Assembly (NCBI GenBank): GCA_016188045.1
Contig: JACPIM010000004.1
Location: 8,493-72,492, forward strand
Direction of reading: 5' to 3'
Length of the DNA stretch: 64,000 bases
Source of the DNA: Candidatus Woesearchaeota archaeon
Lineage (GTDB): Archaea > Nanobdellota > Nanobdellia > SCGC-AAA011-G17 > JACPIM01
Part shown: positions 1 through 64,000 of the stretch, piece by piece
Position numbering within the stretch: the stretch's first letter is position 1
Layout of the letters: each line of letters begins with the position of its first letter
Position numbers and translations under genes: made by a program
Notes under the pieces: generated by a model
Told to the model about the DNA's origin: nothing
Database searches by the model: none
Seen by the model: only the letters and a program-made list of their open reading frames with translations

Positions 1-75
1 AACATCCAGAAATTTTCAGAAAATCTTGGATTTCTTGGAAAAATCATAAAGACCATAAAGAACAAAAAAGTTTAG
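1..75 (+). CDS. C-terminal fragment of an unidentified gene running off the window start (partial)
   Basis: Frame 1 is open from nt 1 to TAG at 73-75. No family recognisable from 24 residues. Confidence 0.2.
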   Translation, partial: NIQKFSENLGFLGKIIKTIKNKKV

Positions 76-82
76 AAGAGTT

Positions 83-487
83 TTAAACTAGCTTCCTATA
101 TTCCTCACGAAATGCTCGTGCAATTTTTCTGTACATTTCCGAATCTCCAGGAAGGCGTCCGAGAAGAGCCCTTGCTTCTTCAGGAGAACCTTCTATTATT
201 ATTTCTGCTCCTGGCATCTTCCAACTTATACATCCATATCTAACAGCAAGAGATAATTCTTCTTGTACTTGAAGTGAATCTCCATGTAACGGGTGAGTTC
301 TAATTTCACTAAATCTTATTCTAAGACCTAGTCTATTTGCTTCACTAACTATCACCGGATAAACAAGTTCAAAAGCTTTATCTATACTTTGTCCTTTACT
401 AGAAAGTCCTTTAACACCCTCTAATAAAAGACCGGCAAATAAACCAATAGTAACATCACCGAGATGTAAATTATTTCGTCGTATCAT
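83..487 (-). CDS. hypothetical protein (134 aa)
   Basis: Clean ORF with AT-rich codon usage typical of the contig; no family recognised by eye. Confidence 0.5.
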   Translation of the reverse strand: MIRRNNLHLGDVTIGLFAGLLLEGVKGLSSKGQSIDKAFELVYPVIVSEANRLGLRIRFSEIRTHPLHGDSLQVQEELSLAVRYGCISWKMPGAEIIIEGSPEEARALLGRLPGDSEMYRKIARAFREEYRKLV

Positions 488-628
488 ATACTAAGTATAT
501 TTAATTTGCATTTAAAAACATTTTCGTATAATAAAATATATTTTTAACTTTTAACAGCATTAGTTAGAATATCACTCTCATCTTTTATTCCATTAAATTA
601 ATATATAAGATATAATTAATAAACGTAT

Positions 629-949
629 ATGGGGGAATTATCAAAGAAAAAATGCAAACCATGCGAAGGCAATATATTGCCTTTTAGTAAAAAACAAGCT
701 GAAGAATACTTAAAACAAATTCCAGATTGGAAATTATTAGATAATAAAATTTATAGAGAATTCAAATTTAAAAATTTTAGAGAAAATATGGTTTTTGTTA
801 ATAAAGTCGCAGAAATAGCAGAGCAAGAAAAGCATCATCCAGATTTACAAATCTCTTATGATAAACTAAAAATAACATTAACAACACATGCAATAAAGGG
901 ATTGTCTGAAAATGATTTTATTTTAGCTACAAAGATCAATATGTTATAA
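629..949 (+). CDS. pterin-4a-carbinolamine dehydratase (PCD/DCoH family)
   Basis: Diagnostic motif E-x3-HHPD-x6-Y-x-K-L-K-I-T-L-T-T-H-A-x-x-G-L-S; size about 100 aa. Confidence 0.8.
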   Translation: MGELSKKKCKPCEGNILPFSKKQAEEYLKQIPDWKLLDNKIYREFKFKNFRENMVFVNKVAEIAEQEKHHPDLQISYDKLKITLTTHAIKGLSENDFILATKINML

Positions 950-1009
950 TTCACCACTCAAGTATAATAAGAAAAGTTTAATATACTCAAGTGAAAGAAT
1001 ATATTATAA

Positions 1010-1531
1010 ATGGGATTATTCAAAAAAAAGCAAGGTAATGTAGAAAACCCAAGAACAATGGGCAGAACAAGCAATCTCCCTATTTTTCCAAAATATACAG
1101 AAGAAACAAAACCAAGAACAATACCCTCCTTGCCACCATTACCAAGATTACCATCACCTATTGAAGAAGAACCAATATATATGGAACCAAAACAAGAACC
1201 AGAATATCATGCTCCAGAATTTGAAGAATTTCAAGCTCCAATAAGAAGACCATTAAAACCAATTCTAGGAGAGTTAATGGAACAAGAAGAGAGTTTCAAA
1301 CAGCACATAACTAACGATTCAAAACCGATTTTTGTTAAATTAGAAAAATACAAATCCGCTATAAGCACAATAAACGAATTAAAAAAGAAAATAAAAGAGG
1401 CAGAAGATTTACTCTCAGAAATAGAGCAGATAAAATCACAAGAAGATAGGGAGATTTCTAATTGGCAAAAACAAGTTTCTGATATCAAAGCTAAATTATT
1501 GGAAATAGATAGAAATCTTTTTGAACTATAA
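1010..1531 (+). CDS. hypothetical Pro/Glu-rich protein with C-terminal coiled coil
   Basis: ORF with PxxP-rich N-terminal half and heptad-like K/E-rich C-terminus. 1-nt stop/start overlap (TAATG) with the next ORF. Confidence 0.45.
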   Translation: MGLFKKKQGNVENPRTMGRTSNLPIFPKYTEETKPRTIPSLPPLPRLPSPIEEEPIYMEPKQEPEYHAPEFEEFQAPIRRPLKPILGELMEQEESFKQHITNDSKPIFVKLEKYKSAISTINELKKKIKEAEDLLSEIEQIKSQEDREISNWQKQVSDIKAKLLEIDRNLFEL

Positions 1532-1896
1532 TGCCCAACATTCAAAGTGCTATTCATGTACAGATAAATAATTCTAAGTACTTGCAAAAAAGCGTTTTAG
1601 AATCAGCTTTATCATCTAATAAGCTACAACAATCAACATTAAGAATAAGAGAATTGCAAATCTCAAAAAGGAAAAGATTGTTAGAACTAAGGAATTTAAT
1701 AAAAGAATTATCAGAAAGCGCAAAAACATTGCATTTAAAAGAATTTCCTCAATTTAGGGATAAAGAAGAAAAAAAAGAGATAACAAGAGAAAAAAAAGAA
1801 AAAACAATAATAACTCCTTCTAGAAGCTACGAGGAAGAAAGTTTAATGAAAGAATTAAATGATATAAAAGCCAAATTAGATTCTATTTCTATTTAA
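1531..1896 (+). CDS. hypothetical coiled-coil protein
   Basis: Translationally coupled to the previous ORF; K/E/L-rich heptad pattern. Confidence 0.4.
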   Translation: MPNIQSAIHVQINNSKYLQKSVLESALSSNKLQQSTLRIRELQISKRKRLLELRNLIKELSESAKTLHLKEFPQFRDKEEKKEITREKKEKTIITPSRSYEEESLMKELNDIKAKLDSISI

Positions 1897-1935
1897 AAGC
1901 GAAATTTTTATAAGCCATAATTAATCATTGATTTT

Positions 1936-3696
1936 ATGGTTTATACTAGAAGTAGACTAATCAAGGAATATCTTGATTTCTTTAAAAGCAAAAACCACAA
2001 GGAAATTCCAAATGTCTCTTTAATACCAGAAAACGACCCAACAGTTCTGTTTACAACCGCAGGAATGCATCCCTTAGTCCCATTCCTATTAGGTCAAAAA
2101 CACCCATTAGGAGAAAGGCTTTGCAATGTCCAAAAATGCATTAGAACACAAGATATAGAAGAAGTGGGAGACGAAGTTCACCACACTTTTTTTGAAATGC
2201 TTGGTAACTGGTCTTTAGGCGATTACTTTAAAAAAGAAGCCATAGAATACAGTTTTGAATTCTTAACAAAAGTTCTAAAAATTACAAAAGAAAAATTAGC
2301 AGTCACTTGTTTCTCAGGGGATAAAGATGCTCCAAAAGACACCGAATCAGAAAAAACCTGGCAGTCACTAGGAATTCCTAAAGAAAGAATTGCTTTTTTG
2401 CCAAAAGAAAATAACTGGTGGGGCCCAGCTGGAAAAACAGGCCCCTGTGGTCCAGATACTGAAATGTTTTATTGGAAATCAAATAAACCAGCTCCAAAAA
2501 AATTTGATCCTGATGATAAAGATTGGGTTGAGATATGGAATGATGTCTTAATGCAGTATGTTAAAGATGAAAAAGGAAATTATGTTGAAGCAAAGCAAAA
2601 AAACATTGATACAGGAATGGGTGTTGAAAGAACAATTGCAGTATTAAACAACTTAGAAGACAATTATTTAACAGATGCCTTCTTGCCTATAATAAAAAAG
2701 ATAGAAAAAATTTCTAATAAAAAATACAATAAAGATAAAGAAGAGACTAGAGCAATTAGAATAATTACAGACCATATTAAAGCCTCTGTAATGATCCTTG
2801 GAGAAGGGATAGAACCGAGCAATAAAGAGCAAGGATATGTTTTAAGAAGATTAATTAGACGAGCCATTCGATATGGAAAAGAGCTTGGAATTGAAAAAGG
2901 ATTTACTAAAAATATTGCAGAAAGTGTTTTAGAAATTTATGAAGACTATTTACATTTAAAGCAGAAGAAGGAATTTATTTTTAATGAATTGGAAAAAGAA
3001 GAGAAAAGATTTAAACAAACGTTAAACACAGGATTAAAGTATTTTGAAAAAATATCCAGAGATAAAAAAGAAATTCAAGGAAAAGAAGCATTTTTGCTTT
3101 ATCAATCATATGGTTTCCCATTAGAGATGATTTTAGAGTTGGCAAAAGAAAAGAAAATAAAAATTGACACAGAAGGCTTCAAAAAAGAATTTGAAAAACA
3201 CCAAAAATTATCTAGAACAGCAACAGAAGGCAAATTCAAATCAGGTCTAGCTGACAATTCAGAAGCAACTAAAAAACTGCATACAGCCACACATTTGTTG
3301 AACGAAGCATTAAGAATATCATTAAATAAGCCGGATTTAATTCAAAAAGGCTCTAATATTACACCAGAAAGATTAAGATTTGACTTCAATTTTGATAGAA
3401 AATTAACAAATGAAGAGATAAAAAAAGTTGAAGATCTTGTAAACAAGAAAATAAGAGAAAGTTTAGAAGTTAAAAGACAGGAAATGACCGTAGATGAAGC
3501 TAAAAAGTTAGGAGCACAAGGAGTTTTTGAACACAAATATGGAGAAAAAGTTTCTGTTTACATAATAAACAACTTTTCAAAAGAAATATGCACAGGACCG
3601 CATGTAAAAAACACCAAAGAAATAGGTAAATTCAAAATTATTAAAGAAGAAGCTGTTGCTGCCGGGATAAGAAGGATTAAGGCAGTGTTAGAATGA
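1936..3696 (+). CDS. alaS: alanine--tRNA ligase, short form (catalytic plus truncated editing region, no C-Ala domain)
   Basis: N-terminus matches class-II AlaRS: LFTTAGMHP, HHTFFEMLGNWSLGDYFK. HTATHLL (HxxxH editing motif) and C-terminal CTGPHV...GIRRIKAV are present; only 586 aa. Confidence 0.85.
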   Translation: MVYTRSRLIKEYLDFFKSKNHKEIPNVSLIPENDPTVLFTTAGMHPLVPFLLGQKHPLGERLCNVQKCIRTQDIEEVGDEVHHTFFEMLGNWSLGDYFKKEAIEYSFEFLTKVLKITKEKLAVTCFSGDKDAPKDTESEKTWQSLGIPKERIAFLPKENNWWGPAGKTGPCGPDTEMFYWKSNKPAPKKFDPDDKDWVEIWNDVLMQYVKDEKGNYVEAKQKNIDTGMGVERTIAVLNNLEDNYLTDAFLPIIKKIEKISNKKYNKDKEETRAIRIITDHIKASVMILGEGIEPSNKEQGYVLRRLIRRAIRYGKELGIEKGFTKNIAESVLEIYEDYLHLKQKKEFIFNELEKEEKRFKQTLNTGLKYFEKISRDKKEIQGKEAFLLYQSYGFPLEMILELAKEKKIKIDTEGFKKEFEKHQKLSRTATEGKFKSGLADNSEATKKLHTATHLLNEALRISLNKPDLIQKGSNITPERLRFDFNFDRKLTNEEIKKVEDLVNKKIRESLEVKRQEMTVDEAKKLGAQGVFEHKYGEKVSVYIINNFSKEICTGPHVKNTKEIGKFKIIKEEAVAAGIRRIKAVLE

Positions 3697-3737
3697 AAAG
3701 AAGAAAAAATAAATCTATCCGCTTTTATGAGTAAGCG

Positions 3738-4236
3738 TTATGTTAAAAGTTTCATATTCTTTACGAGCAGATATAATAGAACTGGCCAGTTTTTAATACA
3801 AACAGGATTACCAAAGCCATCTGGACAAGCTTCTGCTTCTTTAGAAGTGACTCCTCCACCTTTCTTTGCATATAAATTATCGAAATCTCTTATTAGAATA
3901 AAGTTAAGCGGCTGGTTTTTTTCTATGTGGACTAGGATCTCGTCCATATATATGTATTATATTATTATACTGAGTAGCTAACTTTTCTCTAGGAATAGTC
4001 TGTGCTAATGGTGAATCAGGATGTATCATTCTTAACCTAACCCAACAAATATTTCTCTCTACTTGAACACGGTGTTCTAAAGAACAACGATCACCAAATT
4101 TATCATCTGGATAATTGTACCTTGTTACAGTATCTATTGCTCTATTATATAAGTCCACTAATTCACTATATCTTATCATATTTCCCCCAAAATAACATCT
4201 TAAAATATAGATTATAAATCTATCTATTAAAAACAA
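3738..4236 (-). CDS. hypothetical protein split across two overlapping frames at an A7 run (frameshift or slippage candidate)
   Basis: ORFs 3904..4236 and 3738..3947 overlap by 44 nt in different frames around agaaaaaaacc (3906-3920); a 1-nt change in the A-run fuses them into about 165 aa. Confidence 0.3.
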
Positions 4237-4296
4237 AAGAAAATAGAAAACAAAAAAGTCTTTTAATGAAAAAAATCCGATTATCTGAAAAAATAA

Positions 4297-4452
4297 TTAG
4301 AATCCTTTCTTTTTATTATAACAATCCTTACAGAAAACTGGCCTTCCCTCTACAGGTTTAAAAGGTACTTCTGCTTCATTACCGCATTCACTGCATGTAA
4401 TTTTATGCATTTCCCTTGGTCCGCCAAAATTTCTTCTGTTACCGAATTTCAT
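4297..4452 (-). CDS. small zinc-ribbon protein (51 aa, two CxxC pairs)
   Basis: Translated by hand: MKFGNRRNFGGPREMHKITCSECGNEAEVPFKPVEGRPVFCKDCYNKKKGF. Below the ORF-track size cut-off. Confidence 0.45.
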   Translation of the reverse strand: MKFGNRRNFGGPREMHKITCSECGNEAEVPFKPVEGRPVFCKDCYNKKKGF

Positions 4453-4614
4453 ATTTATATTCCTCCATATATACACATAAAAGAACTAGAAACTAGTCTT
4501 CCATATGTAACTAGTAAAAACAAAGAAAAACACCCTTTTTAAGCTTTGCCCTTTCTTTTTTAGTTCATTTTTAAAATAATATCATTTAAATATGAATAAC
4601 CACTCTTTTCCTAT

Positions 4615-5217
4615 ATGAGAGAATTCATTTTATTGGCTTCTAAAGCAATAACTTCACCAAATTTTGATTTAAACAATTTATCAGAAGCAGGCAGGTTAAA
4701 CTTTGTTTGCGCAACAATTTCAAACTCTTTGTTTGTATCAAATCATATGAGGCAAGATACCATAATTCACGTTGTACTGAATGGCCCAAAATATCCACCA
4801 AAAATAATAAGTTTACACGGAAATTATCTTAAAAATTTTGAACCGGATGAAAGAACAATTGCTTCTTTTATAAGTTTAGCATTAAAAAAAGGAATAAATC
4901 TAGAATTAAATCAAGAAATAGATGCTTTACCAGGAATAAAAATATCAAAGAAATCATTTGAAACCTTAATAAAAGAAAAAGCTACTAAAAACCAAGTAAT
5001 ATATTTGCATCCAAAAGGAGAAGATATAAGAAAGTTTAATTTTGAAGATAATCCTTGTTTTATTTTAGGAGATTATCAAGGAATACCAAAAAAAACAGAA
5101 AGATTTTTAGATAGATTCAATGCCAAAAAAATAAAACTCAGTCCGATTACATTATTTGCTTCTCATTGTCCAATCTTAGTTCATAATGAACTAGATAGAA
5201 GATTATTTAATTGGTAA
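4615..5217 (+). CDS. trmY: tRNA (pseudouridine54-N1)-methyltransferase TrmY (SPOUT, DUF358)
   Basis: MREFILLASKA...GRLNFVCATISNSLFVSNHMRQDTIIHVVLNG...DERTIASFI matches the archaeal TrmY family as recalled from memory. Confidence 0.75.
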   Translation: MREFILLASKAITSPNFDLNNLSEAGRLNFVCATISNSLFVSNHMRQDTIIHVVLNGPKYPPKIISLHGNYLKNFEPDERTIASFISLALKKGINLELNQEIDALPGIKISKKSFETLIKEKATKNQVIYLHPKGEDIRKFNFEDNPCFILGDYQGIPKKTERFLDRFNAKKIKLSPITLFASHCPILVHNELDRRLFNW

Positions 5218-5220
5218 TAA

Positions 5221-5649
5221 TTATTTTCTAACAAAGTTAATAGCAATTAAAGCACCAGTAACAAAAAACAAAGCATGTCCTAACCACCAAGTCCCGCTGA
5301 ACAATAATAAATTATCTCTATTGATTCCTGTAATATCTGGTGCTCTTGATCCAAACGGTACATACGCTTCACCTAATTCCCACGCCCTATAATAAATGCT
5401 CATTAAAGTGCTTGAAATTAAACCAAATAATATCATAATCAAATTTCTTTGTTTTATTTTTTTCGTAAATAGATCAGAACTAAATAAGGCCGTAGCAACA
5501 AAAAAAGCAACTAAAAATTTTAAAACAAAATAAGTTAAAGTTTCCATTGGTCTTGTTAATGATAAATGAAATAAAAAATCAAATACAAAAGTAAAAATAG
5601 CAGTTATTAACGCTCTTTTAAATATAATATTAAACATTTTATCCAACAA
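5221..5649 (-). CDS. hypothetical integral membrane protein (about 4 TM)
   Basis: Hydrophobic segments throughout; no family recognised. Confidence 0.45.
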   Translation of the reverse strand: MLDKMFNIIFKRALITAIFTFVFDFLFHLSLTRPMETLTYFVLKFLVAFFVATALFSSDLFTKKIKQRNLIMILFGLISSTLMSIYYRAWELGEAYVPFGSRAPDITGINRDNLLLFSGTWWLGHALFFVTGALIAINFVRK

Positions 5650-5971
5650 TTATTTTTCCTCTCATTGAAGGATGAATGCCACAATTATAGTTATATTCTC
5701 CGGCTTTATCAAAAGTGAAACTAAATTTCTCACCCTTGTTTAAAACCTCGCTCTCAAATAATCCGTTTGAAACAACAGTATGTACAGCACTATCCTGATT
5801 TTCCCAAGTAATTGTATCTCCGATCTTAACACTTAATTCATTAGGATTAAAAGAAAAACCATTAATAACAACGTTATTTCCTATAGACACACCGGTATTA
5901 ATATTTTGTTTAGAACACCCGCTAATAATTAGTAAACTAATCAATACAACAAATAATCCTCTTTTTATCAT
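5639..5971 (-). CDS. blue (type 1) copper protein, plastocyanin/halocyanin-like lipoprotein
   Basis: Lipobox LIISGC. His in HTVV plus C-x2-H-x4-M (YNCGIHPSMRG) give the cupredoxin copper ligand set. Confidence 0.75.
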   Translation of the reverse strand: MIKRGLFVVLISLLIISGCSKQNINTGVSIGNNVVINGFSFNPNELSVKIGDTITWENQDSAVHTVVSNGLFESEVLNKGEKFSFTFDKAGEYNYNCGIHPSMRGKIIVG

Positions 5972-6005
5972 TACCTAATTTAAAAATTTAATAAGTTTAT
6001 ATAAT

Positions 6006-6386
6006 TTATGCTTGATAATTCAAAGCAAGTCTATCACATTCTTTAAGACCTTCTAATCTTTTTCTAAAATATTCTGATAATTGTCCACTATAATGTCCTT
6101 TGTCAAGCATCCAATTCACAAACCCGATTATGTACTCAACACGTCCAATGCCAGAAGATTTATTAGACGTAATCACTAAAGGAACAAGACCAAGACCTTC
6201 ATTTAAAAGAGATTTAATTTGCCTCTCTCTATCATCCAATACACCAAATTTATCATCAAGGCAAGTAGGCAATCTTACAGCAATCTCTTTCAATATTCTT
6301 TCAGACAGTTTCATCAAAAACCATAAAACCAGAGAATATTTAAACATTCCCATCCAGAACAGAAATCTATATAAAGAAAAAACCAT
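6006..6386 (-). CDS. hypothetical protein (likely starts at an internal Met)
   Basis: ORF preferred over the overlapping + strand ORF 6100..6402 on composition; no family recognised. Confidence 0.35.
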   Translation of the reverse strand: MVFSLYRFLFWMGMFKYSLVLWFLMKLSERILKEIAVRLPTCLDDKFGVLDDRERQIKSLLNEGLGLVPLVITSNKSSGIGRVEYIIGFVNWMLDKGHYSGQLSEYFRKRLEGLKECDRLALNYQA

Positions 6387-6489
6387 AATTAAAAATTTAT
6401 AAAGGTGATCATAATAGTAGTAATAAAAAAAGAGAAAAATATAAAGACTTGGCCTATATCTATGAAATATTAGCTTATTATTAATTAAA

Positions 6490-9400
6490 ATGACAACTAT
6501 CCAAAAGATTAAATTTCACGGTTTTAAGTCGTTTGCAAAACCACTGGAGATAGAGTTTGGAAATAGTTTTAATTGCATTATTGGACCAAATGGTAGTGGA
6601 AAGTCATTATCAGGTGATGCAACAGTATTAACAAGCAAGGGAAATGAAATATCAATTAAAAAACTAGTTGAATCAAAACTAAACAAAGCAGATAAAATAA
6701 AGAAGTTAGATGATGGGGTTTATTGTGAAAGTAAAAGACCAACAAAGATTATTTCTTTAAACCCCATTAGTATGAAAAATGAGGAGTATGCAATTTCAAG
6801 ATTTATAAAAAGAGAAGGAGAACCACACCTATACGAGATAAAGACAAGAACAGGCAAAAAAATTAAATGTACTGGCTGTCATCCAGTTATGATATTTAAA
6901 GAAGGAAAAGTTCAAAGCGTCTTAGTTCAAGAGCTTAAAAAGACAGACAGAATCGCAACCCCTAGAATAATATTCACAAATACTAATTCAGAATCAAAAA
7001 ATCTAGCTAGACTCCTAGGCTACATAATAGGAGATGGATATATAAATAAAAACAGAATAGAATTTGTTAATGCTGATAAAGAAATTTTGGAAGATTTTAT
7101 AGGACTAACACGAGAATTATTTAATCTTTCTCCAGAATATAATAAAGTTACTAATAATCTTACAAGACTAATCTACTGGAATAAGAAATTTGTTAATTTT
7201 ATAATTGCTTTAATTAAAAATAAAAAAGAGAAATATACGAGCCAATATAAATATATTCCTAATAGAATCCTAAAGCTGGGTTTAGATACAACATCCAATT
7301 TGTTGGCAGCTTTATATGACACAGATGGAACAGTATACAAAAATAATGATGTTATAGAATTCTGCTCTAAAAATGAAAAATTGGTAAATCAAATTCAAAG
7401 ATTACTGTTAAGATTTAATATAATCGCAAGAAAAAAAGAAAGAAGTTGTTGTGCTTCTAATACAATCAATAAAATAAAAAGAAAGTATTATTATTTATAC
7501 ATTGAGGGACATGAAAATATAATTAAATTCTACAAGAATATTCCACTAAGATGTAGACACAAAATAGAAAGATTAGAAAATAAATTAAAATCACCAAAAG
7601 TTTCAAATCCAAATATTGATGTTTTACCAAAAGAAACGAATGCATTAATAAAAAAAGCGATAAATTTACTAGGAATTAGTTATAAACCATTAAGAAAAGA
7701 ATATCCAAAAATAGCGGCATATATAGAAAATAGATGCAATCCAACAAGACCGGGCTTACATGAAATTATACCAATATTATCATCTAAATTATTACAAATT
7801 TACTCTTCTGGCTTATCTTTAAGGTACGACCAATTAGAATTAGTAAATGTAATGGATCAACTAGGATTATCAGGTAGACAAACAAGCAACGCATTAGGCT
7901 TAAGCCCACAAATAATAAGAAACCATTGGGCAACAGGAAATTTTCAGGCCAAAGCCGAAAATTTAGAAAATTTCTTCAATTTTATTCAACGCGCAATAAG
8001 TTCAAGACTAATAGAATTAAAGTCAATAATGAATAAGTTATATAATTTGGCAAATTCTGATATTTTTTGGGATGAAATAGTCTCTATCAAAAAAGTAAAG
8101 GGCGAAAAATTTGTTTATGATTTAACAATCCCCAATAATCACAATTTCATAGCAAACGGTATTTTTGTACATAATTCAAATATAGTTGATGGTTTAACTT
8201 TTGTATTGGGAAAAAGATCAGCTAAAGCCATGAGGGCAGAAAAAGCCTCTAATCTTATTTTCAATGGCGGAAAAAAAGGCTCAGCAATGAAAGAAGCGTC
8301 AGTATCAATTTATTTTACAAATAATAATAAGGAGTTTCCAATAGCCTCAGAAACAGTAAAAATAACAAGGATAGTTAAGCAATCCGGTCAATCAGATTAT
8401 AAAATAAATGACGAAAAAAGAACAAGAGAGCAGATTATTGATTTGATATCGAAAGCAGGCATTGATCCAGACGGCTTTAACATCTTGCTTCAGGGAGATG
8501 TAGTTTCTTTTACAGAAATGCGTTCTGATGAACGTAGACAAATAATAGAAGATGTAGCAGGAATTTCAGTTTATGAAGATAAAAAGCAGAAAGCACTATT
8601 AGAGTTAGAAAAAGTAGATCAAAAAATAAATGAAGCCAATTTGATTTTAAAAGAAAGAGATGCTCATTTAAGGAACTTAAAAAAGGAACGTGATCAGGCA
8701 TTAAAATTCAAAGAATTGGAGCAAAATATCAAAGAAAATAAAGCAACTTATCTTTACTTGCAAATAAAAGAAAAAAGCGAAAAAAAAGAAGAGGTTGTCT
8801 CTAGGATAAAAAAACACCAGCAGAATATTGATTCTCTAAATAAAGAAGTCCAAGAATTAAGAACAAAAATAGACCAAAAGAAATCAGAAGTAGACTCAAT
8901 AAATAAGAACATTGAAGAAAAATCAGAGATAGAACAAGTTAGCTTACAACAGAATATTGAAAAAATAAGGGAAGAAATTTTAAGAGACGAAACCAGATTG
9001 GAAAACTTAAAAACAGAGATTCAAAAAGTTAATCAAAGGTCATCGCAATTAAAAAAAGATGAACTGGAAATAGAAAGTAAGATTGGAGAGTTAAATAAAG
9101 AAAAAATAAATCTTGAAGAAAAACAAAAAACACTAAAAAGAGAAGAAGAAACAGTAAGAAAAAATATCCAAAATTACAAAAAAAAGCACAATATCCAGGA
9201 CTTCTCATTAATAGAGAAAATAGAAACAGAAATAGAACAGTTGCAAAACAGCATAATCTATTTAAAAGAGCAAAAATCTTCTTTGATTATAGAACAGGAT
9301 AGAAACAATCAAGAAGTAACTAAAGTTAAAGAATTAGTAGATAAGTTCTCCTCACCACAAGTCAAAAAGAAAAGAGAAGAACTGGAAAAAGTTGAAAAAG

Positions 9401-11493
9401 AACTGGACAATTTAATCAATAACTTAAACGTTACTATAACTCAAATAGATTCAAATAAAGAAAAATTAGAGCAATTTAAGCAAGAGCTTTCCTCTTTAAG
9501 AGGGAAAAAAATATCAATCACAGATTCCCTTTCTGGAAATCAATCAGTGAACTTAATCTTAAATTCAAAAATTAACGGCGTTTTTGGAACAATCGCTTCA
9601 TTAGGTAAAGTAAATGAAAAATATTCAACCGCATTAGAAGTAACAGCCGGTGGAAGAACAAATAGCGTTATAGTGGATAACGATACAACCGCCCAAAAAT
9701 GCATCCAGATATTAAAAGACAAAAAGGCAGGTATAGCTACCTTCTTGCCATTAAACAAAATCAGAGAGAGAATTCAGTTAAATGAATTAAATCAACTAAA
9801 GAACCTTTCAGGTGTAAAAGACATAGCGTTAAATCTTATTGAATATGATAAAAAATTTCATAATGCTTTTTCATATGTTTTCGGCTCAACTCTAGTAGTA
9901 GATGACATACCAACAGCAAGAAAAGTAGGCATAGGCAGAGTCAGAATGGTAACTTTAGAAGGAGATTTAGTAGAGCCTTCAGGAGCTATGATAGGGGGTT
10001 ATAGAAGAAAAATATCGGGGGTTTTTGAGCAAAAAGATATTAATTCGGACATTACAAAAAAAGAATCTGAAATAGAAATAATACTAAGAAAGATACAGGA
10101 GTTTAATAATAAAAAATTGTCTCAGGAAAAGATTTCAAATGAATTAAGAAATAAAAAATATAACTTAGAAGCAGAACTAATAAAGGCACAAAAGACTTCA
10201 GACATTAGCAATTTAAATGAATTAAAAAAATCATTCTCTGACCTAAATAACAATATAAAAGAATCCAATTTAAAGATAAAACAACTAACACAGGAAATTG
10301 AAAAGAATGAACGGGGATTGGATAAACTAAAATCGGAAAGGCAGAAACTACAAGTTAAACCAGATTCTAAAGATTCTTTGTCTTCATTAGAAAACATAGA
10401 AAAAGAGCTTCAAAACAGGATTTCATTAATATCTCGGATACAAACAGAAATAAAAAATATAGAAAACCAGATTTCCTCCATTCACAACCCGGAAAAATTA
10501 AAAATACAAGAGATTATAAAACAACATCAAAAAGAGCTTCAAGATTTTCAAAATGAAATTAACCAAATAGAACAAAAACTTAAATCTTCTCATCCTAATT
10601 TAAAAGAACAAGAGAAAAAAGAAAAACAATTTAGGGAAGACTACAAAAACCAGTTTATTAAAAGAAACAAGTTAACAGAAGAAATAAGAAACACAGAGTC
10701 AAAGATATCACAACACGATTTCAAAATTAAGGAAATTGAAAAACGCCTCAATGAAGTTTCACTAGATAATGCTAAGATTTCAGCAGAAATAGAAGCTATT
10801 GATTCTGAATTTGAAGAATTCAAAGGAACAAAAATAAGAAGAAACATTTCATTAGCAGACTTAAAGCTTGAGATAAGTGAGTTTGAAAAAATGCTAAAAT
10901 CCTTAGGAAATGTGAATTTAAGGGCTTTAGAAGTTTATGAAACAATAGAAAGAGAATATCATGAAATAGTAGAAAAAACAAACGGGTTACAAAATGAAAA
11001 AGAAGATGTTTTGACTATGATGGCAGAAATTGAAGGAAAGAAAAAGCACCTTTTCCTTAAAACTTATAAGCAAATATCTGAAAATTTCAAAAGAATTTTC
11101 TTATCATTATCAGCAAAAGGAGAAGCTTATTTAGATTTGGAAGACAAAGAAAATCCGCTACAAGCAGGCATAGATATTAAAGTAAAACTAGCCGGAACTA
11201 AGTTTTTAGACATTACTTCATTATCTGGAGGAGAAAAAACTTTGACAGCCATAGCACTAATATTTGCAATTCAAGAATATAAACCCGCTTCTTTCTATTT
11301 ATTAGACGAAGTAGATGCCGCTCTAGATAAAACAAACTCTCAATTATTGGCAAAACTAGTGGCAACTTATGCGAAACAATCCCAATGCATTATGATATCC
11401 CATAATGATTCAGTTATAACAGAAGCAGACCAAGTTTATGGGGTAACAATGCAGCAAAATGGTATTTCTAAAATAGTTTCCATGAAACTTTAA
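6490..11493 (+). CDS. smc: chromosome segregation ATPase SMC, interrupted by an intein at the Walker A motif
   Basis: N-terminal FxxFKSF and GPNGSGKS; very long coiled coils with a central hinge (GTIASLGKV...AGGR); C-terminal LSGGEKTLTAIALIFAIQ, YLLDEVDAALD and ISHN motifs. 1143 aa remain after intein removal. Confidence 0.9.
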   Translation: MTTIQKIKFHGFKSFAKPLEIEFGNSFNCIIGPNGSGKSLSGDATVLTSKGNEISIKKLVESKLNKADKIKKLDDGVYCESKRPTKIISLNPISMKNEEYAISRFIKREGEPHLYEIKTRTGKKIKCTGCHPVMIFKEGKVQSVLVQELKKTDRIATPRIIFTNTNSESKNLARLLGYIIGDGYINKNRIEFVNADKEILEDFIGLTRELFNLSPEYNKVTNNLTRLIYWNKKFVNFIIALIKNKKEKYTSQYKYIPNRILKLGLDTTSNLLAALYDTDGTVYKNNDVIEFCSKNEKLVNQIQRLLLRFNIIARKKERSCCASNTINKIKRKYYYLYIEGHENIIKFYKNIPLRCRHKIERLENKLKSPKVSNPNIDVLPKETNALIKKAINLLGISYKPLRKEYPKIAAYIENRCNPTRPGLHEIIPILSSKLLQIYSSGLSLRYDQLELVNVMDQLGLSGRQTSNALGLSPQIIRNHWATGNFQAKAENLENFFNFIQRAISSRLIELKSIMNKLYNLANSDIFWDEIVSIKKVKGEKFVYDLTIPNNHNFIANGIFVHNSNIVDGLTFVLGKRSAKAMRAEKASNLIFNGGKKGSAMKEASVSIYFTNNNKEFPIASETVKITRIVKQSGQSDYKINDEKRTREQIIDLISKAGIDPDGFNILLQGDVVSFTEMRSDERRQIIEDVAGISVYEDKKQKALLELEKVDQKINEANLILKERDAHLRNLKKERDQALKFKELEQNIKENKATYLYLQIKEKSEKKEEVVSRIKKHQQNIDSLNKEVQELRTKIDQKKSEVDSINKNIEEKSEIEQVSLQQNIEKIREEILRDETRLENLKTEIQKVNQRSSQLKKDELEIESKIGELNKEKINLEEKQKTLKREEETVRKNIQNYKKKHNIQDFSLIEKIETEIEQLQNSIIYLKEQKSSLIIEQDRNNQEVTKVKELVDKFSSPQVKKKREELEKVEKELDNLINNLNVTITQIDSNKEKLEQFKQELSSLRGKKISITDSLSGNQSVNLILNSKINGVFGTIASLGKVNEKYSTALEVTAGGRTNSVIVDNDTTAQKCIQILKDKKAGIATFLPLNKIRERIQLNELNQLKNLSGVKDIALNLIEYDKKFHNAFSYVFGSTLVVDDIPTARKVGIGRVRMVTLEGDLVEPSGAMIGGYRRKISGVFEQKDINSDITKKESEIEIILRKIQEFNNKKLSQEKISNELRNKKYNLEAELIKAQKTSDISNLNELKKSFSDLNNNIKESNLKIKQLTQEIEKNERGLDKLKSERQKLQVKPDSKDSLSSLENIEKELQNRISLISRIQTEIKNIENQISSIHNPEKLKIQEIIKQHQKELQDFQNEINQIEQKLKSSHPNLKEQEKKEKQFREDYKNQFIKRNKLTEEIRNTESKISQHDFKIKEIEKRLNEVSLDNAKISAEIEAIDSEFEEFKGTKIRRNISLADLKLEISEFEKMLKSLGNVNLRALEVYETIEREYHEIVEKTNGLQNEKEDVLTMMAEIEGKKKHLFLKTYKQISENFKRIFLSLSAKGEAYLDLEDKENPLQAGIDIKVKLAGTKFLDITSLSGGEKTLTAIALIFAIQEYKPASFYLLDEVDAALDKTNSQLLAKLVATYAKQSQCIMISHNDSVITEADQVYGVTMQQNGISKIVSMKL
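6604..8175 (+). mobile_element. intein (524 aa) with LAGLIDADG homing-endonuclease domain, inserted after GPNGSGK
   Basis: Starts S-LSGDATV (block A), ends VYDLTIP...FVHN followed by S (+1). Two LAGLIDADG-like blocks, LLGYIIGDGYI and LLAALYDTDGTV. Excision restores GPNGSGKSNIVDGLTFVLG. Confidence 0.8.
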
Positions 11494-11510
11494 AGTTCTT
11501 GATAATTCAT

Positions 11511-12020
11511 TTAAACAACACATGCCTCTACTGTAGAAATCTTTTCCCTTATATGCGGAATCATACAAATAGCAATATCTTTTAATTGTCGCATTTCATC
11601 TTCTGTATAATATTCTCTTGCATCGTTCTCTAGCTCTTGTCTTTCTTTTTCAGACAGCCGTCCAACATCGCCTTTGCGAAAAATCCAGTGAAAATCTATT
11701 CCTGCCACCCTTTCATCAGAATTTGAGACCATTCGCATTACAAGGGGGTCTCCTTCAATTCTGGGTTCACAAGCATAATCAAGCCCCCGTCTTATTTTAT
11801 CTCTAATTTTTGGTTGCTCAGAACTAGCATCTCTATATAACATAAAACCCATCATGTCTACAGGTTGTTGGAGAAAATCCGCTAGTCCATGATAAAGGCA
11901 ATCGCAAAACGCTCCACCAGAAGGAATACAGAATTTTCCAACCGGACCAATATAAGAAACAAGGCCATTAACAGTTGCTCTTGCCAGTCCAGTTTCTGAA
12001 GGGTACATATAATATCCCAT
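11511..12020 (-). CDS. hypothetical Cys-rich protein in a visibly G+C-richer segment
   Basis: Clean ORF with a CxxxxxxCxC..H cluster. Base composition clearly richer in G+C than flanking genes (by eye, not computed). Confidence 0.5.
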   Translation of the reverse strand: MGYYMYPSETGLARATVNGLVSYIGPVGKFCIPSGGAFCDCLYHGLADFLQQPVDMMGFMLYRDASSEQPKIRDKIRRGLDYACEPRIEGDPLVMRMVSNSDERVAGIDFHWIFRKGDVGRLSEKERQELENDAREYYTEDEMRQLKDIAICMIPHIREKISTVEACVV

Positions 12021-12070
12021 AATAAATTACTTTTTAATAATTTATATAGTCAATAACAATGTTTCAAGTC

Positions 12071-12292
12071 TTAATCTTTTTTCTTCATCCTTAACAACCC
12101 TATTATTAACAAAGAGATTATCAAAAAAACAACCACTAATATTAAAATGGAAATAAATGTAAACGGCAAACTTTCACCTACCTTAACAGTACTGCCAGAA
12201 ATTACATCACCAACTTGAGCACTTAAAGTAATTAAAGAAAAAGTTATTCCAAATACCAACAAGATAATTATTAATCTAGGAATTACTCTCAT
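12071..12292 (-). CDS. small membrane protein (two TM)
   Basis: Hydrophobic N- and C-terminal segments. Confidence 0.35.
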   Translation of the reverse strand: MRVIPRLIIILLVFGITFSLITLSAQVGDVISGSTVKVGESLPFTFISILILVVVFLIISLLIIGLLRMKKKD

Positions 12293-12332
12293 TTCACCTC
12301 AATATTTATAATAATATAAGTAATATATAAAT

Positions 12333-12809
12333 TTACTCCTTAACTTCAACCCAATAATTTTCACCAATATGAATACCAAGCATATCTTCGCATCTGGCTA
12401 AAATTCTCAATAAGGTTTTCATACTTCTGTTATTTCCTGCACTTAATCTAAATCTTCTTTCATCACTATTTTTTAAATATTCTAAGAAATAACTAACTAA
12501 ATCCATAACTGCTCTAGGATTACTCCTATATTCACTTGCTGTAGAAACAGAAAAAATATGCAATCCATCATTATGCCTCTGAAGAGCTAAATGTCCTATA
12601 ACATTATCCTCATAACCCAAAAACATATCATAATTCATTCCTCTTAAAATTCTAAGCAGTTCAGAATCAGGAAGTTTTCTTAATTCTTTGGTTCTTTCAT
12701 CAAATTCAGAACCAATATCTGGGTTTCTAGCCCAATTTAAAACATAATACCTAATAGTAGGATATCTTTCATCTGTTTCCTCAATAGAGAAAAAAGTTCT
12801 TGTTTGCAT
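12333..12809 (-). CDS. hypothetical protein, possibly acyl-CoA N-acyltransferase-like
   Basis: ORF of 158 aa; weak GNAT-like feel only, no motif certainty. Confidence 0.4.
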   Translation of the reverse strand: MQTRTFFSIEETDERYPTIRYYVLNWARNPDIGSEFDERTKELRKLPDSELLRILRGMNYDMFLGYEDNVIGHLALQRHNDGLHIFSVSTASEYRSNPRAVMDLVSYFLEYLKNSDERRFRLSAGNNRSMKTLLRILARCEDMLGIHIGENYWVEVKE

Positions 12810-12867
12810 ATATCACTACTAATTTTGCTATTTAAAAAATTAATTAAAAGAAAAAAAAGAAAAAAGT

Positions 12868-14235
12868 TTAGTAGTAAGTTTGACTACTTTCCCCTAAACT
12901 ATCTGATATTCTTTCAGATTCTCTTCCTGATTCTCTAGAACCAACCCTTCTAAAAGCAATTATTAATCCAAGAATTATTAATATCACTACTAAGATTACA
13001 AATGATATTTCTAAACCATTCTTTAATAATCCCAAATTGCTTAATTGAGTTGCCTTAGCAACTACATTAGCTCTTAAATCAAGAGTTTTAACTGTCTTTC
13101 CATTAGATAACACGTTAACTCTGAATGTTTGCTGTCCTATTGGAGCGTTTTCATTTGCTTTTACATAAACAAATGTTTCACCAGCTTGATTTGAATCAAC
13201 TGAAATGAAACTTGGGCTTACTCTACTAGTACCCCATGCTCCCTCTCCGTCAACAGCTACACTATAAAGTATTCTGTCTTTTCCTAAGTTTGCAACCATT
13301 ACTTTGTATAAAGCTTCACTACCTTGAGCAAGGTCTTGAGTAGTTGTGTCTATACTAATAATAGCTTGTGGTGCTTCACCACCACTAGGAGTAACAACTG
13401 GAGTAACAGATCCTCCTACTTCTTCAACTAGGATAGTGCTTCTCTTAGTTACAGTTTCGTGTCCTCTACTGTACTCAACATCAACTTCAACATCATATTC
13501 GCCAGCTTTAGCATCTTGAGGTATAGTCAATACCAAGTCCCTACTTGATGCAGAACTTTCGTCATCTTCATTATCCTCTTCATTAGCAGTCAATTCATCA
13601 ATGTAAGTTCTTGTGCTTATACCCAAATCAGGTATGCTCACTCTAACTAAAACATCATCTTCTTTCTGTTGACCCAAATTCTCAACTCTAACAACTGCTC
13701 TTAAAGCCCTTCCAGGCTCAACAGTGTTACTTGGATAGAAAATGACATCCATTATGTTAAGTTTATGTCTTATCTTATCAATATTCAAAGTGAATTCTAT
13801 ATCCTGAGCAGCTTGATCAACATTCTTACCAAAAGCTTCAACATGTAAGATAAAATCGTTATCGTCATCTGTACCTTCAACGTCTATGTCTTCTGGTATA
13901 TCAAGGTGTAATGTTTTTACATATCTTACCCCATTTTCTGTATCAAACGGCGCAGTTTTATCACTCACGTCATCGAATTCATAACCACCAATCCAAGTTC
14001 TTACTCTTATGTCATCCTGTGGATTTGTAGTTGAAAGTTCAACTTTAATTTCTAGCGTGCTACCTCTCTCAGCAGAGATTACATTAGGAACTGCAGCAGC
14101 AGGATCATCTGAAAATTCAACACCATCTACAGTTACCTTATGTATAGTAATGTCACTACTAGCAGAAACTAAAGTTGAGATTCCTAATACTCCAATTAAA
14201 AGTATTAGCAAAGTTGTTAACAACTTGTATTTCAT
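12868..14235 (-). CDS. acidic cell-surface protein with N-terminal signal peptide and C-terminal TM anchor
   Basis: Signal-like N-terminus (LLILLIGVLGISTLVSASS), D/E-rich beta-type repeats, C-terminal hydrophobic helix followed by a basic tail (S-layer-like topology). Confidence 0.55.
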   Translation of the reverse strand: MKYKLLTTLLILLIGVLGISTLVSASSDITIHKVTVDGVEFSDDPAAAVPNVISAERGSTLEIKVELSTTNPQDDIRVRTWIGGYEFDDVSDKTAPFDTENGVRYVKTLHLDIPEDIDVEGTDDDNDFILHVEAFGKNVDQAAQDIEFTLNIDKIRHKLNIMDVIFYPSNTVEPGRALRAVVRVENLGQQKEDDVLVRVSIPDLGISTRTYIDELTANEEDNEDDESSASSRDLVLTIPQDAKAGEYDVEVDVEYSRGHETVTKRSTILVEEVGGSVTPVVTPSGGEAPQAIISIDTTTQDLAQGSEALYKVMVANLGKDRILYSVAVDGEGAWGTSRVSPSFISVDSNQAGETFVYVKANENAPIGQQTFRVNVLSNGKTVKTLDLRANVVAKATQLSNLGLLKNGLEISFVILVVILIILGLIIAFRRVGSRESGRESERISDSLGESSQTYY

Positions 14236-14413
14236 ATTAAACCCCCCTATAATTTATTAAAATCATAATTGTTATCGTTTCGTGGTAAATAACCATATAT
14301 AAACTTTATGGTAGTAACTTTTATTACTGATAGTAATGAAAACAATATGAAAAATAAACCTCAATCAAAGAAGAGGTTAATAAAAAACCAGTGTAATAAC
14401 AAAAGGTAACAAC

Positions 14414-14487
14414 TGGGGGCAGTAGGATTTGAACCTACAATCCCGCGGTCTGGAGCCGCGTATTTTGCCAAGTTAAACTATACCCCC
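14414..14487 (-). tRNA. tRNA-Trp (anticodon CCA), no intron
   Basis: Hand-folded cloverleaf: acceptor GGGGGTA/TGCCCCC, anticodon stem CGCGG/CCGCG with loop CTCCAGA, T-arm GTAGG-TTCAAAT-CCTAC, discriminator A. CCA not encoded. Confidence 0.8.
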
Positions 14488-14576
14488 AAAATATAAAACA
14501 AAAATAGAAATCGGTTTTTATAAACATTTTCATTTAACATTTTAGACTAGTAATTACTTTAGGTAACAAATAAGAA

Positions 14577-15254
14577 CTAAAACCCTTCTAATTTAATTAT
14601 CTTATATATCTCTTCGCTAGATATGCTGCACCCCCTTAATTTAACACCCCACAATATTCCATCTAATAATTCCCTTCTATTCCCATCAGCATATTTGTCT
14701 AATAAACCAAGCTCAAAAGCAACAACTAATAATTCACTACTTCTGATAACATTAACATCTCCTATGATTCTCTGAAATTGCTTCAAATTACTACTGTCAA
14801 TAGTAACTTTTCTACTAAGTTTTTTATTCAATAAATCTTTCAAGTTTTGAGGTTCTTCAATTAACATTCTCAAAGTTCTCTCATCAACAACCAAAGCTTC
14901 AGCATTTAGATGTTTAACAAGAACTAAACTTTCTATTTCAGCTTTTTGAAACAACTTCAAGTACTCGGTTCTTGTTTTATATATAGAATTACTTAACCTT
15001 AATAACCTATTAGTTTCAACAGTCAAATCTTCATCAGCCAACTTTAAAACGCCCTCATCTAGAAACTCTTTAATATACATAGCCTCAAATTTAAATCTTT
15101 TAGAAGTTAGTGGTTTATCTATCAGCTCATTTTTAACTTCATTAGTAATGTAAAAATCACCATTAAATTTCTTGTTTAAAGATCTTAATGTCCACATTAA
15201 ATTATCCATCACTAAGCTTATTACTGGTCCTGAATCAAAAACCAGAGATTTCAT
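14577..15254 (-). CDS. PIN-like protein, DUF3368-like (putative toxin component)
   Basis: N-terminal MKSLVFDSGPVISL resembles the DUF3368/PIN start (xxSNTGPLIAL); 4-nt overlap with the upstream gene. Confidence 0.45.
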   Translation of the reverse strand: MKSLVFDSGPVISLVMDNLMWTLRSLNKKFNGDFYITNEVKNELIDKPLTSKRFKFEAMYIKEFLDEGVLKLADEDLTVETNRLLRLSNSIYKTRTEYLKLFQKAEIESLVLVKHLNAEALVVDERTLRMLIEEPQNLKDLLNKKLSRKVTIDSSNLKQFQRIIGDVNVIRSSELLVVAFELGLLDKYADGNRRELLDGILWGVKLRGCSISSEEIYKIIKLEGF

Positions 15255-15910
15255 ATGAATATACTCCTAACAAATTTAATCCTCTCTTTAATATTCTTGG
15301 TAATGCTAAATTCAACATCAGCAATTCCAGTTTTACCTAAGTAATCCATAATTTCAAACTCGCTTAATCCTAAAATTTCAGCAACTCTCCCGACAGAAAT
15401 ACCATGCTCATGCAACCTAGAAGCTTTATGAATCTTGGCTCCTTGAAAAACAGCGATTATATAATCCCTTAATTTGGGCTCTAAATTGTATACTGCATTA
15501 AACATATTATGAACTACAGCTTCATAATTCTCTATATCATTATTTTCTAGTGCTTTTATTGCTTTATCAAAAAATTCAAGAATATTCTTATAAAACATAC
15601 CCCAGCTTTTATATTCCCTATAACTTACTCTCTCAAAAATTTTGCTTAAGCTATATATTATAATTGCAATAGTTGTACTATAATCATCCTGGTAGATACT
15701 AGCATCATGTAATGTATGATTACTTAATTCTCTTAAGTTTACAATATCCTCTTTCTTAATAGCCTCTAAACTCTTCCTTAAAACTTCAAGAATGTCTTTC
15801 TTTACCTCTTCTTCCATTTTTACCACTATTAAAATTAAGTCTGAATTCTGGATAAAAGATATAAAATTATTATAACTACGATTATTATTTTCCAGTTTTT
15901 TGATATCCAA
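15251..15910 (-). CDS. UPF0175-like HTH protein (putative antitoxin component, extended N-terminus)
   Basis: C-terminal GISVGRVAEILGLSEFEIMDYLGKTGI resembles the UPF0175 motif (ISLGRAAELAG.S..EF...L...GI). Confidence 0.45.
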   Translation of the reverse strand: MDIKKLENNNRSYNNFISFIQNSDLILIVVKMEEEVKKDILEVLRKSLEAIKKEDIVNLRELSNHTLHDASIYQDDYSTTIAIIIYSLSKIFERVSYREYKSWGMFYKNILEFFDKAIKALENNDIENYEAVVHNMFNAVYNLEPKLRDYIIAVFQGAKIHKASRLHEHGISVGRVAEILGLSEFEIMDYLGKTGIADVEFSITKNIKERIKFVRSIFI

Positions 15911-15930
15911 TTTACTAATTTATTCTTCAT

Positions 15931-16116
15931 TTATTTCACCCCTCGCCATGATATAAATAATCCAATAGCCAAAACAAAAAGTAGTTCAAAAATTATAATA
16001 TAAAATATATTTATATTAGACGACTTTAAATTATAATAAAAACCAACCATCAGACCAATTATAGTAACAAAGGCTATTGTTGATGTTGCTAAAGCACTTA
16101 TTTTTTCTGCTTTCAT
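15931..16116 (-). CDS. small membrane protein (two TM)
   Basis: Hydrophobic 61-aa ORF heading the operon. Confidence 0.3.
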   Translation of the reverse strand: MKAEKISALATSTIAFVTIIGLMVGFYYNLKSSNINIFYIIIFELLFVLAIGLFISWRGVK

Positions 16117-16226
16117 ATGTTTACATTAAAGAAACACTTATATAAAAAACCATCGACTTAAATTTTTTTATTTCTTAAATCCTTTAGAGCCAAAATTAAT
16201 AAACAACAAAATAATACTAGATTATA

Positions 16227-17831
16227 ATGAAAAGAGGCATTTTCATAATTTTTATTATATTAATTTTAAATCCCATAGTCCTGGCTGTGAATTTAAACAA
16301 TCCAGATGAACTAACTGAAAAAGATCTAATTGAATCTTGCAGAGTTCCCAGTTCAGGTCCAGAACTAGTTTTACAAAAGTCAATTCAAGGAGATATTTTA
16401 ATTTGGCTTTATGAACCAAATAAAGAAGAATTTGGTGATCTAGTAAGAGTAACTGATTTTGGAAAAATAAATGAAAACAGATATAGTTTTAAATTAGGAA
16501 ATAATCAAGAATATACTTTTGAAGCAATAATTCCAGATTACTGCATAAGACCAAAAGAGACTACAGCCAAAAGAGAAAACACCCAGACAAAAGAAGTATG
16601 TGGTAGCCCAGAAACACCAAGATCGATATTTATGGAAGGAAGAGGATATGCCTGCTTATATGACATCCCATCCACAGAAATACAACCAGAACAAGCTATA
16701 TTTTCTACCGGGATATTACCACAACCTTGTCCGCAAGAATACTGTGTAACTATCTCAGAATCAACATCACAACCTGTAATAACAAACACGCCAGAACCAA
16801 CAAGCCAACCAGAATCAACACCGCAAATGGATTCACGAGCACTAGCAAACGATATTAATAAAGCATTACCAAAAATAGCGTATTTTATAAGAAACTTTTT
16901 TAATTCTATACTGGGGGTGAAAGGATGTACAAGAGAACCGACACAAACACCACCACTTAATCCACCTATAAGCACAACTACTACAACAGAAGAGAAATGC
17001 AACGAAGAATTAGGGGATTTTGATGGTAGAGTGGAAAGAATAATTAAAACAAATATACATAAAGATATATCATTTTTTCCAGATTACAATAACAATTTTC
17101 AAACAAAAATGATAATAGAACTCAACCTACCAAAAACAAAAAATTCTAAAGACCCGCTCTGTGGACTGCCAAGAGGAACAACAACCATGAACTTTAGAGC
17201 AGAAGGACCGTCATTTGAATTCGCAGGCGGTTATAATAATGCTGCTGGAGCAGCAAGAAACGCAGTATTAAATTTCCTAAACAAACATTTCAAGAAATTC
17301 TATGAGAATATAGTCAAAAAAGGCATAGTTGGTAATGGTGGCATATTAATAGACCAAGATAAAAAAGACACATACTATTTTAAGGGTTTTGACAGAGAAA
17401 AGACCGCGTATGCTTTTTTTGAGAAAAATAAACCAGAAGGATATTTTTATTTTGATATAAACATAAAGTTTACAATAAAAGACAATTCTAAAGTAGAAGT
17501 AGATGTAAACGAAAGAGTAACTGAAGATAAAGCCCAAAATAAGATTTTATTACAGAATAATGCGAATTTTGAAATAACAGTTCAAGAATTTAAGGATTAT
17601 TTAAAAGATATAATAGATATGATTAACAGTTTAGACAAATTTGAAGAAAAATACCAAATCGTGTTAGAAGAGTCAGTTCCTGATGTAGAAGATTACGTTA
17701 ACGGTGGTTCATCAGACCCAATAAAGATGAAAACGGTCAAAAACACGAAAGTAACTGTAACCATAATAGAAACATTATATAGAAAAGAGCTAGATGAATA
17801 TGAAGAAAAAACAAAATGTTGTAAAGAGTAG
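16227..17831 (+). CDS. secreted Cys-containing protein with Thr/Pro-rich linker
   Basis: N-terminal signal peptide (IFIIFIILILNPIVLA), low-complexity TSQPVITNTPEPTSQPESTPQ linker, C-terminal CCKE. Confidence 0.55.
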   Translation: MKRGIFIIFIILILNPIVLAVNLNNPDELTEKDLIESCRVPSSGPELVLQKSIQGDILIWLYEPNKEEFGDLVRVTDFGKINENRYSFKLGNNQEYTFEAIIPDYCIRPKETTAKRENTQTKEVCGSPETPRSIFMEGRGYACLYDIPSTEIQPEQAIFSTGILPQPCPQEYCVTISESTSQPVITNTPEPTSQPESTPQMDSRALANDINKALPKIAYFIRNFFNSILGVKGCTREPTQTPPLNPPISTTTTTEEKCNEELGDFDGRVERIIKTNIHKDISFFPDYNNNFQTKMIIELNLPKTKNSKDPLCGLPRGTTTMNFRAEGPSFEFAGGYNNAAGAARNAVLNFLNKHFKKFYENIVKKGIVGNGGILIDQDKKDTYYFKGFDREKTAYAFFEKNKPEGYFYFDINIKFTIKDNSKVEVDVNERVTEDKAQNKILLQNNANFEITVQEFKDYLKDIIDMINSLDKFEEKYQIVLEESVPDVEDYVNGGSSDPIKMKTVKNTKVTVTIIETLYRKELDEYEEKTKCCKE

Positions 17832-17832
17832 T

Positions 17833-18048
17833 CTAAAAAAAACTATTCAAACCCCTTAATGTAGAATAAAGATCATAAAGTTTATACAAAATAAAACTAG
17901 AGACAACTCCCGTACCAACAATACCACCATAAAGGGCCACTTTCTTCCAATTTGTTTTATTTTCTACTCTAGCATAATCTAATACAACTGGCGTTTCACT
18001 AGTATTTATATCATCAATAAGTTGTTGTAATGATTTATTTTTTTCCAT
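17833..18048 (-). CDS. small protein with C-terminal TM helix
   Basis: ORF of 71 aa; C-terminal hydrophobic stretch. Confidence 0.3.
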   Translation of the reverse strand: MEKNKSLQQLIDDINTSETPVVLDYARVENKTNWKKVALYGGIVGTGVVSSFILYKLYDLYSTLRGLNSFF

Positions 18049-18157
18049 AACAAATTAAAAGTTATTATTATTTATAAACTTTACTACCTATAAGTTACAA
18101 TAAATTACAAGATAATAGCAATTTTTCAACCCGCAACTTATTTGCTAATTAGTGAAT

Positions 18158-18544
18158 TTATCTTCTTTTAACATCAACAGTAAATAATTGTATCTTATTA
18201 GGATCCCTTCTTATCTCTTTAACAACTGTTGCTGGGCCTATGATAGTTAACCCTTCCCTATTGCCCAATAAAAAACTAGTAAAGTTTTTTCTTATTTTCC
18301 TAAAAACAGCCAGATTCCTATCTTCTGGAAATATAGTACATAATTCAACACCCTTAAATTCTTTATCTATCGCTTCCATAGTCTTCTGAATCAACAGGGT
18401 CTCTTCACCAGGTTTCAATCTACCTTCCATTAAAACAACATTTTTATTCTTAACTATCCCAAGTAGTTTACCTATCCTACTTTCAGAATCTAAACTCTCA
18501 ATATCGGCATAAGGAACAAATTGTAAAGTTAAAGCCATAGGCAC
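18158..18544 (-). CDS. conserved archaeal protein partnered with the small GTPase (DUF2073-like)
   Basis: 128-aa ORF 8 nt downstream of the GTPase gene; assignment from memory of the archaeal GTPase/DUF2073 gene pair. Confidence 0.4.
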   Translation of the reverse strand: MPMALTLQFVPYADIESLDSESRIGKLLGIVKNKNVVLMEGRLKPGEETLLIQKTMEAIDKEFKGVELCTIFPEDRNLAVFRKIRKNFTSFLLGNREGLTIIGPATVVKEIRRDPNKIQLFTVDVKRR

Positions 18545-18552
18545 CTCCTTTT

Positions 18553-28900: not shown

Positions 28901-28934
28901 TAAAACCACCTATTTTATAAAAAATACCATTCAC
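25914..28934 (-). CDS. FlaI/TadA-family secretion ATPase (T2SS-E) interrupted by an intein
   Basis: Walker A VGGTGTGKTS, Asp box IVSIEDTRELNL, RPDYVVVGEIRGAEAY, then the intein, then GHPSMGTMHAE (His box). 562 aa remain after intein removal. Confidence 0.85.
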   Translation of the reverse strand: MNGIFYKIGGFMLFRKKEAKTNSFANTKALTEKTIPEQKAQTEFKINLKQQIFELPTVKDKTKLNIRYPLIAPFAYAHIFWDEKRHELIYQVEEPILNSDEQRVLAILEKGIEELINISFIAIKSSEVIIKYLEENVKVLLNEYRIKVNKNTLLKLMYYIYRDFVGLNEIEPIMRDYFIEDIECNGVNSSVYIVHRKYRNIRTNVLYNDVSKLTSLVEKLAQKCGKYISYASPLLDGALPDGSRANATYTQDITSKGPTFTIRKFTVDPWSPVKLMQFRTVSPEVLAYLWLLIEYESNVLIVGGTGTGKTSFLNSIAFFVPPQARIVSIEDTRELNLLHENWLPSVAREGVGITSLVGTKQGEVTLFDLLKESFRQRPDYVVVGEIRGAEAYVLFQGMSSIRGDEKIMVLNDEHPKRISIKDMKKDIKYKVITYDELGNVKIMPVKFMIRHSGQKVLYEIITKKGRKITISKNHSLFNYDNGIIPIEAEKIKKGDRVLIPSKIPCGYCDFDEIDIMEYLSDIRVFAPDHVKEASHKLGYYKASKICGVCSITDYYSNFKRSKPSSLRAEKFVRLMKEAGLKYNKDDLIFKYDNRSKGFMGNLKLTPELLRLCGYYVSEGSLDDGENNSKIEFYNLNKEILDDMRHCIRKVTGSDAKERITYGFGKSIELSVNHRVLFEFLKRHFGKKENKHIPDFVFGLSKEKISALLSGLYTGDGSLTKDVGYYTISKELANDVAQLLLVYGIVARIGKRKRKGRKKIDYEVLFFSKWEKDVFLENVKIIGKRIIMKKIGKPKSSNYVNDLYLDIVLKINKKILKKPEPVYDLCVPGTQNFIGGFGGVLLHNSGHPSMGTMHAEDLHTMIRRLESPPINLSPTLVNSLDVVCIMANIKQEGKETRKVKKIIEIVKIGDKAGEETINEPFIWDPKSDKFYFKSHGKSYLKMDSRAFDKITTHYGISREKLMDEFRKRTLLLMRMYKAGITGFKEVHNVITAYYKTPDMILKKFGIS
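26406..27737 (-). mobile_element. intein (444 aa) with LAGLIDADG homing-endonuclease domain, between QGMS and SGHP
   Basis: Starts S-IRGDEKIMV, ends VYDLCVP...VLLHN followed by S. LAGLIDADG-like blocks LCGYYVSEGSL and LLSGLYTGDGSL. Confidence 0.75.
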
Positions 28935-28970
28935 ACTTAATATATTTATGTTTTAACTTAGAAGTGAATT

Positions 28971-29549
28971 CTAAATTACTTTAATTTTAATATTCACGGG
29001 AAGTTGACCAACACCACCAGTATCTGATTCACCAATACCTTCATTTGATATTATTAGTCCAAACTTTCCAGTTAGTTTACTACTTTCTCCTTCTGAAATC
29101 AATCTAATATGTCTATCAGAATAATCTGAACTTATTTTAATAATAAAATAATCCACCAATAATTTATCGCTATGCTCAATAATATCTAAATTTTTTTCCC
29201 TTATAATTATTGCTTTTCCATCTGTAGGAAGATTGGTAGGAGAAATTTCCTGAATTTTTGCTTTTGTCTGCATTTGCCAGTAAATTTGATTTTTATCTCC
29301 TGTCAAAATAGTTAATTCTCCTTTTTTAATTATTACCGGGTTTAATGCCCTTCTGCTACCGGGACCATCAGAAACTACAGTATTAATTGCTTCATCAATA
29401 GAATGCATAACTTCTTTGCTCTGTACAAAAGTATTTCTATCTCTCATATCATTTATTAAAGGAACACCAGCAGTAACAATTAAAGTCAAAGTTATAACTC
29501 CTATCGCTATATAAATTACAGTTGCTATCCAAATATCACCTTTTTTCAT
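28971..29549 (-). CDS. membrane-anchored pilus accessory protein (FlaF/FlaG-like)
   Basis: Single N-terminal TM (IWIATVIYIAIGVITLTLIV) then a beta-rich soluble domain; sits between the pilins and the ATPase. Confidence 0.4.
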   Translation of the reverse strand: MKKGDIWIATVIYIAIGVITLTLIVTAGVPLINDMRDRNTFVQSKEVMHSIDEAINTVVSDGPGSRRALNPVIIKKGELTILTGDKNQIYWQMQTKAKIQEISPTNLPTDGKAIIIREKNLDIIEHSDKLLVDYFIIKISSDYSDRHIRLISEGESSKLTGKFGLIISNEGIGESDTGGVGQLPVNIKIKVI

Positions 29550-29624
29550 CTTGCCTCTTTTTATTAATTGAATGTTTTATATAACTTGAAAAAAGTTTAT
29601 ATACTTTCCTACCCTATATTCTTT

Positions 29625-29942
29625 ATGGAAAAATCACTACTTATAAAATTTTTAGGAGAAAATCCAATATTCAGAATTATAGATTCTTTAATTGAAAGTA
29701 AGGGCATAGATGTAACTAAAAAACAGATCATAGAATTATCAGGTATTTCAAAATCTGCTTTTTTTAAATATTGGAAACAAATTGAAGAACAAGAAATTGT
29801 ACAGATTACAAGAAAATTTGGAAAAACAAAACTTTTTATTTTAAATTCTAAAAACCCAATAGTTAAAAAATTACTTGAACTAGAAAGCACATTAATTGAA
29901 AAAACATTGAATAAACACAAATTAATTGAAATATCAGCTTAG
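29625..29942 (+). CDS. winged-HTH transcriptional regulator, divergent from the pilus operon
   Basis: ORF-track start 29568; internal Met at 29625 preferred. HTH-like IIELSGISKSAFFKYWKQIEE. Confidence 0.5.
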   Translation: MEKSLLIKFLGENPIFRIIDSLIESKGIDVTKKQIIELSGISKSAFFKYWKQIEEQEIVQITRKFGKTKLFILNSKNPIVKKLLELESTLIEKTLNKHKLIEISA

Positions 29943-30042
29943 ATTTTTAGATAAACACAATTATTCACAATTTTTTATTTCATACATCTAATCTTCCAAT
30001 TAAGAACAAATACTAAAATTATCTCAAAAATTAAAAAAAATA

Positions 30043-30618
30043 TTAAACAGTTGGTTCTGCAGTTACTTGACAATTTGGAACATTTACTAAATTGTAATCC
30101 TGGACATTTTGTGTACATAACACCGGATCTTTGTCATCAGTTCCAGCTATTTTAGCAATTGCATCTATTTTGATGGGATTATTAATTGCTAAGGTATTAA
30201 TTAATGCAGGAGTGCTAGTGCTAATAAAAGTCTTAACACCAAACGATCCTAATGGACTAGTAGAGAGATCTAGTTTATCTGCTTTAACATCTCCCTCGTC
30301 GCCAGGACTTGCTCTTAAAGTAAGCTCAATAATATCTAAATTACCATTATTTTCAACAGTTACGCTTTTAATATGTCCTTGATTGGCCCCATCACAAAGC
30401 ACTCTTGATATGCTAAATTTCAATTCTGTAACACATTTCAAAGTAACATCTGTAGTCTGAGTAGTTCTTTTAGTCATACTATCAACAAAACTGCCACCCC
30501 AAGTTATTATCACAGCAGCTAAAGCCACAGTAAAACCAATAAGCAATACAGTGGCAATTAAAGGAGTTATACCCTTTTCGTCAAAGTTTTTCTTTGAAAA
30601 AGGTTGTTTTGATATCAT
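30043..30618 (-). CDS. type IV pilin (class III signal peptide), unusually long leader
   Basis: MISKQPFSKKNFDEKG then ITPLIATVLLIGFTVALAAVII (archaeal prepilin N-domain). Confidence 0.7.
   Translation of the reverse strand: MISKQPFSKKNFDEKGITPLIATVLLIGFTVALAAVIITWGGSFVDSMTKRTTQTTDVTLKCVTELKFSISRVLCDGANQGHIKSVTVENNGNLDIIELTLRASPGDEGDVKADKLDLSTSPLGSFGVKTFISTSTPALINTLAINNPIKIDAIAKIAGTDDKDPVLCTQNVQDYNLVNVPNCQVTAEPTV
30578..30618 (+). repeat. 41-nt direct repeat, copy A (encodes the leader of the first pilin)
   Basis: tcaaaacaacctttttcaaagaaaaactttgacgaaaag on the gene strand; near-identical to 33158..33198. Confidence 0.85.
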
Positions 30619-30627
30619 AATTTCACC

Positions 30628-31122
30628 TCACACCCTAATAGTTTTACTAGCTCCAGAGCAAGGAACTAAAGGAGCACCTCTCCCTTCTGGCCTTAATGCA
30701 GGAATAATTTCAACTTCAGTAGTCTGTTTACATAATCTCCCGCCAACACCGGTAGTATCATTTTCCGTACATTCTTGATCACTTTTTACTAATGAATATG
30801 AACCGCCAGGCTCTATATTATCATATAGCTCAGATTTTCTAACATTCCCACCAAATACCTCTCTTATTATCAGATTAATTTTTATATTTCCTTTATTAAT
30901 AATATTAATCACGCTTCCAGCAGTAACATCAATTTGAACTGCATCACACTCCAATTGTTTTCTGCTCAATTCAGCATTTTTTTCAACAGCTTGTTTCTGC
31001 ACCTCTCTTGTCCATAAAAAAACAACAGTTATAACTATTAAAACAAAAAAAAGCAACAAAAGTGTAGCAATTAAAGGAGTTATACCTCTTTTTTTCATTT
31101 TAGCATTCTTCAATTGATTCAA
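30628..31122 (-). CDS. type IV pilin (class III signal peptide)
   Basis: MNQLKNAKMKKRG then ITPLIATLLLLFFVLIVITVVFL. Confidence 0.75.
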   Translation of the reverse strand: MNQLKNAKMKKRGITPLIATLLLLFFVLIVITVVFLWTREVQKQAVEKNAELSRKQLECDAVQIDVTAGSVINIINKGNIKINLIIREVFGGNVRKSELYDNIEPGGSYSLVKSDQECTENDTTGVGGRLCKQTTEVEIIPALRPEGRGAPLVPCSGASKTIRV

Positions 31123-31594
31123 TTATCTTTTCACCTTCAGGACAAATTGTATTCATATCACCAAAAGCTATAAACGGCGTTAATATTATTTCTTTATTAC
31201 TATCACAATTGTTGAGATTATTTAAACTTTGCTCTTCTCCAGGTTTTAAAGGATTATCCAAATCTATTTTACCGCTAATATCACTTCCATCATCCTTAGT
31301 GCATATATATCTTATTCCATTAATGCTAAAACTACCCCTGTTTACAGCCTTGATTTCTAAATTATTATTCCTAATGCACCCAAAACCACCGAGATGAACT
31401 TCAGCACATCTAGTTTCAATTTCAGATTCTTTTACAGTAGTTTCAACAACTCTTTTAGACTCACCTTTGGACCACATACCAACAACAATTGCCAAAGTGA
31501 TACTTAATCCTATAATCAAGACATAGGATATTAATTCGGCAGCCCCCCTTTTATTCATTATCAACACACCCACCTTCCAACTTACAAAGATCAT
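31100..31594 (-). CDS. type IV pilin (class III signal peptide)
   Basis: MNKRGA then AELISYVLIIGLSITLAIVVG. Confidence 0.7.
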   Translation of the reverse strand: MIFVSWKVGVLIMNKRGAAELISYVLIIGLSITLAIVVGMWSKGESKRVVETTVKESEIETRCAEVHLGGFGCIRNNNLEIKAVNRGSFSINGIRYICTKDDGSDISGKIDLDNPLKPGEEQSLNNLNNCDSNKEIILTPFIAFGDMNTICPEGEKIIESIEEC

Positions 31595-32348
31595 TCATCA
31601 AGCAATTTTCTTCATCTCTTAAATTACAGTCACAAATAGTTTTTGGGCTTAATGAAGGATCTACACAATATTGTCTTAATCCATCAACCCAATTTTCACC
31701 TTTTTCAAATTTATGATTAGTATACACTTTTCTCTCCTCTCCTTTTTTTTCCTCGCTTAAAATAACTATCTGTGGAACACCCTTAATAATACCACTAGTA
31801 TATTTTATATTACTAACAACATAAGTAACATTATAAACATTATCATCTGTCGTTAAATCCAAAGTTTCAGAACACTTCTCTAAAATATCACCTAGTATAC
31901 CCATAAAATCTTCTGAAAGGTCACCAAAAGTAGTACCTAAGTGTATTTCGCCTTTACAACCATCTATCTTTTTTTTATTATTTTCATCAACCCAGACTAA
32001 TATAGGCTGATCTAAATGATTTCCAATAATTACTCTTCTGTTATCCCTATGACTGTAATCAAAAAAATAGATAAATCCAAAGGCAGAATTTATGGTTTTG
32101 GAATATGAAGTAAATTTCCCGCTAAACTCATTAAAATTTTTTTGAACATCTAATTCACTATTTTTTAATAATTCCTGACTTAAAGAAGTAAGAAATTTAG
32201 CACTTTCCTTATCATAATTGTTGCTTATTTCAATAAAAAAATCACTAAAAACAGTGCCCTTTGCGGTATTTAAATTAATGGAAAGAAGATATATAACTAA
32301 ACTAAAGATAAGTGCAGCTAAGATATAGATCTGACCTCTTTTATTCAT
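31551..32348 (-). CDS. type IV pilin-like protein (class III signal peptide), Cys-rich C-terminus
   Basis: MNKRGQ then IYILAALIFSLVIYLL. Confidence 0.65.
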   Translation of the reverse strand: MNKRGQIYILAALIFSLVIYLLSINLNTAKGTVFSDFFIEISNNYDKESAKFLTSLSQELLKNSELDVQKNFNEFSGKFTSYSKTINSAFGFIYFFDYSHRDNRRVIIGNHLDQPILVWVDENNKKKIDGCKGEIHLGTTFGDLSEDFMGILGDILEKCSETLDLTTDDNVYNVTYVVSNIKYTSGIIKGVPQIVILSEEKKGEERKVYTNHKFEKGENWVDGLRQYCVDPSLSPKTICDCNLRDEENCLMNDLCKLEGGCVDNE

Positions 32349-32415
32349 GCATATTGATATTATCTCTTTAATATATATAGGTTTCTAATGAAATTTAAGG
32401 TTTAGTTTATAAGAG

Positions 32416-32886
32416 TTATCCAAAATACTCTTCTTTAGAATATTCTTTAACTTTGCTTTCCCATCCTTTTTTAACTTTGTTTATAATTTTAGATATATCT
32501 TTTTTAAGTTCAAACCACCTTTTTACAGCATCATTAATGAATTCGGCATCTTTTTTTTCATCAAAATTCAGGTCTAATAAGCTATTTCTTCTTTCTAGAT
32601 TCATAAGCTCTCTTAAAATAACAGCAACTTTCTTTTTTTCTTCTTCATCAAGAAAATTAGCTTCTTCTAAACTAATCGGACTGCCGGGATTTGGTTGTAA
32701 AAAACCCTGTAGATTATGTATAAACATAGACACCCTATCATTAATCCTTCTTCTAATAAATCTCAAGACATGTGATATCTCTACTAAACTAGTAAAATAA
32801 AGCAATTCAAATTCATTATCTAATTCTTTCCAACTAGGCAATTTGTACTTCTTAGACAAAACCGCATATTGATTCTTTATTTCCAT
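32416..32886 (-). CDS. hypothetical cytoplasmic protein
   Basis: ORF of 156 aa, K/E-rich; no family recognised. Confidence 0.45.
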   Translation of the reverse strand: MEIKNQYAVLSKKYKLPSWKELDNEFELLYFTSLVEISHVLRFIRRRINDRVSMFIHNLQGFLQPNPGSPISLEEANFLDEEEKKKVAVILRELMNLERRNSLLDLNFDEKKDAEFINDAVKRWFELKKDISKIINKVKKGWESKVKEYSKEEYFG

Positions 32887-32938
32887 TTTGATAATCCCCT
32901 TCGCGAGTTGATAAGGATGGAATCCTTATATTTATAAA

Positions 32939-33024
32939 ACTAATGAAAAGCCAGGGGTGAGACTTGAACTCACTATCTCCGCCTTTTTGTTTTAAATACC
33001 AAGGCGGTACATTGACCAGTTATG
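32939..33024 (-). tRNA. tRNA-Thr (anticodon GGU) with 12-nt canonical intron
   Basis: Hand fold: acceptor GCCGGGG, D-arm GCAT/ATGT, anticodon stem CCGCC/GGCGG with loop TTGGTA-[TTTAAAACAAAA]-A, T-arm GTGAG-TTCAAGT-CTCAC. Caveat: the 1:72 pair reads G:G. Confidence 0.5.
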
Positions 33025-33073
33025 CTACCCCGGCACAAAATCTGAAGAAATAATGCGATTAATAAAGATTATG

Positions 33074-33217
33074 AATGCGGGGAACAGGATTTGAACCTGC
33101 GCAGGCACTAAGCCACAGGATTTCTCAGCAAGACTTAAGTCCTGCCCGTGAAGTCCAACTTTTTCGTCAAAGTTTTTCTCTGAAAAAGGTTGTTTGACCA
33201 GACTCCGGCATCCCCGC
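33074..33217 (-). tRNA. tRNA-Leu (anticodon UAA), class II, with two introns (about 44 nt in D-arm, 12 nt at 37/38)
   Basis: Acceptor GCGGGGA/TCCCCGC plus A; T-arm GCAGG-TTCAAAT-CCTGT; variable arm TGGC-TTAGT-GCCTGC; anticodon stem CAGGA/TCCTG with loop CTTAAG-[TCTTGCTGAGAA]-A; D-stem CCG/CGG split by about 44 nt. Confidence 0.65.
33158..33198 (+). repeat. 41-nt direct repeat, copy B (inside the tRNA-Leu D-loop/intron)
   Basis: Matches copy A with two mismatches and one indel. Confidence 0.85.
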
Positions 33218-33312
33218 ATATAAATAAACAAACAAAAATCTACTTTATAAAATTTATCATAAAATTTATTAATCTCCAAAACTAATTATTTCAATAAAAA
33301 GAAGGTGATTTT

Positions 33313-34302
33313 ATGAATATTGCTATTAATGGCTTCGGTAGGATAGGTAGATTAATTCTAAAAGTAGCCTTAGAAAACAATCTAAACATTGTAGCCGTAA
33401 ATAGTACTTCTGATCCAAAGATTAAAGCATATTACTTAAAATATGATACTCTTTACGGAAAATATGATAGAGAAGTAAGTTATGGAAAAGATTACATAAA
33501 AATAAATAAAAGAAAGATAAAATCATTAGTGGAAAGAGACATTACAAAACTCCCCTGGAAAAAGCTTAAAATTGATTATGTTATAGAATCAACAGGTATC
33601 TTTACAGATGCAGAATCATCAAAAAAACACATAGAAGCAGGGGCAAAAAAAGTCTTTATCACAGCACCGGCAAAAAATCAAGATATTACTATAATCCCAG
33701 GAGTGAATAATGAACTACTAAGAAAAGAACATAAAATAATTTCTGTTGGTTCTTGCACAACAAATTGTCTGGCTCAGATGGTTAAAGTTATAGATGATAA
33801 ATTTGGAATAAGAAAAGGATTTGCAACAACAATCCATGCTTATACCTCAGATCAAAACCTAGTTGATGATTCACATCCAAAATTACGACGAGGAAGATCA
33901 GCAGCATTAAACATAGTCCCGACAAATTCAGGAGCAGCACAAGCAGTTATAGAAGCAATGCCAAAAATGAAAAACAAACTAGATACAATAGCTATACGTG
34001 TTCCAGTAGGCTGTGGTTCAATAACAGACTTAGTATGTGAACTTAAAAAGAAAGTCACTGTTACTCAAGTAAATAACTTATTTAAACTCGCTTCAAAAGG
34101 AAAAATGAAAAATATAATAGAGTATTCAGAAGAAGAACTTGTTTCTAGCGATATAATTGGAAATTCTCATTCAGTTATTATTGATGGATTAACAACTAGA
34201 ACCAATGGAAACATAATAAAGGTTCTTGGTTGGTATGATAACGAGTATGGTTACAGTTGCAGGGTTATTGATGCATTGAAATTAGCTAATAAACTTAAGT
34301 AA
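33313..34302 (+). CDS. gap: glyceraldehyde-3-phosphate dehydrogenase, class I (bacterial/eukaryal type)
   Basis: NGFGRIGR Rossmann motif, catalytic SCTTNCLA, C-terminal WYDNEYGYS (all class I hallmarks). Confidence 0.9.
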   Translation: MNIAINGFGRIGRLILKVALENNLNIVAVNSTSDPKIKAYYLKYDTLYGKYDREVSYGKDYIKINKRKIKSLVERDITKLPWKKLKIDYVIESTGIFTDAESSKKHIEAGAKKVFITAPAKNQDITIIPGVNNELLRKEHKIISVGSCTTNCLAQMVKVIDDKFGIRKGFATTIHAYTSDQNLVDDSHPKLRRGRSAALNIVPTNSGAAQAVIEAMPKMKNKLDTIAIRVPVGCGSITDLVCELKKKVTVTQVNNLFKLASKGKMKNIIEYSEEELVSSDIIGNSHSVIIDGLTTRTNGNIIKVLGWYDNEYGYSCRVIDALKLANKLK

Positions 34303-34306
34303 AACA

Positions 34307-35428
34307 ATGAAAACTATTGATGATTTTAATTTTAAAAATAAAAGAGTTCTCTTACGGGTTGATTTAAATTCCGAAGTTGTTAATAAAAAACCATTATTAA
34401 ATGAACGCATAATAGAACACTCAAAAACAATAAAAGAACTTAAAAGAAAAAAAGCAAAAATAGTTATCCTGGCTCATCAATCTCGTCCTAATTCTTCAGA
34501 TTTCACAAGTTTAAAGCAACATTCAAAATTATTAAACAAATATGTAAAAGTAAAATTCATTAATTCAATAATAGATAAAAAAGCAATAAAAAAAATTAAA
34601 TCACTAAAACCATCAGAAGCTTTACTATTGGAAAATATAAGATTTTTAAAAGAAGAATTTACTCCTTCAACGAATAATAAGTTAGTAAAGATCTTATCGC
34701 CTTTATTTGATATTTACGTAAATGATGCTTTCTCAGTTTCTCATAGAGCCCAAACATCTATCGTAAGTTTTCCTAAAATTTTGCCTCATTGTATTGGTAG
34801 AGTGATGGAAAAAGAAATCCACGCAATAAAAAAAATATCCTCTAAAAACACATTATACATCTTAGCAGGAGCAAAACCAGAAGAGAATATTTTACTAATG
34901 AATAAAAAAAATATAATAACCAGTGGTTTATTTGGTCAACTATGCTTGATAGCAAAAGGCTTTAATTTCGGAAAACAAAACAAATATCTAGAAGACAAAT
35001 TATCTATTATAAAAGAATTAAAAAAGAAAATAAAATTACAAAAGACACCTATAGATTTTGCAGTTGAAATTAATCATAAAAGAAAAGAACTAAGATTAAA
35101 GGATTTCCCATCAAATTACTTAATATATGATATAGGAAGGCAAACAATAAAACAATATGTTAATGAAATAAAAAAAGCAAAATCAATTTTTATGAAGGGA
35201 ACAGCAGGAGATTGCTCAAAAAAACAATTCTGTAAGGGCACATATGAAATATTAAAAGCAATTGAAAAATCTAAAGCTTTCTCATTAATTGGTGGAGGTA
35301 GTTTAAGTGAAGCTACTCGAGAGTTAAGGATAAATAAGAAAAACCTAGGCTACATTAGTTTAAGTGGCGGCGCTTTAATAGAGTATATATCAAGAAAAAA
35401 ACTTCCTGGATTAGAGGTGTTAAAATAA
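34307..35428 (+). CDS. pgk: phosphoglycerate kinase
   Basis: RVDLNSEV N-terminal motif; C-terminal IGGGSLSEA...SLSGGALIEY. Confidence 0.8.
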   Translation: MKTIDDFNFKNKRVLLRVDLNSEVVNKKPLLNERIIEHSKTIKELKRKKAKIVILAHQSRPNSSDFTSLKQHSKLLNKYVKVKFINSIIDKKAIKKIKSLKPSEALLLENIRFLKEEFTPSTNNKLVKILSPLFDIYVNDAFSVSHRAQTSIVSFPKILPHCIGRVMEKEIHAIKKISSKNTLYILAGAKPEENILLMNKKNIITSGLFGQLCLIAKGFNFGKQNKYLEDKLSIIKELKKKIKLQKTPIDFAVEINHKRKELRLKDFPSNYLIYDIGRQTIKQYVNEIKKAKSIFMKGTAGDCSKKQFCKGTYEILKAIEKSKAFSLIGGGSLSEATRELRINKKNLGYISLSGGALIEYISRKKLPGLEVLK

Positions 35429-36325
35429 ATGTTTGATATAGCAATCTTCGGTTCTAATGTAATTGACCTATTTGTAAATACAAATTTGCATGAAAAAGGA
35501 AAAAAGATGTATTATGAGATAGGTTCTAAATTGTTAATTAAAGACTTAAAAGAAGACCTTGGTGGTGGCGGAACTAATACCGCCGTTGCCTTTTCAAGAT
35601 TAGGATTAAAAACAGCATATATTGGAAAAACAGGAAAAGATTCTAACGGAGACAAAATTTTAAAGTTATTAAAAAAAGAAAAAGTTTCTTTCATAGGAAA
35701 AAGAGATGGAAAAACAGGTTTATCAATAATTTTAGATAGTAAAGAGCACGATAGAACAATTTTAACATATAAAGGAGTTAATAATGATTTAAAATTCAAT
35801 GAAATTCAAATTCCCCAAACAAAATGGCTTTATTACTCTTCTTTATTGGAGGAAAGTTTCAAGACACAATTAAAATTAGCCAAATTATTAACAAAAAAAG
35901 GAGCAAAATTAGCATTAAACCCTAGCAATTATCAAATAAAACAAAATCCAAAAAAACTGTATCCATTATTAAAATTAACAACAATTTTAATTTTAAACAA
36001 AGAAGAAGCACGATTATTAACTAAAAATAAAAATTTACTTAAAGGACTATATAAATTAGGACCAAAAATAGTTTGTATCACAAACAGAGATAAACCAACA
36101 ATTTGTTACGACGGAAAAAGATTCTATTCTATAAAGCCACATAAGAATATAAAAGTTGTCGAAAGAACCGGAGCAGGAGATGCATTTGCATCTGGTTTCG
36201 TAGCTGGTTTTATTAGAACAAGTAATATAAAAAAATCTTTAGAGATAGGGTTAAAAAACTCAGAATCTGTAATAAGATATTTTGGAGCAAAAAATAAATT
36301 ATTATATTGGAGGGAAGTTGCATGA
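35429..36325 (+). CDS. PfkB-family sugar kinase (ribokinase/phosphofructokinase-B-like)
   Basis: GGGGTNTAVAFSRLG N-terminal motif and GAGDAFASGFVAGF C-terminal PfkB signature. Confidence 0.8.
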   Translation: MFDIAIFGSNVIDLFVNTNLHEKGKKMYYEIGSKLLIKDLKEDLGGGGTNTAVAFSRLGLKTAYIGKTGKDSNGDKILKLLKKEKVSFIGKRDGKTGLSIILDSKEHDRTILTYKGVNNDLKFNEIQIPQTKWLYYSSLLEESFKTQLKLAKLLTKKGAKLALNPSNYQIKQNPKKLYPLLKLTTILILNKEEARLLTKNKNLLKGLYKLGPKIVCITNRDKPTICYDGKRFYSIKPHKNIKVVERTGAGDAFASGFVAGFIRTSNIKKSLEIGLKNSESVIRYFGAKNKLLYWREVA

Positions 36326-36543
36326 AATGGAAAAAATTTTTTAAACCAAGATGGTGGATTAGTATAAGTTTAATAGTTCTAACATTTATTGAACTAAGTC
36401 TTGCAAAGAATATTCTCAGTAAAGTAGGAAGCAGGCCAACAAACATTGAAGGAATTATTATTGTTGCCATATTTTTAGTTCCTTTAATCTGGCTATATCT
36501 GTTAATATCGTTAATTATGTATTTGATCAAAAGAAAAAAATGA
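36307..36543 (+). CDS. small membrane protein
   Basis: Two TM segments; overlaps the kinase stop. Confidence 0.3.
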   Translation: MEGSCMKWKKFFKPRWWISISLIVLTFIELSLAKNILSKVGSRPTNIEGIIIVAIFLVPLIWLYLLISLIMYLIKRKK

Positions 36544-36734
36544 AAATTAAAAGATTCGCGGCTAAGATGGATTTATTGGGGGTTTTAGCTTTTTTATATG
36601 TGATAATATACTCAATATTTGCTTTGTATAAAGAAACAAGCATGATAAGCTGGATTCTGTTGCTAGTTGGGATAGGAGGATTTCTAGTAGACTCATTTGT
36701 AGTTATAAACACAATGCTAGGAAAAAATAGATGA
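36540..36734 (+). CDS. small membrane protein
   Basis: Two TM segments; ATGA overlap coupling to both neighbours. Confidence 0.3.
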   Translation: MKIKRFAAKMDLLGVLAFLYVIIYSIFALYKETSMISWILLLVGIGGFLVDSFVVINTMLGKNR

Positions 36735-37507
36735 AATCAAGTAAAATATTAAAAAAAAGAGTATTGTTCCTTGCATATGATCAAGGACTAGAGCACGGTC
36801 CTACTGATTTTAATGATAAAAACGTTGATCCAAACTACGTCTTAAACATAGCAGATAAAGGAAACTACTCGGGAGTTATATTTCAAAAAGGCATAGCTGA
36901 AAAATATTATAATAAAAAGAAAAATAAAACCCCCTTAATTATAAAATTAAATGGAAAAACAAACCTAATCAAAGGAGATCCAATTTCTCCTCAACTATGC
37001 ACAGTAAAAGAAGCAATTTCTCTTGGAGCTAAAGCCGTTGGTTACACAATTTATCCGGGAAGTATTCACGAAGCAAAAATGTTTAAAGAATTTGAAAAAA
37101 TAGAACGAGAAGCTCATGAAAACAATCTTCCAGTAATAGCTTGGATGTATCCTCGTGGTAGTTCAATTAAAAATGAATTAGACAAAGATATCCTAGCTTA
37201 TTCAGCACGTATTGGTTTGGAGTTGGGAGCAGACATAATAAAAATAAAATATAATAATAATCCTAAAGACCTAAAATGGATTATTAAATGTGCAGGTAAA
37301 ACTAAAGTTGTAATTTCTGGTGGCACTAAAACAAATCCAGAACTATTATTACAACAAACCAAAGACATAATGAATTCAGGAGCAATAGGTTTGGCAATTG
37401 GAAGAAATGTTTGGCAGTATAAAGAACCATTAAAGATAACTAAAGCTTTAAAATCAATAATTTTCAAAAACAAGTCTGTAAATGAAGCTCTAAAATATTT
37501 AAAATAA
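36731..37507 (+). CDS. fba: fructose-bisphosphate aldolase, class I archaeal type (DhnA/FbaB family)
   Basis: LAYDQGLEHGP; Schiff-base region LGADIIKIKY; GLAIGRNVWQ. Confidence 0.8.
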   Translation: MKSSKILKKRVLFLAYDQGLEHGPTDFNDKNVDPNYVLNIADKGNYSGVIFQKGIAEKYYNKKKNKTPLIIKLNGKTNLIKGDPISPQLCTVKEAISLGAKAVGYTIYPGSIHEAKMFKEFEKIEREAHENNLPVIAWMYPRGSSIKNELDKDILAYSARIGLELGADIIKIKYNNNPKDLKWIIKCAGKTKVVISGGTKTNPELLLQQTKDIMNSGAIGLAIGRNVWQYKEPLKITKALKSIIFKNKSVNEALKYLK

Positions 37508-37556
37508 TAGCAACGTTTAAATAATAAATTATTCTAATTTTAACTATAAAAAGAGA

Positions 37557-38177
37557 GTGAATATGTTAATCATAAACTTCAAGACTTACAAACAGGGAGA
37601 GTCCGTAATTAAATTAGCAAAATTAATAAAAAAAATAAATAAAAATATTATTATAGCCTTACAAGCAACAGATATCTACAGAGTAAAAAAAGAAACAAAC
37701 CTACAGATTTATTCTCAGCATGTTGATCATTTTGAACCAGGAAGAAACACGGGATTTATCTTACCAGAAGCAATAAAATCATCAGGCGCCACAGGAACTT
37801 TTCTAAATCATTCAGAACACAAATTAACTTTTAATATTCTAAAACAAACAATCAAAAGATGCAAAAAATTAAATCTTAAAACAATAGTTTTCGCTAAAGA
37901 CCTAGAAGAAGCTAAAAAAATATCAAAACTTAAACCAAATTTCATAGCTTTAGAACCACCAGAGTTAATAGCAGGTAAAATTTCTGTTTCACAATCAAAC
38001 CCAGATTTAATAAAAAGAGCAATTCAAGAAATAAAAAGAAACATTTTAGTCGGAGCAGGCGTTAATAACAAAAAAGATGTTCAAATTGCAAAAAAACTAG
38101 GAGCAAAAGGTATTTTAGTATCATCAGCAGTATTAAAATCAAGTAATCCTAAAAAAATAATCAGAGAACTACTATGA
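37557..38177 (+). CDS. tpiA: triosephosphate isomerase, short archaeal type
   Basis: MLIINFKTYKQG; LNHSEHKL; GAGVNNKKDV; about 206 aa. Confidence 0.8.
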   Translation: MNMLIINFKTYKQGESVIKLAKLIKKINKNIIIALQATDIYRVKKETNLQIYSQHVDHFEPGRNTGFILPEAIKSSGATGTFLNHSEHKLTFNILKQTIKRCKKLNLKTIVFAKDLEEAKKISKLKPNFIALEPPELIAGKISVSQSNPDLIKRAIQEIKRNILVGAGVNNKKDVQIAKKLGAKGILVSSAVLKSSNPKKIIRELL

Positions 38178-39148
38178 AAATCGCATTTTTTGAAATAGAA
38201 AACTGGGAAAAAGAATTTATAAAAAAAGAATTAAAAAATCATAAATTAACCTTCTTTAACGACCCAATAACAAAAAATAAAGCTAAAAAAATAAAAGACT
38301 TTGATGTTATAGCAATATTCATTTACTCAAATATAACTAAAGATATCTTAAATCTCTTGCCAAAATTAAAGCTGATAGCAACCATGTCAACAGGCATTGA
38401 TCACATTGATATTGAGGAATGCAATAAAAGAAAAATAAAAGTAAAAAATGTCCCTTTCTACGGAGAAAATACTGTAGCAGAACACACCTTTGGATTAATT
38501 TTAGCATTATCTAGAAAAATATGTGAGTCCCATGATAGAACAAGGAAAGATAATTTCTCATTAACAGGATTGGAAGGTTTTGATTTAAAAGATAAAACAA
38601 TAGGAATAATTGGTGTAGGCCATATAGGATCACATGTAGCAAGAATAGCTAAAGGATTTGAAATGAACATTTTAGGAATAAGTCATGATAGAGATTTAAA
38701 ATTAGTTAAAGAAACCGGAATAGAATACACAGATCTTAACAATCTACTAAGGAAATCAAATATAATAACCCTGCATGTCCCTTATACAAAAGAAACGCAC
38801 CATATGATTAATAAAAAAAATATAAAATTATTTAAAAAAAATTCATTATTAATAAATACTGCCCGGGGTGGTTTAATAGATACAGAGGCAATTCTTTATG
38901 GATTAAAAAATAATATTTTATTAGGTGTTGGTTTAGATGTTTTAGAGGGAGAATGTTTTATTAAAGAGGAAAAGCAATTATTAACAAAGCATTTTCTTAA
39001 AGAATGTGATTTGAAAACACTATTAGAAAATCATATGCTCTTAAATCAAAAAAATGTAATAATAACCCCACATAGCGCCTTTTACAGCAAAGAAGCCCTA
39101 TTAAGAATAATACAAACAACAATATATAATATTAAAAATTTCAAATAA
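38174..39148 (+). CDS. D-isomer-specific 2-hydroxyacid dehydrogenase family (PGDH/GyaR-like)
   Basis: NAD site GIIGVGHIGSHVARIA; catalytic R/E/H spacing (TARGGLID, PHSAFYS). Confidence 0.8.
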   Translation: MKIAFFEIENWEKEFIKKELKNHKLTFFNDPITKNKAKKIKDFDVIAIFIYSNITKDILNLLPKLKLIATMSTGIDHIDIEECNKRKIKVKNVPFYGENTVAEHTFGLILALSRKICESHDRTRKDNFSLTGLEGFDLKDKTIGIIGVGHIGSHVARIAKGFEMNILGISHDRDLKLVKETGIEYTDLNNLLRKSNIITLHVPYTKETHHMINKKNIKLFKKNSLLINTARGGLIDTEAILYGLKNNILLGVGLDVLEGECFIKEEKQLLTKHFLKECDLKTLLENHMLLNQKNVIITPHSAFYSKEALLRIIQTTIYNIKNFK

Positions 39149-39150
39149 TA

Positions 39151-39696
39151 ATGACAAAAGCACTAATCATTGTAGCTCACCCAGATGATGAAACAATCTG
39201 GATGGGTGGTTTTATTTTAAGAAATAAAAATTATGACTGGACTATCTTATCATTGTGCAGGAAACACGATAAAGATAGGTCTCCTAAATTTAAAAAAGTC
39301 TGCGACTTCTATAATTCAAAATCCTTTATGGATAATTTAAACGATACAAACAATAAACCAGTTAACATTGAAAGAATAATAATAAAAATTAAAAAACATA
39401 TTGAAAATAATTATGATTTAGTTTTCACTCACAACTCAAACGGCGAGTACGGTCATATAAGACACAAAGAAGTTCATCAAGCCGTTATGAAAATGATCAA
39501 TCGAAAGTTACTTAAAGCTGGTAAATTATTATTTTTCTCATACTTCAACGCTAAATTTAATAAAAAAATAAAATTAACTAAAGAAGAACTAGAAACTAAG
39601 AAGAAAATTATAACAAAAATGTATGGTTTTCAAAAAAATAGTTTTGAAGAAGAAAACTGCAGACAAGTTGAAACTTTCATGGAAGTGAAATTTTGA
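39151..39696 (+). CDS. PIG-L/LmbE-family N-acetylglucosaminyl deacetylase
   Basis: ALIIVAHPDDETIWMGG signature. Confidence 0.75.
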   Translation: MTKALIIVAHPDDETIWMGGFILRNKNYDWTILSLCRKHDKDRSPKFKKVCDFYNSKSFMDNLNDTNNKPVNIERIIIKIKKHIENNYDLVFTHNSNGEYGHIRHKEVHQAVMKMINRKLLKAGKLLFFSYFNAKFNKKIKLTKEELETKKKIITKMYGFQKNSFEEENCRQVETFMEVKF

Positions 39697-40838
39697 AGGC
39701 AATAATACAATATACACATCCAGTTCAACCAGATGGTTTAAGCATTCAGGGACATTTTCTTTATAAAGGCATGTCAGAGAATGGAGATCAAGTAGCTCCA
39801 TGCGACAAGCAAGGCGGCCATCAAAAAGAATGGATATATAATTATTTAAAACCGCAAGTTTCTATTGGTATAGGGGTCTGGAATGAGACTCCGAATTTAA
39901 TCCACGAACCACAAAAACATAACATTACTCCTGTTCCATGGTTCGTAGCAGACGGATGGATTGCAAATTATCATGATACATTAAATAAATTACCGTTAAT
40001 ACTAACAACAAGCGAATGGGTAAAAGAGGTATATGTTCGTGATGGCGTTTCTGGAAAAAATATTCACCCAACATATATTGGCATTGATACAGATGAAACA
40101 AAACCAATTCCCAGAACAGATCCTAAAGTAAAAAAAATAAGGGAAATGTTCGGAATAAAGGAAGATGAAGTTCTTCTTATGACTGTTGGTGGAGATGTTA
40201 CTTCTAAGGGAGCCCAAGAAATGATTCGCGCTCTTCATAAGATAAATGGTGAATTCAAAAATTGGAAATATTTATGCAAGGCCTGGCCAAGTGAATCAGC
40301 CAAAGATCACCATAGAGAAGAAATGCAGTTAATGAAAGAACTTAATTTAGATGAAAAAAAGATTATGTTTATTGACGGTTGCTTCTCTAATGAATTCATG
40401 ACCTATTTATTGAATGCGTGCGATATTTATGCTGCTCCATCAAGACTGGAAGGTTTTGGCATGATCCAAGTCGAAGCTCAAGCATGCGGCAAACCCGTTA
40501 TTTCAATAAATAAAATGGGACCAAAAGAAACAATAGTACACAAAAAAACAGGGTTTTTAGCAGATGTTGCTGAAACAATAGATTTAGAGCAAGAGTGGGC
40601 AACCAGATCAATGGGATTTAAAGAAAGATTTTTAATGAAGTTTGATGAACCAAAAACACTGGGTTACAGAGCAGATGTAGATCAGCTAGCAGAATACACT
40701 TTAAAATTAATGCAAGATAAAGACTTAAGAGAAAAAATGGGAAAAGAAGCAAGAAAACACACAGTTAAAAATTTCCATTACACCCACACTTCAAAAATAG
40801 TCTCAGACTTAATAAAGAAAAAGTTAAATTTAGAATAA
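39693..40838 (+). CDS. glycosyltransferase family 1 (GT4-type)
   Basis: C-terminal PSRLEGFGMIQVEAQACGKPVIS (E-x7-E). Confidence 0.8.
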   Translation: MKAIIQYTHPVQPDGLSIQGHFLYKGMSENGDQVAPCDKQGGHQKEWIYNYLKPQVSIGIGVWNETPNLIHEPQKHNITPVPWFVADGWIANYHDTLNKLPLILTTSEWVKEVYVRDGVSGKNIHPTYIGIDTDETKPIPRTDPKVKKIREMFGIKEDEVLLMTVGGDVTSKGAQEMIRALHKINGEFKNWKYLCKAWPSESAKDHHREEMQLMKELNLDEKKIMFIDGCFSNEFMTYLLNACDIYAAPSRLEGFGMIQVEAQACGKPVISINKMGPKETIVHKKTGFLADVAETIDLEQEWATRSMGFKERFLMKFDEPKTLGYRADVDQLAEYTLKLMQDKDLREKMGKEARKHTVKNFHYTHTSKIVSDLIKKKLNLE

Positions 40839-40886
40839 AAAAGAAAAAACTGGAAAGCTAAGTTTGTTTTGGATATTTAAAAAAAA
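40837..40886 (+). repeat. direct repeat copy 3 (degenerate, non-coding remnant of the archease 3' end motif)
   Basis: aaaaaagaaaaaactggaaagctaagtttgttttggatatttaaaaaaaa; one mismatch and a 1-nt shorter A-run versus 21326..21375. Starts at the GT gene stop codon. Confidence 0.8.
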
Positions 40887-40913
40887 GAAAAAATAAGAAA
40901 AACCAAAATATTT

Positions 40914-41429
40914 TTAGTTTTCTCTTTCTGCCGGCATAGTTGCTTGGTTTTCATAAGCTTTAAGACATTTTTCTAACTGTGCATTGCTTACTCGCCCAAA
41001 CTCTTCTCTAATGAATTGATTATCTCTATATCTAACATAGTCATCTGTTACAACTTTAGTGACTACATTTCCTCTACCATAATCTTTCTCAAATATGGGA
41101 TCAAAAGATAATTTAGCACCTTCTTTTAAAACTATATTGCCAAATCCAAGGTTATCCAAAATTTTTCTTTCTTCATCTGTAGATAGTATTCTGTCCTTCC
41201 CAGCAGCAGCACTATATACTCTATTTATTAATTGTGTAGTGTAATCCATTTTAGAGTGACATTCAGCAAAATGTCTGTCAAGACCCCTATAACCAGCAAC
41301 ACCAGCAATTCCTAAAGCTGCTCCTAAGGCAACCCTCATAAGCCATCTTTTTGGGTTTATTTCAAAATTTATTTTCATTTTCATTTCTCCTCTTTTTTTG
41401 TTTAAGGTTGGGAAAGATAACCAACTCAT
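40914..41429 (-). CDS. hypothetical secreted or membrane-anchored protein
   Basis: N-terminal hydrophobic segment RVALGAALGIAGVAG. Confidence 0.45.
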   Translation of the reverse strand: MSWLSFPTLNKKRGEMKMKINFEINPKRWLMRVALGAALGIAGVAGYRGLDRHFAECHSKMDYTTQLINRVYSAAAGKDRILSTDEERKILDNLGFGNIVLKEGAKLSFDPIFEKDYGRGNVVTKVVTDDYVRYRDNQFIREEFGRVSNAQLEKCLKAYENQATMPAEREN

Positions 41430-41539
41430 TTTAATTATATTTACTATATAGTAGTAATAGTAGTATATATTAAACTTTCTTCATATTTTTCCATCAAAAC
41501 ACAAGATTTATATATTAATATTGTATATAAAAGTGATAT

Positions 41540-42499
41540 ATGATAAATTTAGACTTAAAAGACAAAAAAATACTATATCAATTAGACTTAAATTCAAGAC
41601 AATCTAATTCAGAAATAGCAAAGAAAGTTCAGCTAAGTAAAGATATAGTAAACTATAGAATAAAAAAATTAGAAAGCGAAGGTTTCATAAGTGGCTATTA
41701 CACCATAATTAATTTTTACCAATTAGGTTATATTAGCATAAGAGTTTACATAAAACTGGTAAATACGCCAGTAGATAAAGAAAATGAAATTCTAGATTTT
41801 CTTATTAATAATAAAAACACCTTTTTCGTAGTTAAAATAGATGGTAATTTTGATATTGGATTTGGAACATATGTCAAAGATATCTATCAATTTGAGGAAT
41901 TTTATCAGGATTTCAAGAAAAATTTCAAAAAATACATAGGAAAAGAGCAAATATCAATTTTCACAAAAGTATATCACTTCCACAGGCCATATATAATAGA
42001 TAAGGAATTTGATGATACCAAACCAGAATACCTAGGTGGAAAACTAACAAGCAAATATGATAAATTAGATATAGAAATCCTAAAGCTTTTAGCAAACAAT
42101 TCAAGAATTCCGATAACAGAAATCTCATCAAAATTAAAAATTCCCGTAATGACCGCTTCTTTTAGAATAAAGCAATTAGAAAAAAAAGAAATAATCCAGG
42201 GATACAGGTTTGTTTTTGATTTCAAGAAATTTAATTATGAATATTATAAAGTTGATATTGTATTAGATAACACATTAAGACTTAAAGAATTAATAAATTA
42301 CATTCATTCTAATCCAAATACGACTTATATAGACCAAACAATTGCTGGCTCTGATTTTGAATTTGAGTTAGAAGTAAAAAGCAAAGAGCATTTATTAACC
42401 ATTATAGATGAATTAAGAATAAAATTCCCAGAAATCAGGGAGTTAAGTTATTTTACAATCAGAAAATATAAAAAACTGCTTTATTTTCCTGAAATTTAG
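41540..42499 (+). CDS. tandem-domain Lrp/AsnC-family transcriptional regulator
   Basis: Two HTH_AsnC-like segments (ILYQLDLNSRQSNSEIAKKVQLSKDIVNYRIKKLESEGFI and ILKLLANNSRIPITEISSKLKIPVMTASFRIKQLEKKEII), each followed by a RAM-like region. Confidence 0.6.
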   Translation: MINLDLKDKKILYQLDLNSRQSNSEIAKKVQLSKDIVNYRIKKLESEGFISGYYTIINFYQLGYISIRVYIKLVNTPVDKENEILDFLINNKNTFFVVKIDGNFDIGFGTYVKDIYQFEEFYQDFKKNFKKYIGKEQISIFTKVYHFHRPYIIDKEFDDTKPEYLGGKLTSKYDKLDIEILKLLANNSRIPITEISSKLKIPVMTASFRIKQLEKKEIIQGYRFVFDFKKFNYEYYKVDIVLDNTLRLKELINYIHSNPNTTYIDQTIAGSDFEFELEVKSKEHLLTIIDELRIKFPEIRELSYFTIRKYKKLLYFPEI

Positions 42500-42502
42500 A
42501 TT

Positions 42503-42552
42503 AAACATTTCTTTCTTTTTACGTTTTCATAGCCAATATATATACATTATCC
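42503..42552 (+). repeat. direct repeat copy A: remnant 3' end of a GDE-like gene (reverse strand reads ...YIYIGYENVKRKKCLI-stop)
   Basis: About 50 nt similar to 43356..43405. The first 34 nt are near-identical, then divergent, but it still encodes the same C-terminal peptide and a TAA stop. Confidence 0.85.
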
Positions 42553-42621
42553 AACCAACGCACTATCGCCACTATTTACACCATCACCAACCACAAGATT
42601 TATATATAAGATAATCTTACT

Positions 42622-42638
42622 AATAAGATATACTTATT
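42622..42638 (+). promoter_or_regulatory. inverted repeat AATAAG-ATATA-CTTATT upstream of vapB (candidate operator)
   Basis: Perfect 6-bp arms 16 nt upstream of the ATG; GGAGG Shine-Dalgarno-like motif follows. Confidence 0.35.
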
Positions 42639-42653
42639 AAGGAGGTAATAAAG

Positions 42654-42911
42654 ATGGAAAAATTAGAAATAACAAGCATGAGTTCAAGAGGACAAGTAGT
42701 TATACCATTAGATATAAGAGAACAACTCAAATTAAAAGAGGGAGAAAAATTTGTTGTGGTAGGAGAAGAAGATACAATTATATTAAAAAAAGTAACTATG
42801 CCTTCCTTCAAAAATTTTGATAAATTACTTCAAAAAACTCAGCAGTTCGCCAAAGATAGGGATATAACCAAAGCCGATGTTGAAAGTGCGATCAAAAGAG
42901 CTAGAAGATGA
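42654..42911 (+). CDS. vapB: AbrB/SpoVT-domain antitoxin (VapB-like)
   Basis: SSRGQVVIPLDIREQLKLKEGEKFVV swapped-hairpin motif. Confidence 0.75.
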   Translation: MEKLEITSMSSRGQVVIPLDIREQLKLKEGEKFVVVGEEDTIILKKVTMPSFKNFDKLLQKTQQFAKDRDITKADVESAIKRARR

Positions 42912-43309
42912 AGATAGTCCTTGATACAAATATATTTATCTCAGGCATTTTCTGGAGAGGTAGCTCTAATAAAGTTATAACCAATTGGAAAGAAGGAAGA
43001 TTTACACTAGTCATTTCCTTACAAATAATTTCAGAAATAATAAAAGTTCTAAAGGATTTTAAAATCAAGCTTTCAGATGACATGATTAAAGAGTGGATAG
43101 ATTTAATTGTGAGAAATTCAGTAATTATAGAACCAAGAGAAAGCATCAAGATTATTAAAGAAGACCCAAAGGATAATATTTTCATTGAAACTGCTGTTGC
43201 TGGAAACGTAGATTATGTAATATCGCAAGACAATCATTTATTAAAACTAAAAGAGTTTAGAGGAATTAAAATAATAACTCCAGAAGAATTCAATAAAATA
43301 TGCAATTAA
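42908..43309 (+). CDS. vapC: PIN-domain ribonuclease toxin (VapC-like)
   Basis: MKIVLDTNIFISG N-terminus with acidic residues spaced as in PIN domains; 4-nt overlap with vapB. Confidence 0.7.
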   Translation: MKIVLDTNIFISGIFWRGSSNKVITNWKEGRFTLVISLQIISEIIKVLKDFKIKLSDDMIKEWIDLIVRNSVIIEPRESIKIIKEDPKDNIFIETAVAGNVDYVISQDNHLLKLKEFRGIKIITPEEFNKICN

Positions 43310-43348
43310 AATCAAATCCATCAAGCATTCATGAAGACTTAACACGCA

Positions 43349-44449
43349 TCAAATCAAACATTTCTTTCTTTTTACGCTTTCATAAGCTAAGATATAAACA
43401 CCAGCATCCCAAGCATGTTCTTCTCCGCCACCAGGTTTTCCAGTTCTGCCATCCATCCATTCACTAAAATTACCTTTATTATTTCCTTCAGCCAGTCTAA
43501 TTAATTCTTCTTTAGCTTCTTTAAATCTCTTCATTTTAACTAAAGCACAAATATAAAATCCACCAATAAAAGGCCAAACACCACCATTTAAATATTTATA
43601 AGGAAAACTACCAGAGGTTTCATAATAGTCTTGCCAATATTTATTTCTTTTAGTAATAGGAGGATCAATTGCTCTAACAGGAAAAGGTTTGTTTATTTTT
43701 TTATTTTCAATGTAATTCAATATTTTATTAGCATTTTCTTTATTACATAACTCAAAAATAACAGCCAATAAATTCCCTAGAGAATCAAACCAATCACCTT
43801 CCTCTTTTATTTTATCATGGTTCTTCCATCTGAAAGCAGAATAATATTTTCCATTGAACAATTTCCTCTCTTTATGCTCATTAACGGTTTTTTTAACTTT
43901 ATCAGCTAATTTCTTTTCATTCATTAAATTCAAAACTTTATAATACAACGCCTGTGTATTTATGGTATGCCCATATTTATGTGGAAAAGCATCCTGCCAA
44001 TCAGTTGTCGGCTGTTGCTCGGGCAATAAATCTTCACCAGCATCCTGGTATTTAACCCATAATAACGCTTTTCTAATATTCTCCTTATATTTCTTCAATA
44101 AACTTTTATCTTTATATCTTAAATAATAAACATACTCTCCAATTATAAACCATAAACTAGAATCTATTGTAGCAAAACTAACTCCATTTTTAGTTTTACT
44201 ATCTGAAAATATATCAACATTATTTGGAATCTGTCCTAATTCACTCTGATATTTAGCTAAAGTTTCCAAAGATTTTTTAAAAGTTTTTTTAAAAGTATCA
44301 TTCTTAACTAAACTAGCACCTAAAAAAGAAATCATGCTGTCTCTCGCCCAAACAGAAGTATATCCTCCAACAGAAGCATATAATCCATTCTTAGTGCAAC
44401 ATCTTCTGATTACTTTAACTGCATTTCTATAAACTTCATCAATAAGCAT
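43349..44449 (-). CDS. six-hairpin glycosidase, glycogen-debranching-enzyme C-terminal (GDE_C)-like
   Basis: LYASVGGYTSVWARDSMISFLGASL near the N-terminus and WQDAFP...YYETSGSFPYKYLNGGVWPFIGGFY are consistent with the GDE_C/GH15-like (alpha/alpha)6 family. Confidence 0.6.
   Translation of the reverse strand: MLIDEVYRNAVKVIRRCCTKNGLYASVGGYTSVWARDSMISFLGASLVKNDTFKKTFKKSLETLAKYQSELGQIPNNVDIFSDSKTKNGVSFATIDSSLWFIIGEYVYYLRYKDKSLLKKYKENIRKALLWVKYQDAGEDLLPEQQPTTDWQDAFPHKYGHTINTQALYYKVLNLMNEKKLADKVKKTVNEHKERKLFNGKYYSAFRWKNHDKIKEEGDWFDSLGNLLAVIFELCNKENANKILNYIENKKINKPFPVRAIDPPITKRNKYWQDYYETSGSFPYKYLNGGVWPFIGGFYICALVKMKRFKEAKEELIRLAEGNNKGNFSEWMDGRTGKPGGGEEHAWDAGVYILAYESVKRKKCLI
43356..43405 (+). repeat. 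direct repeat copy B: actual 3' end of the GDE-like gene (...ILAYESVKRKKCLI-stop)
   Basis: See copy A. Confidence 0.85.
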
Positions 44450-44503
44450 TTTTACCTCTTTTCTTAAATACTTAATTATTATTTTATTTAAACCTTTTGA
44501 ATA

Positions 44504-44839
44504 TTACTTCAATATAGAATATAAAACAACATAAATTTCATTTAACTTATTTTTATTTATTTTACCTATCACCTTGATTATTAACCTTTTATCTATTTTC
44601 AAAATATTTTCTACTTTAATGACACAGGGTTTATCTAAATTGCCTTTTTCCAAATCCAAACTTGATAATTGTATGCTATATTTATCCCTATGTAAATTAG
44701 AAGTTACACCTAAAACAATAATGTCTTCAGAACTATTATTAAAATCATTATTGCTTATAACAACAACAGGTCTAACTTTTTTACCAGATTGATCAGAAAA
44801 AGGAAATGGTATTAATAATAAATCGCCTTGCTCTATCAT
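44504..44839 (-). CDS. mazF: PemK/MazF-family mRNA interferase toxin
   Basis: GDLLLIPFPFSDQSGKKVRPVVVIS matches the MazF/PemK N-terminal motif. Confidence 0.8.
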   Translation of the reverse strand: MIEQGDLLLIPFPFSDQSGKKVRPVVVISNNDFNNSSEDIIVLGVTSNLHRDKYSIQLSSLDLEKGNLDKPCVIKVENILKIDKRLIIKVIGKINKNKLNEIYVVLYSILK

Positions 44840-45066
44840 TCTAGGTATTTACTCCAAACTTTGTCATCTTTTTTATTATTCCACAATTTTTCAAGAGATT
44901 TTTCTGCCAATGCCAACCATCCATCTTTCTCCTTTCTTCTAGTTTCTATTTTTTCATTAATTAATTGTCTTATAAATTCTGATTTTGAAGGGTAGTGCCT
45001 TTCCTTTACAAAACTATCTAATTCTTTTAACTGTTCTTTTGGAAGTTTAATTGTTATTGTTTCCAT
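44836..45066 (-). CDS. ribbon-helix-helix (CopG-like) antitoxin
   Basis: TITIKLPKEQLKELDSFV...SKSEFIRQLI RHH pattern; 4-nt overlap with mazF. Confidence 0.65.
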   Translation of the reverse strand: METITIKLPKEQLKELDSFVKERHYPSKSEFIRQLINEKIETRRKEKDGWLALAEKSLEKLWNNKKDDKVWSKYLE

Positions 45067-45067
45067 A

Positions 45068-45085
45068 GTAATCCATAGGGATTAC
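45068..45085 (+). promoter_or_regulatory. inverted repeat GTAATCC-ATAG-GGATTAC just upstream of the RHH-mazF operon (candidate operator)
   Basis: Perfect 7-bp arms starting 2 nt upstream of the RHH start codon. Confidence 0.4.
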
Positions 45086-45128
45086 CCATATTTAAATATT
45101 TCTATTACTAGCACCACATTCTATGTAA

Positions 45129-45824
45129 TTAAAAAAACAATATTAATAATATCAATAAAATAAACATATTACCAAAATCAGCAATTGAAGTAGTTATTGG
45201 TATTAAAAAATTATTTGGATCTTCTCCTTTTTTATAAAAATATAATCCACCAATTATAGAAACTAAAAACAAGATTCCAACTAACAAAACAATATCAATC
45301 AATATCATAAGTATTATTTTTATTGCAATATTCATACTGGCATTATAGCCAACAAAGTTAGATATTGTCAAAGCAGCAATAGCACTAAAAACACCCATTA
45401 TCAAAGCGATTATAAAAATCTGTTTTATTAATTCTTTTAATTCTCTATTTATAAATAAATTATTTTTTATTTTTCCTTCATGCAACATAGTTGAAAACCT
45501 AGAAGATATTATCGTTCCATAATCTCCAAACATATCATTTAAGGCGGGTAATAATATCACCAAAGGCATTAATAAGATAAAATAGTTCTTAACATTTTCA
45601 ATAGCAAAACCACCCAAAGAACTTACAATAGAAGCAAAGAATAAGATCTTCACACTTTCTTTAATAATCGTTTTAAAAGCATTGCTTTTTTGACCATATT
45701 CTTTAACATAGAACAAAGTTTTCTTTGAGATTTTATGTTTTTTATGAATTTTATGAATTAATGGATGATATTTTTCTCTTTTTAAATTCTTTAATACATC
45801 TAAATGTTTTTTTATGTTTCTCAT
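45129..45824 (-). CDS. MgtE-domain membrane protein (divalent-cation transporter TM domain only)
   Basis: C-terminal ...DPNNFLIPITTSIADFGNMFILLILLILFF resembles the MgtE TM-domain end (DPAxxxGPxITTxxDxxGLLIYF). Confidence 0.55.
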   Translation of the reverse strand: MRNIKKHLDVLKNLKREKYHPLIHKIHKKHKISKKTLFYVKEYGQKSNAFKTIIKESVKILFFASIVSSLGGFAIENVKNYFILLMPLVILLPALNDMFGDYGTIISSRFSTMLHEGKIKNNLFINRELKELIKQIFIIALIMGVFSAIAALTISNFVGYNASMNIAIKIILMILIDIVLLVGILFLVSIIGGLYFYKKGEDPNNFLIPITTSIADFGNMFILLILLILFF

Positions 45825-46363
45825 ATTAGTAATAAAGCAATTAGTATTGACAAAATACTAGTTACATCCCCAGTTGAAGTAATAAACGGTCCCATTATGT
45901 CATTAGGATCAAACCCTTTTTTAAATAAGTAAAAAGTCGTAAACACTGTTAAAGGAATCTCTATCAAATTAGCAATAACTCCTGCAATAACTGCTAGTAA
46001 AATTATCGAACTAGTAAAACTACCAACAACAAAATAATTAAACAAAGCAGCAATTAGTCCTAAAACAAAGGAAACTAAGAAAGCAAGAAAAAAAGATGCA
46101 AAGACATTAGCCTTTATTAGTCTCGTATTTTTTTTATCAGTTCTTATTACTTTCAAAAATAATCCAGAACTTAATCTAGAAGCCAATGTTCCGCTTATGT
46201 TTCCCCTCATTTCTAAGAAACCAGGCAATAATATGAACATCCCAGGAATTAATAATATATTATTTTTATAAACAGCCAAGATCGTTCCAGCTATTAACCC
46301 ACCTATTATGGAGGTTAACTGAGCAGAAAAAATCTCCCCAAACCTCTTATTAAAAACACCCAT
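45821..46363 (-). CDS. MgtE-domain membrane protein (paralogue of the previous)
   Basis: C-terminal DPNDIMGPFITSTGDVTSILSILIALLLI; 4-nt overlap with the paralogue. Confidence 0.55.
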   Translation of the reverse strand: MGVFNKRFGEIFSAQLTSIIGGLIAGTILAVYKNNILLIPGMFILLPGFLEMRGNISGTLASRLSSGLFLKVIRTDKKNTRLIKANVFASFFLAFLVSFVLGLIAALFNYFVVGSFTSSIILLAVIAGVIANLIEIPLTVFTTFYLFKKGFDPNDIMGPFITSTGDVTSILSILIALLLI

Positions 46364-46449
46364 TTTTTATATATTTTTTTTATTTTATGATTATATATAC
46401 TTTTCCATAAAAAGCAAATTATTTAAATAAAAATTAGTTCATATTATTC

Positions 46450-46782
46450 ATGAAAGAGGTGAAACGCCCATGGGGTAAGTTTATTCAGTATGTATTAAAT
46501 GAGAAATGTACAGTTAAGATAATTACTATTAACAAAAATCAAGTTCTAAGCAAACAAATTCATAAAAAAAGATCTGAGTTCTGGGTCATCTTAGATTCTG
46601 GAATTGTAGTAGAAATTAAAAACAAAAAATTCAAAACAAAACCAGGACAAGAAATTAATATCCCTAAAAATACCCCACATAGAGCTTATGCAACAAAAAC
46701 AGCTCGTTTCTTAGAAATTTCTTTTGGTAATTTTGATGAGAAAGATGAAATTAGATTAGAGGACAAATATGGGCGAGTATAA
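46450..46782 (+). CDS. small cupin-domain protein (mannose-6-phosphate isomerase type II-like)
   Basis: KRPWGKF...E..WVILDSGIVVEI...G..I.IPKNTPHR cupin pattern. Confidence 0.55.
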   Translation: MKEVKRPWGKFIQYVLNEKCTVKIITINKNQVLSKQIHKKRSEFWVILDSGIVVEIKNKKFKTKPGQEINIPKNTPHRAYATKTARFLEISFGNFDEKDEIRLEDKYGRV

Positions 46783-47596
46783 CATTGCGGTTGATTTTGG
46801 CGGAACTAACATAAGAGCGGCATTAGTTAAAAATTTAAAAATAATTAAAATAGTGAAAAAAGAAACACACACTTCTAAAGGAAAAAACTTTGTAATATCT
46901 CAATTAATTAAGGCAATAAAAGAAGCAAAAAACAGCAGGAATATTAACGGAATAGGCATTGGAAGTCCAGGTCCATTAAAAAATGGGATAATAAAAAACC
47001 CACCAAACCTACCATTAAAAAATGTAAATTTAAGAAAAATAATTCAAAAAAAATTCAAAGTTAAAACAGTTATAGAAAACGATGCAAAATGCGCAGCATT
47101 AGCAGAAGCAAAATTAGGAACTAAAAAGAAAAATTTTATTTTATTAACAATTGGTACAGGAATTGGTGGTGGAATAATAATAAACCATAAATTATACAAA
47201 GGAACAGGCTACGCAGGCGAGCTAGGCCATATGATAATTCAAGATCATAAAGACCTAGAGGATTTAGCCTCTGGAAAAGCTATAAAAAAGATAACAAAGA
47301 AATACTTACATCACCAAATAAAGGCTAAAGACCTAATAAAAATTAAATCTAAAAAAGCAAAATTTATCCTTAGTAATGAAATAAAATATTTAGGTATAGG
47401 TATTGCCAATTTAATAAATGTTTTTGATCCAGATATAGTAATATTAACAGGTGGAGTAAGAGAGATTGGAAATTCATTTTTAAAAAAAGTCAGAAAAGAA
47501 GTTCAAAAATACACAATAATTCCAAGAAAAGTTAATATTGAATGGTCTAAAATAAAAGAACCAGGAATTTTAGGAGCAGCTTTACTATTAAAATGA
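46769..47596 (+). CDS. ROK-family sugar kinase (glucokinase-like)
   Basis: IAVDFGGTNIRAALV, ENDAKCAALAE, GTGIGGGII, ELGHM motifs. Confidence 0.8.
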   Translation: MGEYNIAVDFGGTNIRAALVKNLKIIKIVKKETHTSKGKNFVISQLIKAIKEAKNSRNINGIGIGSPGPLKNGIIKNPPNLPLKNVNLRKIIQKKFKVKTVIENDAKCAALAEAKLGTKKKNFILLTIGTGIGGGIIINHKLYKGTGYAGELGHMIIQDHKDLEDLASGKAIKKITKKYLHHQIKAKDLIKIKSKKAKFILSNEIKYLGIGIANLINVFDPDIVILTGGVREIGNSFLKKVRKEVQKYTIIPRKVNIEWSKIKEPGILGAALLLK

Positions 47597-48522
47597 TACT
47601 AAAAAGATATCCAAATAACCCAATCTTAAAACCAACTAGAAATAAATGGGAAAATAATGAAGTATTTAATCCTGGAATAGTTTTCTTTAAGGGAAAAGTT
47701 AACATGTTATATAGGGCAACATCAAAAGATGATAAAAATTATATCTCAAAACTTGGTTATGCGGTAAGTGAAGATGGATTTCATTTCAAAAGGAATAAAG
47801 AACCAATTTTAAAGCTTAGAAAACCATATGAAAAGTGGGGCATGGAAGATCCAAGGATAACAAGAATCGACGGAATTTGTTATATAACTTATGTAGTTCT
47901 AAAAAATCCGGCAAATTCTGGTTATGCTACCCCGCAAACAGCAGTAATGGCAACTAGGGATTTTAAAAAATTTAAAAGACTCGGAAAGATAACCTCTCCA
48001 GGAGCAGACGATAAAGATGTTGTTTTATTCCCAGAAAAAATAAAAAATAGATATCTTTTCCTACACCGCCCAAATTTATGGACAGGTGAAAAATATGAAA
48101 CCTCTTTTCCAAGTATTTGGATCTCACACACGCACAAATTCAAAAAATTGTGGCATCCTGAACTATTAATGAAACCAAAATTTGCATGGGAAGAATTAAA
48201 AATTGGTTCTGGCCCACCACCAATAAAAACTAAAAAAGGTTGGCTATTAATTTATCATGGAGTAAGCAATCGCTTAAACTACAGAGTCACAGCAGCATTA
48301 CTAAATTTGAATGATCCGAGAAAAGTAATAGCTAGATTAGATGAGCCTATTTTGAAACCTGAAAAAGATTATGAAATTAGAGGAGAGCAAGGCATAGTTT
48401 TTCCAACAGGGGCAATTTTAAGAGATGGTAAGTTAATAATATATTATGGTGCTGCAGACAAATATATATGCGCCGCATATTGCAACTTGGAAGAATTATT
48501 AGATTGTTTCAAGAAGAGATAG
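47593..48522 (+). CDS. glycoside hydrolase family 130 (beta-mannoside phosphorylase family)
   Basis: N-terminus YPNNPILKP...WENNEVFNPGIVFFKGKVNMLYRA typical of GH130 (DUF377). Confidence 0.75.
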   Translation: MILKRYPNNPILKPTRNKWENNEVFNPGIVFFKGKVNMLYRATSKDDKNYISKLGYAVSEDGFHFKRNKEPILKLRKPYEKWGMEDPRITRIDGICYITYVVLKNPANSGYATPQTAVMATRDFKKFKRLGKITSPGADDKDVVLFPEKIKNRYLFLHRPNLWTGEKYETSFPSIWISHTHKFKKLWHPELLMKPKFAWEELKIGSGPPPIKTKKGWLLIYHGVSNRLNYRVTAALLNLNDPRKVIARLDEPILKPEKDYEIRGEQGIVFPTGAILRDGKLIIYYGAADKYICAAYCNLEELLDCFKKR

Positions 48523-48569
48523 ATTTATTAAATAAAAAAAAGTTCTTATAGAGTAGAGAGGATGATATT

Positions 48570-49121
48570 ATGAGTTTAGATAATATTTTTAAAATAACTA
48601 AATCAAAGACAATTTGGTTTCTTGGAATATTTTTATATTTCTATTCTATTGATCTAACTATCGATTTTAAAGAATTATTTGGGTTTTTAATTAGAGCAAC
48701 TATCGACTTGTCAACTTTAACCAAAATAAGTTACATACTAGACCCAATGTTGCAGGCATTTGATTTTTTATTAAATGTCTTAATTTTTTACATTTTAACT
48801 GGTATACTCATTTATATTTATGAAAATGGGTCGAAAAGATATCCAAAACTAAAAAGATTCTTTGAGTGGAGTAAAGCAAAATTAACTGTAATGGTAGTAA
48901 TTTTTATTATTTATATAATATTTGGTCTATTGGGTGCAATTTTCTGGAATCAAACCATTGGTATAGTTTTTAATATACCTGCAACGATTTTATATTTAAA
49001 TGACGTTCATATAATACACGCAATTTACGAAGGACTGAACCCACAAAGAAATATAATTTTACCTGTACTTTTTTGGTGGTATATCCTCGCTAGTATAATC
49101 CTATATATAAAAAGAAGGTGA
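48570..49121 (+). CDS. integral membrane protein
   Basis: 4-5 TM helices; no family recognised. Confidence 0.45.
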   Translation: MSLDNIFKITKSKTIWFLGIFLYFYSIDLTIDFKELFGFLIRATIDLSTLTKISYILDPMLQAFDFLLNVLIFYILTGILIYIYENGSKRYPKLKRFFEWSKAKLTVMVVIFIIYIIFGLLGAIFWNQTIGIVFNIPATILYLNDVHIIHAIYEGLNPQRNIILPVLFWWYILASIILYIKRR

Positions 49122-49125
49122 TATT

Positions 49126-49962
49126 TTGATTAAAATAGTAAAAGCTCCTGTAAGAATTGATTTTGCAGGCGGAACAACAGATATCTATCCTTTCACAAAA
49201 CTAGGCGGAGCAGTTTTAAATGCAGCAATAAATCATTATATTGTAGGAAAACTAATAGCAACTAAAAAAAAAGTAAGCTTAGAATATAAAGCAAATATTC
49301 CAACAAATTCTGGATTAGGAACAAGCGGAGCAATGAACGTAGTATGGTTATCTTTAATAACAAACGAAAAAAATAAAATAAGATTAGCAGAAAAAGTCTA
49401 CAAGTTAGAGCAATCACTAGGATTTACAGGAGGAAAACAAGATCAATACGCTGCAGCTTTAGGTGGCATAAATTTTCTAGAGTTTAAAAATGATAAAGTA
49501 AATATCACAAGATTAAACTTGAAAAAACAATTAATTAAAGAATTAGAATCTTCTTTAGTGTTATATTACACAGGAAAACCACATTTTTCAAGCTCAGTAA
49601 ACAAGGCAATGATAACAAATTTCATTAAAGGAAAAAATATCAAGCACTTAATTAGAATAAGAAATATTGCAAAAGAGATGAAATCTTGTTTATTAAAAAA
49701 AGATCTAACAACTTTTGCAGATTTAATGAATGAAGAGTTAAAAGAAAGAACAAAATTACACAAAGAAGTCACGAACAAAAAGATTAATAAACTAATAGAT
49801 ATTGGATTTAATAATGGAGCAGTAGCTGCCAAGTTGTGCGGAGCAGGGGGCGGGGGTAGCATATTGTTTTTTTGCAATAACAAGAGAAAATTAATGAAGA
49901 AACTGAAATGTATTGATTTCAAATTTGATTTCAGTGGTTTACAATGGATTAGTCACAAATAA
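49126..49962 (+). CDS. GHMP-family sugar kinase
   Basis: APVRIDFAGGTTD and PTNSGLGTSGAMNV (GHMP motifs); C-terminal GAGGGGS. Confidence 0.7.
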   Translation: MIKIVKAPVRIDFAGGTTDIYPFTKLGGAVLNAAINHYIVGKLIATKKKVSLEYKANIPTNSGLGTSGAMNVVWLSLITNEKNKIRLAEKVYKLEQSLGFTGGKQDQYAAALGGINFLEFKNDKVNITRLNLKKQLIKELESSLVLYYTGKPHFSSSVNKAMITNFIKGKNIKHLIRIRNIAKEMKSCLLKKDLTTFADLMNEELKERTKLHKEVTNKKINKLIDIGFNNGAVAAKLCGAGGGGSILFFCNNKRKLMKKLKCIDFKFDFSGLQWISHK

Positions 49963-50016
49963 AAATGTTAATTAAAAAGAGGTTAAAATCAGTTCTTAAA
50001 AGAGGTTTTACTTAAC

Positions 50017-52221
50017 ATGAAGTATCCATTTCAAGTTTTATATTTTTCTAGTTATCCTCCAAGGGAATGTGGTATAGCTACATTTACAAGAGATTTAACA
50101 ACAGCGATGGATAAAAGATTTAATCCTTCTTTAAAATCATCGGTCCTGGCAATAAATGATAATGGCAGCAGCATTTACAATTACGGAAAAGATGTTATTA
50201 ATCAATTAGATGAATCTGATATGGAGCATTACATAGATAAGGCAAAAGAAATCAACCAAAATGAAAATATAAAATTAGTTTGCATACAGCACGAGTTCGG
50301 ATTATTTGGTGGAGAATATGGAGATTATATAATCCCCTTCTTAGAGACACTAACTAAGCCCGTCGTAGTAAACTTCCATAGCGTTTTACCAAACCCAGAT
50401 GAGCAGAGAAAAAAGGTTGTAAGGGCAATAGCAAAAAGATGCTCATCCATATTAGTTATGGTTGAAACTGGTAAAAGAATATTGCACGAACAATATGAGG
50501 TAGAAAAAGCAAAGATAAGAGTCATACCTCATGGAGTTCCAACTATAGAAAAAATATCCACCGATATAATAAAAGAGGAATTAGGATTAAAAAATAGAAT
50601 AATTTTAAGCACCTTTGGTCTTTTAAGCAGAGGCAAAGGAATAGAATATGTAATAAGAGCATTGCCAGATATTGTTTCAAAATATCCTGATTTTCTCTAT
50701 CTAATAATAGGAGAAACACACCCACAAGTGAGAAAACACGAGGGAGAAAGATATAGACTGAGATTGATAAGGCTGGTAAAAAAACTTGGTCTAAGAAATC
50801 ACGTCAAGTTTTATAACAAATATTTGACTTTAAAAGAGATAATAAAATACTTGCAAGCTACAGATATTTATATTAATTCTACTTTAGATCCAGACCAAAT
50901 AACTTCTGGAACAGTTTCTTATGCCTTAGGTGCAGGAAAAGCAATAATCTCAACCCCAAGTTTGTATTCTAAAGAAGTGTTATCAAATAGGCACGGTATT
51001 CTAGTTCCATTTAAAACACCAAAATCAATAACAGACGCCATATTAAACTTGTTATCTAATCCCGAACTTAAAAAAGAAATTGAAAATAACTCTTATTTAT
51101 ATGGCCAAAAGATGATATGGCCAAACGTAGCCAACTCATATTTAAAGGTATATAAAAATATAGTAGACATTAGCGAAAATGTTGGTCTGAAAAAACTGCC
51201 AAATATAAAGCTTGATCACTTAAAAAATTTAACAGATGACGTGGGAATAGTCCAACATTCTAAATTCTCAGTTAAAGATAGCTCAACAGGGTACACATTA
51301 GACGACAACTCAAGAGCCCTGATAGTTATTTCTAAATATAATGAGTTATTTAACGATAAGTTAAGCAAAGATTTAATTAATAAGTATTTAAGCTTAATTT
51401 ATTTTACACAAAAAAGAAAAGGCACATTTCATAACTTAGTTTCCTATAGAAAGAAATTCCTAGACAGAAAAGGTAGTGAAGACAGCTTCGGAAGGGCAGT
51501 ATGGGCTACAGGAACTTTAATAGCAAACAATAATATCTATGAAAATGTGAGGGCCTTAGCGAAAGAGATATTTAATAAGGCAAAAGACATCAAATTAAAA
51601 AGCCCAAGAAGCAAGGCTTTCTATATCTTAGGACTGTATGAATATTACAAGAAATATAAGGAAACTTGGATTTTAGAAAAGATAAAACAATTTGCAAATG
51701 ATTTAATACAGTTGTATCAAGATGAAAGCTCAAAGGATTGGAACTGGTTTGAAAAAAGGATTACTTACTCTAATGGAAGACTGTGTGAGGCCTTGTTCTT
51801 AGCTTATGACTTATTAAAAGATAAAAAATATTTAAAAGTAGCCGAAGAAAGCCTAAATTTCCTAACAGAAATAGTAATTAAGGAGGATAGATTAATTCTG
51901 GTTGGACATAATGGTTGGTTTAATCAAAATGGAAAAAGAGCTTATTTTGATCAGCAGCCAGTAGATGCCAGTTCAATGGTAGATGTTTATTTAGTAGCTC
52001 ATAAAATAACAAACAACAAAGAATATTATCATGATGCCCTGTTATCATTTAACTGGTTTTTGGGAAGAAATTTACTAAATAGACCAGTTTATGATGAAGT
52101 CACGGGTGGTTGCTTTGATGGTCTAGGAGAAGGATATATAAATCTGAACCAAGGAGCCGAAAGTACTTTAGCTTATCTAATGTCAAGGTTAAATTTAGAA
52201 CTCTATAATAAAAGCAATTAA
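50017..52221 (+). CDS. glycosyltransferase family 1 (GT4) fused to a C-terminal six-hairpin glycosidase-like domain
   Basis: GT-B C-terminal motif ...GETHPQ...DIYINSTLDPDQITSGTVSYALGAGKAIIST, then about 350 aa alpha-helical repeat domain. Confidence 0.65.
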   Translation: MKYPFQVLYFSSYPPRECGIATFTRDLTTAMDKRFNPSLKSSVLAINDNGSSIYNYGKDVINQLDESDMEHYIDKAKEINQNENIKLVCIQHEFGLFGGEYGDYIIPFLETLTKPVVVNFHSVLPNPDEQRKKVVRAIAKRCSSILVMVETGKRILHEQYEVEKAKIRVIPHGVPTIEKISTDIIKEELGLKNRIILSTFGLLSRGKGIEYVIRALPDIVSKYPDFLYLIIGETHPQVRKHEGERYRLRLIRLVKKLGLRNHVKFYNKYLTLKEIIKYLQATDIYINSTLDPDQITSGTVSYALGAGKAIISTPSLYSKEVLSNRHGILVPFKTPKSITDAILNLLSNPELKKEIENNSYLYGQKMIWPNVANSYLKVYKNIVDISENVGLKKLPNIKLDHLKNLTDDVGIVQHSKFSVKDSSTGYTLDDNSRALIVISKYNELFNDKLSKDLINKYLSLIYFTQKRKGTFHNLVSYRKKFLDRKGSEDSFGRAVWATGTLIANNNIYENVRALAKEIFNKAKDIKLKSPRSKAFYILGLYEYYKKYKETWILEKIKQFANDLIQLYQDESSKDWNWFEKRITYSNGRLCEALFLAYDLLKDKKYLKVAEESLNFLTEIVIKEDRLILVGHNGWFNQNGKRAYFDQQPVDASSMVDVYLVAHKITNNKEYYHDALLSFNWFLGRNLLNRPVYDEVTGGCFDGLGEGYINLNQGAESTLAYLMSRLNLELYNKSN

Positions 52222-52346
52222 TCAAATTTATTATTCTTCGTACTTTGGCATTTACTGCAATAATATTTCTTCCCTATTTTAGTTCCCTTTATCTTGCCCA
52301 AAAATGTGGTTTCTATTTTTTCTCCACAATTATCGCATTTCACCAT
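52218..52346 (-). CDS. small zinc-ribbon protein (42 aa)
   Basis: Hand translation MVKCDNCGEKIETTFLGKIKGTKIGKKYYCSKCQSTKNNKFD; TAATG overlap with the MazG-like gene. Confidence 0.4.
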   Translation of the reverse strand: MVKCDNCGEKIETTFLGKIKGTKIGKKYYCSKCQSTKNNKFD

Positions 52347-52648
52347 TAATCATACTCCCAAATTAAACGCTTCTTAAAACTACCTCTTTTATTTGCTTTT
52401 TTAATTCTCATATCTTCAAGTTCTTTAATAAATTTTCCGTAAAATCCACTTATAGAGTAAACCACTTCAAGTATATCGACTAATTCTTCTATCTCACTAC
52501 TTTTCTTAAACTCATCAACTTCTTCCTGAAGTTTTTTCAATAATTCATTTATATATTCCTCATCATTAGCTATATGTGTTTCTTTTAAGTTATAAATTCC
52601 TGGAATTTTATCACGAACAAGTTTTTGTTTCTGCATTTTAAACACCAA
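52346..52648 (-). CDS. MazG-like nucleotide pyrophosphohydrolase (all-alpha NTP-PPase)
   Basis: KLVRDKIPGI N-terminal motif and EExxE-type acidic helices. Confidence 0.6.
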   Translation of the reverse strand: MVFKMQKQKLVRDKIPGIYNLKETHIANDEEYINELLKKLQEEVDEFKKSSEIEELVDILEVVYSISGFYGKFIKELEDMRIKKANKRGSFKKRLIWEYD

Positions 52649-52649
52649 G

Positions 52650-53063
52650 TTATAAATTTGAGATTGCTTCCCTCAACCAACCTGGAATATTGATGCCTGA
52701 CAATTCTTCTAATGACAACCATTTATAATCAATATGTTCCCCAGATAATTTAACTACATTCGAGGAAGATTCACACAAATATGTTTTCCCATCAATATGT
52801 AACCCCATCTTAGGTAAATTAACAGACCATTTATTCAATAGTCTTTTAACTCTTATTTCTAAACCAACTTCCTCTAAAACTTCCCTTCTTAATGCTTCTT
52901 CATCGCTCTCTTTTGTATCTTTTTTCCTGCCACCAGGAACTTCATATAGCCCACCTTCATATTTTTCTGCTTGCACCACCAAAACCCTATTCTGATAAAA
53001 GATTATTCCTTTAACCGCCTCAAAATGTTTTAAATCTACCATTTTAATTATTATAAATAACAT
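52650..53063 (-). CDS. NUDIX hydrolase
   Basis: Nudix box GGRKKDTKESDEEALRREVLEEVGL. Confidence 0.8.
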   Translation of the reverse strand: MLFIIIKMVDLKHFEAVKGIIFYQNRVLVVQAEKYEGGLYEVPGGRKKDTKESDEEALRREVLEEVGLEIRVKRLLNKWSVNLPKMGLHIDGKTYLCESSSNVVKLSGEHIDYKWLSLEELSGINIPGWLREAISNL

Positions 53064-53066
53064 ATT

Positions 53067-53807
53067 TTAAAAATCTATCTTTTCATCTAATATTTTTCTT
53101 ACTTTCTCAAATATCTCGGGTATGTCCTTTTCATCGCCAGTAGTGTCTATCAAATAGCTGTTTAATATATGATTAATAACATTAGTAAACCCTTCTCTTG
53201 TTTTTTTCAAAAACTGCAATTTCTCAAATTCATCAACTATTTTTCCTTCTTTTACAGCTCTTTCTAAAACTCTTTTCCTAGCAACTTCTGGGTCACAAAT
53301 AAAAATAAAAGCCATCTTATGTTTAGGAACAAAATCATGTAAATTAAATAAAACATTAAAATCAATTCCTTGGACAGATTGATAAACTAGAGTAGAGATA
53401 TAGCTCCTATCAAAGATTAATACTGTTTTCTTATCAAATTTGCACTCAGTTAATTTATTAAACTGATACTTCCTATCTAGGATAAACAAAGCAGCAGCCA
53501 CCCAGGGATCGCCTTTTTTATTTATTGTTTTTAATATCTCTTTTCTCATATAATCTCCAGGCTCTTTTATACAATCAACCTTATATCCCCTAGAAATCAA
53601 ATATTCTATAATAATATTTTTATAAACTCCTTTTCCAGCTCCATCCATACCATCCACAATAATTATAGGTGGTAGATTGCTATAATTTGTATTTCTCCCT
53701 CCATCCAGCTTCTTTAATAATTTCAAAATAAAATCGGCCTTATTTTCTCTTTTCTCGTTAACTATATTATAAACCTCATCAAAATTAAAAATAGTCACAT
53801 TAACCAC
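53067..53807 (-). CDS. thymidylate kinase-family P-loop (d)NMP kinase with N-terminal extension
   Basis: P-loop IIVDGMDGAGKG; DRSYISTLVYQ (TMK DRY..S..YQ motif); lid basic residues. Confidence 0.6.
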   Translation of the reverse strand: MVNVTIFNFDEVYNIVNEKRENKADFILKLLKKLDGGRNTNYSNLPPIIIVDGMDGAGKGVYKNIIIEYLISRGYKVDCIKEPGDYMRKEILKTINKKGDPWVAAALFILDRKYQFNKLTECKFDKKTVLIFDRSYISTLVYQSVQGIDFNVLFNLHDFVPKHKMAFIFICDPEVARKRVLERAVKEGKIVDEFEKLQFLKKTREGFTNVINHILNSYLIDTTGDEKDIPEIFEKVRKILDEKIDF

Positions 53808-54027
53808 CCAAAAAACCAGTTATAACTGGGATTTCAAAATAATAAATATTCTCATCATTTGTAGTTAAATCAAAAACCTTCACAGTTTTCAATAAATCCT
53901 TAATTTCTGTATAAATAAGTTTATCCCCTATTATCTTAATACCCTCATCAAGTTCGGCTAATCTATCTTCCATATTTTTCACCCCAAATTGTTTTATTAC
54001 TATATTGTGTTGTAGTTTATTTATCAA
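53800..54027 (-). CDS. hypothetical small protein, first gene of the nucleotide operon
   Basis: ORF of 75 aa overlapping the kinase start by 8 nt. Confidence 0.35.
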   Translation of the reverse strand: MINKLQHNIVIKQFGVKNMEDRLAELDEGIKIIGDKLIYTEIKDLLKTVKVFDLTTNDENIYYFEIPVITGFLGG

Positions 54028-54093
54028 TTATTCACAAAAAAATATACACAGTGTTGCAATAATACTTATAAAACACAAAAACATGGAAAATTC

Positions 54094-55008
54094 ATGGTTC
54101 TGGATTCACAAACAATAAAGAAAATAAATGATTTTATTTATCAAAAACCAAGAACAGTTCAAGAAATAGCCTTATTAATAAACAAAAACTGGAGAACGGC
54201 TGATTCTTATATAGAAAAAATTGCTAAAGAACAAGGTACTATCTCAACAAAAACATTTAGAGAAGGAACAAGAGGAGCTTTAAAGATAGTTTTCTGGAAC
54301 AATATAGAAAAGATTCATTCAACATCATTCCAAGAAAGATTATTTAAGGAGATAGAATCAGGAAGGCAAAAAATTGACTTTAGCCCATCTGAAATATATC
54401 AACATGTAGATGAAGACAAAAGAGAAGCTTTTTTCCTAACTCAAACTGAAGTTGACAATAGCGAAGAAAACTTCAAAAGATTTAGGAATCTCTTACTTAA
54501 AGCAGAGTATCAAATCTTGTTTTTTTCAGGAAATCTAACATTTAGCACGATTAAAGCGCACGATGAAACTATTATGGGCATTTTAGAAGATTTGGCTAAG
54601 AAAAAAGTCAATATTAAAATACTCACAAGAGTTGAAGTTCCAGGCTTGGATTATGTCCAGAATTTATTAAATATTAATGAAAAATTAGGCAGAGAAGCAA
54701 TAGAAATACGTCATTGTTTTCATCCTTTAAGAGCAACCATAATAGACAATAAAGTTGTTAACTTTAAAGAAACAAAATATCCGCCAAGAGAACAGCCTTA
54801 CGAACTTCCAGAAATAACACACTTTTTCTATAATATTTATGATCAAGAATGGATAGAATGGCTACAAAAGGTTTTCTGGAACTTATTTAGTGTTTCTGTA
54901 GATGCCAAGAAAAGAATAAATGACTTTAAGACAATAAAAATATACAGCCCATCAGGAGAGGAATTCTTAAAACAAGTAAATATAAAACTCAAAACAAAAA
55001 CATTTTAA
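54094..55008 (+). CDS. wHTH-domain protein, possibly TrmB-like sugar-responsive regulator
   Basis: N-terminal wHTH (PRTVQEIALLINKNWRTADSYIEKIAKEQG); large C-terminal domain of TrmB-like size; call is tentative. Confidence 0.4.
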   Translation: MVLDSQTIKKINDFIYQKPRTVQEIALLINKNWRTADSYIEKIAKEQGTISTKTFREGTRGALKIVFWNNIEKIHSTSFQERLFKEIESGRQKIDFSPSEIYQHVDEDKREAFFLTQTEVDNSEENFKRFRNLLLKAEYQILFFSGNLTFSTIKAHDETIMGILEDLAKKKVNIKILTRVEVPGLDYVQNLLNINEKLGREAIEIRHCFHPLRATIIDNKVVNFKETKYPPREQPYELPEITHFFYNIYDQEWIEWLQKVFWNLFSVSVDAKKRINDFKTIKIYSPSGEEFLKQVNIKLKTKTF

Positions 55009-55031
55009 ACCTATTTTAATAAAAATTTCTT

Positions 55032-55865
55032 ATGGAAATAGGCGGACAGGCATTAATAGAAGGCGTTTTAATAAAAAGTAAAGAAAAAATAGCCGTTTCA
55101 GTAAGAAAAAAAGAAAAGATAAAGACTAAAGTAGATCCAACTCCAAATTTCTCTAAAAAGTTCTCAAAAATACCATTCGTAAGAGGAATTATAGTTTTAA
55201 TAGAAACACTGTATTTAGGAATAAAATACTTGAATTATTCAGCAGAACAACAATTGGAAAATGATGAAAAAATTTCAAAATTAGAAACAATTTTCTCAAT
55301 ATCAATATCTTTAATTATGGCAATAGGATTATTTATAGTCATTCCATTATTATTATCAAAATTCTTAACGAAAGACAGAGTTCTATTTTCAGTAATAGAT
55401 GGAATTATAAGGATAATAATTTTTTTACTATTTTTAATTATAATCTCATTAAGTAAGGATATTAAGAGGACATTTGAATATCATGGAGCAGAGCATAAAT
55501 CGATTGCTTGTTACGAAGCAAATGAAGAATTAACAGTTAAAAACGTAAAGAAATATTCAACTTTGCATCCAAGATGTGGAACTTCATTTATTATTTATTT
55601 ATTATTTATCTCAATAATAGTTTTTTCAATAGTCTGGAGCGAGCATTTTTACATAAGATTATTGCAAAGAATTATTTTAATACCAGTAATAGCTTCAATT
55701 TCATATGAAATATTAAAATTGGCAGCAAAGAAAAAAGATTTTTTTATAAACAAGATAATAATCACTCCTGGCTTGTTAATTCAAAAAATAACAACTAAAG
55801 AACCAGATGAAAAGCAGATTGAAGTTGCAATTTCCGCTGTAAAAGCAGTAATTAAAGGGAGTTGA
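55032..55865 (+). CDS. DUF1385 (YqhQ-like) membrane protein
   Basis: YHGAEHK hallmark motif with flanking TM helices. Confidence 0.65.
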   Translation: MEIGGQALIEGVLIKSKEKIAVSVRKKEKIKTKVDPTPNFSKKFSKIPFVRGIIVLIETLYLGIKYLNYSAEQQLENDEKISKLETIFSISISLIMAIGLFIVIPLLLSKFLTKDRVLFSVIDGIIRIIIFLLFLIIISLSKDIKRTFEYHGAEHKSIACYEANEELTVKNVKKYSTLHPRCGTSFIIYLLFISIIVFSIVWSEHFYIRLLQRIILIPVIASISYEILKLAAKKKDFFINKIIITPGLLIQKITTKEPDEKQIEVAISAVKAVIKGS

Positions 55866-55877
55866 TAAGAACCGTAG

Positions 55878-57641
55878 GTGCTTATTATGAAAAGATTAGC
55901 AATAATTGATAAAAACAAATGCCACCCGGATAAATGTGGCAATTACTGGTGTATTTCAGTTTGTCCGGTTAATAGAGCAAATAAAGAATGTATAATTATA
56001 GCAGAAGACAAAAAAGCAGCGATTATAGAGGAAGCCTGTATAGGTTGTGGTCTTTGTTTAAAGTGTCCTTTTGATGCAATTCAAATAGTAAATCTGCCAG
56101 AAAAACTAAAACAAGATCCAATTCATAGGTATGGCCAGAATATGTTTGAGTTATTTAGCTTGCCAATTCCAAAACAAAACACAGTAGTTGGAATTCTAGG
56201 AAGAAATGGCATAGGTAAATCAACAGCATTACAAATATTTGCAAATCAAATTACTCCAAATTTGGGCAATTATGACAAAGAACCAGAAAATAAGATTACA
56301 GAAAGATATTCAAAGTCTTTTCTAGGCGATTATTTCAAAAAATTATATAATAACCAAATAAAAATATCATACAAGCCACAAAGAATTGAATTGCTACCAA
56401 AAATCTACAAAGGAAAAGTTATTGATTTAATCAAAAAAATAGATGAAAAAAACATCTCAGATAAATTAATCAAAGAATTGGAACTAACTAATGTAATTAA
56501 CAGAAACATAGACGAATTATCGGGCGGTGAATTGCAAAGACTAGCTATTTTGGCTTCTTTATCAAAAAAGGCAGAATTAATAATCCTAGATGAACCCTGT
56601 GCTTTCCTTGATATTCCTCAAAGAATAAAAGTAGCTAAATTAATAAGAAAATTATCAGAAAATACTTCAATTTTGGTAGTTGAGCACGATTTAGCAATCT
56701 TAGACTATATTTCAGATGAAATCCAGATTTTCTATGGTGAACAAGCGGCTTATGGTATAGTTTCCCAGTCAAAAACAGTAAAACGCGGTATTAACGAATA
56801 TTTAGATGGTTTCCTACCAGATGATAATGTAAGATTCAGAAATTACCAGATAAGATTCACAAAATCACACGAAGAGAGAACAGTAAAACAAGAAATAATC
56901 CTAGAATATCCAGAAATAACAAAAACCTTCAAGGACTTTAAATTAAATATTTCAAAGGGAGAAGTAAAAAAAAGGCAAATTCTAGGAATAATGGGACAAA
57001 ATGGTCTTGGAAAATCAACTTTCTTAAAGATTTTATCAGGACAACTAGAAGCAGATAAGGGAAAGTTAGAAAATACTTCAATAAGTCTAAAACCTCAACA
57101 ATTAACTATGTTTAAAGGCACAGTTGAGGAATTTTTATCTTTAGACAATGAATCATATTCTTCAAGCTGGTTCCAGTCAAATATAGAGAAATTGGGTTTA
57201 AATAGATTAAAAAATAATAAAGCAAATGAGCTTTCTGGCGGAGAACTGCAAAAAGTTCATATTATGAAATGTTTAAGCAAAGATGCTAGAATATTTGCTT
57301 TAGATGAGCCTTCTGCTTTCATAGATGTTGAAGACAGACTAAATGTTTCTAAAGTAATAAAAGATTTTATAAAGCAAAAAGATATTTGCGCTTTAGTAGT
57401 AGATCATGACTTCCAGTTTATGGATTATTTATCTGATTCCATATTGATTTTTGAAGGAATTCCCGGAAAATCAGGAAAAGTAGATAAACCACTAAAGAAA
57501 GAAGAAGGGATGAATAAAATTCTGAAAATTCTAGATATTACCTACAGAAAAGACCAAGAAACAGGAAGAGCCAGGATAAACAAACCAAATTCTCAAAAAG
57601 ATATTCAACAAAAAAAAGATAATGTTTATTATGAACTATAA
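55878..57641 (+). CDS. ABCE1 (RNase L inhibitor, ribosome-recycling ATPase)
   Basis: N-terminal double 4Fe-4S ferredoxin (CHPDKCGNYWCISVCP, CIGCGLCLKCP), then two ABC domains (GRNGIGKST, LSGGELQR, LDEPCAFLD; GQNGLGKST, LSGGELQK, LDEPSAFID). Confidence 0.9.
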   Translation: MLIMKRLAIIDKNKCHPDKCGNYWCISVCPVNRANKECIIIAEDKKAAIIEEACIGCGLCLKCPFDAIQIVNLPEKLKQDPIHRYGQNMFELFSLPIPKQNTVVGILGRNGIGKSTALQIFANQITPNLGNYDKEPENKITERYSKSFLGDYFKKLYNNQIKISYKPQRIELLPKIYKGKVIDLIKKIDEKNISDKLIKELELTNVINRNIDELSGGELQRLAILASLSKKAELIILDEPCAFLDIPQRIKVAKLIRKLSENTSILVVEHDLAILDYISDEIQIFYGEQAAYGIVSQSKTVKRGINEYLDGFLPDDNVRFRNYQIRFTKSHEERTVKQEIILEYPEITKTFKDFKLNISKGEVKKRQILGIMGQNGLGKSTFLKILSGQLEADKGKLENTSISLKPQQLTMFKGTVEEFLSLDNESYSSSWFQSNIEKLGLNRLKNNKANELSGGELQKVHIMKCLSKDARIFALDEPSAFIDVEDRLNVSKVIKDFIKQKDICALVVDHDFQFMDYLSDSILIFEGIPGKSGKVDKPLKKEEGMNKILKILDITYRKDQETGRARINKPNSQKDIQQKKDNVYYEL

Positions 57642-57675
57642 AAAATAAAAAAATAAAATTTTCTAATTTACCTAA

Positions 57676-58395
57676 TCAGTATAGCCATAAACAAACACCA
57701 TTTTTACAACCACCCTTGCAATTATAAGTAATACTTCCGCTCTCTTCTGGTGTTTGGCAATAATATTCCATTAAGTTCTTATCATCAATACACCTATCGG
57801 GTTTACAAAAATCACCAACACAGGTCTTTCCTAAGGTGTAATAATTCTTCCCATCAGGAATGTTCTTAGTCACATCGCTATCGGTACATTTTGGGGTAGG
57901 TACTTCTTGTACACAAGGCACTGGACTATTAAATAAAATACCTTTATTATCAACACAAACATAATTTGTCCCTTCTCCTGCTAGATCTTTTGCTTGAAAA
58001 GCTTTTGCTTCGCAAACACTATCACCATCACAGGAATTGGCTTTTATTTCAGTAGTCGGAGGAACCGAACATACAAATAACACTTTTTCATCTTTGCCAT
58101 CAATAACAGTAGTTACATAACCTCCACAAGAACTTTTCCATGTTATTTTTTCCCCATATGAACCTGAAACCGTAACATCACAAAAAGATTGTCCTTTACA
58201 AGACCATTTTTCTGAATCTGAATAACAATTTTCTACATTATTTGAACCACTAAATGAACACCTAACAGTTTCTTTAACCAGTTTCTTATATATTTGAGCA
58301 CCACTTATTCCATTGCCTCCAAGCAATAAAATCCCAACAACACCAATAACAAGAACAACTAAAACAGTATTCCAATCTGCTTTATTTTTAGCCAT
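57676..58395 (-). CDS. Cys-rich secreted or membrane-anchored protein
   Basis: N-terminal TM/signal (WNTVLVVLVIGVVGILLLGG); more than 20 Cys. Confidence 0.5.
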   Translation of the reverse strand: MAKNKADWNTVLVVLVIGVVGILLLGGNGISGAQIYKKLVKETVRCSFSGSNNVENCYSDSEKWSCKGQSFCDVTVSGSYGEKITWKSSCGGYVTTVIDGKDEKVLFVCSVPPTTEIKANSCDGDSVCEAKAFQAKDLAGEGTNYVCVDNKGILFNSPVPCVQEVPTPKCTDSDVTKNIPDGKNYYTLGKTCVGDFCKPDRCIDDKNLMEYYCQTPEESGSITYNCKGGCKNGVCLWLY

Positions 58396-58554
58396 TAAAT
58401 CACCTTCTTTTTTTAATCATTAAAATATTATTTAATTCATAATTAATCATAGGATATATATATATTGTACAACGATAAAGTAGTGATTATCAAAAAAATA
58501 CTAAAAAAACAAACAGAAAATAATATAATAGAAGTAAACAGATAATAACAATAT

Positions 58555-58728
58555 ATGGGCAAAATAATAAAATCGAGAGTAAGTTTCGCTTTTGATATAT
58601 CTGGAATAGTTTTAATAGGAATCGCTATTGTTATAGTAAAACTTTCAACTAATCCGCTAGTTGAAATACTTGCCGGTGTTTTAGCAACTATCGGTTTTGG
58701 ATTAATAGCGGGAGCAAAATATGTCTGA
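58555..58728 (+). CDS. small membrane protein (57 aa)
   Basis: Hand translation MGKIIKSRVSFAFDISGIVLIGIAIVIVKL...; coupled by ATGTCTGA overlap to the next small ORF. Preferred over the antisense ORF-track entry 58443..58769. Confidence 0.3.
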   Translation: MGKIIKSRVSFAFDISGIVLIGIAIVIVKLSTNPLVEILAGVLATIGFGLIAGAKYV

Positions 58729-58855
58729 AATAATAAGTGTTCAATCTTGGATTTTATTACTAGAAACAATTATATTACTCATATCATCCAAAAAAAAGAT
58801 ATTATTTTTCTTCTTACTGGCTTTATTTAGTGTAATAGTTTTTTACTTTTTATAA
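58721..58855 (+). CDS. small membrane protein (44 aa)
   Basis: MSEIISVQSWILLLETIILLISSKKKILFFFLLALFSVIVFYFL. Confidence 0.25.
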   Translation: MSEIISVQSWILLLETIILLISSKKKILFFFLLALFSVIVFYFL

Positions 58856-58868
58856 AAAAGAAAGCTGG

Positions 58869-59339
58869 CTAGTAAATATCAACACATCTTCCATCCATAC
58901 ATTTCTGTGTATAAGAACAGGCAAAGTTAGACTCCTGCATGGTTTTTTCAGCACACCAAAATTCATGTACTAAACTTCCTGCTTTTCCTTCTTCTAAACA
59001 ATAATCTTTTTCAGTTCTCTCTGATACAACACCAGAATTTCTATATGTAACACTTCCTTGAATTAAAGTAGATAATCCATCAGTATCTATACAAGTATAA
59101 TCTTTAGATGCATTACCAGTGGTATTAAAACTATTCCCTATAAGCAATAAAGCAAAAATGGCACCTACAAATAGCAATACCTCTTTTTTTTCTACTCCCA
59201 TAATATTTTTTAATTCAAACTTCTTTTTATACTTTTCTATCAGCCTTTTTTCAAAATAACCTAAAAAAAGTATTAATTTTTCACTAGTGATACCCCTTTT
59301 CTGTTCTAAAAAATATAATTTAAAATTATGGTGTTGCAA
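58869..59339 (-). CDS. Cys-rich secreted protein
   Basis: Internal hydrophobic signal/anchor (VLLFVGAIFALLLIG), 8 Cys. Confidence 0.45.
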   Translation of the reverse strand: MQHHNFKLYFLEQKRGITSEKLILFLGYFEKRLIEKYKKKFELKNIMGVEKKEVLLFVGAIFALLLIGNSFNTTGNASKDYTCIDTDGLSTLIQGSVTYRNSGVVSERTEKDYCLEEGKAGSLVHEFWCAEKTMQESNFACSYTQKCMDGRCVDIY

Positions 59340-59467
59340 TCAACAAATGTTTATATATCATTTAGTTTCCTAATATAGTAAGAGGTGTAAAAAATGATTT
59401 CTTATGAAGAAAGCAAAAAAAACAAAACTTTATTTGAGTCTCTAGATTTAGAAGAAATAGAGCATAA

Positions 59468-60385
59468 TTAAACTCTTTCTTTCAAACTTGCATAAATTAA
59501 AGGTAAAACAACAGTAGTATCGGCATAAACATCAACAAATTCTCCATCTTTATCCATTTTACCCCAACTAATTCCCTCTTTCAAACTAGCTCCGCTACTT
59601 CCGCCATATTCAGCCCTGTCAGTTGTTATTTGAACACCATAACTCGCACTTTTAGGAGAAAATTGCATGGCCTGTTGTATATAATTTTTAGGAACCCCCC
59701 CACCAAGATAAACAACCCCTGCTTTTTTACAAGTCCAAGCTATGTCTACTATCTCTTTCAAATCTTCAAATAATTTAATCTCCATTTTCTTTCCTTTCAT
59801 TAACCTACCCCAAATCATCAAACCAATTCCAGAATCTTCCAAAGCAGGACAAAATATAGGTATCTTATTCAAGTAAGCTTGTCTCAAGATAGAATTATCA
59901 TCTTTTATATTGCTTCCAACTAACCATAGTAACTCTCTAACAGTTTTAGCTTTTGAAAATTCATCAAAGTTTTCTTCAAAAAAATCTTCCATTCCTTCAT
60001 AAACCTTATTATCCATTAAGCTATTATACATCCTGTCTAATCCTTTTTTGTTTAATTCTTTATCATCCATGTCCTCATGTCCTTGTAAATGATTATAGCC
60101 TAAGGCTTCAGCTAAATCATGAGTTAAACTTGCCCCAGTACAAACAAAAACACTAATAAGTTTATTTCTTAAAATATCACTCAAGATATTTCTCATCCCG
60201 CCAGGAATTAAAGCACCAGCTTGTCCTAAAAAGATTTTGCAATTTTTATCTTTAATCATTTTTTCTAAAATATCCACTGCTTTACCTACTCTAGAACCCT
60301 GCATAACTCCTGTTTTTCCCATTTCTCTAACTAATTCATCAACTTTCATTCCTTTTTTTATTTTAATTTGCTCTACTTTTTTCAT
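59468..60385 (-). CDS. dys: deoxyhypusine synthase
   Basis: Family-wide similarity by eye (GASLTHD, GGGVPKNY, NAD-binding pattern); about 305 aa, typical archaeal size. Confidence 0.8.
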   Translation of the reverse strand: MKKVEQIKIKKGMKVDELVREMGKTGVMQGSRVGKAVDILEKMIKDKNCKIFLGQAGALIPGGMRNILSDILRNKLISVFVCTGASLTHDLAEALGYNHLQGHEDMDDKELNKKGLDRMYNSLMDNKVYEGMEDFFEENFDEFSKAKTVRELLWLVGSNIKDDNSILRQAYLNKIPIFCPALEDSGIGLMIWGRLMKGKKMEIKLFEDLKEIVDIAWTCKKAGVVYLGGGVPKNYIQQAMQFSPKSASYGVQITTDRAEYGGSSGASLKEGISWGKMDKDGEFVDVYADTTVVLPLIYASLKERV

Positions 60386-60408
60386 AATCTATATACTCTA
60401 GAATATAG

Positions 60409-60422
60409 TTTATAAATCTTTA
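60409..60422 (+). repeat. 14-bp perfect direct repeat tttataaatcttta (copy 1)
   Basis: Identical to 60896..60909; the pair brackets hicAB. Confidence 0.6.
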
Positions 60423-60432
60423 GATTATCAAC

Positions 60433-60660
60433 TTAAATGTTTCTAAGAAATTCCTCTCTTGTCATTCTAAGATCTTTCTTTATTATTTTATTTAAAAGAC
60501 CAGGACCTATTTCTTCACCACCATAATATGGAATAGTAGTTTTTCTTCCGTCTGGATGTTTGTAAATCATATGACTTCCAGTTATATGGCTATAAACAAA
60601 ACCAAGTTTACTAATAATCTTGCCCAATTCTTTTCCTGTTAGCTTAGGCAACTTTGCCAA
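60433..60660 (-). CDS. hicA: HicA-family toxin
   Basis: LGFVYSHITGSHMIYKHPDGRKTTIPY matches the HicA/YcfA-like core. Confidence 0.75.
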   Translation of the reverse strand: MAKLPKLTGKELGKIISKLGFVYSHITGSHMIYKHPDGRKTTIPYYGGEEIGPGLLNKIIKKDLRMTREEFLRNI

Positions 60661-60664
60661 AGAA

Positions 60665-60874
60665 TTACACCTCTATCTGTTGTATGCCTACAAATTCTTC
60701 ATTTATTTCTGGTTCTTCTTCTGTTTCTAAATAAGCCTTAATAGCTTCTTTTGTTCTTTCTACTAATTGATCTATAGTTTTGCCTTGTGTGTGGCATCCC
60801 GGAAGCTCTACTACTTCAGAAACATACCATCCTTCTTCATCTTTTTCTATAATAATATTATATCTTCTTTTCAT
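60665..60874 (-). CDS. hicB: HicB-family antitoxin (UPF0150)
   Basis: EKDEEGWYVSEVVELPGCHTQGKTIDQLVERTKEAI matches HicB. Confidence 0.75.
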   Translation of the reverse strand: MKRRYNIIIEKDEEGWYVSEVVELPGCHTQGKTIDQLVERTKEAIKAYLETEEEPEINEEFVGIQQIEV

Positions 60875-60895
60875 ACTGCCTATAGCCGCCCCTTA

Positions 60896-60909
60896 TTTAT
60901 AAATCTTTA
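60896..60909 (+). repeat. 14-bp perfect direct repeat tttataaatcttta (copy 2, ends on the argS stop codon)
   Basis: Includes tta, the reverse complement of the argS TAA stop, at 60907-60909. Confidence 0.6.
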
Positions 60910-62523
60910 CATCTCTTCCATAACTTCAATTCCTAATAACCATAAAGAAGATTTCATTACTATCAAAAAGGCCTTTACAATAGCTAATCTTTGTCCTTCT
61001 TCAGCACTACCTATCACAGGACATAAATGATAGAATTCATTAAAAATTTGAGCTAACTGGAAAGAGTAATTAGCAATCAAAGAAGGATTTAATGAACTAC
61101 TCGCTTGTTCAACCACAACCTTAAATTCATCTAATTTTTTAATTAATTCAATCTCTTTTTCTTTCAATCCAACAATTTTAAAATTACTTTTTTTCCTAGC
61201 TTTTTTTAAAATACTAGCTGCTCTAACATAGCTATACTGCAAATAAGGCCCCGAATTGCCTTCAAAGCTTAAAGCTTGCTCCAAATCAAATATTATGTTC
61301 TTATTATTTTCATTCCTTAACATAGCATATTTTATAGCACCAATTCCTATTTTTTTCTTATCTCCTTTAGTTTTTCTTTTCTCAATTTCTTTTTCAGCTT
61401 TCTTAACAGCCTCCCCTATAAATTCATCCAATAAAACAACTTCTCCACGCCTAGTAGACATTTTTCCAACATCTTTCAATAAAACAAAAGAATAATGAAC
61501 AACTTCTGGGTACGATCTTTTTAATGAAATCAAAGCCTGTTTCAATTGTTCAAAATAAAGTTTCTGATCTTCACCTAAAACAATAACGTTTTTACCTTTT
61601 TTACATTTATATAGTGTATAAGCCAAATCCCTTAAAGGATATAATCCAGTTCCGTCATTTCTAGTTAAAACTAAAACAGGAGATTTCATTTTAACTTCTA
61701 ATCTGGTTCCAGATTGATCTAAAACCATTCTACCTTCTTCATCCTTAAACAATTTACCTGTTTTTTCAAGTTGTTTTAATACTTCTCTACTAGAATTAAT
61801 ATAATCAGATTCATAATCAAAATAATCGAAATTAATGCCTATAGATGAAAATATTTTCTTTTGTCCTTTCACAGCAATATCAACTATTTTTCTAAATAAC
61901 GCAACGGTTTTTTTATCTTTTTTCTCAAATTTATTTAAAAGTTCAAAAACTTTTTTTTCTAATTCTGGGTTTTCTTCAATTTTCTTGCTTACCTCAACAT
62001 ATATTCTTAATAGATCATTAAAATCATTTTTAGAATTAAAATTCAAAGCCAAGATAGCTATCTGCTTGCTTACATCATTTACATAATAATGGGTTTCTAT
62101 TTTATATCCATTAAATTCCAAAATTCTCTTTATAGAATCTCCAATAATAGAATTTCTTGCCCGACCAACATGAGGAGAAGCATTTGGATTTACACTGGTA
62201 TGCTCTAAGATTATTTTTCCTTTCTTTTTTGTTAAACCTTTTGTATTTAAAATCCCCTTTATTACCCATAAGGCAAATACTTCTTTATCAATAAAAAAGT
62301 TCAAATATGGCCCTTTATTCTCAACTCTAAAATTTTTATTTATTATTTTCTCGCTTAATTCTTTAGCTATTTTATTAGGGTCCTTTTTAAATTCTTTAGC
62401 CAATTCAAAACAGGGAAAGGAATAGTCTCCTAATCTACTATCGGGAGGAATCTCTAATTTAACCCCTTTCTTAAGAATTTTCTTTAATTCTTTTTTAATC
62501 TCTATTTCAAAATCCATAAACAA
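60907..62523 (-). CDS. argS: arginine--tRNA ligase
   Basis: Class I HIGH-region variant HTSVNPNASPHVGRARNSIIGDSIKRIL; C-terminal DALR-type anticodon-binding helices. Confidence 0.85.
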   Translation of the reverse strand: MFMDFEIEIKKELKKILKKGVKLEIPPDSRLGDYSFPCFELAKEFKKDPNKIAKELSEKIINKNFRVENKGPYLNFFIDKEVFALWVIKGILNTKGLTKKKGKIILEHTSVNPNASPHVGRARNSIIGDSIKRILEFNGYKIETHYYVNDVSKQIAILALNFNSKNDFNDLLRIYVEVSKKIEENPELEKKVFELLNKFEKKDKKTVALFRKIVDIAVKGQKKIFSSIGINFDYFDYESDYINSSREVLKQLEKTGKLFKDEEGRMVLDQSGTRLEVKMKSPVLVLTRNDGTGLYPLRDLAYTLYKCKKGKNVIVLGEDQKLYFEQLKQALISLKRSYPEVVHYSFVLLKDVGKMSTRRGEVVLLDEFIGEAVKKAEKEIEKRKTKGDKKKIGIGAIKYAMLRNENNKNIIFDLEQALSFEGNSGPYLQYSYVRAASILKKARKKSNFKIVGLKEKEIELIKKLDEFKVVVEQASSSLNPSLIANYSFQLAQIFNEFYHLCPVIGSAEEGQRLAIVKAFLIVMKSSLWLLGIEVMEEM

Positions 62524-62582
62524 ATAAAAAGAATAAATCTATATAAACCTTATTAAATCATAAATAAAAAAATAAAAGAGTT

Positions 62583-63434
62583 TTATCCTGTTAAATTACC
62601 AGTTGAATTTTTAGGGATTAGCAAAGCACTTACTTGGCTTGTAATGTTTACATAAACAGTCACATTCTTTGTGTAATCATAGTAACCAGTTTTATTTAAT
62701 TTTATGTTATGCAACCCTGTAGCTATATTAGTCAGTATTCTATTAGTTGTTCCTTTATATAAATTATCTAAGTAGATATTAGCGCCTTTTGGGATTGAAG
62801 TTATATTAATACTCCCTTTATTGGGCTGTAGTATTGCATTTACATAATTAGTTTGCCCGCTATAAATCCACACACTTGCTGTCCAATCAACGTAACCAGA
62901 TTTAGTTAATTTCAAAGAATAACTCTTAGGAGCTAATCCTTTTATTGTTGTATTAGTTTTAGCTTTATATACGCCATCCAAGTATACACTAGCCCCAGTT
63001 GGTTTAGATGAAACATATAAGTTACCTGTTTGATTTAAAGGCAGAGTTGTACTTGAAGTTAGTGCTGTAGTGCTAGTAGTTAATACAGTGGTCGTAGTAG
63101 TTGTTGTATTAGTCATACACGCCCCGTCATAACAATTCCCACTAGGGCAATTATAATAAGCAGTTTGTACTGCACTATTAGAACAATATCTCTCTGCAAC
63201 ATTAATACTGCTAGTACAATAGTCCCAGTAAGTTAAATTATTCCAATATACGTTTCCTTTAAGATTATAATTCAACCCACCATCACTATCAGTACATGTA
63301 GTATTTGTTTGATTTGAGATAGAATAACCTGATATTAGTTTACCACCACCAGAACCCATAATATAACCCACAGCCAAAACAACAAGAACACCAACAAAAA
63401 AATATGAAATAGTTTTATTATTAAACTCAACCAA
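62583..63434 (-). CDS. cell-surface protein with Thr-rich linker and two PEGA domains
   Basis: N-terminal TM/signal; TTTTTTTVLTTSTTALTSSTT linker; two PEGA-like units (PTGASVYLDGVYKAKTNTTIKGLAPKSYSLKLTKSGYVDW and PKGANIYLDNLYKGTTNRIL...GLHNIKLNKTGYYDY). Confidence 0.55.
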   Translation of the reverse strand: MVEFNNKTISYFFVGVLVVLAVGYIMGSGGGKLISGYSISNQTNTTCTDSDGGLNYNLKGNVYWNNLTYWDYCTSSINVAERYCSNSAVQTAYYNCPSGNCYDGACMTNTTTTTTTVLTTSTTALTSSTTLPLNQTGNLYVSSKPTGASVYLDGVYKAKTNTTIKGLAPKSYSLKLTKSGYVDWTASVWIYSGQTNYVNAILQPNKGSINITSIPKGANIYLDNLYKGTTNRILTNIATGLHNIKLNKTGYYDYTKNVTVYVNITSQVSALLIPKNSTGNLTG

Positions 63435-63596
63435 TCAAATCACCATCCTTTTATTTTTTGAAAAATTACAAATTAATAATTAATTAAAGAATATATATAT
63501 ATTGTACAACAAAGAAGTAGTGAATACAAGGAGTATTACCATTACAAAAAAAACAAAATAGAAATATTTATATAGTAATGTAATGGTAGTTAATCT

Positions 63597-64000
63597 ATGA
63601 GAATAATAAAAAGAAAAAAAGGAAATAGAGAATTTTATTATCTACAACATTCTTTTAGAAAAGATAAAAAAGTAATAACCAAAGAAAGATACCTTGGCAA
63701 AAGCATACCTAAAAACATTGAAAAATTAAAAGAACAGCTTAAAAAAGAATACAAAAATGAGATATATGAAAAATTAGAGAAGATAAGAGAAAATTTTCAA
63801 AAAGAATGGAATAAAATACCTAAAACAGTTCAAGAAAAAGAAAAAGAAGAGATAGCTATTGCATTTACGTATAATACTAACGCTATTGAAGGCTCAACTA
63901 TAACGCTCGATGAGGCCAGAGAGATTATTCATGACAAAATAGCTCCAAATAAGTCATTAAGAGATATCAGAGAAACAGAAGTACACAATAGAGTTTTTTT
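63597..64000 (+). CDS. Fic/DOC-family protein, N-terminal part (runs off window end)
   Basis: Open frame from ATG 63597 to the window end; YNTNAIEGSTITLDEAREI resembles the Fic N-terminal motif. Confidence 0.5.
   Translation, partial: MRIIKRKKGNREFYYLQHSFRKDKKVITKERYLGKSIPKNIEKLKEQLKKEYKNEIYEKLEKIRENFQKEWNKIPKTVQEKEKEEIAIAFTYNTNAIEGSTITLDEAREIIHDKIAPNKSLRDIRETEVHNRVF

Follow-up and report, generated by a model that had tools for sequence, protein, structure and literature searches.

The smc gene of the window (the whole stretch of 64,000 nucleotides analysed here) very probably harbours a class-1, full-size intein with a LAGLIDADG homing endonuclease, which is placed between the lysine and the serine of the SMC Walker A motif (GPNGSGK|S) and splices itself out. 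The interrupted host is a chromosome-organising SMC ATPase of an uncultured Woesearchaeota-like archaeon. ORF translation gave its precursor gene as one uninterrupted ORF of 1667 codons plus a stop codon (6490..11493; the gene and all of its parts lie on the + strand). TIGR02169 (SMC_prok_A) matches the 1667-aa precursor with 800 bits, its cut-off being 729, in two stretches of which the larger aligns residues 563-1667 with profile positions 37-1165. In the same profile search SMC_hinge was found at residues 1029-1146 and SMC_N at both ends, and the C-terminal head contains LSGGEK and LLDEVDAALD.

The N-extein (residues 1-38; 6490..6603) extends up to the Walker A sequence GPNGSGK (6583..6603) and is colinear with residues 1-38 of the intein-free proteins P0083 and P0084. 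The C-extein comprises residues 563-1667 (8176..11493). Between them lies the insert (codons 39-562; 6604..8175), which is exactly 1572 nt or 524 aa long, in frame and bounded by Lys38 and the Walker A serine (GPNGSGK|S...VHN|SNIVDG). Residue 39 (TCA, nt 6604) directly follows GPNGSGK, and residue 562 (AAT, ending at nt 8175) closes NGIFVHN, after which the sequence continues with SNIVDGLTFVLG. Ser563 (8176..8178), the first C-extein residue, is both the Walker A serine and the predicted +1 splicing nucleophile. A start at the Cys after Ser (GPNGSGKS|C...) was considered and rejected. Position 2 of the intein is Leu here and varies among Ser1-type homologues (L, V, T, C or S), the Cys of Cys1-type inteins aligns to the Ser1 position, and an extra Ser would remain in the P-loop.

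Removal of the insert leaves an SMC protein of 1143 aa that is colinear with the syntenic intein-free orthologues P0083 (94% aa identity) and P0084 (87%); the spliced product is also 93.5% identical to intein-free L003. Both syntenic orthologues are themselves 1143 aa long, have GK|SN at the exact junction and read GPNGSGKSNIVDGL, and the junction DNA of these empty alleles is GGTAAG|TCCAAT or GGTAAG|TCAAAT. The window gene without nt 6604..8175 was aligned with them over 3432 nt with zero indels. The earlier note had described an in-frame element of 524 aa at 6604-8175, starting with Ser after GPNGSGK and ending in VHN, in the P-loop of a chromosome-organisation ATPase, and our results bear this out to the base; the alignment with intein-free SMCs and the search for empty alleles that it had proposed both agree with its view that excision regenerates the P-loop. 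The host gene is strongly constrained (dN/dS 0.04 vs L003) and therefore the insert must be removed to give a working SMC.

Splicing blocks, endonuclease and fold of the insert

Four profiles were found to match the insert, far beyond chance: Pfam Intein_splicing (PF14890; E 2e-30, 106 bits, cut-off 35.8), LAGLIDADG_3 (PF14528; E 2.1e-24, 86 bits, two stretches), and the NCBIfam models intein_Nterm (TIGR01445; 53 bits, cut-off 24.5, intein residues 2-97) and intein_Cterm (TIGR01443; 36.3 bits, cut-off 15.6, residues 503-524). The block annotation by which the earlier note wished its reading to be judged was recovered in this way, with blocks A and B identified by TIGR01445, F and G by TIGR01443 (VYDLTIPNNHNFIANG IFVHN) and C and E by the two LAGLIDADG_3 stretches.

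The N-terminal HINT splicing region (intein residues 1-125; 6604..6978), with a domain border that is approximate and taken from the secondary structure of the model, contains block A with Ser1 and block B with T90-G-C-H93 (6871..6885). Ser1 was observed to be invariant in 11 Ser1-type homologues. The C-terminal HINT region (residues 484-524; 8053..8175) contains block F (8113..8160) and block G, IFVHN (8161..8175), and reads VYDLTIPNNHNFIANGIFVHN|S with a His-Asn end and Ser at +1. Block F carries Asp within YDL and lacks a Cys of the WCT type, so that by the usual class definitions the intein is not of class 3. By sequence, the closest solved splicing domains are those of the PhoCDC21-1 and PabCDC21-1 mini-inteins (6rpq/6rpp; phmmer E 2e-19 and 6e-16), with the 6rpq match also found over residues 484-524.

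The LAGLIDADG endonuclease domain (residues ~126-335; 6979..7608) carries both motifs, as the earlier note had claimed: LLGYIIGDGY (residues 137-146; 7012..7041) with Asp144, and LLAALYDTDGT (residues 233-243; 7300..7332) with Asp241. The predicted catalytic set is complete, with Ser1, T90xxH93, block F, H523-N524 and Ser+1 for splicing and Asp144 and Asp241 for the endonuclease. A fourth part, which adds to the earlier reading, is an all-helical accessory domain (residues 336-483; 7609..8052) with a putative XRE/cro-C1-like helix-turn-helix (HTH), LGLSGRQTSNALGLSPQIIRNHW (residues 420-442; 7861..7929), through which it probably extends the DNA contacts of the endonuclease.

The AlphaFold (AF2) model of the intein has a pLDDT of 89.9 and a pTM of 0.88. 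Its best Foldseek matches in the PDB are full-size archaeal inteins, namely TliVMA (7qss, E 1.7e-24), PI-PfuI (1dq3, E 2.1e-21), PI-PkoII (2cw7), PhoVMA (7qst) and PI-SceI (1vde, 1lws), which accords with the full size given in the earlier note. Matches to these five span E 1e-24 to 1e-8 with target-normalised TM of ~0.6-0.8. In all of them, as in the window intein, a LAGLIDADG endonuclease of two repeats interrupts the HINT domain, and there is an additional DNA-binding module, which in the window intein is putative. The model can be superposed on full-size inteins and also on the mini-inteins 6rpq/6rpp, where the deviation is 1.3-1.7 A across ~122 columns. In the endonuclease domain the alpha-beta-beta-alpha-beta-beta-alpha pattern occurs twice (H132-144/E/E/H/E/E/H and H227-240/E/E/H/E/E/H), and Foldseek also matches this domain to I-DmoI and I-Tsp061I. 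WhiA (3hyi), which consists of a LAGLIDADG part plus an HTH, is among the fold matches of the intein model.

Predicted splicing and homing

In silico the gene gives one 1667-aa precursor with its P-loop split by 524 residues. Following established intein chemistry, the HINT domain would excise itself in four steps: an N-O acyl shift at Ser1, trans-esterification to Ser+1 (the Walker A serine), cyclisation of Asn524 helped by His523, and an O-N shift restoring the peptide bond. This should release the 524-aa intein as a free protein and leave a 1143-aa SMC whose GPNGSGKS loop is intact. The P-loop is split until splicing and hence the ATPase would be active only afterwards. Autocatalytic splicing is suggested by the complete catalytic set and by how strongly purifying selection acts on the host gene.

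The free intein, with both predicted catalytic Asp residues present, is a putative LAGLIDADG homing endonuclease of the two-motif, monomeric type. In smc alleles that lack an intein it would cleave the DNA coding for the P-loop (...GGTAAG|TCCAAT...), the putative target being an empty smc site such as that of L003 or TGTATTATCGGCCCAAATGGTTCAGGTAAGTCCAATATAGTAGATGGCCTAACTTTTGTC, and double-strand-break repair would then copy the intein into the cut allele. Site-specific cleavage and homing are indirectly supported by the polymorphism of the site, the incongruence of intein and extein and a dN/dS of 0.11 for the endonuclease. The known empty alleles, with nucleotide identities of 87% and 84.5%, come from different species and not from the same population, and so do not demonstrate ongoing homing in this population.

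Variation at the SMC site and alternative readings

The K|S site of other Woesearchaeota and Nanoarchaeota SMCs was found to hold the Ser1 lineage, a Cys1 lineage or endonuclease-less mini-inteins. All 17 aligned SMC inteins lie at GxNGxGK|...HN|SN with open frames. The same was observed for seven of eight GTDB loci, the eighth (L010) being a short contig without the junctions. In L009, L012 and L014, stops that had seemed to be in frame lie upstream of the start codons, and the inteins of these loci are intact. Among the top 150 clusters (50% identity), no fewer than 42 show an SMC-type N-terminus running directly into an intein, 13 of them Ser1 and 29 Cys1. Among the 120 nearest SMCs approximately 13 carry an intein, and the close relatives P0083, P0084 and P0086 are without one. 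Every state of the homing cycle is represented at the site, from empty alleles and full-size inteins to minis of 179-332 aa that lack the endonuclease (P0195, P0142 and P0099). In P0099 the endonuclease core is deleted and the HTH-bearing accessory domain is kept intact.

The Cys1-type intein (P0089, P0096, P0113 and the 29 clusters above) has an insertion point identical to that of the window intein, and its HINT blocks and first accessory part (N.D..P/I...N...Y..N.C.P.R.GL) are homologous to those of the latter. Overall identity is ~33-35%. It differs in having Cys1 and the block B sequence TKYHP where the window intein has Ser1 and TGCHP, a Glu as the first LAGLIDADG acid (LLAEG) and an extra insert of ~95 aa ahead of the endonuclease, and it lacks the HTH segment of ~85 aa that follows the endonuclease in the window intein. 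The window element is one of these two lineages, a placement that the earlier note did not contain.

The intein tree and the host extein tree, both simple neighbour-joining trees of few sequences, were observed to be incongruent. As an example, P0136 shares 72% identity with the window intein but only 49% with the window extein, and the P0136 extein groups with that of P0134 (53%), yet the two inteins are only 50% identical. Furthermore, the sister exteins P0098 and P0096 hold different intein types, and P0089 combines an extein 96% identical to the window's with an intein of the Cys1 type. Comparative sequence data thus show a polymorphic site shared by two intein lineages, and the disagreement between the trees indicates transfer of the element from one SMC lineage to another.

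The only close intein pair is that of the window and L007, where dS exceeds 1 and is saturated, so that the intein values of dN/dS are rough: 0.08 for the N-terminal HINT region, 0.11 for the endonuclease, 0.17 for the accessory domain and 0.07 for the C-terminal HINT region, with 0.07 for the extein. These values suggest that purifying selection is acting on every intein domain. Intein and extein have diverged equally in this pair (79% aa identity each), which vertical descent would appear to fit as well as transfer. Among conserved residues the fraction of identical codons is 0.658 (CI 0.609-0.701) for the intein and 0.576 (0.546-0.610) for the extein; as a sign of recent transfer this difference is marginal and is confounded by the lower GC3 of the intein (0.187 vs 0.234). 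A sliding window over the spliced gene and the empty alleles gave no clear signal of a co-conversion tract around the junction, nucleotide identity being 0.84 in the first 120 nt and 0.87 gene-wide.

The equal identities are also what co-descent predicts if the intein splices with an inactive endonuclease, as a fixed, vertically inherited element late in the homing cycle that is kept only since imprecise loss would destroy the P-loop. We regard this as a lesser possibility, which deserves weight as neither an empty allele from the same population nor a co-conversion tract was found and as decay does occur at this site (P0099, P0142 and P0195). Against it stand two intact LAGLIDADG helices, each with its predicted catalytic Asp, the confident model of the endonuclease domain, a dN/dS of 0.11, which is far from 1, and the incongruent trees.

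Domestication appears very improbable. It would mean that conditional splicing at Lys|Ser gates the maturation of the SMC ATPase, as a switch for SMC loading and in line with what has been proposed generally for inteins at P-loops, or that the HTH gives the free intein, or P0099, a second DNA-binding or regulatory role relevant to the host, as in WhiA, part of the family being domesticated. The sequence directly implies a P-loop disabled until splicing, the accessory domain of P0099 has outlasted its endonuclease core, WhiA is among the fold matches, and the clustering of inteins at P-loops has been taken to suggest a host benefit by Novikova et al. (PMC4760082). However, with Ser at both position 1 and +1 there is no redox switch, close relatives manage without the intein, and its sporadic occurrence in approximately 13 of the 120 nearest SMCs resembles that of a selfish element. 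That the insert is no functional intein at all, and instead arose by faulty assembly, marks smc as a pseudogene or stays in the protein as a permanent domain, is scarcely credible and already contradicted: we found no support for it and weighed it only since metagenomic contigs can be chimeric. The runs SRR12113420 and SRR12113430, sequenced independently, both gave contigs encoding an identical 1667-aa protein, which excludes a chimera; the frame is open across 5 kb, the same architecture occurs in many MAGs, purifying selection on the extein is strong, and 524 aa between the Walker A Lys and Ser are incompatible with nucleotide binding given the established P-loop structure.

Other inteins at P-loops and annotation

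The self-splicing, endonuclease-bearing intein favoured here conforms cleanly to the textbook picture of a kind already known and does not represent a new one, and it leaves the current understanding of inteins unchanged. The clustering of inteins at P-loops has been described, and archaeal SMC inteins are already mentioned, in Novikova et al. 2016 (PMC4760082); the likeness drawn here is that of an archaeal SMC host. The phrase 'SMC intein' was not found in the literature searched. Other P-loop inteins are those of MCM/CDC21-1 (6rpq, 6rpp), RFC small subunit site a, DnaB site b, aIF2 and the HerA/DUF87-like ATPases detected in this analysis. NCBIfam models of intein-containing RFC and IF-2 align from ~10 residues before the intein, with the P-loop included. 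The hosts of these inteins have an AAA+, RecA-like or GTPase fold whereas the window host has an SMC/ABC-type ATPase head, and residue 1 is Ser in the window intein and Cys in the others. The nearest non-SMC relatives (P0011, P0014, P0024 and P0019) read GKRGSGK|C...HN|SY, which is the same Walker A Lys|Ser position.

The well-documented SMC site joins the known P-loop insertion points, and its intein family is handy for study as empty, Ser1 full-size, Cys1 full-size and mini states are found at one site. Two lineages at one site in exteins that are 96% identical offer a natural case in which to study how homing elements of DPANN archaea compete. In addition, a mesophilic intein that is cysteine-free (Ser1/Ser+1) may be of interest for protein engineering.

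A second intein was observed in a secretion-type (T2SSE) ATPase (26406..27737, - strand). When an HMM from the SMC inteins was run against every ORF of 80 aa or longer in six frames, it found only the SMC and T2SSE-ATPase inteins. NCBI already names SMC-intein proteins. Gene callers and annotators label intein-bearing SMCs 'LAGLIDADG family homing endonuclease', and this label hides the SMC orthologue in reduced genomes.

Insert and splicing domains in the smc gene

The smc gene at 6490..11493 (+) was found to be a single unbroken open reading frame of 1667 codons. In translation of the plus strand, the Walker A peptide GPNGSGK (precursor residues 32-38) is followed by the Ser that opens the insert (SLSGDATVLT; residue 39, TCA, nt 6604), while the closing Asn (...NHNFIANGIFVHN; residue 562, codon AAT, last base nt 8175) precedes Ser563, the first C-extein residue, and NIVDGLTFVLG. 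The insert is exactly 1572 nt or 524 codons in length and lies in frame between GPNGSGK and Ser563, in full agreement with the coordinates 6604-8175 proposed in an earlier note. No open reading frame of at least 80 aa was found in the other frames across the insert, and at 27.5% GC it resembles the remainder of the gene (29.9%). Mis-assembly is ruled out because the identical 1667-aa protein is present on contigs of two separate sequencing runs.

When the insert alone was searched, it matched Pfam Intein_splicing (106 bits, cut-off 35.8, E 2e-30, aa 8-524) and LAGLIDADG_3 (86 bits, E 2.1e-24), the latter in two stretches which correspond to the two LAGLIDADG blocks that the earlier note had read from the sequence. 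Blocks A, B, F and G, whose absence from a profile search would have refuted the earlier note, were likewise recovered: TIGR01445 (NCBIfam intein_Nterm) scored 53 bits over aa 2-97 and TIGR01443 (intein_Cterm) 36.3 bits over aa 503-524, against cut-offs of 24.5 and 15.6. The motifs and catalytic residues are Ser1 (block A), T-G-C-H at intein aa 90-93 (block B), LLGYIIGDGY with catalytic Asp144 (aa 137-146), LLAALYDTDGT with catalytic Asp241 (aa 233-243), VYDLTIPNNHNFIANG (block F, aa 504-519), IFVHN (block G, aa 520-524) and Ser+1, the first residue of the C-extein. The archaeal-type SMC equivalog TIGR02169 recognised the whole protein with 800 bits, above its cut-off of 729, and did so in two stretches. 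Profile positions 37-1165 fall on the larger of these (aa 563-1667), so that the break in the SMC profile coincides exactly with the insert. The insert is thus a genuine intein, of class 1, and the earlier note was right both in its observation and in reading it as a LAGLIDADG intein within the SMC Walker A motif.

The AlphaFold2 model of the intein, with 20 homologues as input, has a mean pLDDT of 89.9 and a pTM of 0.88. Its best PDB matches in Foldseek are full-size archaeal inteins, namely TliVMA 7qss (E 1.7e-24), PI-PfuI 1dq3 (E 2.1e-21) and PI-PkoII 2cw7 (E 6.4e-19), with PhoVMA 7qst and PI-SceI also among the best. Mini-inteins rank after these (PhoCDC21-1 6rpq, 1.3 A over 123 columns), and free-standing LAGLIDADG enzymes such as I-DmoI rank lower still. 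By sequence, the nearest splicing domains of solved structure belong to two MCM mini-inteins, PhoCDC21-1 (E 2e-19) and PabCDC21-1 (E 6e-16).

We observed the architecture, complete catalytic set, precise junction, site polymorphism and selection on all domains. From established intein chemistry, splicing would proceed by an N-O acyl shift at Ser1, trans-esterification onto Ser+1, cyclisation of Asn524 with the help of His523 and an O-N shift. Since the insert stands between the lysine and the serine (Ser+1) of Walker A, the SMC head cannot bind ATP before splicing. The LAGLIDADG endonuclease is probably functional, and the excised intein would act on the DNA that encodes the P-loop in empty alleles, where its putative helix-turn-helix (HTH) module probably widens recognition.

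Empty alleles in related species

The query for orthologues was the 1143-aa SMC obtained by removing the insert in silico. Three close orthologues with an uninterrupted P-loop were found: P0083 (94% aa identity, 1143 aa, GPNGSGKSNIVDGL), P0084 (87%, 1143 aa) and P0086 (70%, 1144 aa). The contigs of P0083 and P0084 are syntenic with the window, sharing Methyltrn_RNA_2 and cupredoxin genes upstream of smc and 73-aa, 158-aa and ~455-aa genes downstream, so that empty alleles, which the earlier note had proposed to look for, are present in relatives. At the empty junction, loci L003, L004 and L005 read ...GGTAAG/TCCAATATAG... and L006 reads ...GGTAAG/TCAAATATAG..., while the window reads ...GGAAAG/TCAAATATAG... 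after removal of the insert (slashes here and below mark the junctions). The spliced gene and the empty genes are each 3432 nt and align without gaps over all of it, with nucleotide identities of 87.3% to L003 and 84.5% to L006. The empty alleles belong to related species rather than to strains of one population, and polymorphism of the site is therefore shown at genus level.

The codon of Ser36 in the Walker A motif (window 6583..6603) was observed to be AGT, against TCA/TCT in the empty alleles and in the intein-bearing locus L007. This switch of serine codon family, 7-9 nt upstream of where the intein is inserted, could be drift or target-site resistance. The alanyl-tRNA synthetase-like gene at 1936..3696 (+) encodes 586 aa, compared with 584 aa in L003 and 706 aa in L007 (3850..5970), which is more distantly related.

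Two intein lineages at one site

The window element is one of two lineages at the SMC Walker A Lys/Ser site in DPANN archaea. All 17 aligned SMC inteins are located at GxNGxGK/...HN/SN with open frames, as are those at 7 of 8 GTDB species-representative loci, the eighth (L010) being a short contig without the junctions. The hosts are Woesearchaeota/Nanoarchaeota MAGs and one labelled Methanosarcinales. An intein is present in 13 of the 120 nearest SMC orthologues. In an exhaustive search of 1.84 billion cluster representatives, an SMC-type N-terminus runs directly into an intein in at least 42 of the best 150 matches (13 Ser1, 29 Cys1).

In the Ser1 type, to which the window belongs, residue 1 is invariably Ser while residue 2 is Leu, Val, Thr, Cys or Ser, which fixes the boundary at K/S. 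In the Cys1 type (P0089, P0096 and P0113) Cys aligns position by position to Ser1; here the first LAGLIDADG motif uses Glu, a ~95-aa insert precedes the endonuclease and the putative HTH segment is missing. The extein of P0089, known as protein only, is 96% identical to that of the window, yet it carries a Cys1-type intein of 543 aa at the identical Lys/Ser site; in hosts this closely related, the site is thus held now by one lineage and now by the other. Endonuclease-less minis derive from the Cys1 type (P0195, 179 aa; P0142, 195 aa). The 332-aa intein of P0099 (Thr1; host SMC 1468 aa), a Ser1-type derivative, has lost the whole LAGLIDADG core and retains intact the ~150-aa helical accessory domain with the putative HTH (window 7609..8052), which may support the HINT fold structurally or may have its own function.

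Between the window and L007 (GCA_964432435.1), whose intein is also 524 aa, amino acid identity is 79% in intein and extein alike, as vertical descent would allow. Over the family as a whole, intein and extein trees (simple neighbour-joining, few sequences) conflict. P0136 is 72% identical to the window in the intein and 49% in the extein; its extein groups with that of P0134 (53%), whereas their inteins are just 50% identical. The exteins of P0098 and P0096 are sisters, but the inteins they carry are of the Ser1 and the Cys1 type, respectively. These comparisons indicate intein transfer and replacement between lineages. For the window and L007, dN/dS was 0.08 in the N-terminal HINT, 0.11 in the endonuclease, 0.17 in the accessory domain, 0.07 in the C-terminal HINT and 0.07 in the C-extein, values that are rough because dS exceeds 1 in most regions, the accessory domain and the C-terminal HINT having 0.69-0.85. 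None is near neutrality, and the endonuclease is therefore maintained, not merely tolerated.

Other P-loop inteins and further features

Outside SMC proteins, the intein has its nearest relatives in HerA/DUF87-like ATPases (P0011, P0014, P0024 and P0019, ~870 aa), at GKRGSGK/C...HN/SY. This is the same Walker A Lys/Ser bond, although the ATPase is unrelated. Their accessory region likewise begins with N.N.D.(I/L)PKE..., and the resemblance suggests movement between P-loop sites with a common GSGKS peptide. Alignments of the intein-bearing RFC and IF-2 models of NCBIfam start ~10 residues ahead of the intein and so include the P-loop. P-loop clustering of inteins, and their presence in the archaeal SMC ATPase, are described by Novikova et al. 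(PMC4760082). The phrase 'SMC intein' was not found in the literature searched, and NCBI names some such proteins 'LAGLIDADG family homing endonuclease' or 'chromosome segregation protein SMC'. The element is of modest interest because Ser1 and Cys1 lineages coexist at a single site in hosts that are almost identical, and for its accessory domain with the putative HTH and its cysteine-free splice junctions.

A second full-size intein (26406..27737 (-), 444 aa, Ser1/Ser+1, LAGLIDADG) was observed in a type II/IV secretion (T2SSE, VirB11/FlaI-like) ATPase gene at 25914..28934 (-), which scored 78 bits for Pfam T2SSE, 70 for Intein_splicing and 63 for LAGLIDADG_3. It is inserted at ...LFQGMS/SIRGDEK...GGVLLHN/SGHPSMGT, near a conserved GH motif and not in the P-loop, and its endonuclease core is just ~29% identical to that of the SMC intein. 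A tRNA at 32949..33034 (-), absent from the ARAGORN output, was detected by Rfam (52 bits), and its length of 86 nt suggests that it is an archaeal tRNA with an intron.

Follow-up and report, generated by a model that had tools for sequence, protein, structure and literature searches.

Integrase-mediated accretion classically leaves direct repeats of a gene 3' end together with tandem arrays. The CIMEs of Streptococcus ICEs and the genomic islets at the 3' ends of tRNA and protein genes are integrase-less units, bounded by direct repeats and arranged in tandem. IMEX elements and pdif modules are small, lack a recombinase gene, often carry toxin-antitoxin (TA) genes and are moved by the host Xer, and TA genes are also known to persist after a mobile element has been lost. 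The movement of chromosomal TA and small defence modules that lack mobility genes is poorly understood, more so in DPANN archaea, whose genomes are tiny and in which few mobile elements can be recognised. Bacterial restriction-modification genes provide a precedent for insertion with long target duplication, featuring repeats of 46-420 bp, often over a stop or start codon, and no mobility gene (Nobusato et al. 2000, Gene 259:99; Furuta, Abe and Kobayashi 2010, PMC2853133), with no archaeal case surviving the screen for such duplications (PMC2853133). For Rhs/CDI orphan toxin-immunity modules and the Vibrio cholerae T6SS effector-immunity arrays, homology-facilitated illegitimate recombination with 'C-terminal displacement' has been described (Kirchberger et al. 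2017, PMC5361080).

The window analysed here, i.e. the whole 64-kb stretch of DNA, originates from a Candidatus Woesearchaeota MAG; all comparison data are metagenome assemblies, with the compared loci denoted by L numbers. Two gene pairs in the window, DUF433/DUF5615 and VapBC, are very probably mobile cassettes inserted with long target duplication, and a homology-anchored, recombinase-free mechanism of insertion has about even odds. Taken jointly, mobile cassettes and homology-anchored insertion form the best overall explanation, to which we assign a probability of roughly 0.55. Gene-end-duplicating insertion of archaeal TA cassettes was not previously reported in the literature searched, the bacterial restriction-modification precedent being known.

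An earlier note on this DNA had claimed five TA pairs (adjacent genes of antitoxin and toxin families) in 64 kb, and gene-end direct repeats at three or more loci. Four of the five predicted pairs exceed Pfam gathering scores, and the fifth, adjacent to tRNA-Trp, has sub-threshold matches only:

21748-21981 (-) and 21392-21751 (-): DUF433 antitoxin and DUF5615 toxin; Pfam gathering
42654-42911 (+) and 42908-43309 (+): MazE/AbrB VapB and PIN_3 VapC; Pfam gathering
44836-45066 (-) and 44504-44839 (-): RHH and MazF/PemK; Pfam gathering
60665-60874 (-) and 60433-60660 (-): HicB and HicA; Pfam gathering
14577-15254 (-) and 15251-15910 (-): tRNA-Trp-adjacent pair, 225 and 219 aa; sub-threshold matches only

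The host genes were established as archease, a GDE_C glycosidase, two MgtE halves and ArgRS. Repeat significance was assessed within the window by scoring the flanks of 243 blocks, each of 1-3 genes, for direct repeats. The DUF433/DUF5615 block ranked first of the 243 with a score of 83 and the VapBC block second with 28, the 99th percentile being 15.7. HicAB was borderline (score 14, tied at rank 4-5), and MazEF and the tRNA-Trp pair scored at background level (9 and 10, respectively). Direct repeats longer than 30 bp are present at the archease and GDE loci and absent for HicAB (14 nt), MazEF and the tRNA-Trp pair. Of the gene-end repeats claimed, those at archease (98 nt) and GDE (about 45-50 nt) therefore stand, and the 14 nt at argS are promoter-like and borderline with chance.

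Archease is located downstream of rtcB, both in the window and in relatives, and its end occurs on either side of the DUF433/DUF5615 cassette:

20946-21371, + strand: archease gene, the host gene (Pfam Archease, E=6.7e-39)
21278-21375, + strand: archease-end copy A, functional, the gene's final 94 nt plus 4 nt
21376-22021, - strand: DUF433/DUF5615 cassette, with a promoter region of its own at 21982-22021
22022-22119, + strand: archease-end copy B, a displaced non-coding remnant abutting the sequence downstream of the array

Copies A and B are 98 nt long with 93/98 positions identical (95%). The stop-proximal allele of copy A, GCTAAATTTGTT, is that of L004, L005 and L016; copy B has its own allele, GCGAGATTTATT, part of which is shared by L021 and L001. 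The cassette was found with identical junctions in L004, L003 and L016, and the recurrence of the repeat-cassette-repeat structure in the independent metagenome assemblies L004 and L016 speaks against an assembly artefact.

The archease site of L005 is empty: one end copy is followed by a 270-nt non-homologous gap and then by the homologue of window position 22578 onward. This empty site could be a secondary loss. Occupied sites in relatives contain one to two or more cassettes, and the haplotypes seen are [DUF433/5615]; [DUF433/5615][76 aa+DUF2283]; [Fic][DUF433/5615]; and [Fic][other], with full or partial archease-end copies standing between neighbouring cassettes. Across window and relatives these copies measure 98, 91-97, 48, 46 and 35 nt; their right boundary is constant (stop codon plus about 5 nt), their left boundary variable, and a core of ~30 nt, TGGAAAGCNAANTTTGTTNTGGATATTT, is conserved in all of them, non-coding copies included. 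At both the archease and the GDE locus, gene-proximal copies and remnants have different stop-proximal alleles, the differences clustering at the repeat edges, and the remnants resemble the native gene end of the lineage. Archease-end copies within a genome share variants that are absent from the orthologous copies, indicating recombination between copies. A PD-DExK nuclease gene follows the final archease-end copy in L004, adjacent and not repeat-bounded. An exact look-up of the window archease protein gave zero matches, and neither this protein nor the repeat core found a match in scans of viral contigs.

Judged by synonymous sites, the genes flanking the DUF433/DUF5615 cassette are about three times as old as the cassette itself: pairwise dS, in three comparisons, was 0.15-0.25 for the cassette vs 0.49-0.85 for the flanking genes (p = 6e-6, 1e-6 and 1e-4, Fisher test). 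Between the window and L004, the 40-nt promoter spacer of the cassette is 100% identical, and the rtcB-archease spacer 69%. The lower dS of the cassette indicates that it has moved horizontally. In this Woesearchaeota population, different addiction and defence cassettes collect at the archease 3' end, which is thus a hot spot at the population level. The locus offers a tractable natural series of empty site, single and stacked cassettes and dated horizontal movement that can be mined in population metagenomes, and it ties archaeal TA mobility to the unresolved long target duplication of restriction-modification genes. With the latter it shares an addiction module, no mobility gene, long variable repeats (35-98 nt here) and a target that is single-copy where a relative has an empty site; in both, the target gene stays intact. 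It differs in its cargo of type II TA and Fic genes, in its DPANN host, and in the reuse of the archease end, which leads to tandem arrays, partial copies and an orphan copy elsewhere. DUF5615 homologues at 76% identity in other contexts (L012-L014) had no significant gene-end repeats; one such context lies between L18e and a tRNA-like sequence beside RpoD. A Fic insertion near the end of the window (present in L028, absent in L025) was without a flanking repeat.

The orphan copy and the second duplicated gene end lie close together in the window:

40830/40837-40891, + strand: archease-end copy C, third and orphan, starting at the stop codon of the glycosyltransferase 39693-40838
42496-42546, - strand: GDE-like gene-end remnant, with homology reaching the stop codon 42496-98
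42589-43310, + strand: VapBC cassette unit, comprising a promoter, vapB 42654-42911 and vapC 42908-43309
43349-43400, - strand: gene-proximal repeat copy, with which the GDE-like gene (43349-44449) functionally ends

The GDE repeat (43353-43400 = 42500-42546) extends over about 45-50 nt at 89% identity with one indel. The stop codon in the remnant overlaps the stop of an AsnC-type regulator (41540-42499), and the remnant is similar in sequence to the native end of the GDE gene in L009, the closest relative. In each of L009, L010 and L011 the GDE end is single, although none of the three offers a clean empty site: in L009 the downstream neighbour is not that of the window, and in L011 the entire 2.5-kb interval is absent. 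As the glycosyltransferase and GDE genes are directly convergent in L011, window positions 40839-43348 represent inserted DNA. The VapBC unit of 722 nt recurs, 82-86% identical and with sharp ends, in four or more further genomic contexts, and its VapB falls in a 215-member cluster at 90% identity. No flanking repeats were found around the unit in these other contexts, and an Rfam search of the VapBC-context loci gave no matches. Copy C, overlooked in the earlier note, lies 19 kb from the archease locus at this second convergent junction; its 49-56 nt are 96% identical to copy A and 87.5% to copy B. The 171-aa gene adjoining it has no homologue among the archease-locus cassettes of relatives. 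The one match obtained was intergenic, 91 nt long and to L005. The earlier proposal that gene 3' ends receive integrase-less cassettes is thus borne out at archease, by presence/absence polymorphism, tandem arrays and younger synonymous divergence, and at GDE, by a true duplication, a remnant with the closest relative's allele and VapBC in several contexts.

The two cassettes are self-contained units of 0.65-0.75 kb, with their own promoter, one or two genes and no recombinase gene. Under homology-anchored insertion, entry at a junction of convergent genes would bring a replacement copy of the last 50-98 nt of the host gene, with the original gene end displaced downstream and left as a non-coding remnant; repeated insertions at the archease end would yield tandem cassette arrays split by end copies. 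A circle with gene end and cargo might enter via a single (Campbell-type) crossover, or a linear donor might be anchored in the conserved gene with its other end joined illegitimately, that is, by homology-facilitated illegitimate recombination. In both versions the duplicated end would serve as a portable homology arm, the host gene would remain intact, and repeat-repeat recombination would permit excision. No circular or excised forms or crossover events were observed; we infer the insertion step itself, with homology-anchored recombination as the most likely route. Stretches of 35-50 nt are short for homologous recombination to be efficient, which counts against this route. As in the Rhs/CDI and T6SS arrays, modules are anchored in a conserved gene region, older material is pushed downstream and repeated 3' pieces are retained. 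The displaced ends of those arrays are, however, variable toxin domains functionally tied to the cargo; here the repeated end is invariant and belongs to a housekeeping gene (archease, a glycosidase) unrelated to the cargo, which consists of independent TA and defence genes. Conserved gene ends at convergent junctions may represent safe landing pads. If the anchoring by homology is real, the flow of defence cargo would be confined to relatives sharing the target gene end, shaping how repertoires circulate in episymbiont populations. More tentatively, DPANN archaea might spread defence and addiction genes by a recombinase-free, integron-like system, in which the spare housekeeping-gene 3' end on each cassette is a portable homology arm that allows integration behind that gene in any relative with the gene left intact, loop-out, and hot-spot arrays. 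Such a system would supply a mechanism for long target duplication, whose known range would then include Archaea and TA systems.

Single crossover of a circle and a recombinase encoded elsewhere, both proposed in the earlier note, are the two main candidates, and the evidence leans to the homology-based one. A rather unlikely account has non-autonomous, CIME-like cassettes moved in trans by a site-specific recombinase from chromosome, plasmid or virus, the repeats being attL/attR and attP carrying the gene-end copy. The cassettes resemble CIMEs in being integrase-less, in their tandem arrangement and in the direct repeats of a gene's 3' end that bound them. The single right boundary and conserved ~30-nt core of the archease-end copies fit as well, as do the VapBC unit ends, precise in every context. 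These constant sharp ends, with no repeats elsewhere, look more like a precise enzyme-driven process or another mode of movement. The recombinase search covered 64 kb of the genome only; neither the cassettes nor related archease loci nor about 60 window ORFs yielded an integrase or transposase, and, in contrast to CIMEs, neither an inverted-arm att core nor a related autonomous element was found in the window and related loci. The inserts measure 0.65-0.85 kb (<20 kb) and contain TA genes only, with no linked integrase or transposase in the tested window ORFs. Repeats of 98 nt are, moreover, long for an att site and lack an inverted-repeat core, as the best 11-nt match in the inverted-arm search was 7-8/11, a value reached by 36-81% of random windows. 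The archease and GDE targets lack a common motif, the candidate being rejected because 67/500 shuffles score equally well.

Two described recombinase-dependent systems were also compared with the cassettes. IMEX elements and pdif modules are similar in being small recombinase-less modules with TA genes and repeated sites at their borders. Archaeal Xer/dif sites have 11-nt arms and a 6-nt spacer (PMC2958812); an Xer/dif reading was rejected, as no dif-like site (11-bp arms, 6-bp spacer) is present in the repeats. Integron cassettes, which include TA-rich chromosomal arrays, are likewise small one- or two-gene units, often of TA type, that are stacked at a single site, with the newest cassette nearest the anchoring gene (a single informative case here). 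In contrast to integrons, the repeats correspond to a host-gene end and not attC, their fold z is about 0, and the cassettes have their own promoters. No IntI, attI or Pc was found beside the array, where rtcB and archease lie upstream. An integron reading was rejected, there being no attC-like fold, with DNA folds of all repeat copies at z -1.0 to +0.7 vs shuffles.

It is improbable that the cassettes entered by transposon-like insertion at widely staggered breaks, perhaps provoked by a toxin nuclease, with both copies arising by fill-in of the host target. Such breaks are one possible origin of a long, variable duplication as in restriction-modification genes, and the cargo does consist of nucleases (PIN-like DUF5615, VapC). 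This predicts identical host-derived copies, in contrast to the gene-proximal copies of foreign type at clustered positions and the remnants of native type; the cassette-to-remnant junction is also identical in lineages whose cassettes postdate their genomes, and duplication lengths vary (35-98 nt). Transposon/IS hallmarks were not found: no inverted repeats flank the cassettes, the duplications are of variable length and there is no transposase. Slightly less probable again is the decay of larger integrase-bearing elements, of which only the addictive TA genes survived. The att-like repeats would be explained, but elements at a single site would have had to shrink several times independently to tidy units of one or two genes, the DUF433/5615, Fic and VapBC boundaries are identical across lineages and contexts, and no integrase fragments lie between the repeats.

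An absence of mobility, with repeats due to chance, local tandem duplication or chimeric assembly and with TA pairs as mere intergenic residents, is scarcely credible overall and already refuted for the archease locus, given archease and GDE scores (83 and 28) that exceed the 99th percentile of 15.7, a structure seen in independent assemblies, an empty site and alternative cassettes in relatives, and a cassette dS about one third of host dS; it does hold for three of the five loci, where HicAB has a borderline 14-mer, MazEF and the tRNA-Trp pair are repeat-free and all co-diverge. The five-fold recurring pattern put forward earlier was accordingly not recovered, HicAB, RHH-MazF and the tRNA-Trp pair being syntenic and co-diverging with the host:

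44504-45066, - strand: RHH-MazF pair, without flanking repeat (score 9)
60409-60909, - strand: HicB-HicA pair, genes 60433-60874 plus 14-nt TATA-like repeats

RHH-MazF behind MgtE had been counted as a fourth case; it has no repeat and co-diverges (RHH dS 0.25 vs MgtE 0.26-0.33), its sole variation being toxin loss in one relative, L009, where RHH is kept and mazF is reduced to its final 23 nt. At HicAB, the exact 14-nt repeat TTTATAAATCTTTA occurs at 60409-22 and 60896-909 and overlaps argS by the stop codon only. The two copies lie 22-37 nt upstream of the DHS and hicB start codons, a spacing like that of archaeal TATA boxes, and TTTATAAATCTTTA was rejected as a duplicated argS end in favour of a TATA-like promoter pair that is borderline with chance (score 14). 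For the tRNA-Trp pair (14577-15910), UPF0175 matched below threshold (E=0.002), a homologue gave a faint DUF3368 match and both partners weakly match PADLOC PDC-S70; NCBIfam, PDB sequence and PADLOC searches gave no TA identity. L005 and L015 have this pair in syntenic position with 92-93% aa identity, and its dS is 0.76 vs 0.86 for RtcB. HicAB dS is indistinguishable from that of DHS (p=0.28), and the pair is syntenic in L025; in L028-L031, hicB is retained and two other small genes replace hicA. On the basis of synteny and co-divergence with the host, the three pairs are resident and vertically inherited, varying solely by toxin loss or swap.

The window has a G+C content of 29.6% and belongs to a parent contig of 106 kb (MAG locus prefix HYV88); several of its proteins are identical to NCBI records. 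Four type II toxin-antitoxin (TA) pairs were called on the basis of Pfam matches above the curated thresholds. This upholds four of the five TA-like pairs described in the earlier note, the exception being pair 5, beside tRNA-Trp:

21748-21981 and 21392-21751, minus strand: DUF433 and DUF5615, Pfam above threshold
42654-42911 and 42908-43309, plus strand: MazE-AbrB VapB and PIN_3 VapC, Pfam above threshold
44836-45066 and 44504-44839, minus strand: RHH and MazF, Pfam above threshold
60665-60874 and 60433-60660, minus strand: HicB and HicA, Pfam above threshold
14577-15254 and 15251-15910: pair 5, 225 and 219 aa, sub-threshold matches only

For pair 5, a UPF0175 match (E=0.002) falls below the Pfam threshold, a 'faint' DUF3368 match was obtained with a homologue, and both partners weakly match the PADLOC candidate system PDC-S70. 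The host genes named previously (archease, a GDE_C/GH100-like glycosidase, two MgtE halves and ArgRS) were all confirmed.

The DUF433/DUF5615 cassette is enclosed by 98-nt archease-end repeats: the final 94 nt of archease and 4 nt beyond (copy A, 21278-21375) recur at 22022-22119 (copy B), with 93 of 98 positions identical. As a chance test, all 243 blocks of 1-3 consecutive genes were scored for direct repeats linking their two flanks. With a 99th percentile of 15.7, DUF433/DUF5615 ranked first (83) and VapBC second (28), and the repeats of 98 bp and about 50 bp proposed for these two cassettes are both borne out. In the case of VapBC, the end of the GDE-like glycosidase gene (GDE, 43353-43400) recurs at 42500-42546 over about 45 nt at 89% identity, with one indel. 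This GDE remnant reaches as far as a stop codon (42496-98) sharing bases with the stop of an AsnC-type regulator gene, as would be seen at a native convergent junction. Self-comparison of the window further identified a third archease-end copy (copy C, 40830/40837-40891), absent from the earlier note; its start coincides with the stop codon of a gene encoding a GT4 glycosyltransferase. Two other repeats probably reflect regulatory regions. The AsnC-type regulator gene and vapB are both preceded by a 19-nt near-repeat (ACAAGATTTATATAT core; 41497-41515 and 42589-42607); it has a flank-test score of 17 and probably comes from similar promoters. A 53-nt stretch containing TATATATATATTGTACAAC, 87% identical between 58434-58486 and 63471-63523, precedes two genes on the minus strand, 57676-58395 and 62583-63434 (PEGA domain), and is probably a promoter or operator common to both.

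Loci with close archease relatives (87-93% amino acid identity) were taken from metagenomes and other assemblies. One of these, L005, represents the empty site: rtcB and archease with a single end copy are followed by a 270-nt non-homologous gap and then the homologue of window 22578 onward. Locus L004 contains the DUF433/DUF5615 cassette as in the window, with both repeats and identical junctions, followed by a second cassette (a 76-aa gene and a DUF2283 gene), a third end copy, a partial one of 35 nt, and a CxxC PD-DExK nuclease gene (PADLOC PDC-S69, E=1.7e-45). In L003, L016 and L017, a Fic cassette matching SoFic and PDC-S04 is located between archease and the DUF433/DUF5615 cassette, from which it is separated by a 48-nt partial archease-end copy, while in L006 and L019 the Fic cassette is followed by a 46-nt end copy and then different DNA. 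The right end of the archease-end copies (98, 91-97, 48, 46 and 35 nt) is always the stop codon plus about 5 nt, and the left ends are variable. Seven of the 11 related contigs end within about 1.5 kb downstream of archease, a pattern typical of strain-variable regions. Presence and absence thus vary among relatives, from the empty site to single and stacked cassettes, which marks the archease end as a hot spot at the population level.

Synonymous divergence (dS, Nei-Gojobori) between the window and L004 was 0.20 for DUF5615 and 0.15 for DUF433, compared with 0.52 for RtcB, 0.64 for archease and 0.85 for the next conserved downstream gene. This contrast between cassette and host was repeated for the window versus L016 and L004 versus L016 (Fisher tests on synonymous differences in the three comparisons, p = 6e-6, 1e-6 and 1e-4). 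Window and L004 agree at every position of the 40-nt cassette promoter spacer (100% identity), against 69% identity for the rtcB-archease spacer. Hence the genomes that carry the DUF433/DUF5615 cassette are about three times older than the cassette itself, which nonetheless has the same junctions in each and has moved horizontally.

Near the stop codon, the remnant copy B reads GCGAGATTTATT, partly common to L021 and L001, which are more distant relatives; the GCTAAATTTGTT of copy A also occurs in L004, L005 and L016. At its left edge, copy B has TA in common with the equivalent L004 copy. Copies A and B differ at both edges and are identical over the central 66 nt, and copies within one genome have variants in common that orthologous copies are without. 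These polymorphisms fit exchange inside the repeat. The GDE remnant resembles the native end of its closest relative, L009 (TATATATTGGC...TTAAT, TAA stop), and differs from the functional GDE end (CTTAGC...TTGAT, TGA stop). Judging by the repeat alleles at both archease and GDE, the gene-proximal end appears to have come with the cassette, the native end being displaced.

In the related locus L011, GDE and the GT4 gene (homologous to window 39693-40838) converge directly and their stops overlap, so that window 40839-43348 is inserted DNA. It contains copy C, a 171-aa gene without assigned function, the AsnC-type regulator, the GDE remnant and VapBC. No VapBC is found downstream of GDE in L009 (GDE 89% amino acid identity). 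The VapB cluster at 90% identity has 215 members, and one identical VapB occurs in at least four other contexts. The corresponding DNA unit (window 42589-43310, 722 nt, from promoter to vapC stop) is 82-86% identical, and in the other contexts has sharp ends and no repeats at its flanks. Two VapBC-containing loci, L038 and L039, possess a roughly 55-100-nt partly palindromic element (GTTCTAGATGTATCGCATTCGCTCA...TAGAAC) 3' of vapC, which was not found in the window or in Rfam; two copies in L038 (1-53 and 2196-2249) bracket a 2.2-kb unit containing VapBC, and the L039 copy lies at about 985-1100. A 91-nt intergenic stretch (window 41386-41476) is 89% identical to L005 7490-7577. Both lie within divergent gene pairs (171-aa gene/AsnC regulator in the window, an unrelated small gene/TrmB regulator in L005), and the proteins on either side are not homologous between the two.

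The phenomenon is real, well documented at one hot spot (archease) and moderately at a second (GDE); the pattern proposed for five loci does not extend to RHH-MazF, HicAB and pair 5, which look like resident loci. RHH has a dS of 0.25, in keeping with 0.26-0.33 for MgtE, and L009 retains RHH and the last 23 nt of mazF, the remainder of the toxin gene having been lost between TAAAT microhomologies. The MazEF flank-repeat score is at background among the 243 blocks, and a mobile cassette at the MgtE end is not supported. Pair 5, also at background, occupies the same position in L005 and L015 with 92-93% identity and host-like dS, and is likewise not supported as mobile. The 14-bp repeat attributed to the argS end (TTTATAAATCTTTA, 60409-22 and 60896-909) is an exact match that has no more than the stop codon in common with argS. 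The two copies precede the start codons of DHS and hicB by 22-37 nt, as would an archaeal TATA-box promoter, and the HicAB flank score of 14 is borderline, with another promoter pair at 17. HicB-HicA is in the same position in L025 and its dS is no different from that of DHS (p=0.28). Loci L028-L031 retain hicB with two other small genes where hicA would be, which is a toxin swap and not a cassette with gene-end duplication. The ArgRS gene (60907-62523) is unusually divergent from close relatives, with dN of 0.37-0.49 (0.03-0.05 for DHS next to it), and can be aligned with them at the DNA level in parts only, which suggests a mosaic or replaced N-terminal region. A Fic gene (63296-64000) extends past the window end and is present in L028 (897-1751); L025 has 49 nt in its place (1747-1795), a 900-nt indel with no repeat at its flanks.

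The closest known phenomenon is the 'insertion with long target duplication' of bacterial restriction-modification genes (PMC2853133; also PMC3874152), where repeats of 46-420 bp often span stop or start codons, the inserts have no mobility gene and the mechanism is left unresolved; none of the cases recovered there was archaeal (PMC2853133). As stacks of modules behind a conserved gene, the cassettes also recall Rhs/CDI/T6SS arrays ('C-terminal displacement', homology-facilitated illegitimate recombination; PMC5361080). A full-text literature search returned no report of such behaviour for TA cassettes in DPANN archaea.

In line with the cassettes having been described as integrase-less, neither the cassettes nor the related loci nor about 60 window ORFs yielded an integrase or transposase. 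The repeats contain neither attC-like folding nor a dif-like or other inverted-arm core (dif definition from PMC2958812), and the archease and GDE targets have no motif in common. Nothing in the cassettes, related loci or window indicates a dedicated recombinase, a right repeat boundary at the stop codon is expected if homology just stops at the end of the conserved gene, and the variable left boundaries fit arbitrary break points. We therefore favour homology-anchored insertion. A circle carrying gene end and cargo, released by loop-out between repeats, could integrate via a Campbell-type crossover; alternatively, a linear donor fragment could enter by homology-facilitated illegitimate recombination. 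Counting against homology-anchored insertion are the short homology (35-50 nt in some units), the precise, repeat-less ends of the VapBC unit elsewhere, a repeat-less Fic insertion at another locus, and the scope of the recombinase search, which covered the 64-kb window and related loci. Movement of the cassettes by a recombinase acting in trans is a serious rival.

In the window, a frame-breaking insert of 29 nt (about 19614-19642) interrupts rtcB (19328-20880), which encodes a tRNA/RNA ligase, after GGIGFD and lies in a helix-loop-helix fold (z=-2.85). The rtcB genes of L005, L015 and L016 contain a different 32-nt insert after DAHWG (L005 about 8667-8698; L016 about 147-178), and L001 is without either. 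Strong purifying selection acts on the exons (dN 0.017-0.05). The inserts are candidate mRNA introns of the endonuclease-spliced type, within the gene of the ligase itself. Two intron-containing tRNA genes on the minus strand (32949-33034 and 33076-33217) were matched by Rfam and missed by ARAGORN. In the latter, 49 nt are inserted in the D-loop region and 15 nt in the anticodon loop. Part of the D-loop insert (33161-33195) is identical at 34 of 35 positions to 30575-30609, codons 4-15 (KQPFSKKNFDEK) of a pilin-like gene (30043-30618) 2.6 kb away, with four genes and another tRNA between the copies; this duplication could mark a further insertion of the kind with long duplicated flanks, or be a scar. 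An SMC protein (6490-11493, plus strand) and a PilB/T2SSE-type ATPase (25914-28934, minus strand) each contain an intein bearing a LAGLIDADG homing endonuclease, and a free-standing LAGLIDADG ORF lies upstream of rtcB in L021.

Follow-up and report, generated by a model that had tools for sequence, protein, structure and literature searches.

In a 64-kb window of Woesearchaeota DNA (the whole stretch analysed, 64,000 nucleotides), the leader-coding region of an archaeal type IV pilin gene and the D-loop intron of a tRNA-Leu(UAA) gene share a near-identical segment in the same orientation. We consider it likely, at a probability of roughly 0.7, that this repeat reflects DNA-level copying of a short palindromic intron module, which leader cleavage makes tolerable in the pilin and whose copies are kept similar by conversion or re-copying. 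The two copies would thus be paralogous copies of one module. Within the D-loop, the module and an exon-complementary tail of ~10 nt would form a bulge-helix-bulge and be spliced out as a 44-nt intron, and within the pilin gene 33 nt of the module would lie after codon 4, upstream of the KG|ITPL prepilin-peptidase site, and be translated, lengthening the class III signal peptide by 11 residues. Copying between these sites, which are 2.6 kb apart, may have involved a small non-autonomous palindromic element, or alternatively microhomology-templated repair or ectopic gene conversion.

A segment common to a pilin leader and a tRNA-Leu intron

Copy A (30574..30612) and copy B (33159..33197), both in minus sense, have 39 nt in common. 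In a global alignment they are told apart by one substitution (A/G) and by two indels of a single A, each within an A-run, and a repeat search paired 30575-30609 with 33161-33195 at 34 of 35 identical positions. A degenerate 32-nt pattern allowing up to three mismatches matched only these two copies in the 64 kb and found matches in none of 100 dinucleotide shuffles. Several SRR121134xx runs yielded a total of eight Logan contigs that match the window at 100% identity, of which five cover the pilin copy, two span the whole tRNA copy and one begins inside it. Since both copies are present in independent Logan assemblies, the repeat is not an assembly artefact, and we confirm that it is a real, non-random direct repeat. 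The alignment and shuffles thus bear out the near-identical, same-orientation repeat described in an earlier note on this DNA, and the match survives re-assembly, although the extent given there (41 nt, 30578-30618) must be replaced by the exact coordinates above. The sequence is A/T-rich with homopolymer runs, but the shuffles, the identical independent assemblies and the orthologous copies in other genomes leave a negligible probability for chance similarity of low-complexity sequence or an assembly chimera. Nor is the segment a motif shared by unrelated lineages, which the earlier note had named as evidence against its reading: it was found in a narrow Woesearchaeota group only, outside which there were two unrelated chance matches.

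Copy A (TCAAAACAACC...GACGAAAAG) occupies codons 3-15 of ORF 30043..30618 on the minus strand, as previously placed. This ORF encodes a 191-aa archaeal type IV pilin with the leader MISKQPFSKKNFDEKG followed by ITPLIATVLLIGF..., and matches the NCBIfam model TIGR02537 (arch_flag_Nterm) with 35 bits at residues 13-42 (cut-off 20); its score against Pfam Pilin_N, 19.9 bits, is under the cut-off of 25.2. Homologues are named archaellin or type IV pilin N-terminal domain protein. The N-terminus has the features of a class III signal peptide, namely a short basic leader ending in [KR]G, a hydrophobic helix and the archaellin/pilin N-terminal match, and the cleavage site KG|ITPLIATVLLIGF is kept in all pilin orthologues.

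To copy B, exon 1 of tRNA-Leu contributes its final 4 nt (TCAA) and the D-loop intron its initial 35 nt, so that the repeat covers tRNA positions ~20-21 plus intron. The tRNA-Leu(UAA) gene is 142 nt long (33076..33217, minus strand), with exons at 33194..33217, 33134..33149 and 33076..33121. A purpose-written bulge-helix-bulge scanner located a non-canonical 44-nt intron at tRNA positions 21/22 in the D-loop (33150..33193) and, together with ARAGORN splicing, a canonical 12-nt intron at 37/38 (TCTTGCTGAGAA, 33122..33133). As it stands, the gene is missed by tRNA tools, and ARAGORN calls tRNA-Leu(taa) after both introns are removed in silico. Spliced cloverleaves were also called as tRNA-Leu(taa) in the related loci L018, L015, L023 and L009, and as tRNA-Leu(aag) in L029. 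The D-loop intron has two 3-nt bulges and a 4-bp helix at its exon-intron junctions (bulge AA|A, helix GGTC/GACT, bulge TC|A), as in a bulge-helix-bulge, and the inner helix CAAC(C)TTTTTC/GAAAAAGTTG; the outer exon helix is missing (H1=0), making this a relaxed motif. The predicted cut sites yield GGTCAA|ACGG, the junction of the intron-less syntenic orthologue L035 (mature junction GGTCAAACGG). This intron is conserved in L018, L015, L023 and L029, with compensatory D-stem changes in L015 (TCA/TGA vs CCG/CGG). Judging by its motif, the tRNA splicing endonuclease presumably excises it.

Conserved pilus-locus DNA separates the two copies

On the minus strand between the copies are three genes with MxKRG and hydrophobic N-termini (30628..31098, 31100..31558 and 31551..32348), a gene for a 156-aa hypothetical protein (32416..32886), an intergenic hairpin (TAAGGATTCCATCCTTATCAAC, 32907..32928) that on sequence comparison resembles the T-loop intron of the L018 and L015 tRNA-Leu, and a tRNA-Thr(GGU) with a 12-nt canonical intron (32949..33034; Rfam RF00005, 52.2 bits). 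The interval also includes the 3' two-thirds of tRNA-Leu. The earlier inventory of three genes, a hypothetical and tRNA-Thr stands, but "three pilin genes" overstates the case, as only one scores against a pilin model, just under the cut-off, and the other two have only the MxKRG and hydrophobic N-termini and no pilin-model score.

The order of the three pilin-like genes and the hypothetical gene is the same in L009, L015, L018 and L030, and L032 and L035 retain the three pilin-like genes. L018 and L030 have no pilin copy and still carry the 156-aa gene. More generally, pilus-locus genes stand in the same order beside GAPDH/tRNA-Leu in relatives without one or both copies, and the pilin-like genes of the bounded segment are kept where the pilin site is empty (L018, L030, L032, L035). 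Neither Pfam and NCBIfam scans of the ORFs in the interval and its flanks nor precomputed Pfam assignments for the genes called in the syntenic loci revealed an integrase or recombinase domain, and IMG/VR gave no matches. These comparisons show an interval that, judged by gene content and order, is ordinary conserved chromosomal pilus-locus DNA.

The earlier note had suggested that the repeat could be a recombination footprint with the tRNA as attachment site, which would make the 2.6 kb an inserted element. The copies would then be attL and attR of an element integrated into tRNA-Leu, as in SSV-type and pNOB8-type integration or the Caldiarchaeum tRNA-Thr disruption model, in which tRNA-fragment repeats left by integration are linked to intron gain (PMC3293823). 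The geometry is indeed similar, with a partial tRNA copy a few kb from the intact gene, two like-oriented direct repeats separated by 2.6 kb, and an ORF whose 5' end is overlapped by one of them, like SSV-type int genes (PMC3293823). However, because the interval is conserved and lacks an integrase, the attachment-site reading fails. Its genes are syntenic in relatives with one repeat or none, and no recombinase lies between the repeats, which bound host DNA; unlike the repeats of those systems, this one is internal (D-loop plus intron) and not a 3' or 5' tRNA terminus, and empty and filled sites differ not by an element but by a clean addition of 33 nt that leaves the leader otherwise unchanged. 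An integration footprint is therefore scarcely credible, and on the same grounds of synteny, missing integrase, internal repeat and clean insert a virus or plasmid attachment scar was ruled out.

Gain, probable translation and proposed homogenisation of the pilin insertion

Alignment of the empty L018 and L030 sites with the filled L009 and L015 sites delimits a 33-nt in-frame insertion in the window pilin (CAACCTTTTTCAAAGAAAAACTTTGACGAAAAG, 30574..30606, minus strand, codons 5-15). The L018 and L030 pilins have the empty site ATGTTATTAAAAAGAGGTATAACT, the window and L009 pilins have ATGATATCAAAA, 33 nt and GGTATAACT, and the L015 pilin carries an 81-nt long version of the insert. Inserted after codon 4, this sequence lengthens the leader from MLLKRG to MISKQPFSKKNFDEKG and is homologous to the tRNA-Leu D-loop intron core, in agreement with the earlier view of the extra residues. 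The insertion is absent from L018, L030, L032 and L035, and nearly all other inspected pilin homologues are short-leadered, the extension being confined among them to P0001, P0002 and P0006. These alignments of orthologous sites show the pilin copy as a derived, polymorphic insertion.

The ribosome-binding site (TGAGGTG, 30624..30630, minus strand) and the ATG are identical across the window, L009, L015, L018 and L030. On this comparison both appear ancestral, as does the KG|I cleavage site. The idea that the start codon was captured with the segment is consequently not borne out, since both signals lie outside it and are the same in relatives without the insertion, and the leader cannot be called acidic, as MISKQPFSKKNFDEKG has a net charge of +2.

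Intron and insertion do not always occur together. L018 has the intron in tRNA-Leu and an empty pilin; L023 has the intron, and P0077, the one pilin homologue read on its contig, has a short leader; in L029 the intron sits in another isoacceptor gene, tRNA-Leu(aag). Conversely, the pilin of L009 carries the insertion while the D-loop of the syntenic tRNA-Leu holds an unrelated intron, and the outgroup L035 has neither. The L009 case counts against our preferred reading, as does the pattern as a whole, which is at odds with the locus tree, ((window,(L018,L009)),L015),L030, and requires inter-lineage recombination or repeated events.

Copying from tRNA to pilin appears more parsimonious from these distributions, since the intron has the larger number of lineages and extends to another tRNA-Leu isoacceptor, the extension is limited to P0001/P0002/P0006 with nearly all others short, and two lineages share an identical empty site, ATGTTATTAAAAAGAGGT. 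The reverse direction would make the pilin leader the birthplace of the sequence, or the first landing place of a free element, with later copying into tRNA-Leu. The long form has been seen in a pilin (L015) and a spacer (L018) and never in a tRNA, and the true donor may be neither window copy; the wider distribution of the intron (L018, L023, L029, two isoacceptors) than of the pilin insert (three lineages) nevertheless makes this direction improbable.

The inserts in the window, L009 and L015 (33, 33 and 81 nt) each keep the reading frame and contain no stop. The window pilin copy offers no other start codon in frame, and the scanner detected no conserved splice motif restoring the prepilin in the pilin mRNAs of these three. 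Given the lack of a splice motif and the preserved frame, the insert is most likely translated and not spliced. It could instead be a bulge-helix-bulge mRNA intron, cut by the tRNA splicing endonuclease to restore the short leader. In its favour, the insert has a genuine tRNA intron as a homologue, excision of 30-33 nt would give MISKKG/MISKG|ITP, DPANN endonucleases reportedly accept relaxed motifs (PMC5829648), and cbf5 is a precedent for such an mRNA intron (PMC2738675). We nonetheless regard splicing as very improbable: the pilin copy lacks the exon-pairing 3' tail of the intron that builds the motif, the scanner finds both tRNA-Leu introns but no motif preserving the frame and KG|I in the three pilin mRNAs, and lengths that are all open multiples of three are not required by splicing.

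A translated insertion would be tolerated because the leader is cut off. No evidence of function was found for the pilin insert, and the peptide extension probably has none of its own. Class III signal peptides can evidently take up insertions of this kind in the leader that is cleaved away, and odd long pilin leaders may be insertion scars and not functional features.

Pilin inserts of orthologues differ at only 3-4 of 33 nt, compared with a pS of 0.39-0.58 at synonymous sites of the same gene (binomial P<=1e-4), and all three changes between the window and L009 inserts are nonsynonymous. CTTTGAC is common to the window pilin and the window intron and occurs in no other copy examined, and CGTTGGC...GAAAAAGGT is common to the L015 pilin and the L015 intron. 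These shared variants show the pilin copy tracking the intron copy of the same genome, as far as the compared sequences reveal, and we infer that gene conversion or re-copying keeps the two alike.

An alternative source of the strong nucleotide conservation would be selection for some function of the RNA or the DNA. For instance, the 5' coding region of the pilin mRNA might mimic the pre-tRNA-Leu D-loop/intron hairpin, so that tRNA-Leu(UAA) maturation and pilin expression would be linked through a single factor, be it the splicing endonuclease, some RNA-binding protein or, as a decoy, the intron after excision and perhaps circularisation. The insert is indeed far more conserved than synonymous sites, its few changes being all nonsynonymous; the two copies of one genome co-vary, and the inner hairpin CCTTTTT/GAAAAGG is kept in pilin copies. 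However, the insert is missing in L018, the sister of L009 in the locus tree and as near to the window as L009, and in most other relatives; pilin 5' regions fold no better than shuffles (z -0.2 for the window, -0.9 for L009); antisense pairing is impossible between same-sense copies; L009 retains the insert although its syntenic tRNA-Leu has another intron; and gene conversion from a constrained intron accounts for the conservation without a function. A shared RNA element is thus unlikely.

The module at other sites and its known counterparts

The module, which ends in CAACCTTTTTC ... GAAAAAG(G)TTG, has terminal inverted repeats in the tRNA copies (CAAC(C)TTTTTC ... GAAAAAG(G)TTG), as MITEs do; these are partly kept in pilin copies and decayed in the L018 spacer copy. 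A diverged 81-nt long form recurs as an insertion in L018/L016, in the spacer from a 193-aa gene to an ATPase gene, which is empty in the window and L015. The non-coding L018 long form has a 1-nt deletion that would produce a stop in the pilin frame, unlike the open pilin inserts, a difference that favours translation of the latter. Also as in MITEs, the module is polymorphic at several unrelated sites (tRNA-Leu D-loop, pilin leader, L018/L016 spacer). The window contains two copies, and the other ~300 kb of related loci yielded none beyond tRNA-Leu genes, this pilin and one spacer; clear target-site duplications were not found at the pilin and spacer sites, nor was a parent transposase. With such low copy numbers, a multicopy transposable element is not demonstrated.

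The three separate pairs of intron and non-intron sequences in one locus suggest, tentatively, a broader possibility to which we give somewhat less than even odds: the non-canonical tRNA-Leu introns of this clade may be copies of small palindromic insertion modules that are not tRNA-specific and also land in spacers and a pilin signal peptide. If so, the module would insert anywhere and survive in a tRNA only where exon pairing forms a splice motif, and the locus would provide direct population-level evidence for DNA-level gain and movement of archaeal bulge-helix-bulge introns.

For Thermoproteales, the work of Fujishima et al. (2010), as relayed in PMC4090602, describes near-identical bulge-helix-bulge tRNA introns at different loci of one genome and intron content that varies between close relatives, with DNA-level movement inferred and its mechanism unknown. 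Similarly, one intron here occurs in two tRNA-Leu isoacceptors, and a single gene contains up to four introns. Unlike the introns in that account, those found here are in a DPANN host (Woesearchaeota), have copies within a protein-coding gene and within intergenic spacers, settings in which a splice motif does not arise, and share with these copies only the 5' part of the intron and 4 exon nt.

Rickettsia palindromic elements and other MITEs insert in frame into ORFs with lengths of ~100-150 nt (PMC10969869). As with these elements, a short palindromic module is translated in frame without destroying the protein, and long and short forms and intergenic copies exist. The present module differs in its much shorter span (33-81 nt vs ~100-150 nt), in its few copies in the DNA examined, in having no identified target-site duplication or parent transposase, in doubling as a spliceable tRNA intron and in its archaeal host. 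A sequence of the tRNA-splicing-endonuclease type in a protein gene, gained and lost among relatives, is also known from the cbf5 pre-mRNA intron of Crenarchaeota (PMC2738675). The pilin gene likewise carries a sequence of intron type with gain and loss among relatives, but its copy has no splice motif and is in frame. Microhomology-templated insertion and short-tract ectopic gene conversion copy a short patch from a nearby site and homogenise copies. The nearby, same-orientation patch and the junction microhomology (T(T/C)AAA left, AAAAAG(A)GGT right) are in keeping with such a process, whereas the presence of the long form at a third site points to a module with greater autonomy.

The locus adds a further form to the mobility already described for introns and palindromic elements, one in which DNA-level copying appears to have carried archaeal tRNA-intron sequence into sites outside tRNA genes. 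It thereby bears on the gain and exchange of non-canonical introns among archaeal tRNA genes. Filled and empty sites in close relatives, three contexts (tRNA D-loop, ORF, spacer), forms of two lengths and hints that homogenisation is still under way make the DNA-level model testable in available metagenomes. For annotation, these multi-intron tRNA-Leu genes are overlooked entirely by standard tools.

The repeated segment and its place in tRNA-Leu

Direct reading of window positions 30300..33500 and a repeat search revealed a direct repeat at 30575-30609 and 33161-33195, with 34/35 positions identical. On the minus strand, the copy in the pilin leader (30574..30612, TCAAAACAACCTTTTTCAAAGAAAAACTTTGACGAAAAG) aligns with that in the D-loop exon and intron of tRNA-Leu (33159..33197, TCAAACAACCTTTTTCAGAGAAAAACTTTGACGAAAAAG) except for a single substitution and, within A-runs, two indels of one A each. 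When a 32-nt pattern allowing ≤3 mismatches was run against the 64-kb window, it matched these two copies alone; 100 dinucleotide shuffles gave no match. Of the Logan contigs L001-L008, assembled from several sequencing runs and all 100% identical to the window, five cover the pilin copy, two the whole tRNA copy, and one starts inside the tRNA copy. On the evidence of the repeat search, shuffles and independent contigs, the near-identity reported in the earlier note is real; both chance and faulty assembly are rejected as its cause. Scans of genomes and metagenomes with a 24-nt pattern recovered only Woesearchaeota tRNA-Leu genes and the pilin of a relative (L015), plus two matches (L024 and L027) that were set aside as unrelated and due to chance; viral contigs of IMG/VR gave no match to the segment. 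Further CAACCTTTTT sites at window 48233 and 50410 proved to be unrelated coding sequence. The clade is small, with identity in a GAPDH homologue search falling from 80% to 63% beyond two clusters. Logan contigs of two runs end or start within 33097..33126, 30 nt in the 3' half of tRNA-Leu, a sign that the assembly graph branches here, probably because co-occurring Woesearchaeota have this part of tRNA-Leu in common.

The tRNA-Leu gene is absent from ARAGORN and Rfam output for the raw window, and ARAGORN with its intron option mis-spliced tRNA-Thr as Phe. Removal in silico of the D-loop insert and of a 12-nt insert at 37/38 led ARAGORN to report tRNA-Leu(taa). Our motif scanner assigned 33150..33193 (- strand) to a D-loop intron of 44 nt, with a bulge AA|A, a 4-bp helix GGTC/GACT, a second bulge TC|A and, as inner helix, CAAC/GTTG extended by TTTTTC/GAAAAA; the same scanner recovered the canonical intron at 33122..33133 (- strand). 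In L035, where the syntenic orthologue is more distant (65% nt identity in GAPDH), tRNA-Leu(TAA) adjoins GAPDH and holds the canonical intron only, and the corresponding site reads GGTCAAACGG, exactly the spliced junction predicted for the window. The exon boundaries are fixed by a compensatory change in the D-stem of L015 (TCA/TGA vs CCG/CGG). A box C/D guide RNA within the intron was considered by eye and set aside: UGACGA matches poorly, as does CAGA, which is also unconserved, reading CAAAGA in the L015 tRNA.

All tRNA-Leu genes compared among relatives splice in silico to tRNA-Leu. The D-loop intron carrying the segment (type A) is found in the window alongside the 37/38 intron and a short (33 nt) pilin insertion, in L018 with introns at 37/38 and in the T-loop and no pilin insertion, and in L015 with the same other introns and a long (81 nt) insertion. 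It is also present in L023 with three other introns (four in all), where no insertion was seen in the one pilin homologue read, which has a short leader, and in tRNA-Leu(aag) of L029 with a T-arm intron, the pilin locus lying outside coverage. An unrelated D-loop intron (type B, GAGTTATC...) accompanies introns at 30/31 and 38/39 in L009/L043, which have the short 33-nt insertion, and in L039, for which the lack of an insertion was seen in L030, a locus from the same run and probably the same organism. Relatives include tRNA-Leu genes that do not carry the segment, the outgroup L035 having no D-loop intron, a 37/38 intron and no pilin insertion. Between GAPDH and tRNA-Leu, L039 (166-885) and L038 (57-776) contain a free-standing 239-aa LAGLIDADG_3 ORF; a homing endonuclease beside a tRNA gene with variable introns could lead to break-induced gene conversion. 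An 84-aa ORF running through the window tRNA-Leu in the pilin-leader frame (33025..33279, -; …KQPFSEKNFDEK…) is almost certainly spurious, and a protein-database search with it, run to reach further genomes that have the intron, returned no homologue.

An in-frame insertion in the pilin leader

The pilin ORF with the other copy (30043..30618, - strand) encodes a protein starting MISKQPFSKKNFDEKG|ITPLIATVLLIGF, which scores 35 bits, above the cut-off of 20, with the archaellin/type IV pilin N-terminal domain model of NCBIfam and matches Pfam Pilin_N weakly. Its homologues come from Woesearchaeota/Nanoarchaeota MAGs, the exact protein being HYV88_02185 of Candidatus Woesearchaeota archaeon. The leader had been described as acidic, which does not hold, since its net charge is +2. 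Among 113 homologues, the extension is present only in the window protein (P0001), P0002 (84% identity, MISKQPFSMKNVGEKG) and P0006 (68%, MISKQPFLKKNPNRQSRWGPVVKNNLGVGEKG). Short leaders are encoded in P0003 (88%) and P0004 (both MLLKRG), P0005 (MSLLKKG) and P0007 (MFNKRG); in the other homologues whose sequences were read the leader is mostly short, the few long exceptions (P0010, P0017) being of unrelated sequence.

All pilin loci compared have an identical ribosome-binding site and ATG, gtgaggtgaaattATG. The empty site reads ATGTTATTAAAAAGAGGTATAACT in L018 and L030, and the filled site of the window and L009 consists of ATGATATCAAAA, 33 nt and GGTATAACT, a layout repeated in L015 with 48 nt more inside (81 nt in total). 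Because the translation start is constant and both site forms are seen, the extension is an in-frame insertion into a pre-existing leader. The suggestion in the earlier note that the leader extension is related to tRNA-intron sequence is upheld; its further suggestion that the start codon was captured from the intron is not, since ribosome-binding site and ATG are identical with or without the insertion. Origin of the L018 empty site by precise deletion was rejected, as that site is identical to the one in L030, TTA TTA codons included, and slippage between A-runs would not recreate TTA TTA.

An mRNA intron of the tRNA-intron (bulge-helix-bulge) type is known from cbf5 (PMC2738675). The pilin copy is missing GTTGGACTTC, the exon-pairing part of the tRNA intron; a splice-motif scan of three pilin mRNAs found no motif that could be excised with both reading frame and KG|I site intact, and in the window and L009 the predicted folding of the pilin mRNA 5' regions was no stronger than that of shuffles. 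All three inserts are open and multiples of three, no alternative in-frame start is present in the window copy, and deletion of one G from a non-coding long-form copy of L018 brings a stop into the pilin frame. The simplest reading of these sequences is that the insert would be translated and then removed with the leader. No evidence was found for a function of the peptide extension.

Copies of the module and a likely mechanism

The modules are short, palindromic sequences with inverted ends CAACCTTTTTC / GAAAAAGGTTG, and are found in tRNA introns, spacers and one ORF. An insertion of ~85 nt in the spacer between a 193-aa gene and the ATPase gene of L018 (11170-11254; L016 6858-6942) reproduces the entire 81-nt insertion of L015 in diverged form, with both arms and both inner hairpins, at an alignment score reached by 0/2000 shuffles; at the orthologous position, the spacer of the window (28935..28975) and that of L015 carry no copy. 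A separate event for the additional 48 nt of L015, as a nested insert, was discarded, as the whole 81-nt sequence recurs in the L018/L016 spacer. The T-arm intron of tRNA-Leu(aag) in L029 (10504-10550, -) has ~35 nt (22 exact, AAAAGAAAACCTTGGAAAAGAA) in common with a hypervariable L015 spacer downstream of a 156-aa gene (L015 4744-4768 / L012 1203-1227). Upstream of that gene, the window (32907..32928, -) and L009 have a spacer hairpin, TAAGGATTCCATCCTTATCAAC, similar to the T-loop intron ATAAGGGTAAACCCTTATCAAC... of tRNA-Leu in L018 (3551-3585) and L015 (2822-2856). T-loop intron and complete hairpin are mutually exclusive across genomes, L015 retaining AAGGAT only. For both the D-loop and T-loop pairs, which are those that involve the window or its nearest relatives, the common part extends from the last 4-5 exon nt through the 5' part of the intron and stops short of the exon-pairing 3' tail.

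A tree based on four pilus-locus proteins, ((window,(L018,L009)),L015),L030,L032,L035, does not fit the distribution of the insertion (window, L009, L015) under a single event without recombination, and the type-A and type-B intron alleles likewise misfit. Orthologous copies of the 33-nt insert show 3-4 differences, with pS 0.39-0.58 at synonymous sites of the same gene (P<=1e-4), and all three differences between window and L009 change an amino acid. The motif CTTTGAC is common to the window pilin and window tRNA and occurs in no other copy examined, and CGTTGGC...GAAAAAGGT is common to the L015 pilin and L015 tRNA. Pilin copies follow the intron of their own genome, a pattern that calls for gene conversion or re-copying between the sites, or for nucleotide-level selection. 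Movement from the tRNA (or a common source) to the pilin is favoured because the intron is more widespread than the insertion.

The window contains two module copies; the other ~300 kb of loci have none beyond the tRNA-Leu genes, this pilin and one spacer, and nhmmer searches of window and loci, using profiles of the long form and the inner hairpin, added none. The junctions fall within T(T/C)AAA and AAAAAG(A)GGT microhomology, and neither a target-site duplication nor a transposase was identified for the copies at the loci examined. The copying route may be either a small mobile element or microhomology-templated copying; with copies few and neither of these features found, we favour neither route. 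The likeliest mechanism, to which we assign a probability of roughly 0.7, is that a DNA-level copy of intron sequence was placed in the pilin leader, would have been tolerated there since the leader is cleaved, and was subsequently homogenised with the intron.

DNA-level intron transposition between tRNA genes, by a mechanism called unknown, is described for Thermoproteales (PMC4090602). Disrupted tRNA genes and broad-specificity endonucleases have been reported in DPANN lineages (PMC5829648), and palindromic elements lie in frame within ORFs of Rickettsia (PMC10969869). The present case combines these and the cbf5 intron type, with one module serving as a predicted spliceable D-loop intron and as a putatively translated leader insertion in a DPANN archaeon; a limited literature search found no description of this combination. 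Its main importance is as a natural example of tRNA-intron sequence moved beyond tRNA genes.

The interval between the copies and its surroundings

The earlier note had also suggested that the tRNA could be an attachment site. The interval between the copies comprises three genes with pilin-like MxKRG and hydrophobic N-termini, the 156-aa hypothetical and tRNA-Thr, and its gene order is kept in relatives without one or both copies. No integrase or recombinase domain was detected in Pfam and NCBIfam scans of the interval and flanks or in precomputed annotations of syntenic loci. The repeat covers an interior part of the tRNA, whereas integrases use tRNA ends as att sites (PMC3293823). An attachment site, or an inserted element between the copies, is not supported.

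Several differences among relatives were observed around the locus. In L018 and L016 the 156-aa gene and the pilin cluster are separated by an inserted 3.3-kb block that the window does not contain; it carries five nucleotide-metabolism genes (Pur_DNA_glyco, thymidylate kinase, dCMP deaminase, DUF7768 and Ham1p-like) and is flanked by a 260-nt direct repeat of 96% identity (L018 4700-4959 and 7970-8229; L016 388-647 / 3658-3917). Between two pilin-like genes of the window, a 124-aa ORF on the opposite strand (29568..29942, +) has a weak TetR_N-like helix-turn-helix match, and no gene occupies this position in L015/L012, L016/L018 or L034/L035. The T2SSE pilus ATPase (window 25914..28934, -) contains a LAGLIDADG intein in the window and L015/L012 (1006-1041 aa) and none in L018/L016 and L034/L035 (539-541 aa). 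Intein and pilin-leader insertion have the same distribution among the four lineages in which both are visible, a match that could reflect co-conversion with intein homing or a common haplotype.

Follow-up and report, generated by a model that had tools for sequence, protein, structure and literature searches.

The window, the whole 64-kb stretch of DNA analysed here, has a G+C content of about 30% and contains three tRNA genes. One of these, a tRNA-Leu(UAA) gene interrupted twice, has on one flank a bacterial-type cluster of the glycolysis genes GAPDH and PGK (plus strand, from 33313) and on the other a type IV pilus-like locus (minus strand) with pilin-like ORFs, an intein-carrying T2SSE ATPase and T2SSF proteins. 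The best matches of the GAPDH are in MAGs labelled Pacearchaeota, Woesearchaeota and Nanoarchaeota. A 'Ca. Woesearchaeota' MAG (GCA_964367445.1) is the nearest relative (92% identity), the closest tRNA match likewise lies in a 'Ca. Woesearchaeota' MAG, and the GAPDH of the related locus L001 is 92% identical to that of the window. These matches bear out the DPANN affiliation proposed in the first-pass annotation and support a Woesearchaeota/Pacearchaeota-like DPANN archaeon as the probable host. The features of the tRNA genes are as follows.

33243..33252, minus strand: TATA-like box TTTTATAAAG, putative promoter read from the sequence, 26-35 nt upstream of the tRNA 5' end
33217..33076, minus strand: tRNA-Leu(UAA) gene, 142 nt, three exons and two introns (Rfam and ARAGORN)
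33194..33217, minus strand: exon 1 (nt 1-24), with the acceptor 5' strand, the D-stem 5' strand and the D-loop to A21
33150..33193, minus strand: D-loop intron of 44 nt (nt 25-68) at site 21/22, ACAACCUUUUUCAGAGAAAAACUUUGACGAAAAAGUUGGACUUC, in the bulge-helix-bulge register i=24, j=69
33134..33149, minus strand: exon 2 (nt 69-84), with the D-stem 3' strand, position 26, the anticodon stem 5' strand and the loop to G37
33122..33133, minus strand: canonical 37/38 intron of 12 nt, UCUUGCUGAGAA
33076..33121, minus strand: exon 3 (nt 97-142), with A38, the anticodon stem 3' strand, the variable region, the T-arm, the acceptor 3' strand and A73
33034..32949, minus strand: tRNA-Thr(GGU) gene with a 12-nt intron at 37/38, 41 nt downstream of the tRNA-Leu(UAA) gene (Rfam)

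ARAGORN reads the neighboring tRNA-Thr(GGU) as Phe(AAA), with the intron misplaced.

Written from 33217 down to 33076 with the introns in brackets, the tRNA-Leu(UAA) precursor is GCGGGGAUGCCGGAGUCUGGUCAA[ACAACCUUUUUCAGAGAAAAACUUUGACGAAAAAGUUGGACUUC]ACGGGCAGGACUUAAG[UCUUGCUGAGAA]AUCCUGUGGCUUAGUGCCUGCGCAGGUUCAAAUCCUGUUCCCCGCA. The discriminator A is nucleotide 33076, and CCA is not encoded in the gene. Under permissive filters the Rfam tRNA model aligns with the gene end to end (33076-33217, minus strand) at 35.7 bits, against a gathering score of 29, with E values of 8e-6 (local) and 8.6e-4 (window-wide); the alignment requires a D-loop insertion of 49 nt and an anticodon-loop insertion of 15 nt. 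The default Rfam run missed the gene, as did ARAGORN on the unspliced sequence, both with and without its intron option. With pre-tRNA nucleotides 25-68 deleted, ARAGORN calls a tRNA-Leu(UAA) with a 12-nt anticodon-loop intron, and with both inserts deleted it calls an 86-nt class II tRNA-Leu(UAA). The identity assigned in the first-pass annotation is thus upheld by ARAGORN, which had been named there as a check, once the D-loop insert is removed; the raw gene escapes the program. The intron sizes given there (12 nt at 37/38 and about 44 nt in the D-arm) are those found, with both inserts lying within bulge-helix-bulge cores. Its 144-nt range included two surplus 3' nucleotides, and its mature length of 88 nt is corrected to 86 nt. 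The spliced product displays the features of a class II tRNA-Leu: a 15-nt variable region with a 3-bp stem, in keeping with the 15-nt variable arm first described, as well as A73, G18-G19, the T-loop UUCAAAU and the anticodon UAA.

The proposed structural basis for excision of the two inserts is a common core, consisting of a 3-nt bulge, a 4-bp helix and a second 3-nt bulge, with all four central pairs formed at each insert. The bulge-helix-bulge check suggested for both intron junctions hence came out positive. Cuts in this motif fall after the second nucleotide of each bulge. In the D-loop this register gives cuts after A24 and before A69 of the pre-tRNA, which puts the intron between A21 and A22 (site 21/22) rather than at 22/23 as originally placed. 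The elements of the D-loop motif are listed here, with arrows marking the predicted cuts.

33196..33199, minus strand: central helix, 5' strand, G18 G19 U20 C20a (GGUC, pre-tRNA nt G19-C22), exonic, pairing with GACU
33193..33195, minus strand: 5' bulge AA↓A, after GGUC
33152..33155, minus strand: central helix, 3' strand, GACU, intronic (nt 63-66), pairing with GGUC
33149..33151, minus strand: 3' bulge UC↓A, after GACU
33189..33192 with 33156..33159, minus strand: intron-side helix CAAC/GUUG of the bulge-helix-bulge register

The D-loop motif has 4 bp on the intron side and 0 bp on the exon side, where six unpaired nucleotides (G13-U17a) stand opposite the 3' bulge, followed by the D-stem of C10-G12 with C70-G72. 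A competing pairing of G13:C68 and A14:U67 could close the 3' bulge. The 37/38 motif has the central helix CUUA/UGAG and the bulges AG↓U and AA↓A, with 6 bp on the exon side (the anticodon stem plus one pair) and an 8-nt loop devoid of a helix on the intron side. The strict motif, which requires at least 2 bp of helix on either outer side, is seen at neither intron; as each lacks one flanking helix, both motifs are classed as relaxed. When the intron is shuffled at the D-loop junction, which is fixed by homology, four of four central pairs together with at least four intron-helix pairs arise in 24 of 100,000 shuffles. A fold that holds the cloverleaf and both cores has an energy of -48.4 kcal/mol vs a minimum free energy of -52.0 kcal/mol, a gap of 3.6 kcal/mol. 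Folded at minimum energy, the precursor does not form a cloverleaf, and this fold was set aside as uninformative. An unrestricted scan, in which any two 3-nt bulges enclosing a 4-bp helix counted, was likewise abandoned, as it returned dozens of false candidates per gene; the scan is usable once limited to junctions that restore the homologous mature sequence.

Comparison with related genes bears on the junction. The end of exon 1 (...UGCCGGAGUCUGGUCAA) matches uninterrupted DPANN tRNA-Leu genes. A genome scan for TGCCGGAGTCTGGTCAAA, with one genome per species, returned 44 loci, about 30 of which are archaeal tRNA-Leu genes, mainly in DPANN MAGs. Some 25 of these 30 or so genes read GGTCAAACGGGC, the exact junction predicted from removal of the 44 nt. 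The spliced product aligns without gaps to 11 uninterrupted DPANN tRNA-Leu genes, and the cloverleaf is 99.6% paired across the alignment, with 13 pairs changed on both sides, an outcome that none of 500 shuffles reached. A metagenome scan for tRNA-Leu(UAA) with any D-loop insert of 14-44 nt gave 18 contigs, of which 12 are tRNA genes. The two scans together reveal four unrelated introns at 21/22 among the relatives, all of which restore UGCCGGAGUCUGGUCAAACGGGCAGG on removal.

Window and L001/L002/L064: 44-nt intron at 21/22, GGUC pairing with GACU, intron helix CAAC/GUUG
L055: 35-nt intron at 21/22, GGUC pairing with GACU, intron helix GAGU/ACUC
L025/L052/L053: 24-nt intron at 21/22, GGUC pairing with GGCU, intron helix CCUAC/GUAGG
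L054/L057: 19-nt intron at 21/22, GGUC pairing with GACC, intron helix CUUC/GAAG

Each of the four has all four central pairs and an intron helix of its own of 4-5 bp. The 44-nt intron of the window is conserved with one substitution in L001, L002 and L064. Inserts a few nucleotides upstream in the D-loop are present in L048, L050, L056/L060, L058 and L061; their cores are less regular, mostly with three of four central pairs. The exons are conserved while the introns turn over: L001 and L055 each yield a spliced product that matches that of the window at 86 of 86 nucleotides, and their intron sets and flanks differ. L001 has a third intron, of 35 nt in the T-loop at 59/60, which conforms to the strict motif with flanking helices of 5 bp and 8 bp; L055 has its different D-loop intron, an additional 16-nt intron at 30/31 and another intron at 37/38. 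The relative L003, whose GAPDH is 80% identical, reads GGTCAAACG at the end of its contig and so probably has no D-loop intron. The 5' part of the gene, both introns included, recurs unchanged in two independent assemblies, L097 and L098, which argues that the interrupted gene is not an assembly artefact.

The most heavily interrupted relative is a tRNA-Leu(UAA) gene with five inserts on a contig from Hainich groundwater.

2614..2814, minus strand: L061 tRNA-Leu(UAA) gene, five inserts
D-loop: 23-nt insert
Site 30/31: 21-nt insert
Site 37/38: 14-nt insert
Site 53/54: 29-nt insert
Site 59/60: 28-nt insert

Each of these inserts forms three or four of the four pairs of the central helix, and the spliced product is called as tRNA-Leu(UAA). 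The passages on intron number in three reviews give a maximum of three introns per archaeal tRNA gene (PMC3239211, PMC8450103, PMC4390854).

The 44-nt intron has relatives at other tRNA positions. The D-loop intron of L001 is identical at 38 of 44 positions, with one gap, to the T-loop intron of L039, a tRNA-Leu(CAA) locus in a 'Parvarchaeota' MAG (z=11.6; 0 of 1000 shuffles). It is related as well to the T-loop intron of L021, a tRNA-Leu(AAG) gene on the same contig as L039 (z=8.3), and to the 37/38 (anticodon-loop) intron of L046 (z=6.9). An HMM of the family recovers the introns of L039, L021, L046, L004 and L032 with E values from 1e-7 to 1e-10, and that of L035 at E=1.3e-4. The family members share a closing helix (N)AACC(C)...GG(G)UU, a hairpin of a U-run with an A-run, and a core (A/G)CGUU(G/C)ACG(G/A)AAAA; the exon-pairing segment is specific to each site, GACU in the D-loop and AGAA in the T-loop. 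Large-scale intron transposition has been described for the Thermoproteales (Fujishima 2010, as cited in a passage of PMC4390854). The likeness to those translocatable introns lies in the occurrence of related introns at different tRNA positions; the difference is that here these introns belong to other DPANN lineages and not to the same genome. As related introns occupy other tRNA-Leu positions in other DPANN lineages, the D-loop intron probably arose as a copy of an intron-like element that already existed, rather than being built in place.

The HMM has three further matches. One, at 24848..24816 of the window (minus strand, E=1.3e-3), lies upstream of a T2SSF gene at a distance of 20-50 nt, and its sequence allows a reading as TATA box and spacer. 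Another is at 28867..28836 (minus strand, E=0.03). The third, in L039, sits between a 12-nt duplicate of the tRNA 5' end and the full gene. A pattern scan of IMG/VR gave 31 matches, about the number estimated by chance, among which L073, L074, L081 and L092 alone extend to AACC(C)TTT(T)A(G/A)(G/A)AAAA(G/A)CGTTCACG(G/A)AAAA; these four are intergenic and none is beside a tRNA gene. Candidate roles for the element are those of a small mobile sequence, a promoter module or a site bound by protein.

Among the three tRNA genes and the remainder of the window, the sole additional strong copy of the intron sits in a pilin gene, 2.6 kb from the tRNA-Leu(UAA) gene and inside the signal peptide.

30618..30043, minus strand: pilin-like ORF, with the copy in frame at codons 4-15
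30609..30575, minus strand: copy of the exon AA and intron nt 1-33, 34 of 35 nucleotides identical (blastn-short, E=6e-12)

The N-terminus of the window pilin is MISKQPFSKKNFDEKG followed by ITPLIATVLLIGF..., and that of the L001 ortholog, which has the same ribosome-binding site upstream, is MLLKRG followed by ITPLIATVLLIG. The copy is absent from the ortholog, which indicates an in-frame gain of about 30 nt in the lineage of the window. At intron position 23 the pilin copy has the U specific to the window, where L001, L039, L021 and L046 have G; the copy was therefore made from the intron of the window lineage after its split from L001. A-run microhomology at both ends of the copy fits a templated insertion. 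The exact 191-residue pilin protein is encoded on 8 contigs from at least 4 samples. Genes of the window also have exact copies in the assemblies of runs SRR12113383, SRR12113384, SRR12113420, SRR12113424 and SRR12113430. As the 3' part of the intron is missing from the copy, it should be translated and not spliced. Splicing of the copy was rejected on these grounds: the 3' part of the intron is absent, the only candidate helix, of 4 bp, is unflanked, and the reading frame would break.

Taken together, the family suggests one broader reading, which we put forward tentatively. The D-loop intron may belong to a small copy-prone DPANN element that lands at varied tRNA positions and also in intergenic DNA and in protein-coding DNA, here the cleaved signal peptide of the pilin; in tRNA genes, such an element might survive wherever it can form a bulge-helix-bulge with the exon.

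Other classes of element were considered for the inserts. Group I or group II introns are discounted, since the inserts are only 44 and 12 nt vs a ribozyme core of hundreds of nucleotides, and none of the Rfam intron families matches the tRNA-Leu(UAA) region at E values up to 10. The haloarchaeal tRNA-Trp intron carries a box C/D guide RNA; the 44-nt intron contains neither a C box (RUGAUGA) nor a D box (CUGA). A K-loop of the L7Ae type at the intron apex (G38-A39 with G50-A51) was also rejected, as the G-A pairs are lost in the pilin copy and in several family members. A reading of the element as BRE/TATA fits window positions 24816-24848 and L074 but not the window intron or L039.

Three explanations other than a functional spliced gene have to be weighed. 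The 44-nt D-loop insertion could have inactivated the tRNA-Leu, with a working copy elsewhere in the genome. In favor of this, ARAGORN and the default Rfam run fail to see the gene, the splice motif is relaxed, and the tRNA search covered the 64-kb window. The exons of a pseudogene are free to decay, however, and those of this gene are 100% identical in L001 and L055 amid different flanks and introns. The bulge-helix-bulge core at the junction is of a kind rarely produced by shuffling, and the site is shared by four independent introns. Leucine is encoded mainly by UUA, which accounts for 56% of the leucine codons in the long ORFs of the window, and the permissive Rfam search found no second tRNA-Leu within the 64 kb. 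Given this codon usage in particular, we regard a pseudogene as very unlikely. Even less credible is retention of the insert, unspliced, as an oversized D-loop hairpin of the mature tRNA. The 44 nt do fold as a closed hairpin able to project from the D-loop, but A21 would then stand 44 nt away from the D-stem. A precise 3-4-3 motif flanks the insert and its cuts restore the sequence of the uninterrupted relatives, and both sequence and length vary (19-44 nt) provided that the motif is kept. We know of no mature tRNA with such an oversized D-loop hairpin.

The third alternative is that the insert is a copied module of promoter-like or mobile-element DNA, and that the gene is partly expressed in pieces, from a start inside the intron, close to its 3' end, with the pieces joined in trans as in split tRNAs. 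Its attraction lies in where the family core, AACC(C)-UUUU..AAAA-(A/G)CGUU(G/C)ACG(G/A)AAAA, is met: upstream of the T2SSF gene of the window at the distance of a TATA box from the ATG, between the 12-nt tRNA duplicate and the full tRNA in L039, and in the intergenic copies of L073, L074, L081 and L092. A link between introns and the leaders of split tRNAs is, moreover, drawn in passages of a review (PMC4390854). Against this, the TATA-like part is degenerate in the window intron (UUUUUCAGAGAAAAA), and the U-run and A-run lengthen with perfect complementarity in L032 and L039, which suits a hairpin better than a TATA box. The two additional window sites have the weak E values given above, the family pattern occurs at four window sites vs 0.79 expected, a weak excess, and the whole gene has a normal TATA box upstream. 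Expression in pieces therefore seems improbable, if less so than a pseudogene.

We conclude that the locus is very probably a working two-intron tRNA-Leu(UAA) gene of a DPANN archaeon, spliced by EndA, as judged from comparative sequence evidence. For this gene the following pathway is proposed. A precursor of about 142 nt would be transcribed, probably from the TATA-like box 26-35 nt upstream; L001 has the same box at the same distance from its tRNA, and similar boxes precede most of the related tRNA-Leu genes. The archaeal splicing endonuclease (EndA) would cut the two bulge-helix-bulge motifs. In the D-loop, exonic GGUC would pair with intronic GACU, and cuts at AA↓A and UC↓A would release the 44 nt that separate A21 from A22; for the 37/38 intron, CUUA would pair with UGAG in the anticodon loop, and cuts at AG↓U and AA↓A would release 12 nt. 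An RtcB-type ligase would join the exons of 24, 16 and 46 nt to the 86-nt class II tRNA, to which CCA would be added after ligation.

As both splice motifs are relaxed, it is reasonable to expect that the endonuclease of this lineage tolerates relaxed motifs. A Pfam scan of 40 window ORFs detected neither EndA nor RtcB, and tblastn across the window with an M. jannaschii EndA probe did not detect EndA; the same probe found EndA in L036. The enzyme side of the explanation consequently rests on the literature. According to passages of PMC3239211, the (alpha-beta)2 and epsilon2 endonucleases cleave relaxed motifs. The main text of Kaneta 2018 (PMC5829648) reports non-canonical and multiple tRNA introns in Pacearchaeota and Woesearchaeota, includes one genome of each in its tRNA predictions, and connects the increased disruption of tRNA genes in DPANN lineages with alpha4 endonucleases that have an extra 'L3' loop.

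The two-intron tRNA-Leu(UAA) is of an intron type already described, since non-canonical and multiple tRNA introns have been published for the host group. The first-pass view that non-canonical introns are known mainly from Thermoproteales is outdated, as the main texts on ARMAN-2 (PMC3239211) and on Pacearchaeota and Woesearchaeota (PMC5829648) attest. Non-canonical and multiple tRNA introns are published for the Thermoproteales (PMC4390854, PMC8450103), and D-arm introns and a multi-intron tRNA-Leu(UAA) for Caldiarchaeum (PMC3293823). As in the present gene, the introns of Crenarchaeota and of Caldiarchaeum subterraneum are short, protein-spliced and located outside 37/38, the D-arm included; those genes too can have several introns each, with relaxed motifs and a normal cloverleaf formed from the exons. 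The crenarchaeal hosts are thermophilic TACK archaea, whereas the host here is a DPANN archaeon of 30% G+C. The enzymes differ as well: the crenarchaeal one is (alpha-beta)2 with a crenarchaeal loop, and that published for the host group, in the main text of PMC5829648, is alpha4 with the L3 loop.

Closer parallels exist. ARMAN-2, which has an epsilon2 EndA, belongs to the same superphylum as the host, and Ca. Pacearchaeota RBG_13_33_26 and Ca. Woesearchaeota RBG_13_36_6 belong to the same group; for all three, the main texts report non-canonical and multiple introns (PMC3239211, PMC5829648). The 59/60 and 53/54 sites given there for ARMAN-2 recur in L001, L054 and L061. The main texts of both papers present T-loop examples and overall ratios, and contain no description of a 21/22 D-loop intron in tRNA-Leu(UAA) or of the 30/31 site. 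Split tRNA genes of Nanoarchaeum equitans and Caldivirga depend on the same endonuclease motif, and their leaders are related to introns (PMC4390854). Unlike in split tRNAs, the exons here are contiguous, in order and on one strand behind one upstream TATA-like box, and trans-splicing is not required.

These results bear on annotation, in that standard tools overlook the tRNA for the most used leucine codon and the MAG would seem short of an essential tRNA; incomplete tRNA sets in DPANN genomes are remarked on by Kaneta et al. in the main text of PMC5829648. The locus and its relatives form a natural series in which the mature tRNA is identical or nearly so; the gene holds two, three or five introns, at sites from a set of five (21/22, 30/31, 37/38, 53/54 and 59/60), and intron sequences are replaced completely between close relatives. 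The series is well suited to defining the requirements of the DPANN endonuclease and to following intron gain and loss. With the insertion in the pilin signal peptide, the copying of tRNA intron sequence to another place in a genome can be traced, which is rarely the case. If the tentative reading of a copy-prone element is true, it would give direct evidence on how non-canonical tRNA introns arise, would tie the disruption of tRNA genes to mobile-element or promoter-like DNA, and would help explain how a single tRNA gene, that of L061, came to hold five introns.

Beyond its tRNA gene, part of the sequence of the D-loop intron of tRNA-Leu(UAA) occurs once more in the window as a near-identical copy, within a protein-coding gene:
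window 30575-30609, minus strand: copy of the D-loop intron inside the pilin-like ORF 30618..30043

The insert is identical to the intron at 34 of 35 positions and covers intron nucleotides 1-33 together with two exon nucleotides. It lies in-frame within the signal peptide of the pilin-like ORF, which reads MISKQPFSKKNFDEKG followed by ITPLIAT..., while the ortholog in L001, the closest relative ('Ca. Woesearchaeota' MAG), is free of the copy and joins MLLKRG to ITPLIAT.... The pilin-like protein with the copy has exact matches on eight contigs from at least four samples. Weaker copies of the same sequence family are also seen outside tRNA introns:
window 24816-24848, minus strand: at TATA-box distance upstream of a T2SSF gene
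window 28836-28867, minus strand: at the very start of the coding sequence for the T2SSE ATPase
L039 6263-6306, minus strand: flanked by a 12-nt 5' duplicate of a tRNA and the full gene for that tRNA
IMG/VR contigs L073, L074, L081 and L092: four copies, in intergenic DNA

The ATPase gene itself contains an intein:
window 25914-28934, minus strand: T2SSE-type secretion ATPase; the intein that splits it includes a LAGLIDADG homing endonuclease domain

The ATPase belongs to a type IV pilus-like locus that also holds T2SSF genes, along with five or more pilin-like ORFs (window 28971-32348).

Introns with sequence in common with the window D-loop intron are found in tRNA-Leu genes of other DPANN MAGs, where they occupy T-loop or 37/38 sites:
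L039 5556-5619, minus strand: related tRNA-Leu intron
L021 1046-1093, minus strand: related tRNA-Leu intron
L046 6778-6837, minus strand: related tRNA-Leu intron

Further examples are present in L004, L032 and L035. The window intron and its relatives have three parts in common: a helix that closes the intron, a hairpin of U and A runs, and the core CGUU(G/C)ACG-AAAA. The tRNA-Leu of L021 ('Ca. Parvarchaeota' CSMAG_2747) has the anticodon loop CUAAGAA, which makes it a tRNA-Leu(AAG) whose wobble nucleotide is A; the same has been reported for ARMAN-4 and ARMAN-5.

The reviews consulted give at most three introns per archaeal tRNA gene. Relatives with more inserts than the window gene include:
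L061 (Hainich groundwater contig) 2614-2814, minus strand: tRNA-Leu(UAA) with five inserts (D-loop, 30/31, 37/38, 53/54 and 59/60)
L001 8135-8169, minus strand: third tRNA-Leu intron, 35 nt, T-loop 59/60, strict bulge-helix-bulge motif

In L061 every insert presents a bulge-helix-bulge-like core, and ARAGORN recognizes the spliced product as tRNA-Leu(UAA). L097 and L098, independent assemblies from the window's own population, both break off within the T-arm, a few nucleotides before the position that the 59/60 intron occupies in L001; these ends could reflect presence/absence variants of the 59/60 intron in that population.

The neighbouring tRNA gene, 41 nt from tRNA-Leu in the window, is also interrupted, and the spacer between the two genes differs in L001:
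window 32949-33034, minus strand: tRNA-Thr(GGU), 12-nt intron at 37/38 (32985..32996)
L001 7419-8047, minus strand: tRNA-Leu and tRNA-Thr separated by two short ORFs of 118 and 91 aa, which the window lacks

The tRNA-Thr intron has a relaxed motif with three of four central pairs, and ARAGORN with its intron option wrongly calls the gene tRNA-Phe(AAA).

Short elements of about 50-90 nt adjoin tRNA-Leu directly on its 3' side in L010, L016, L022, L045, L046 and L047, one end duplicating the 3' part of the tRNA (T-arm 3' strand and acceptor). In L018 the element is directly 5', and the duplicate is the 5' part, nucleotides 1-23, ending in the D-loop. Such elements may be leftovers of integration or of partial duplication.
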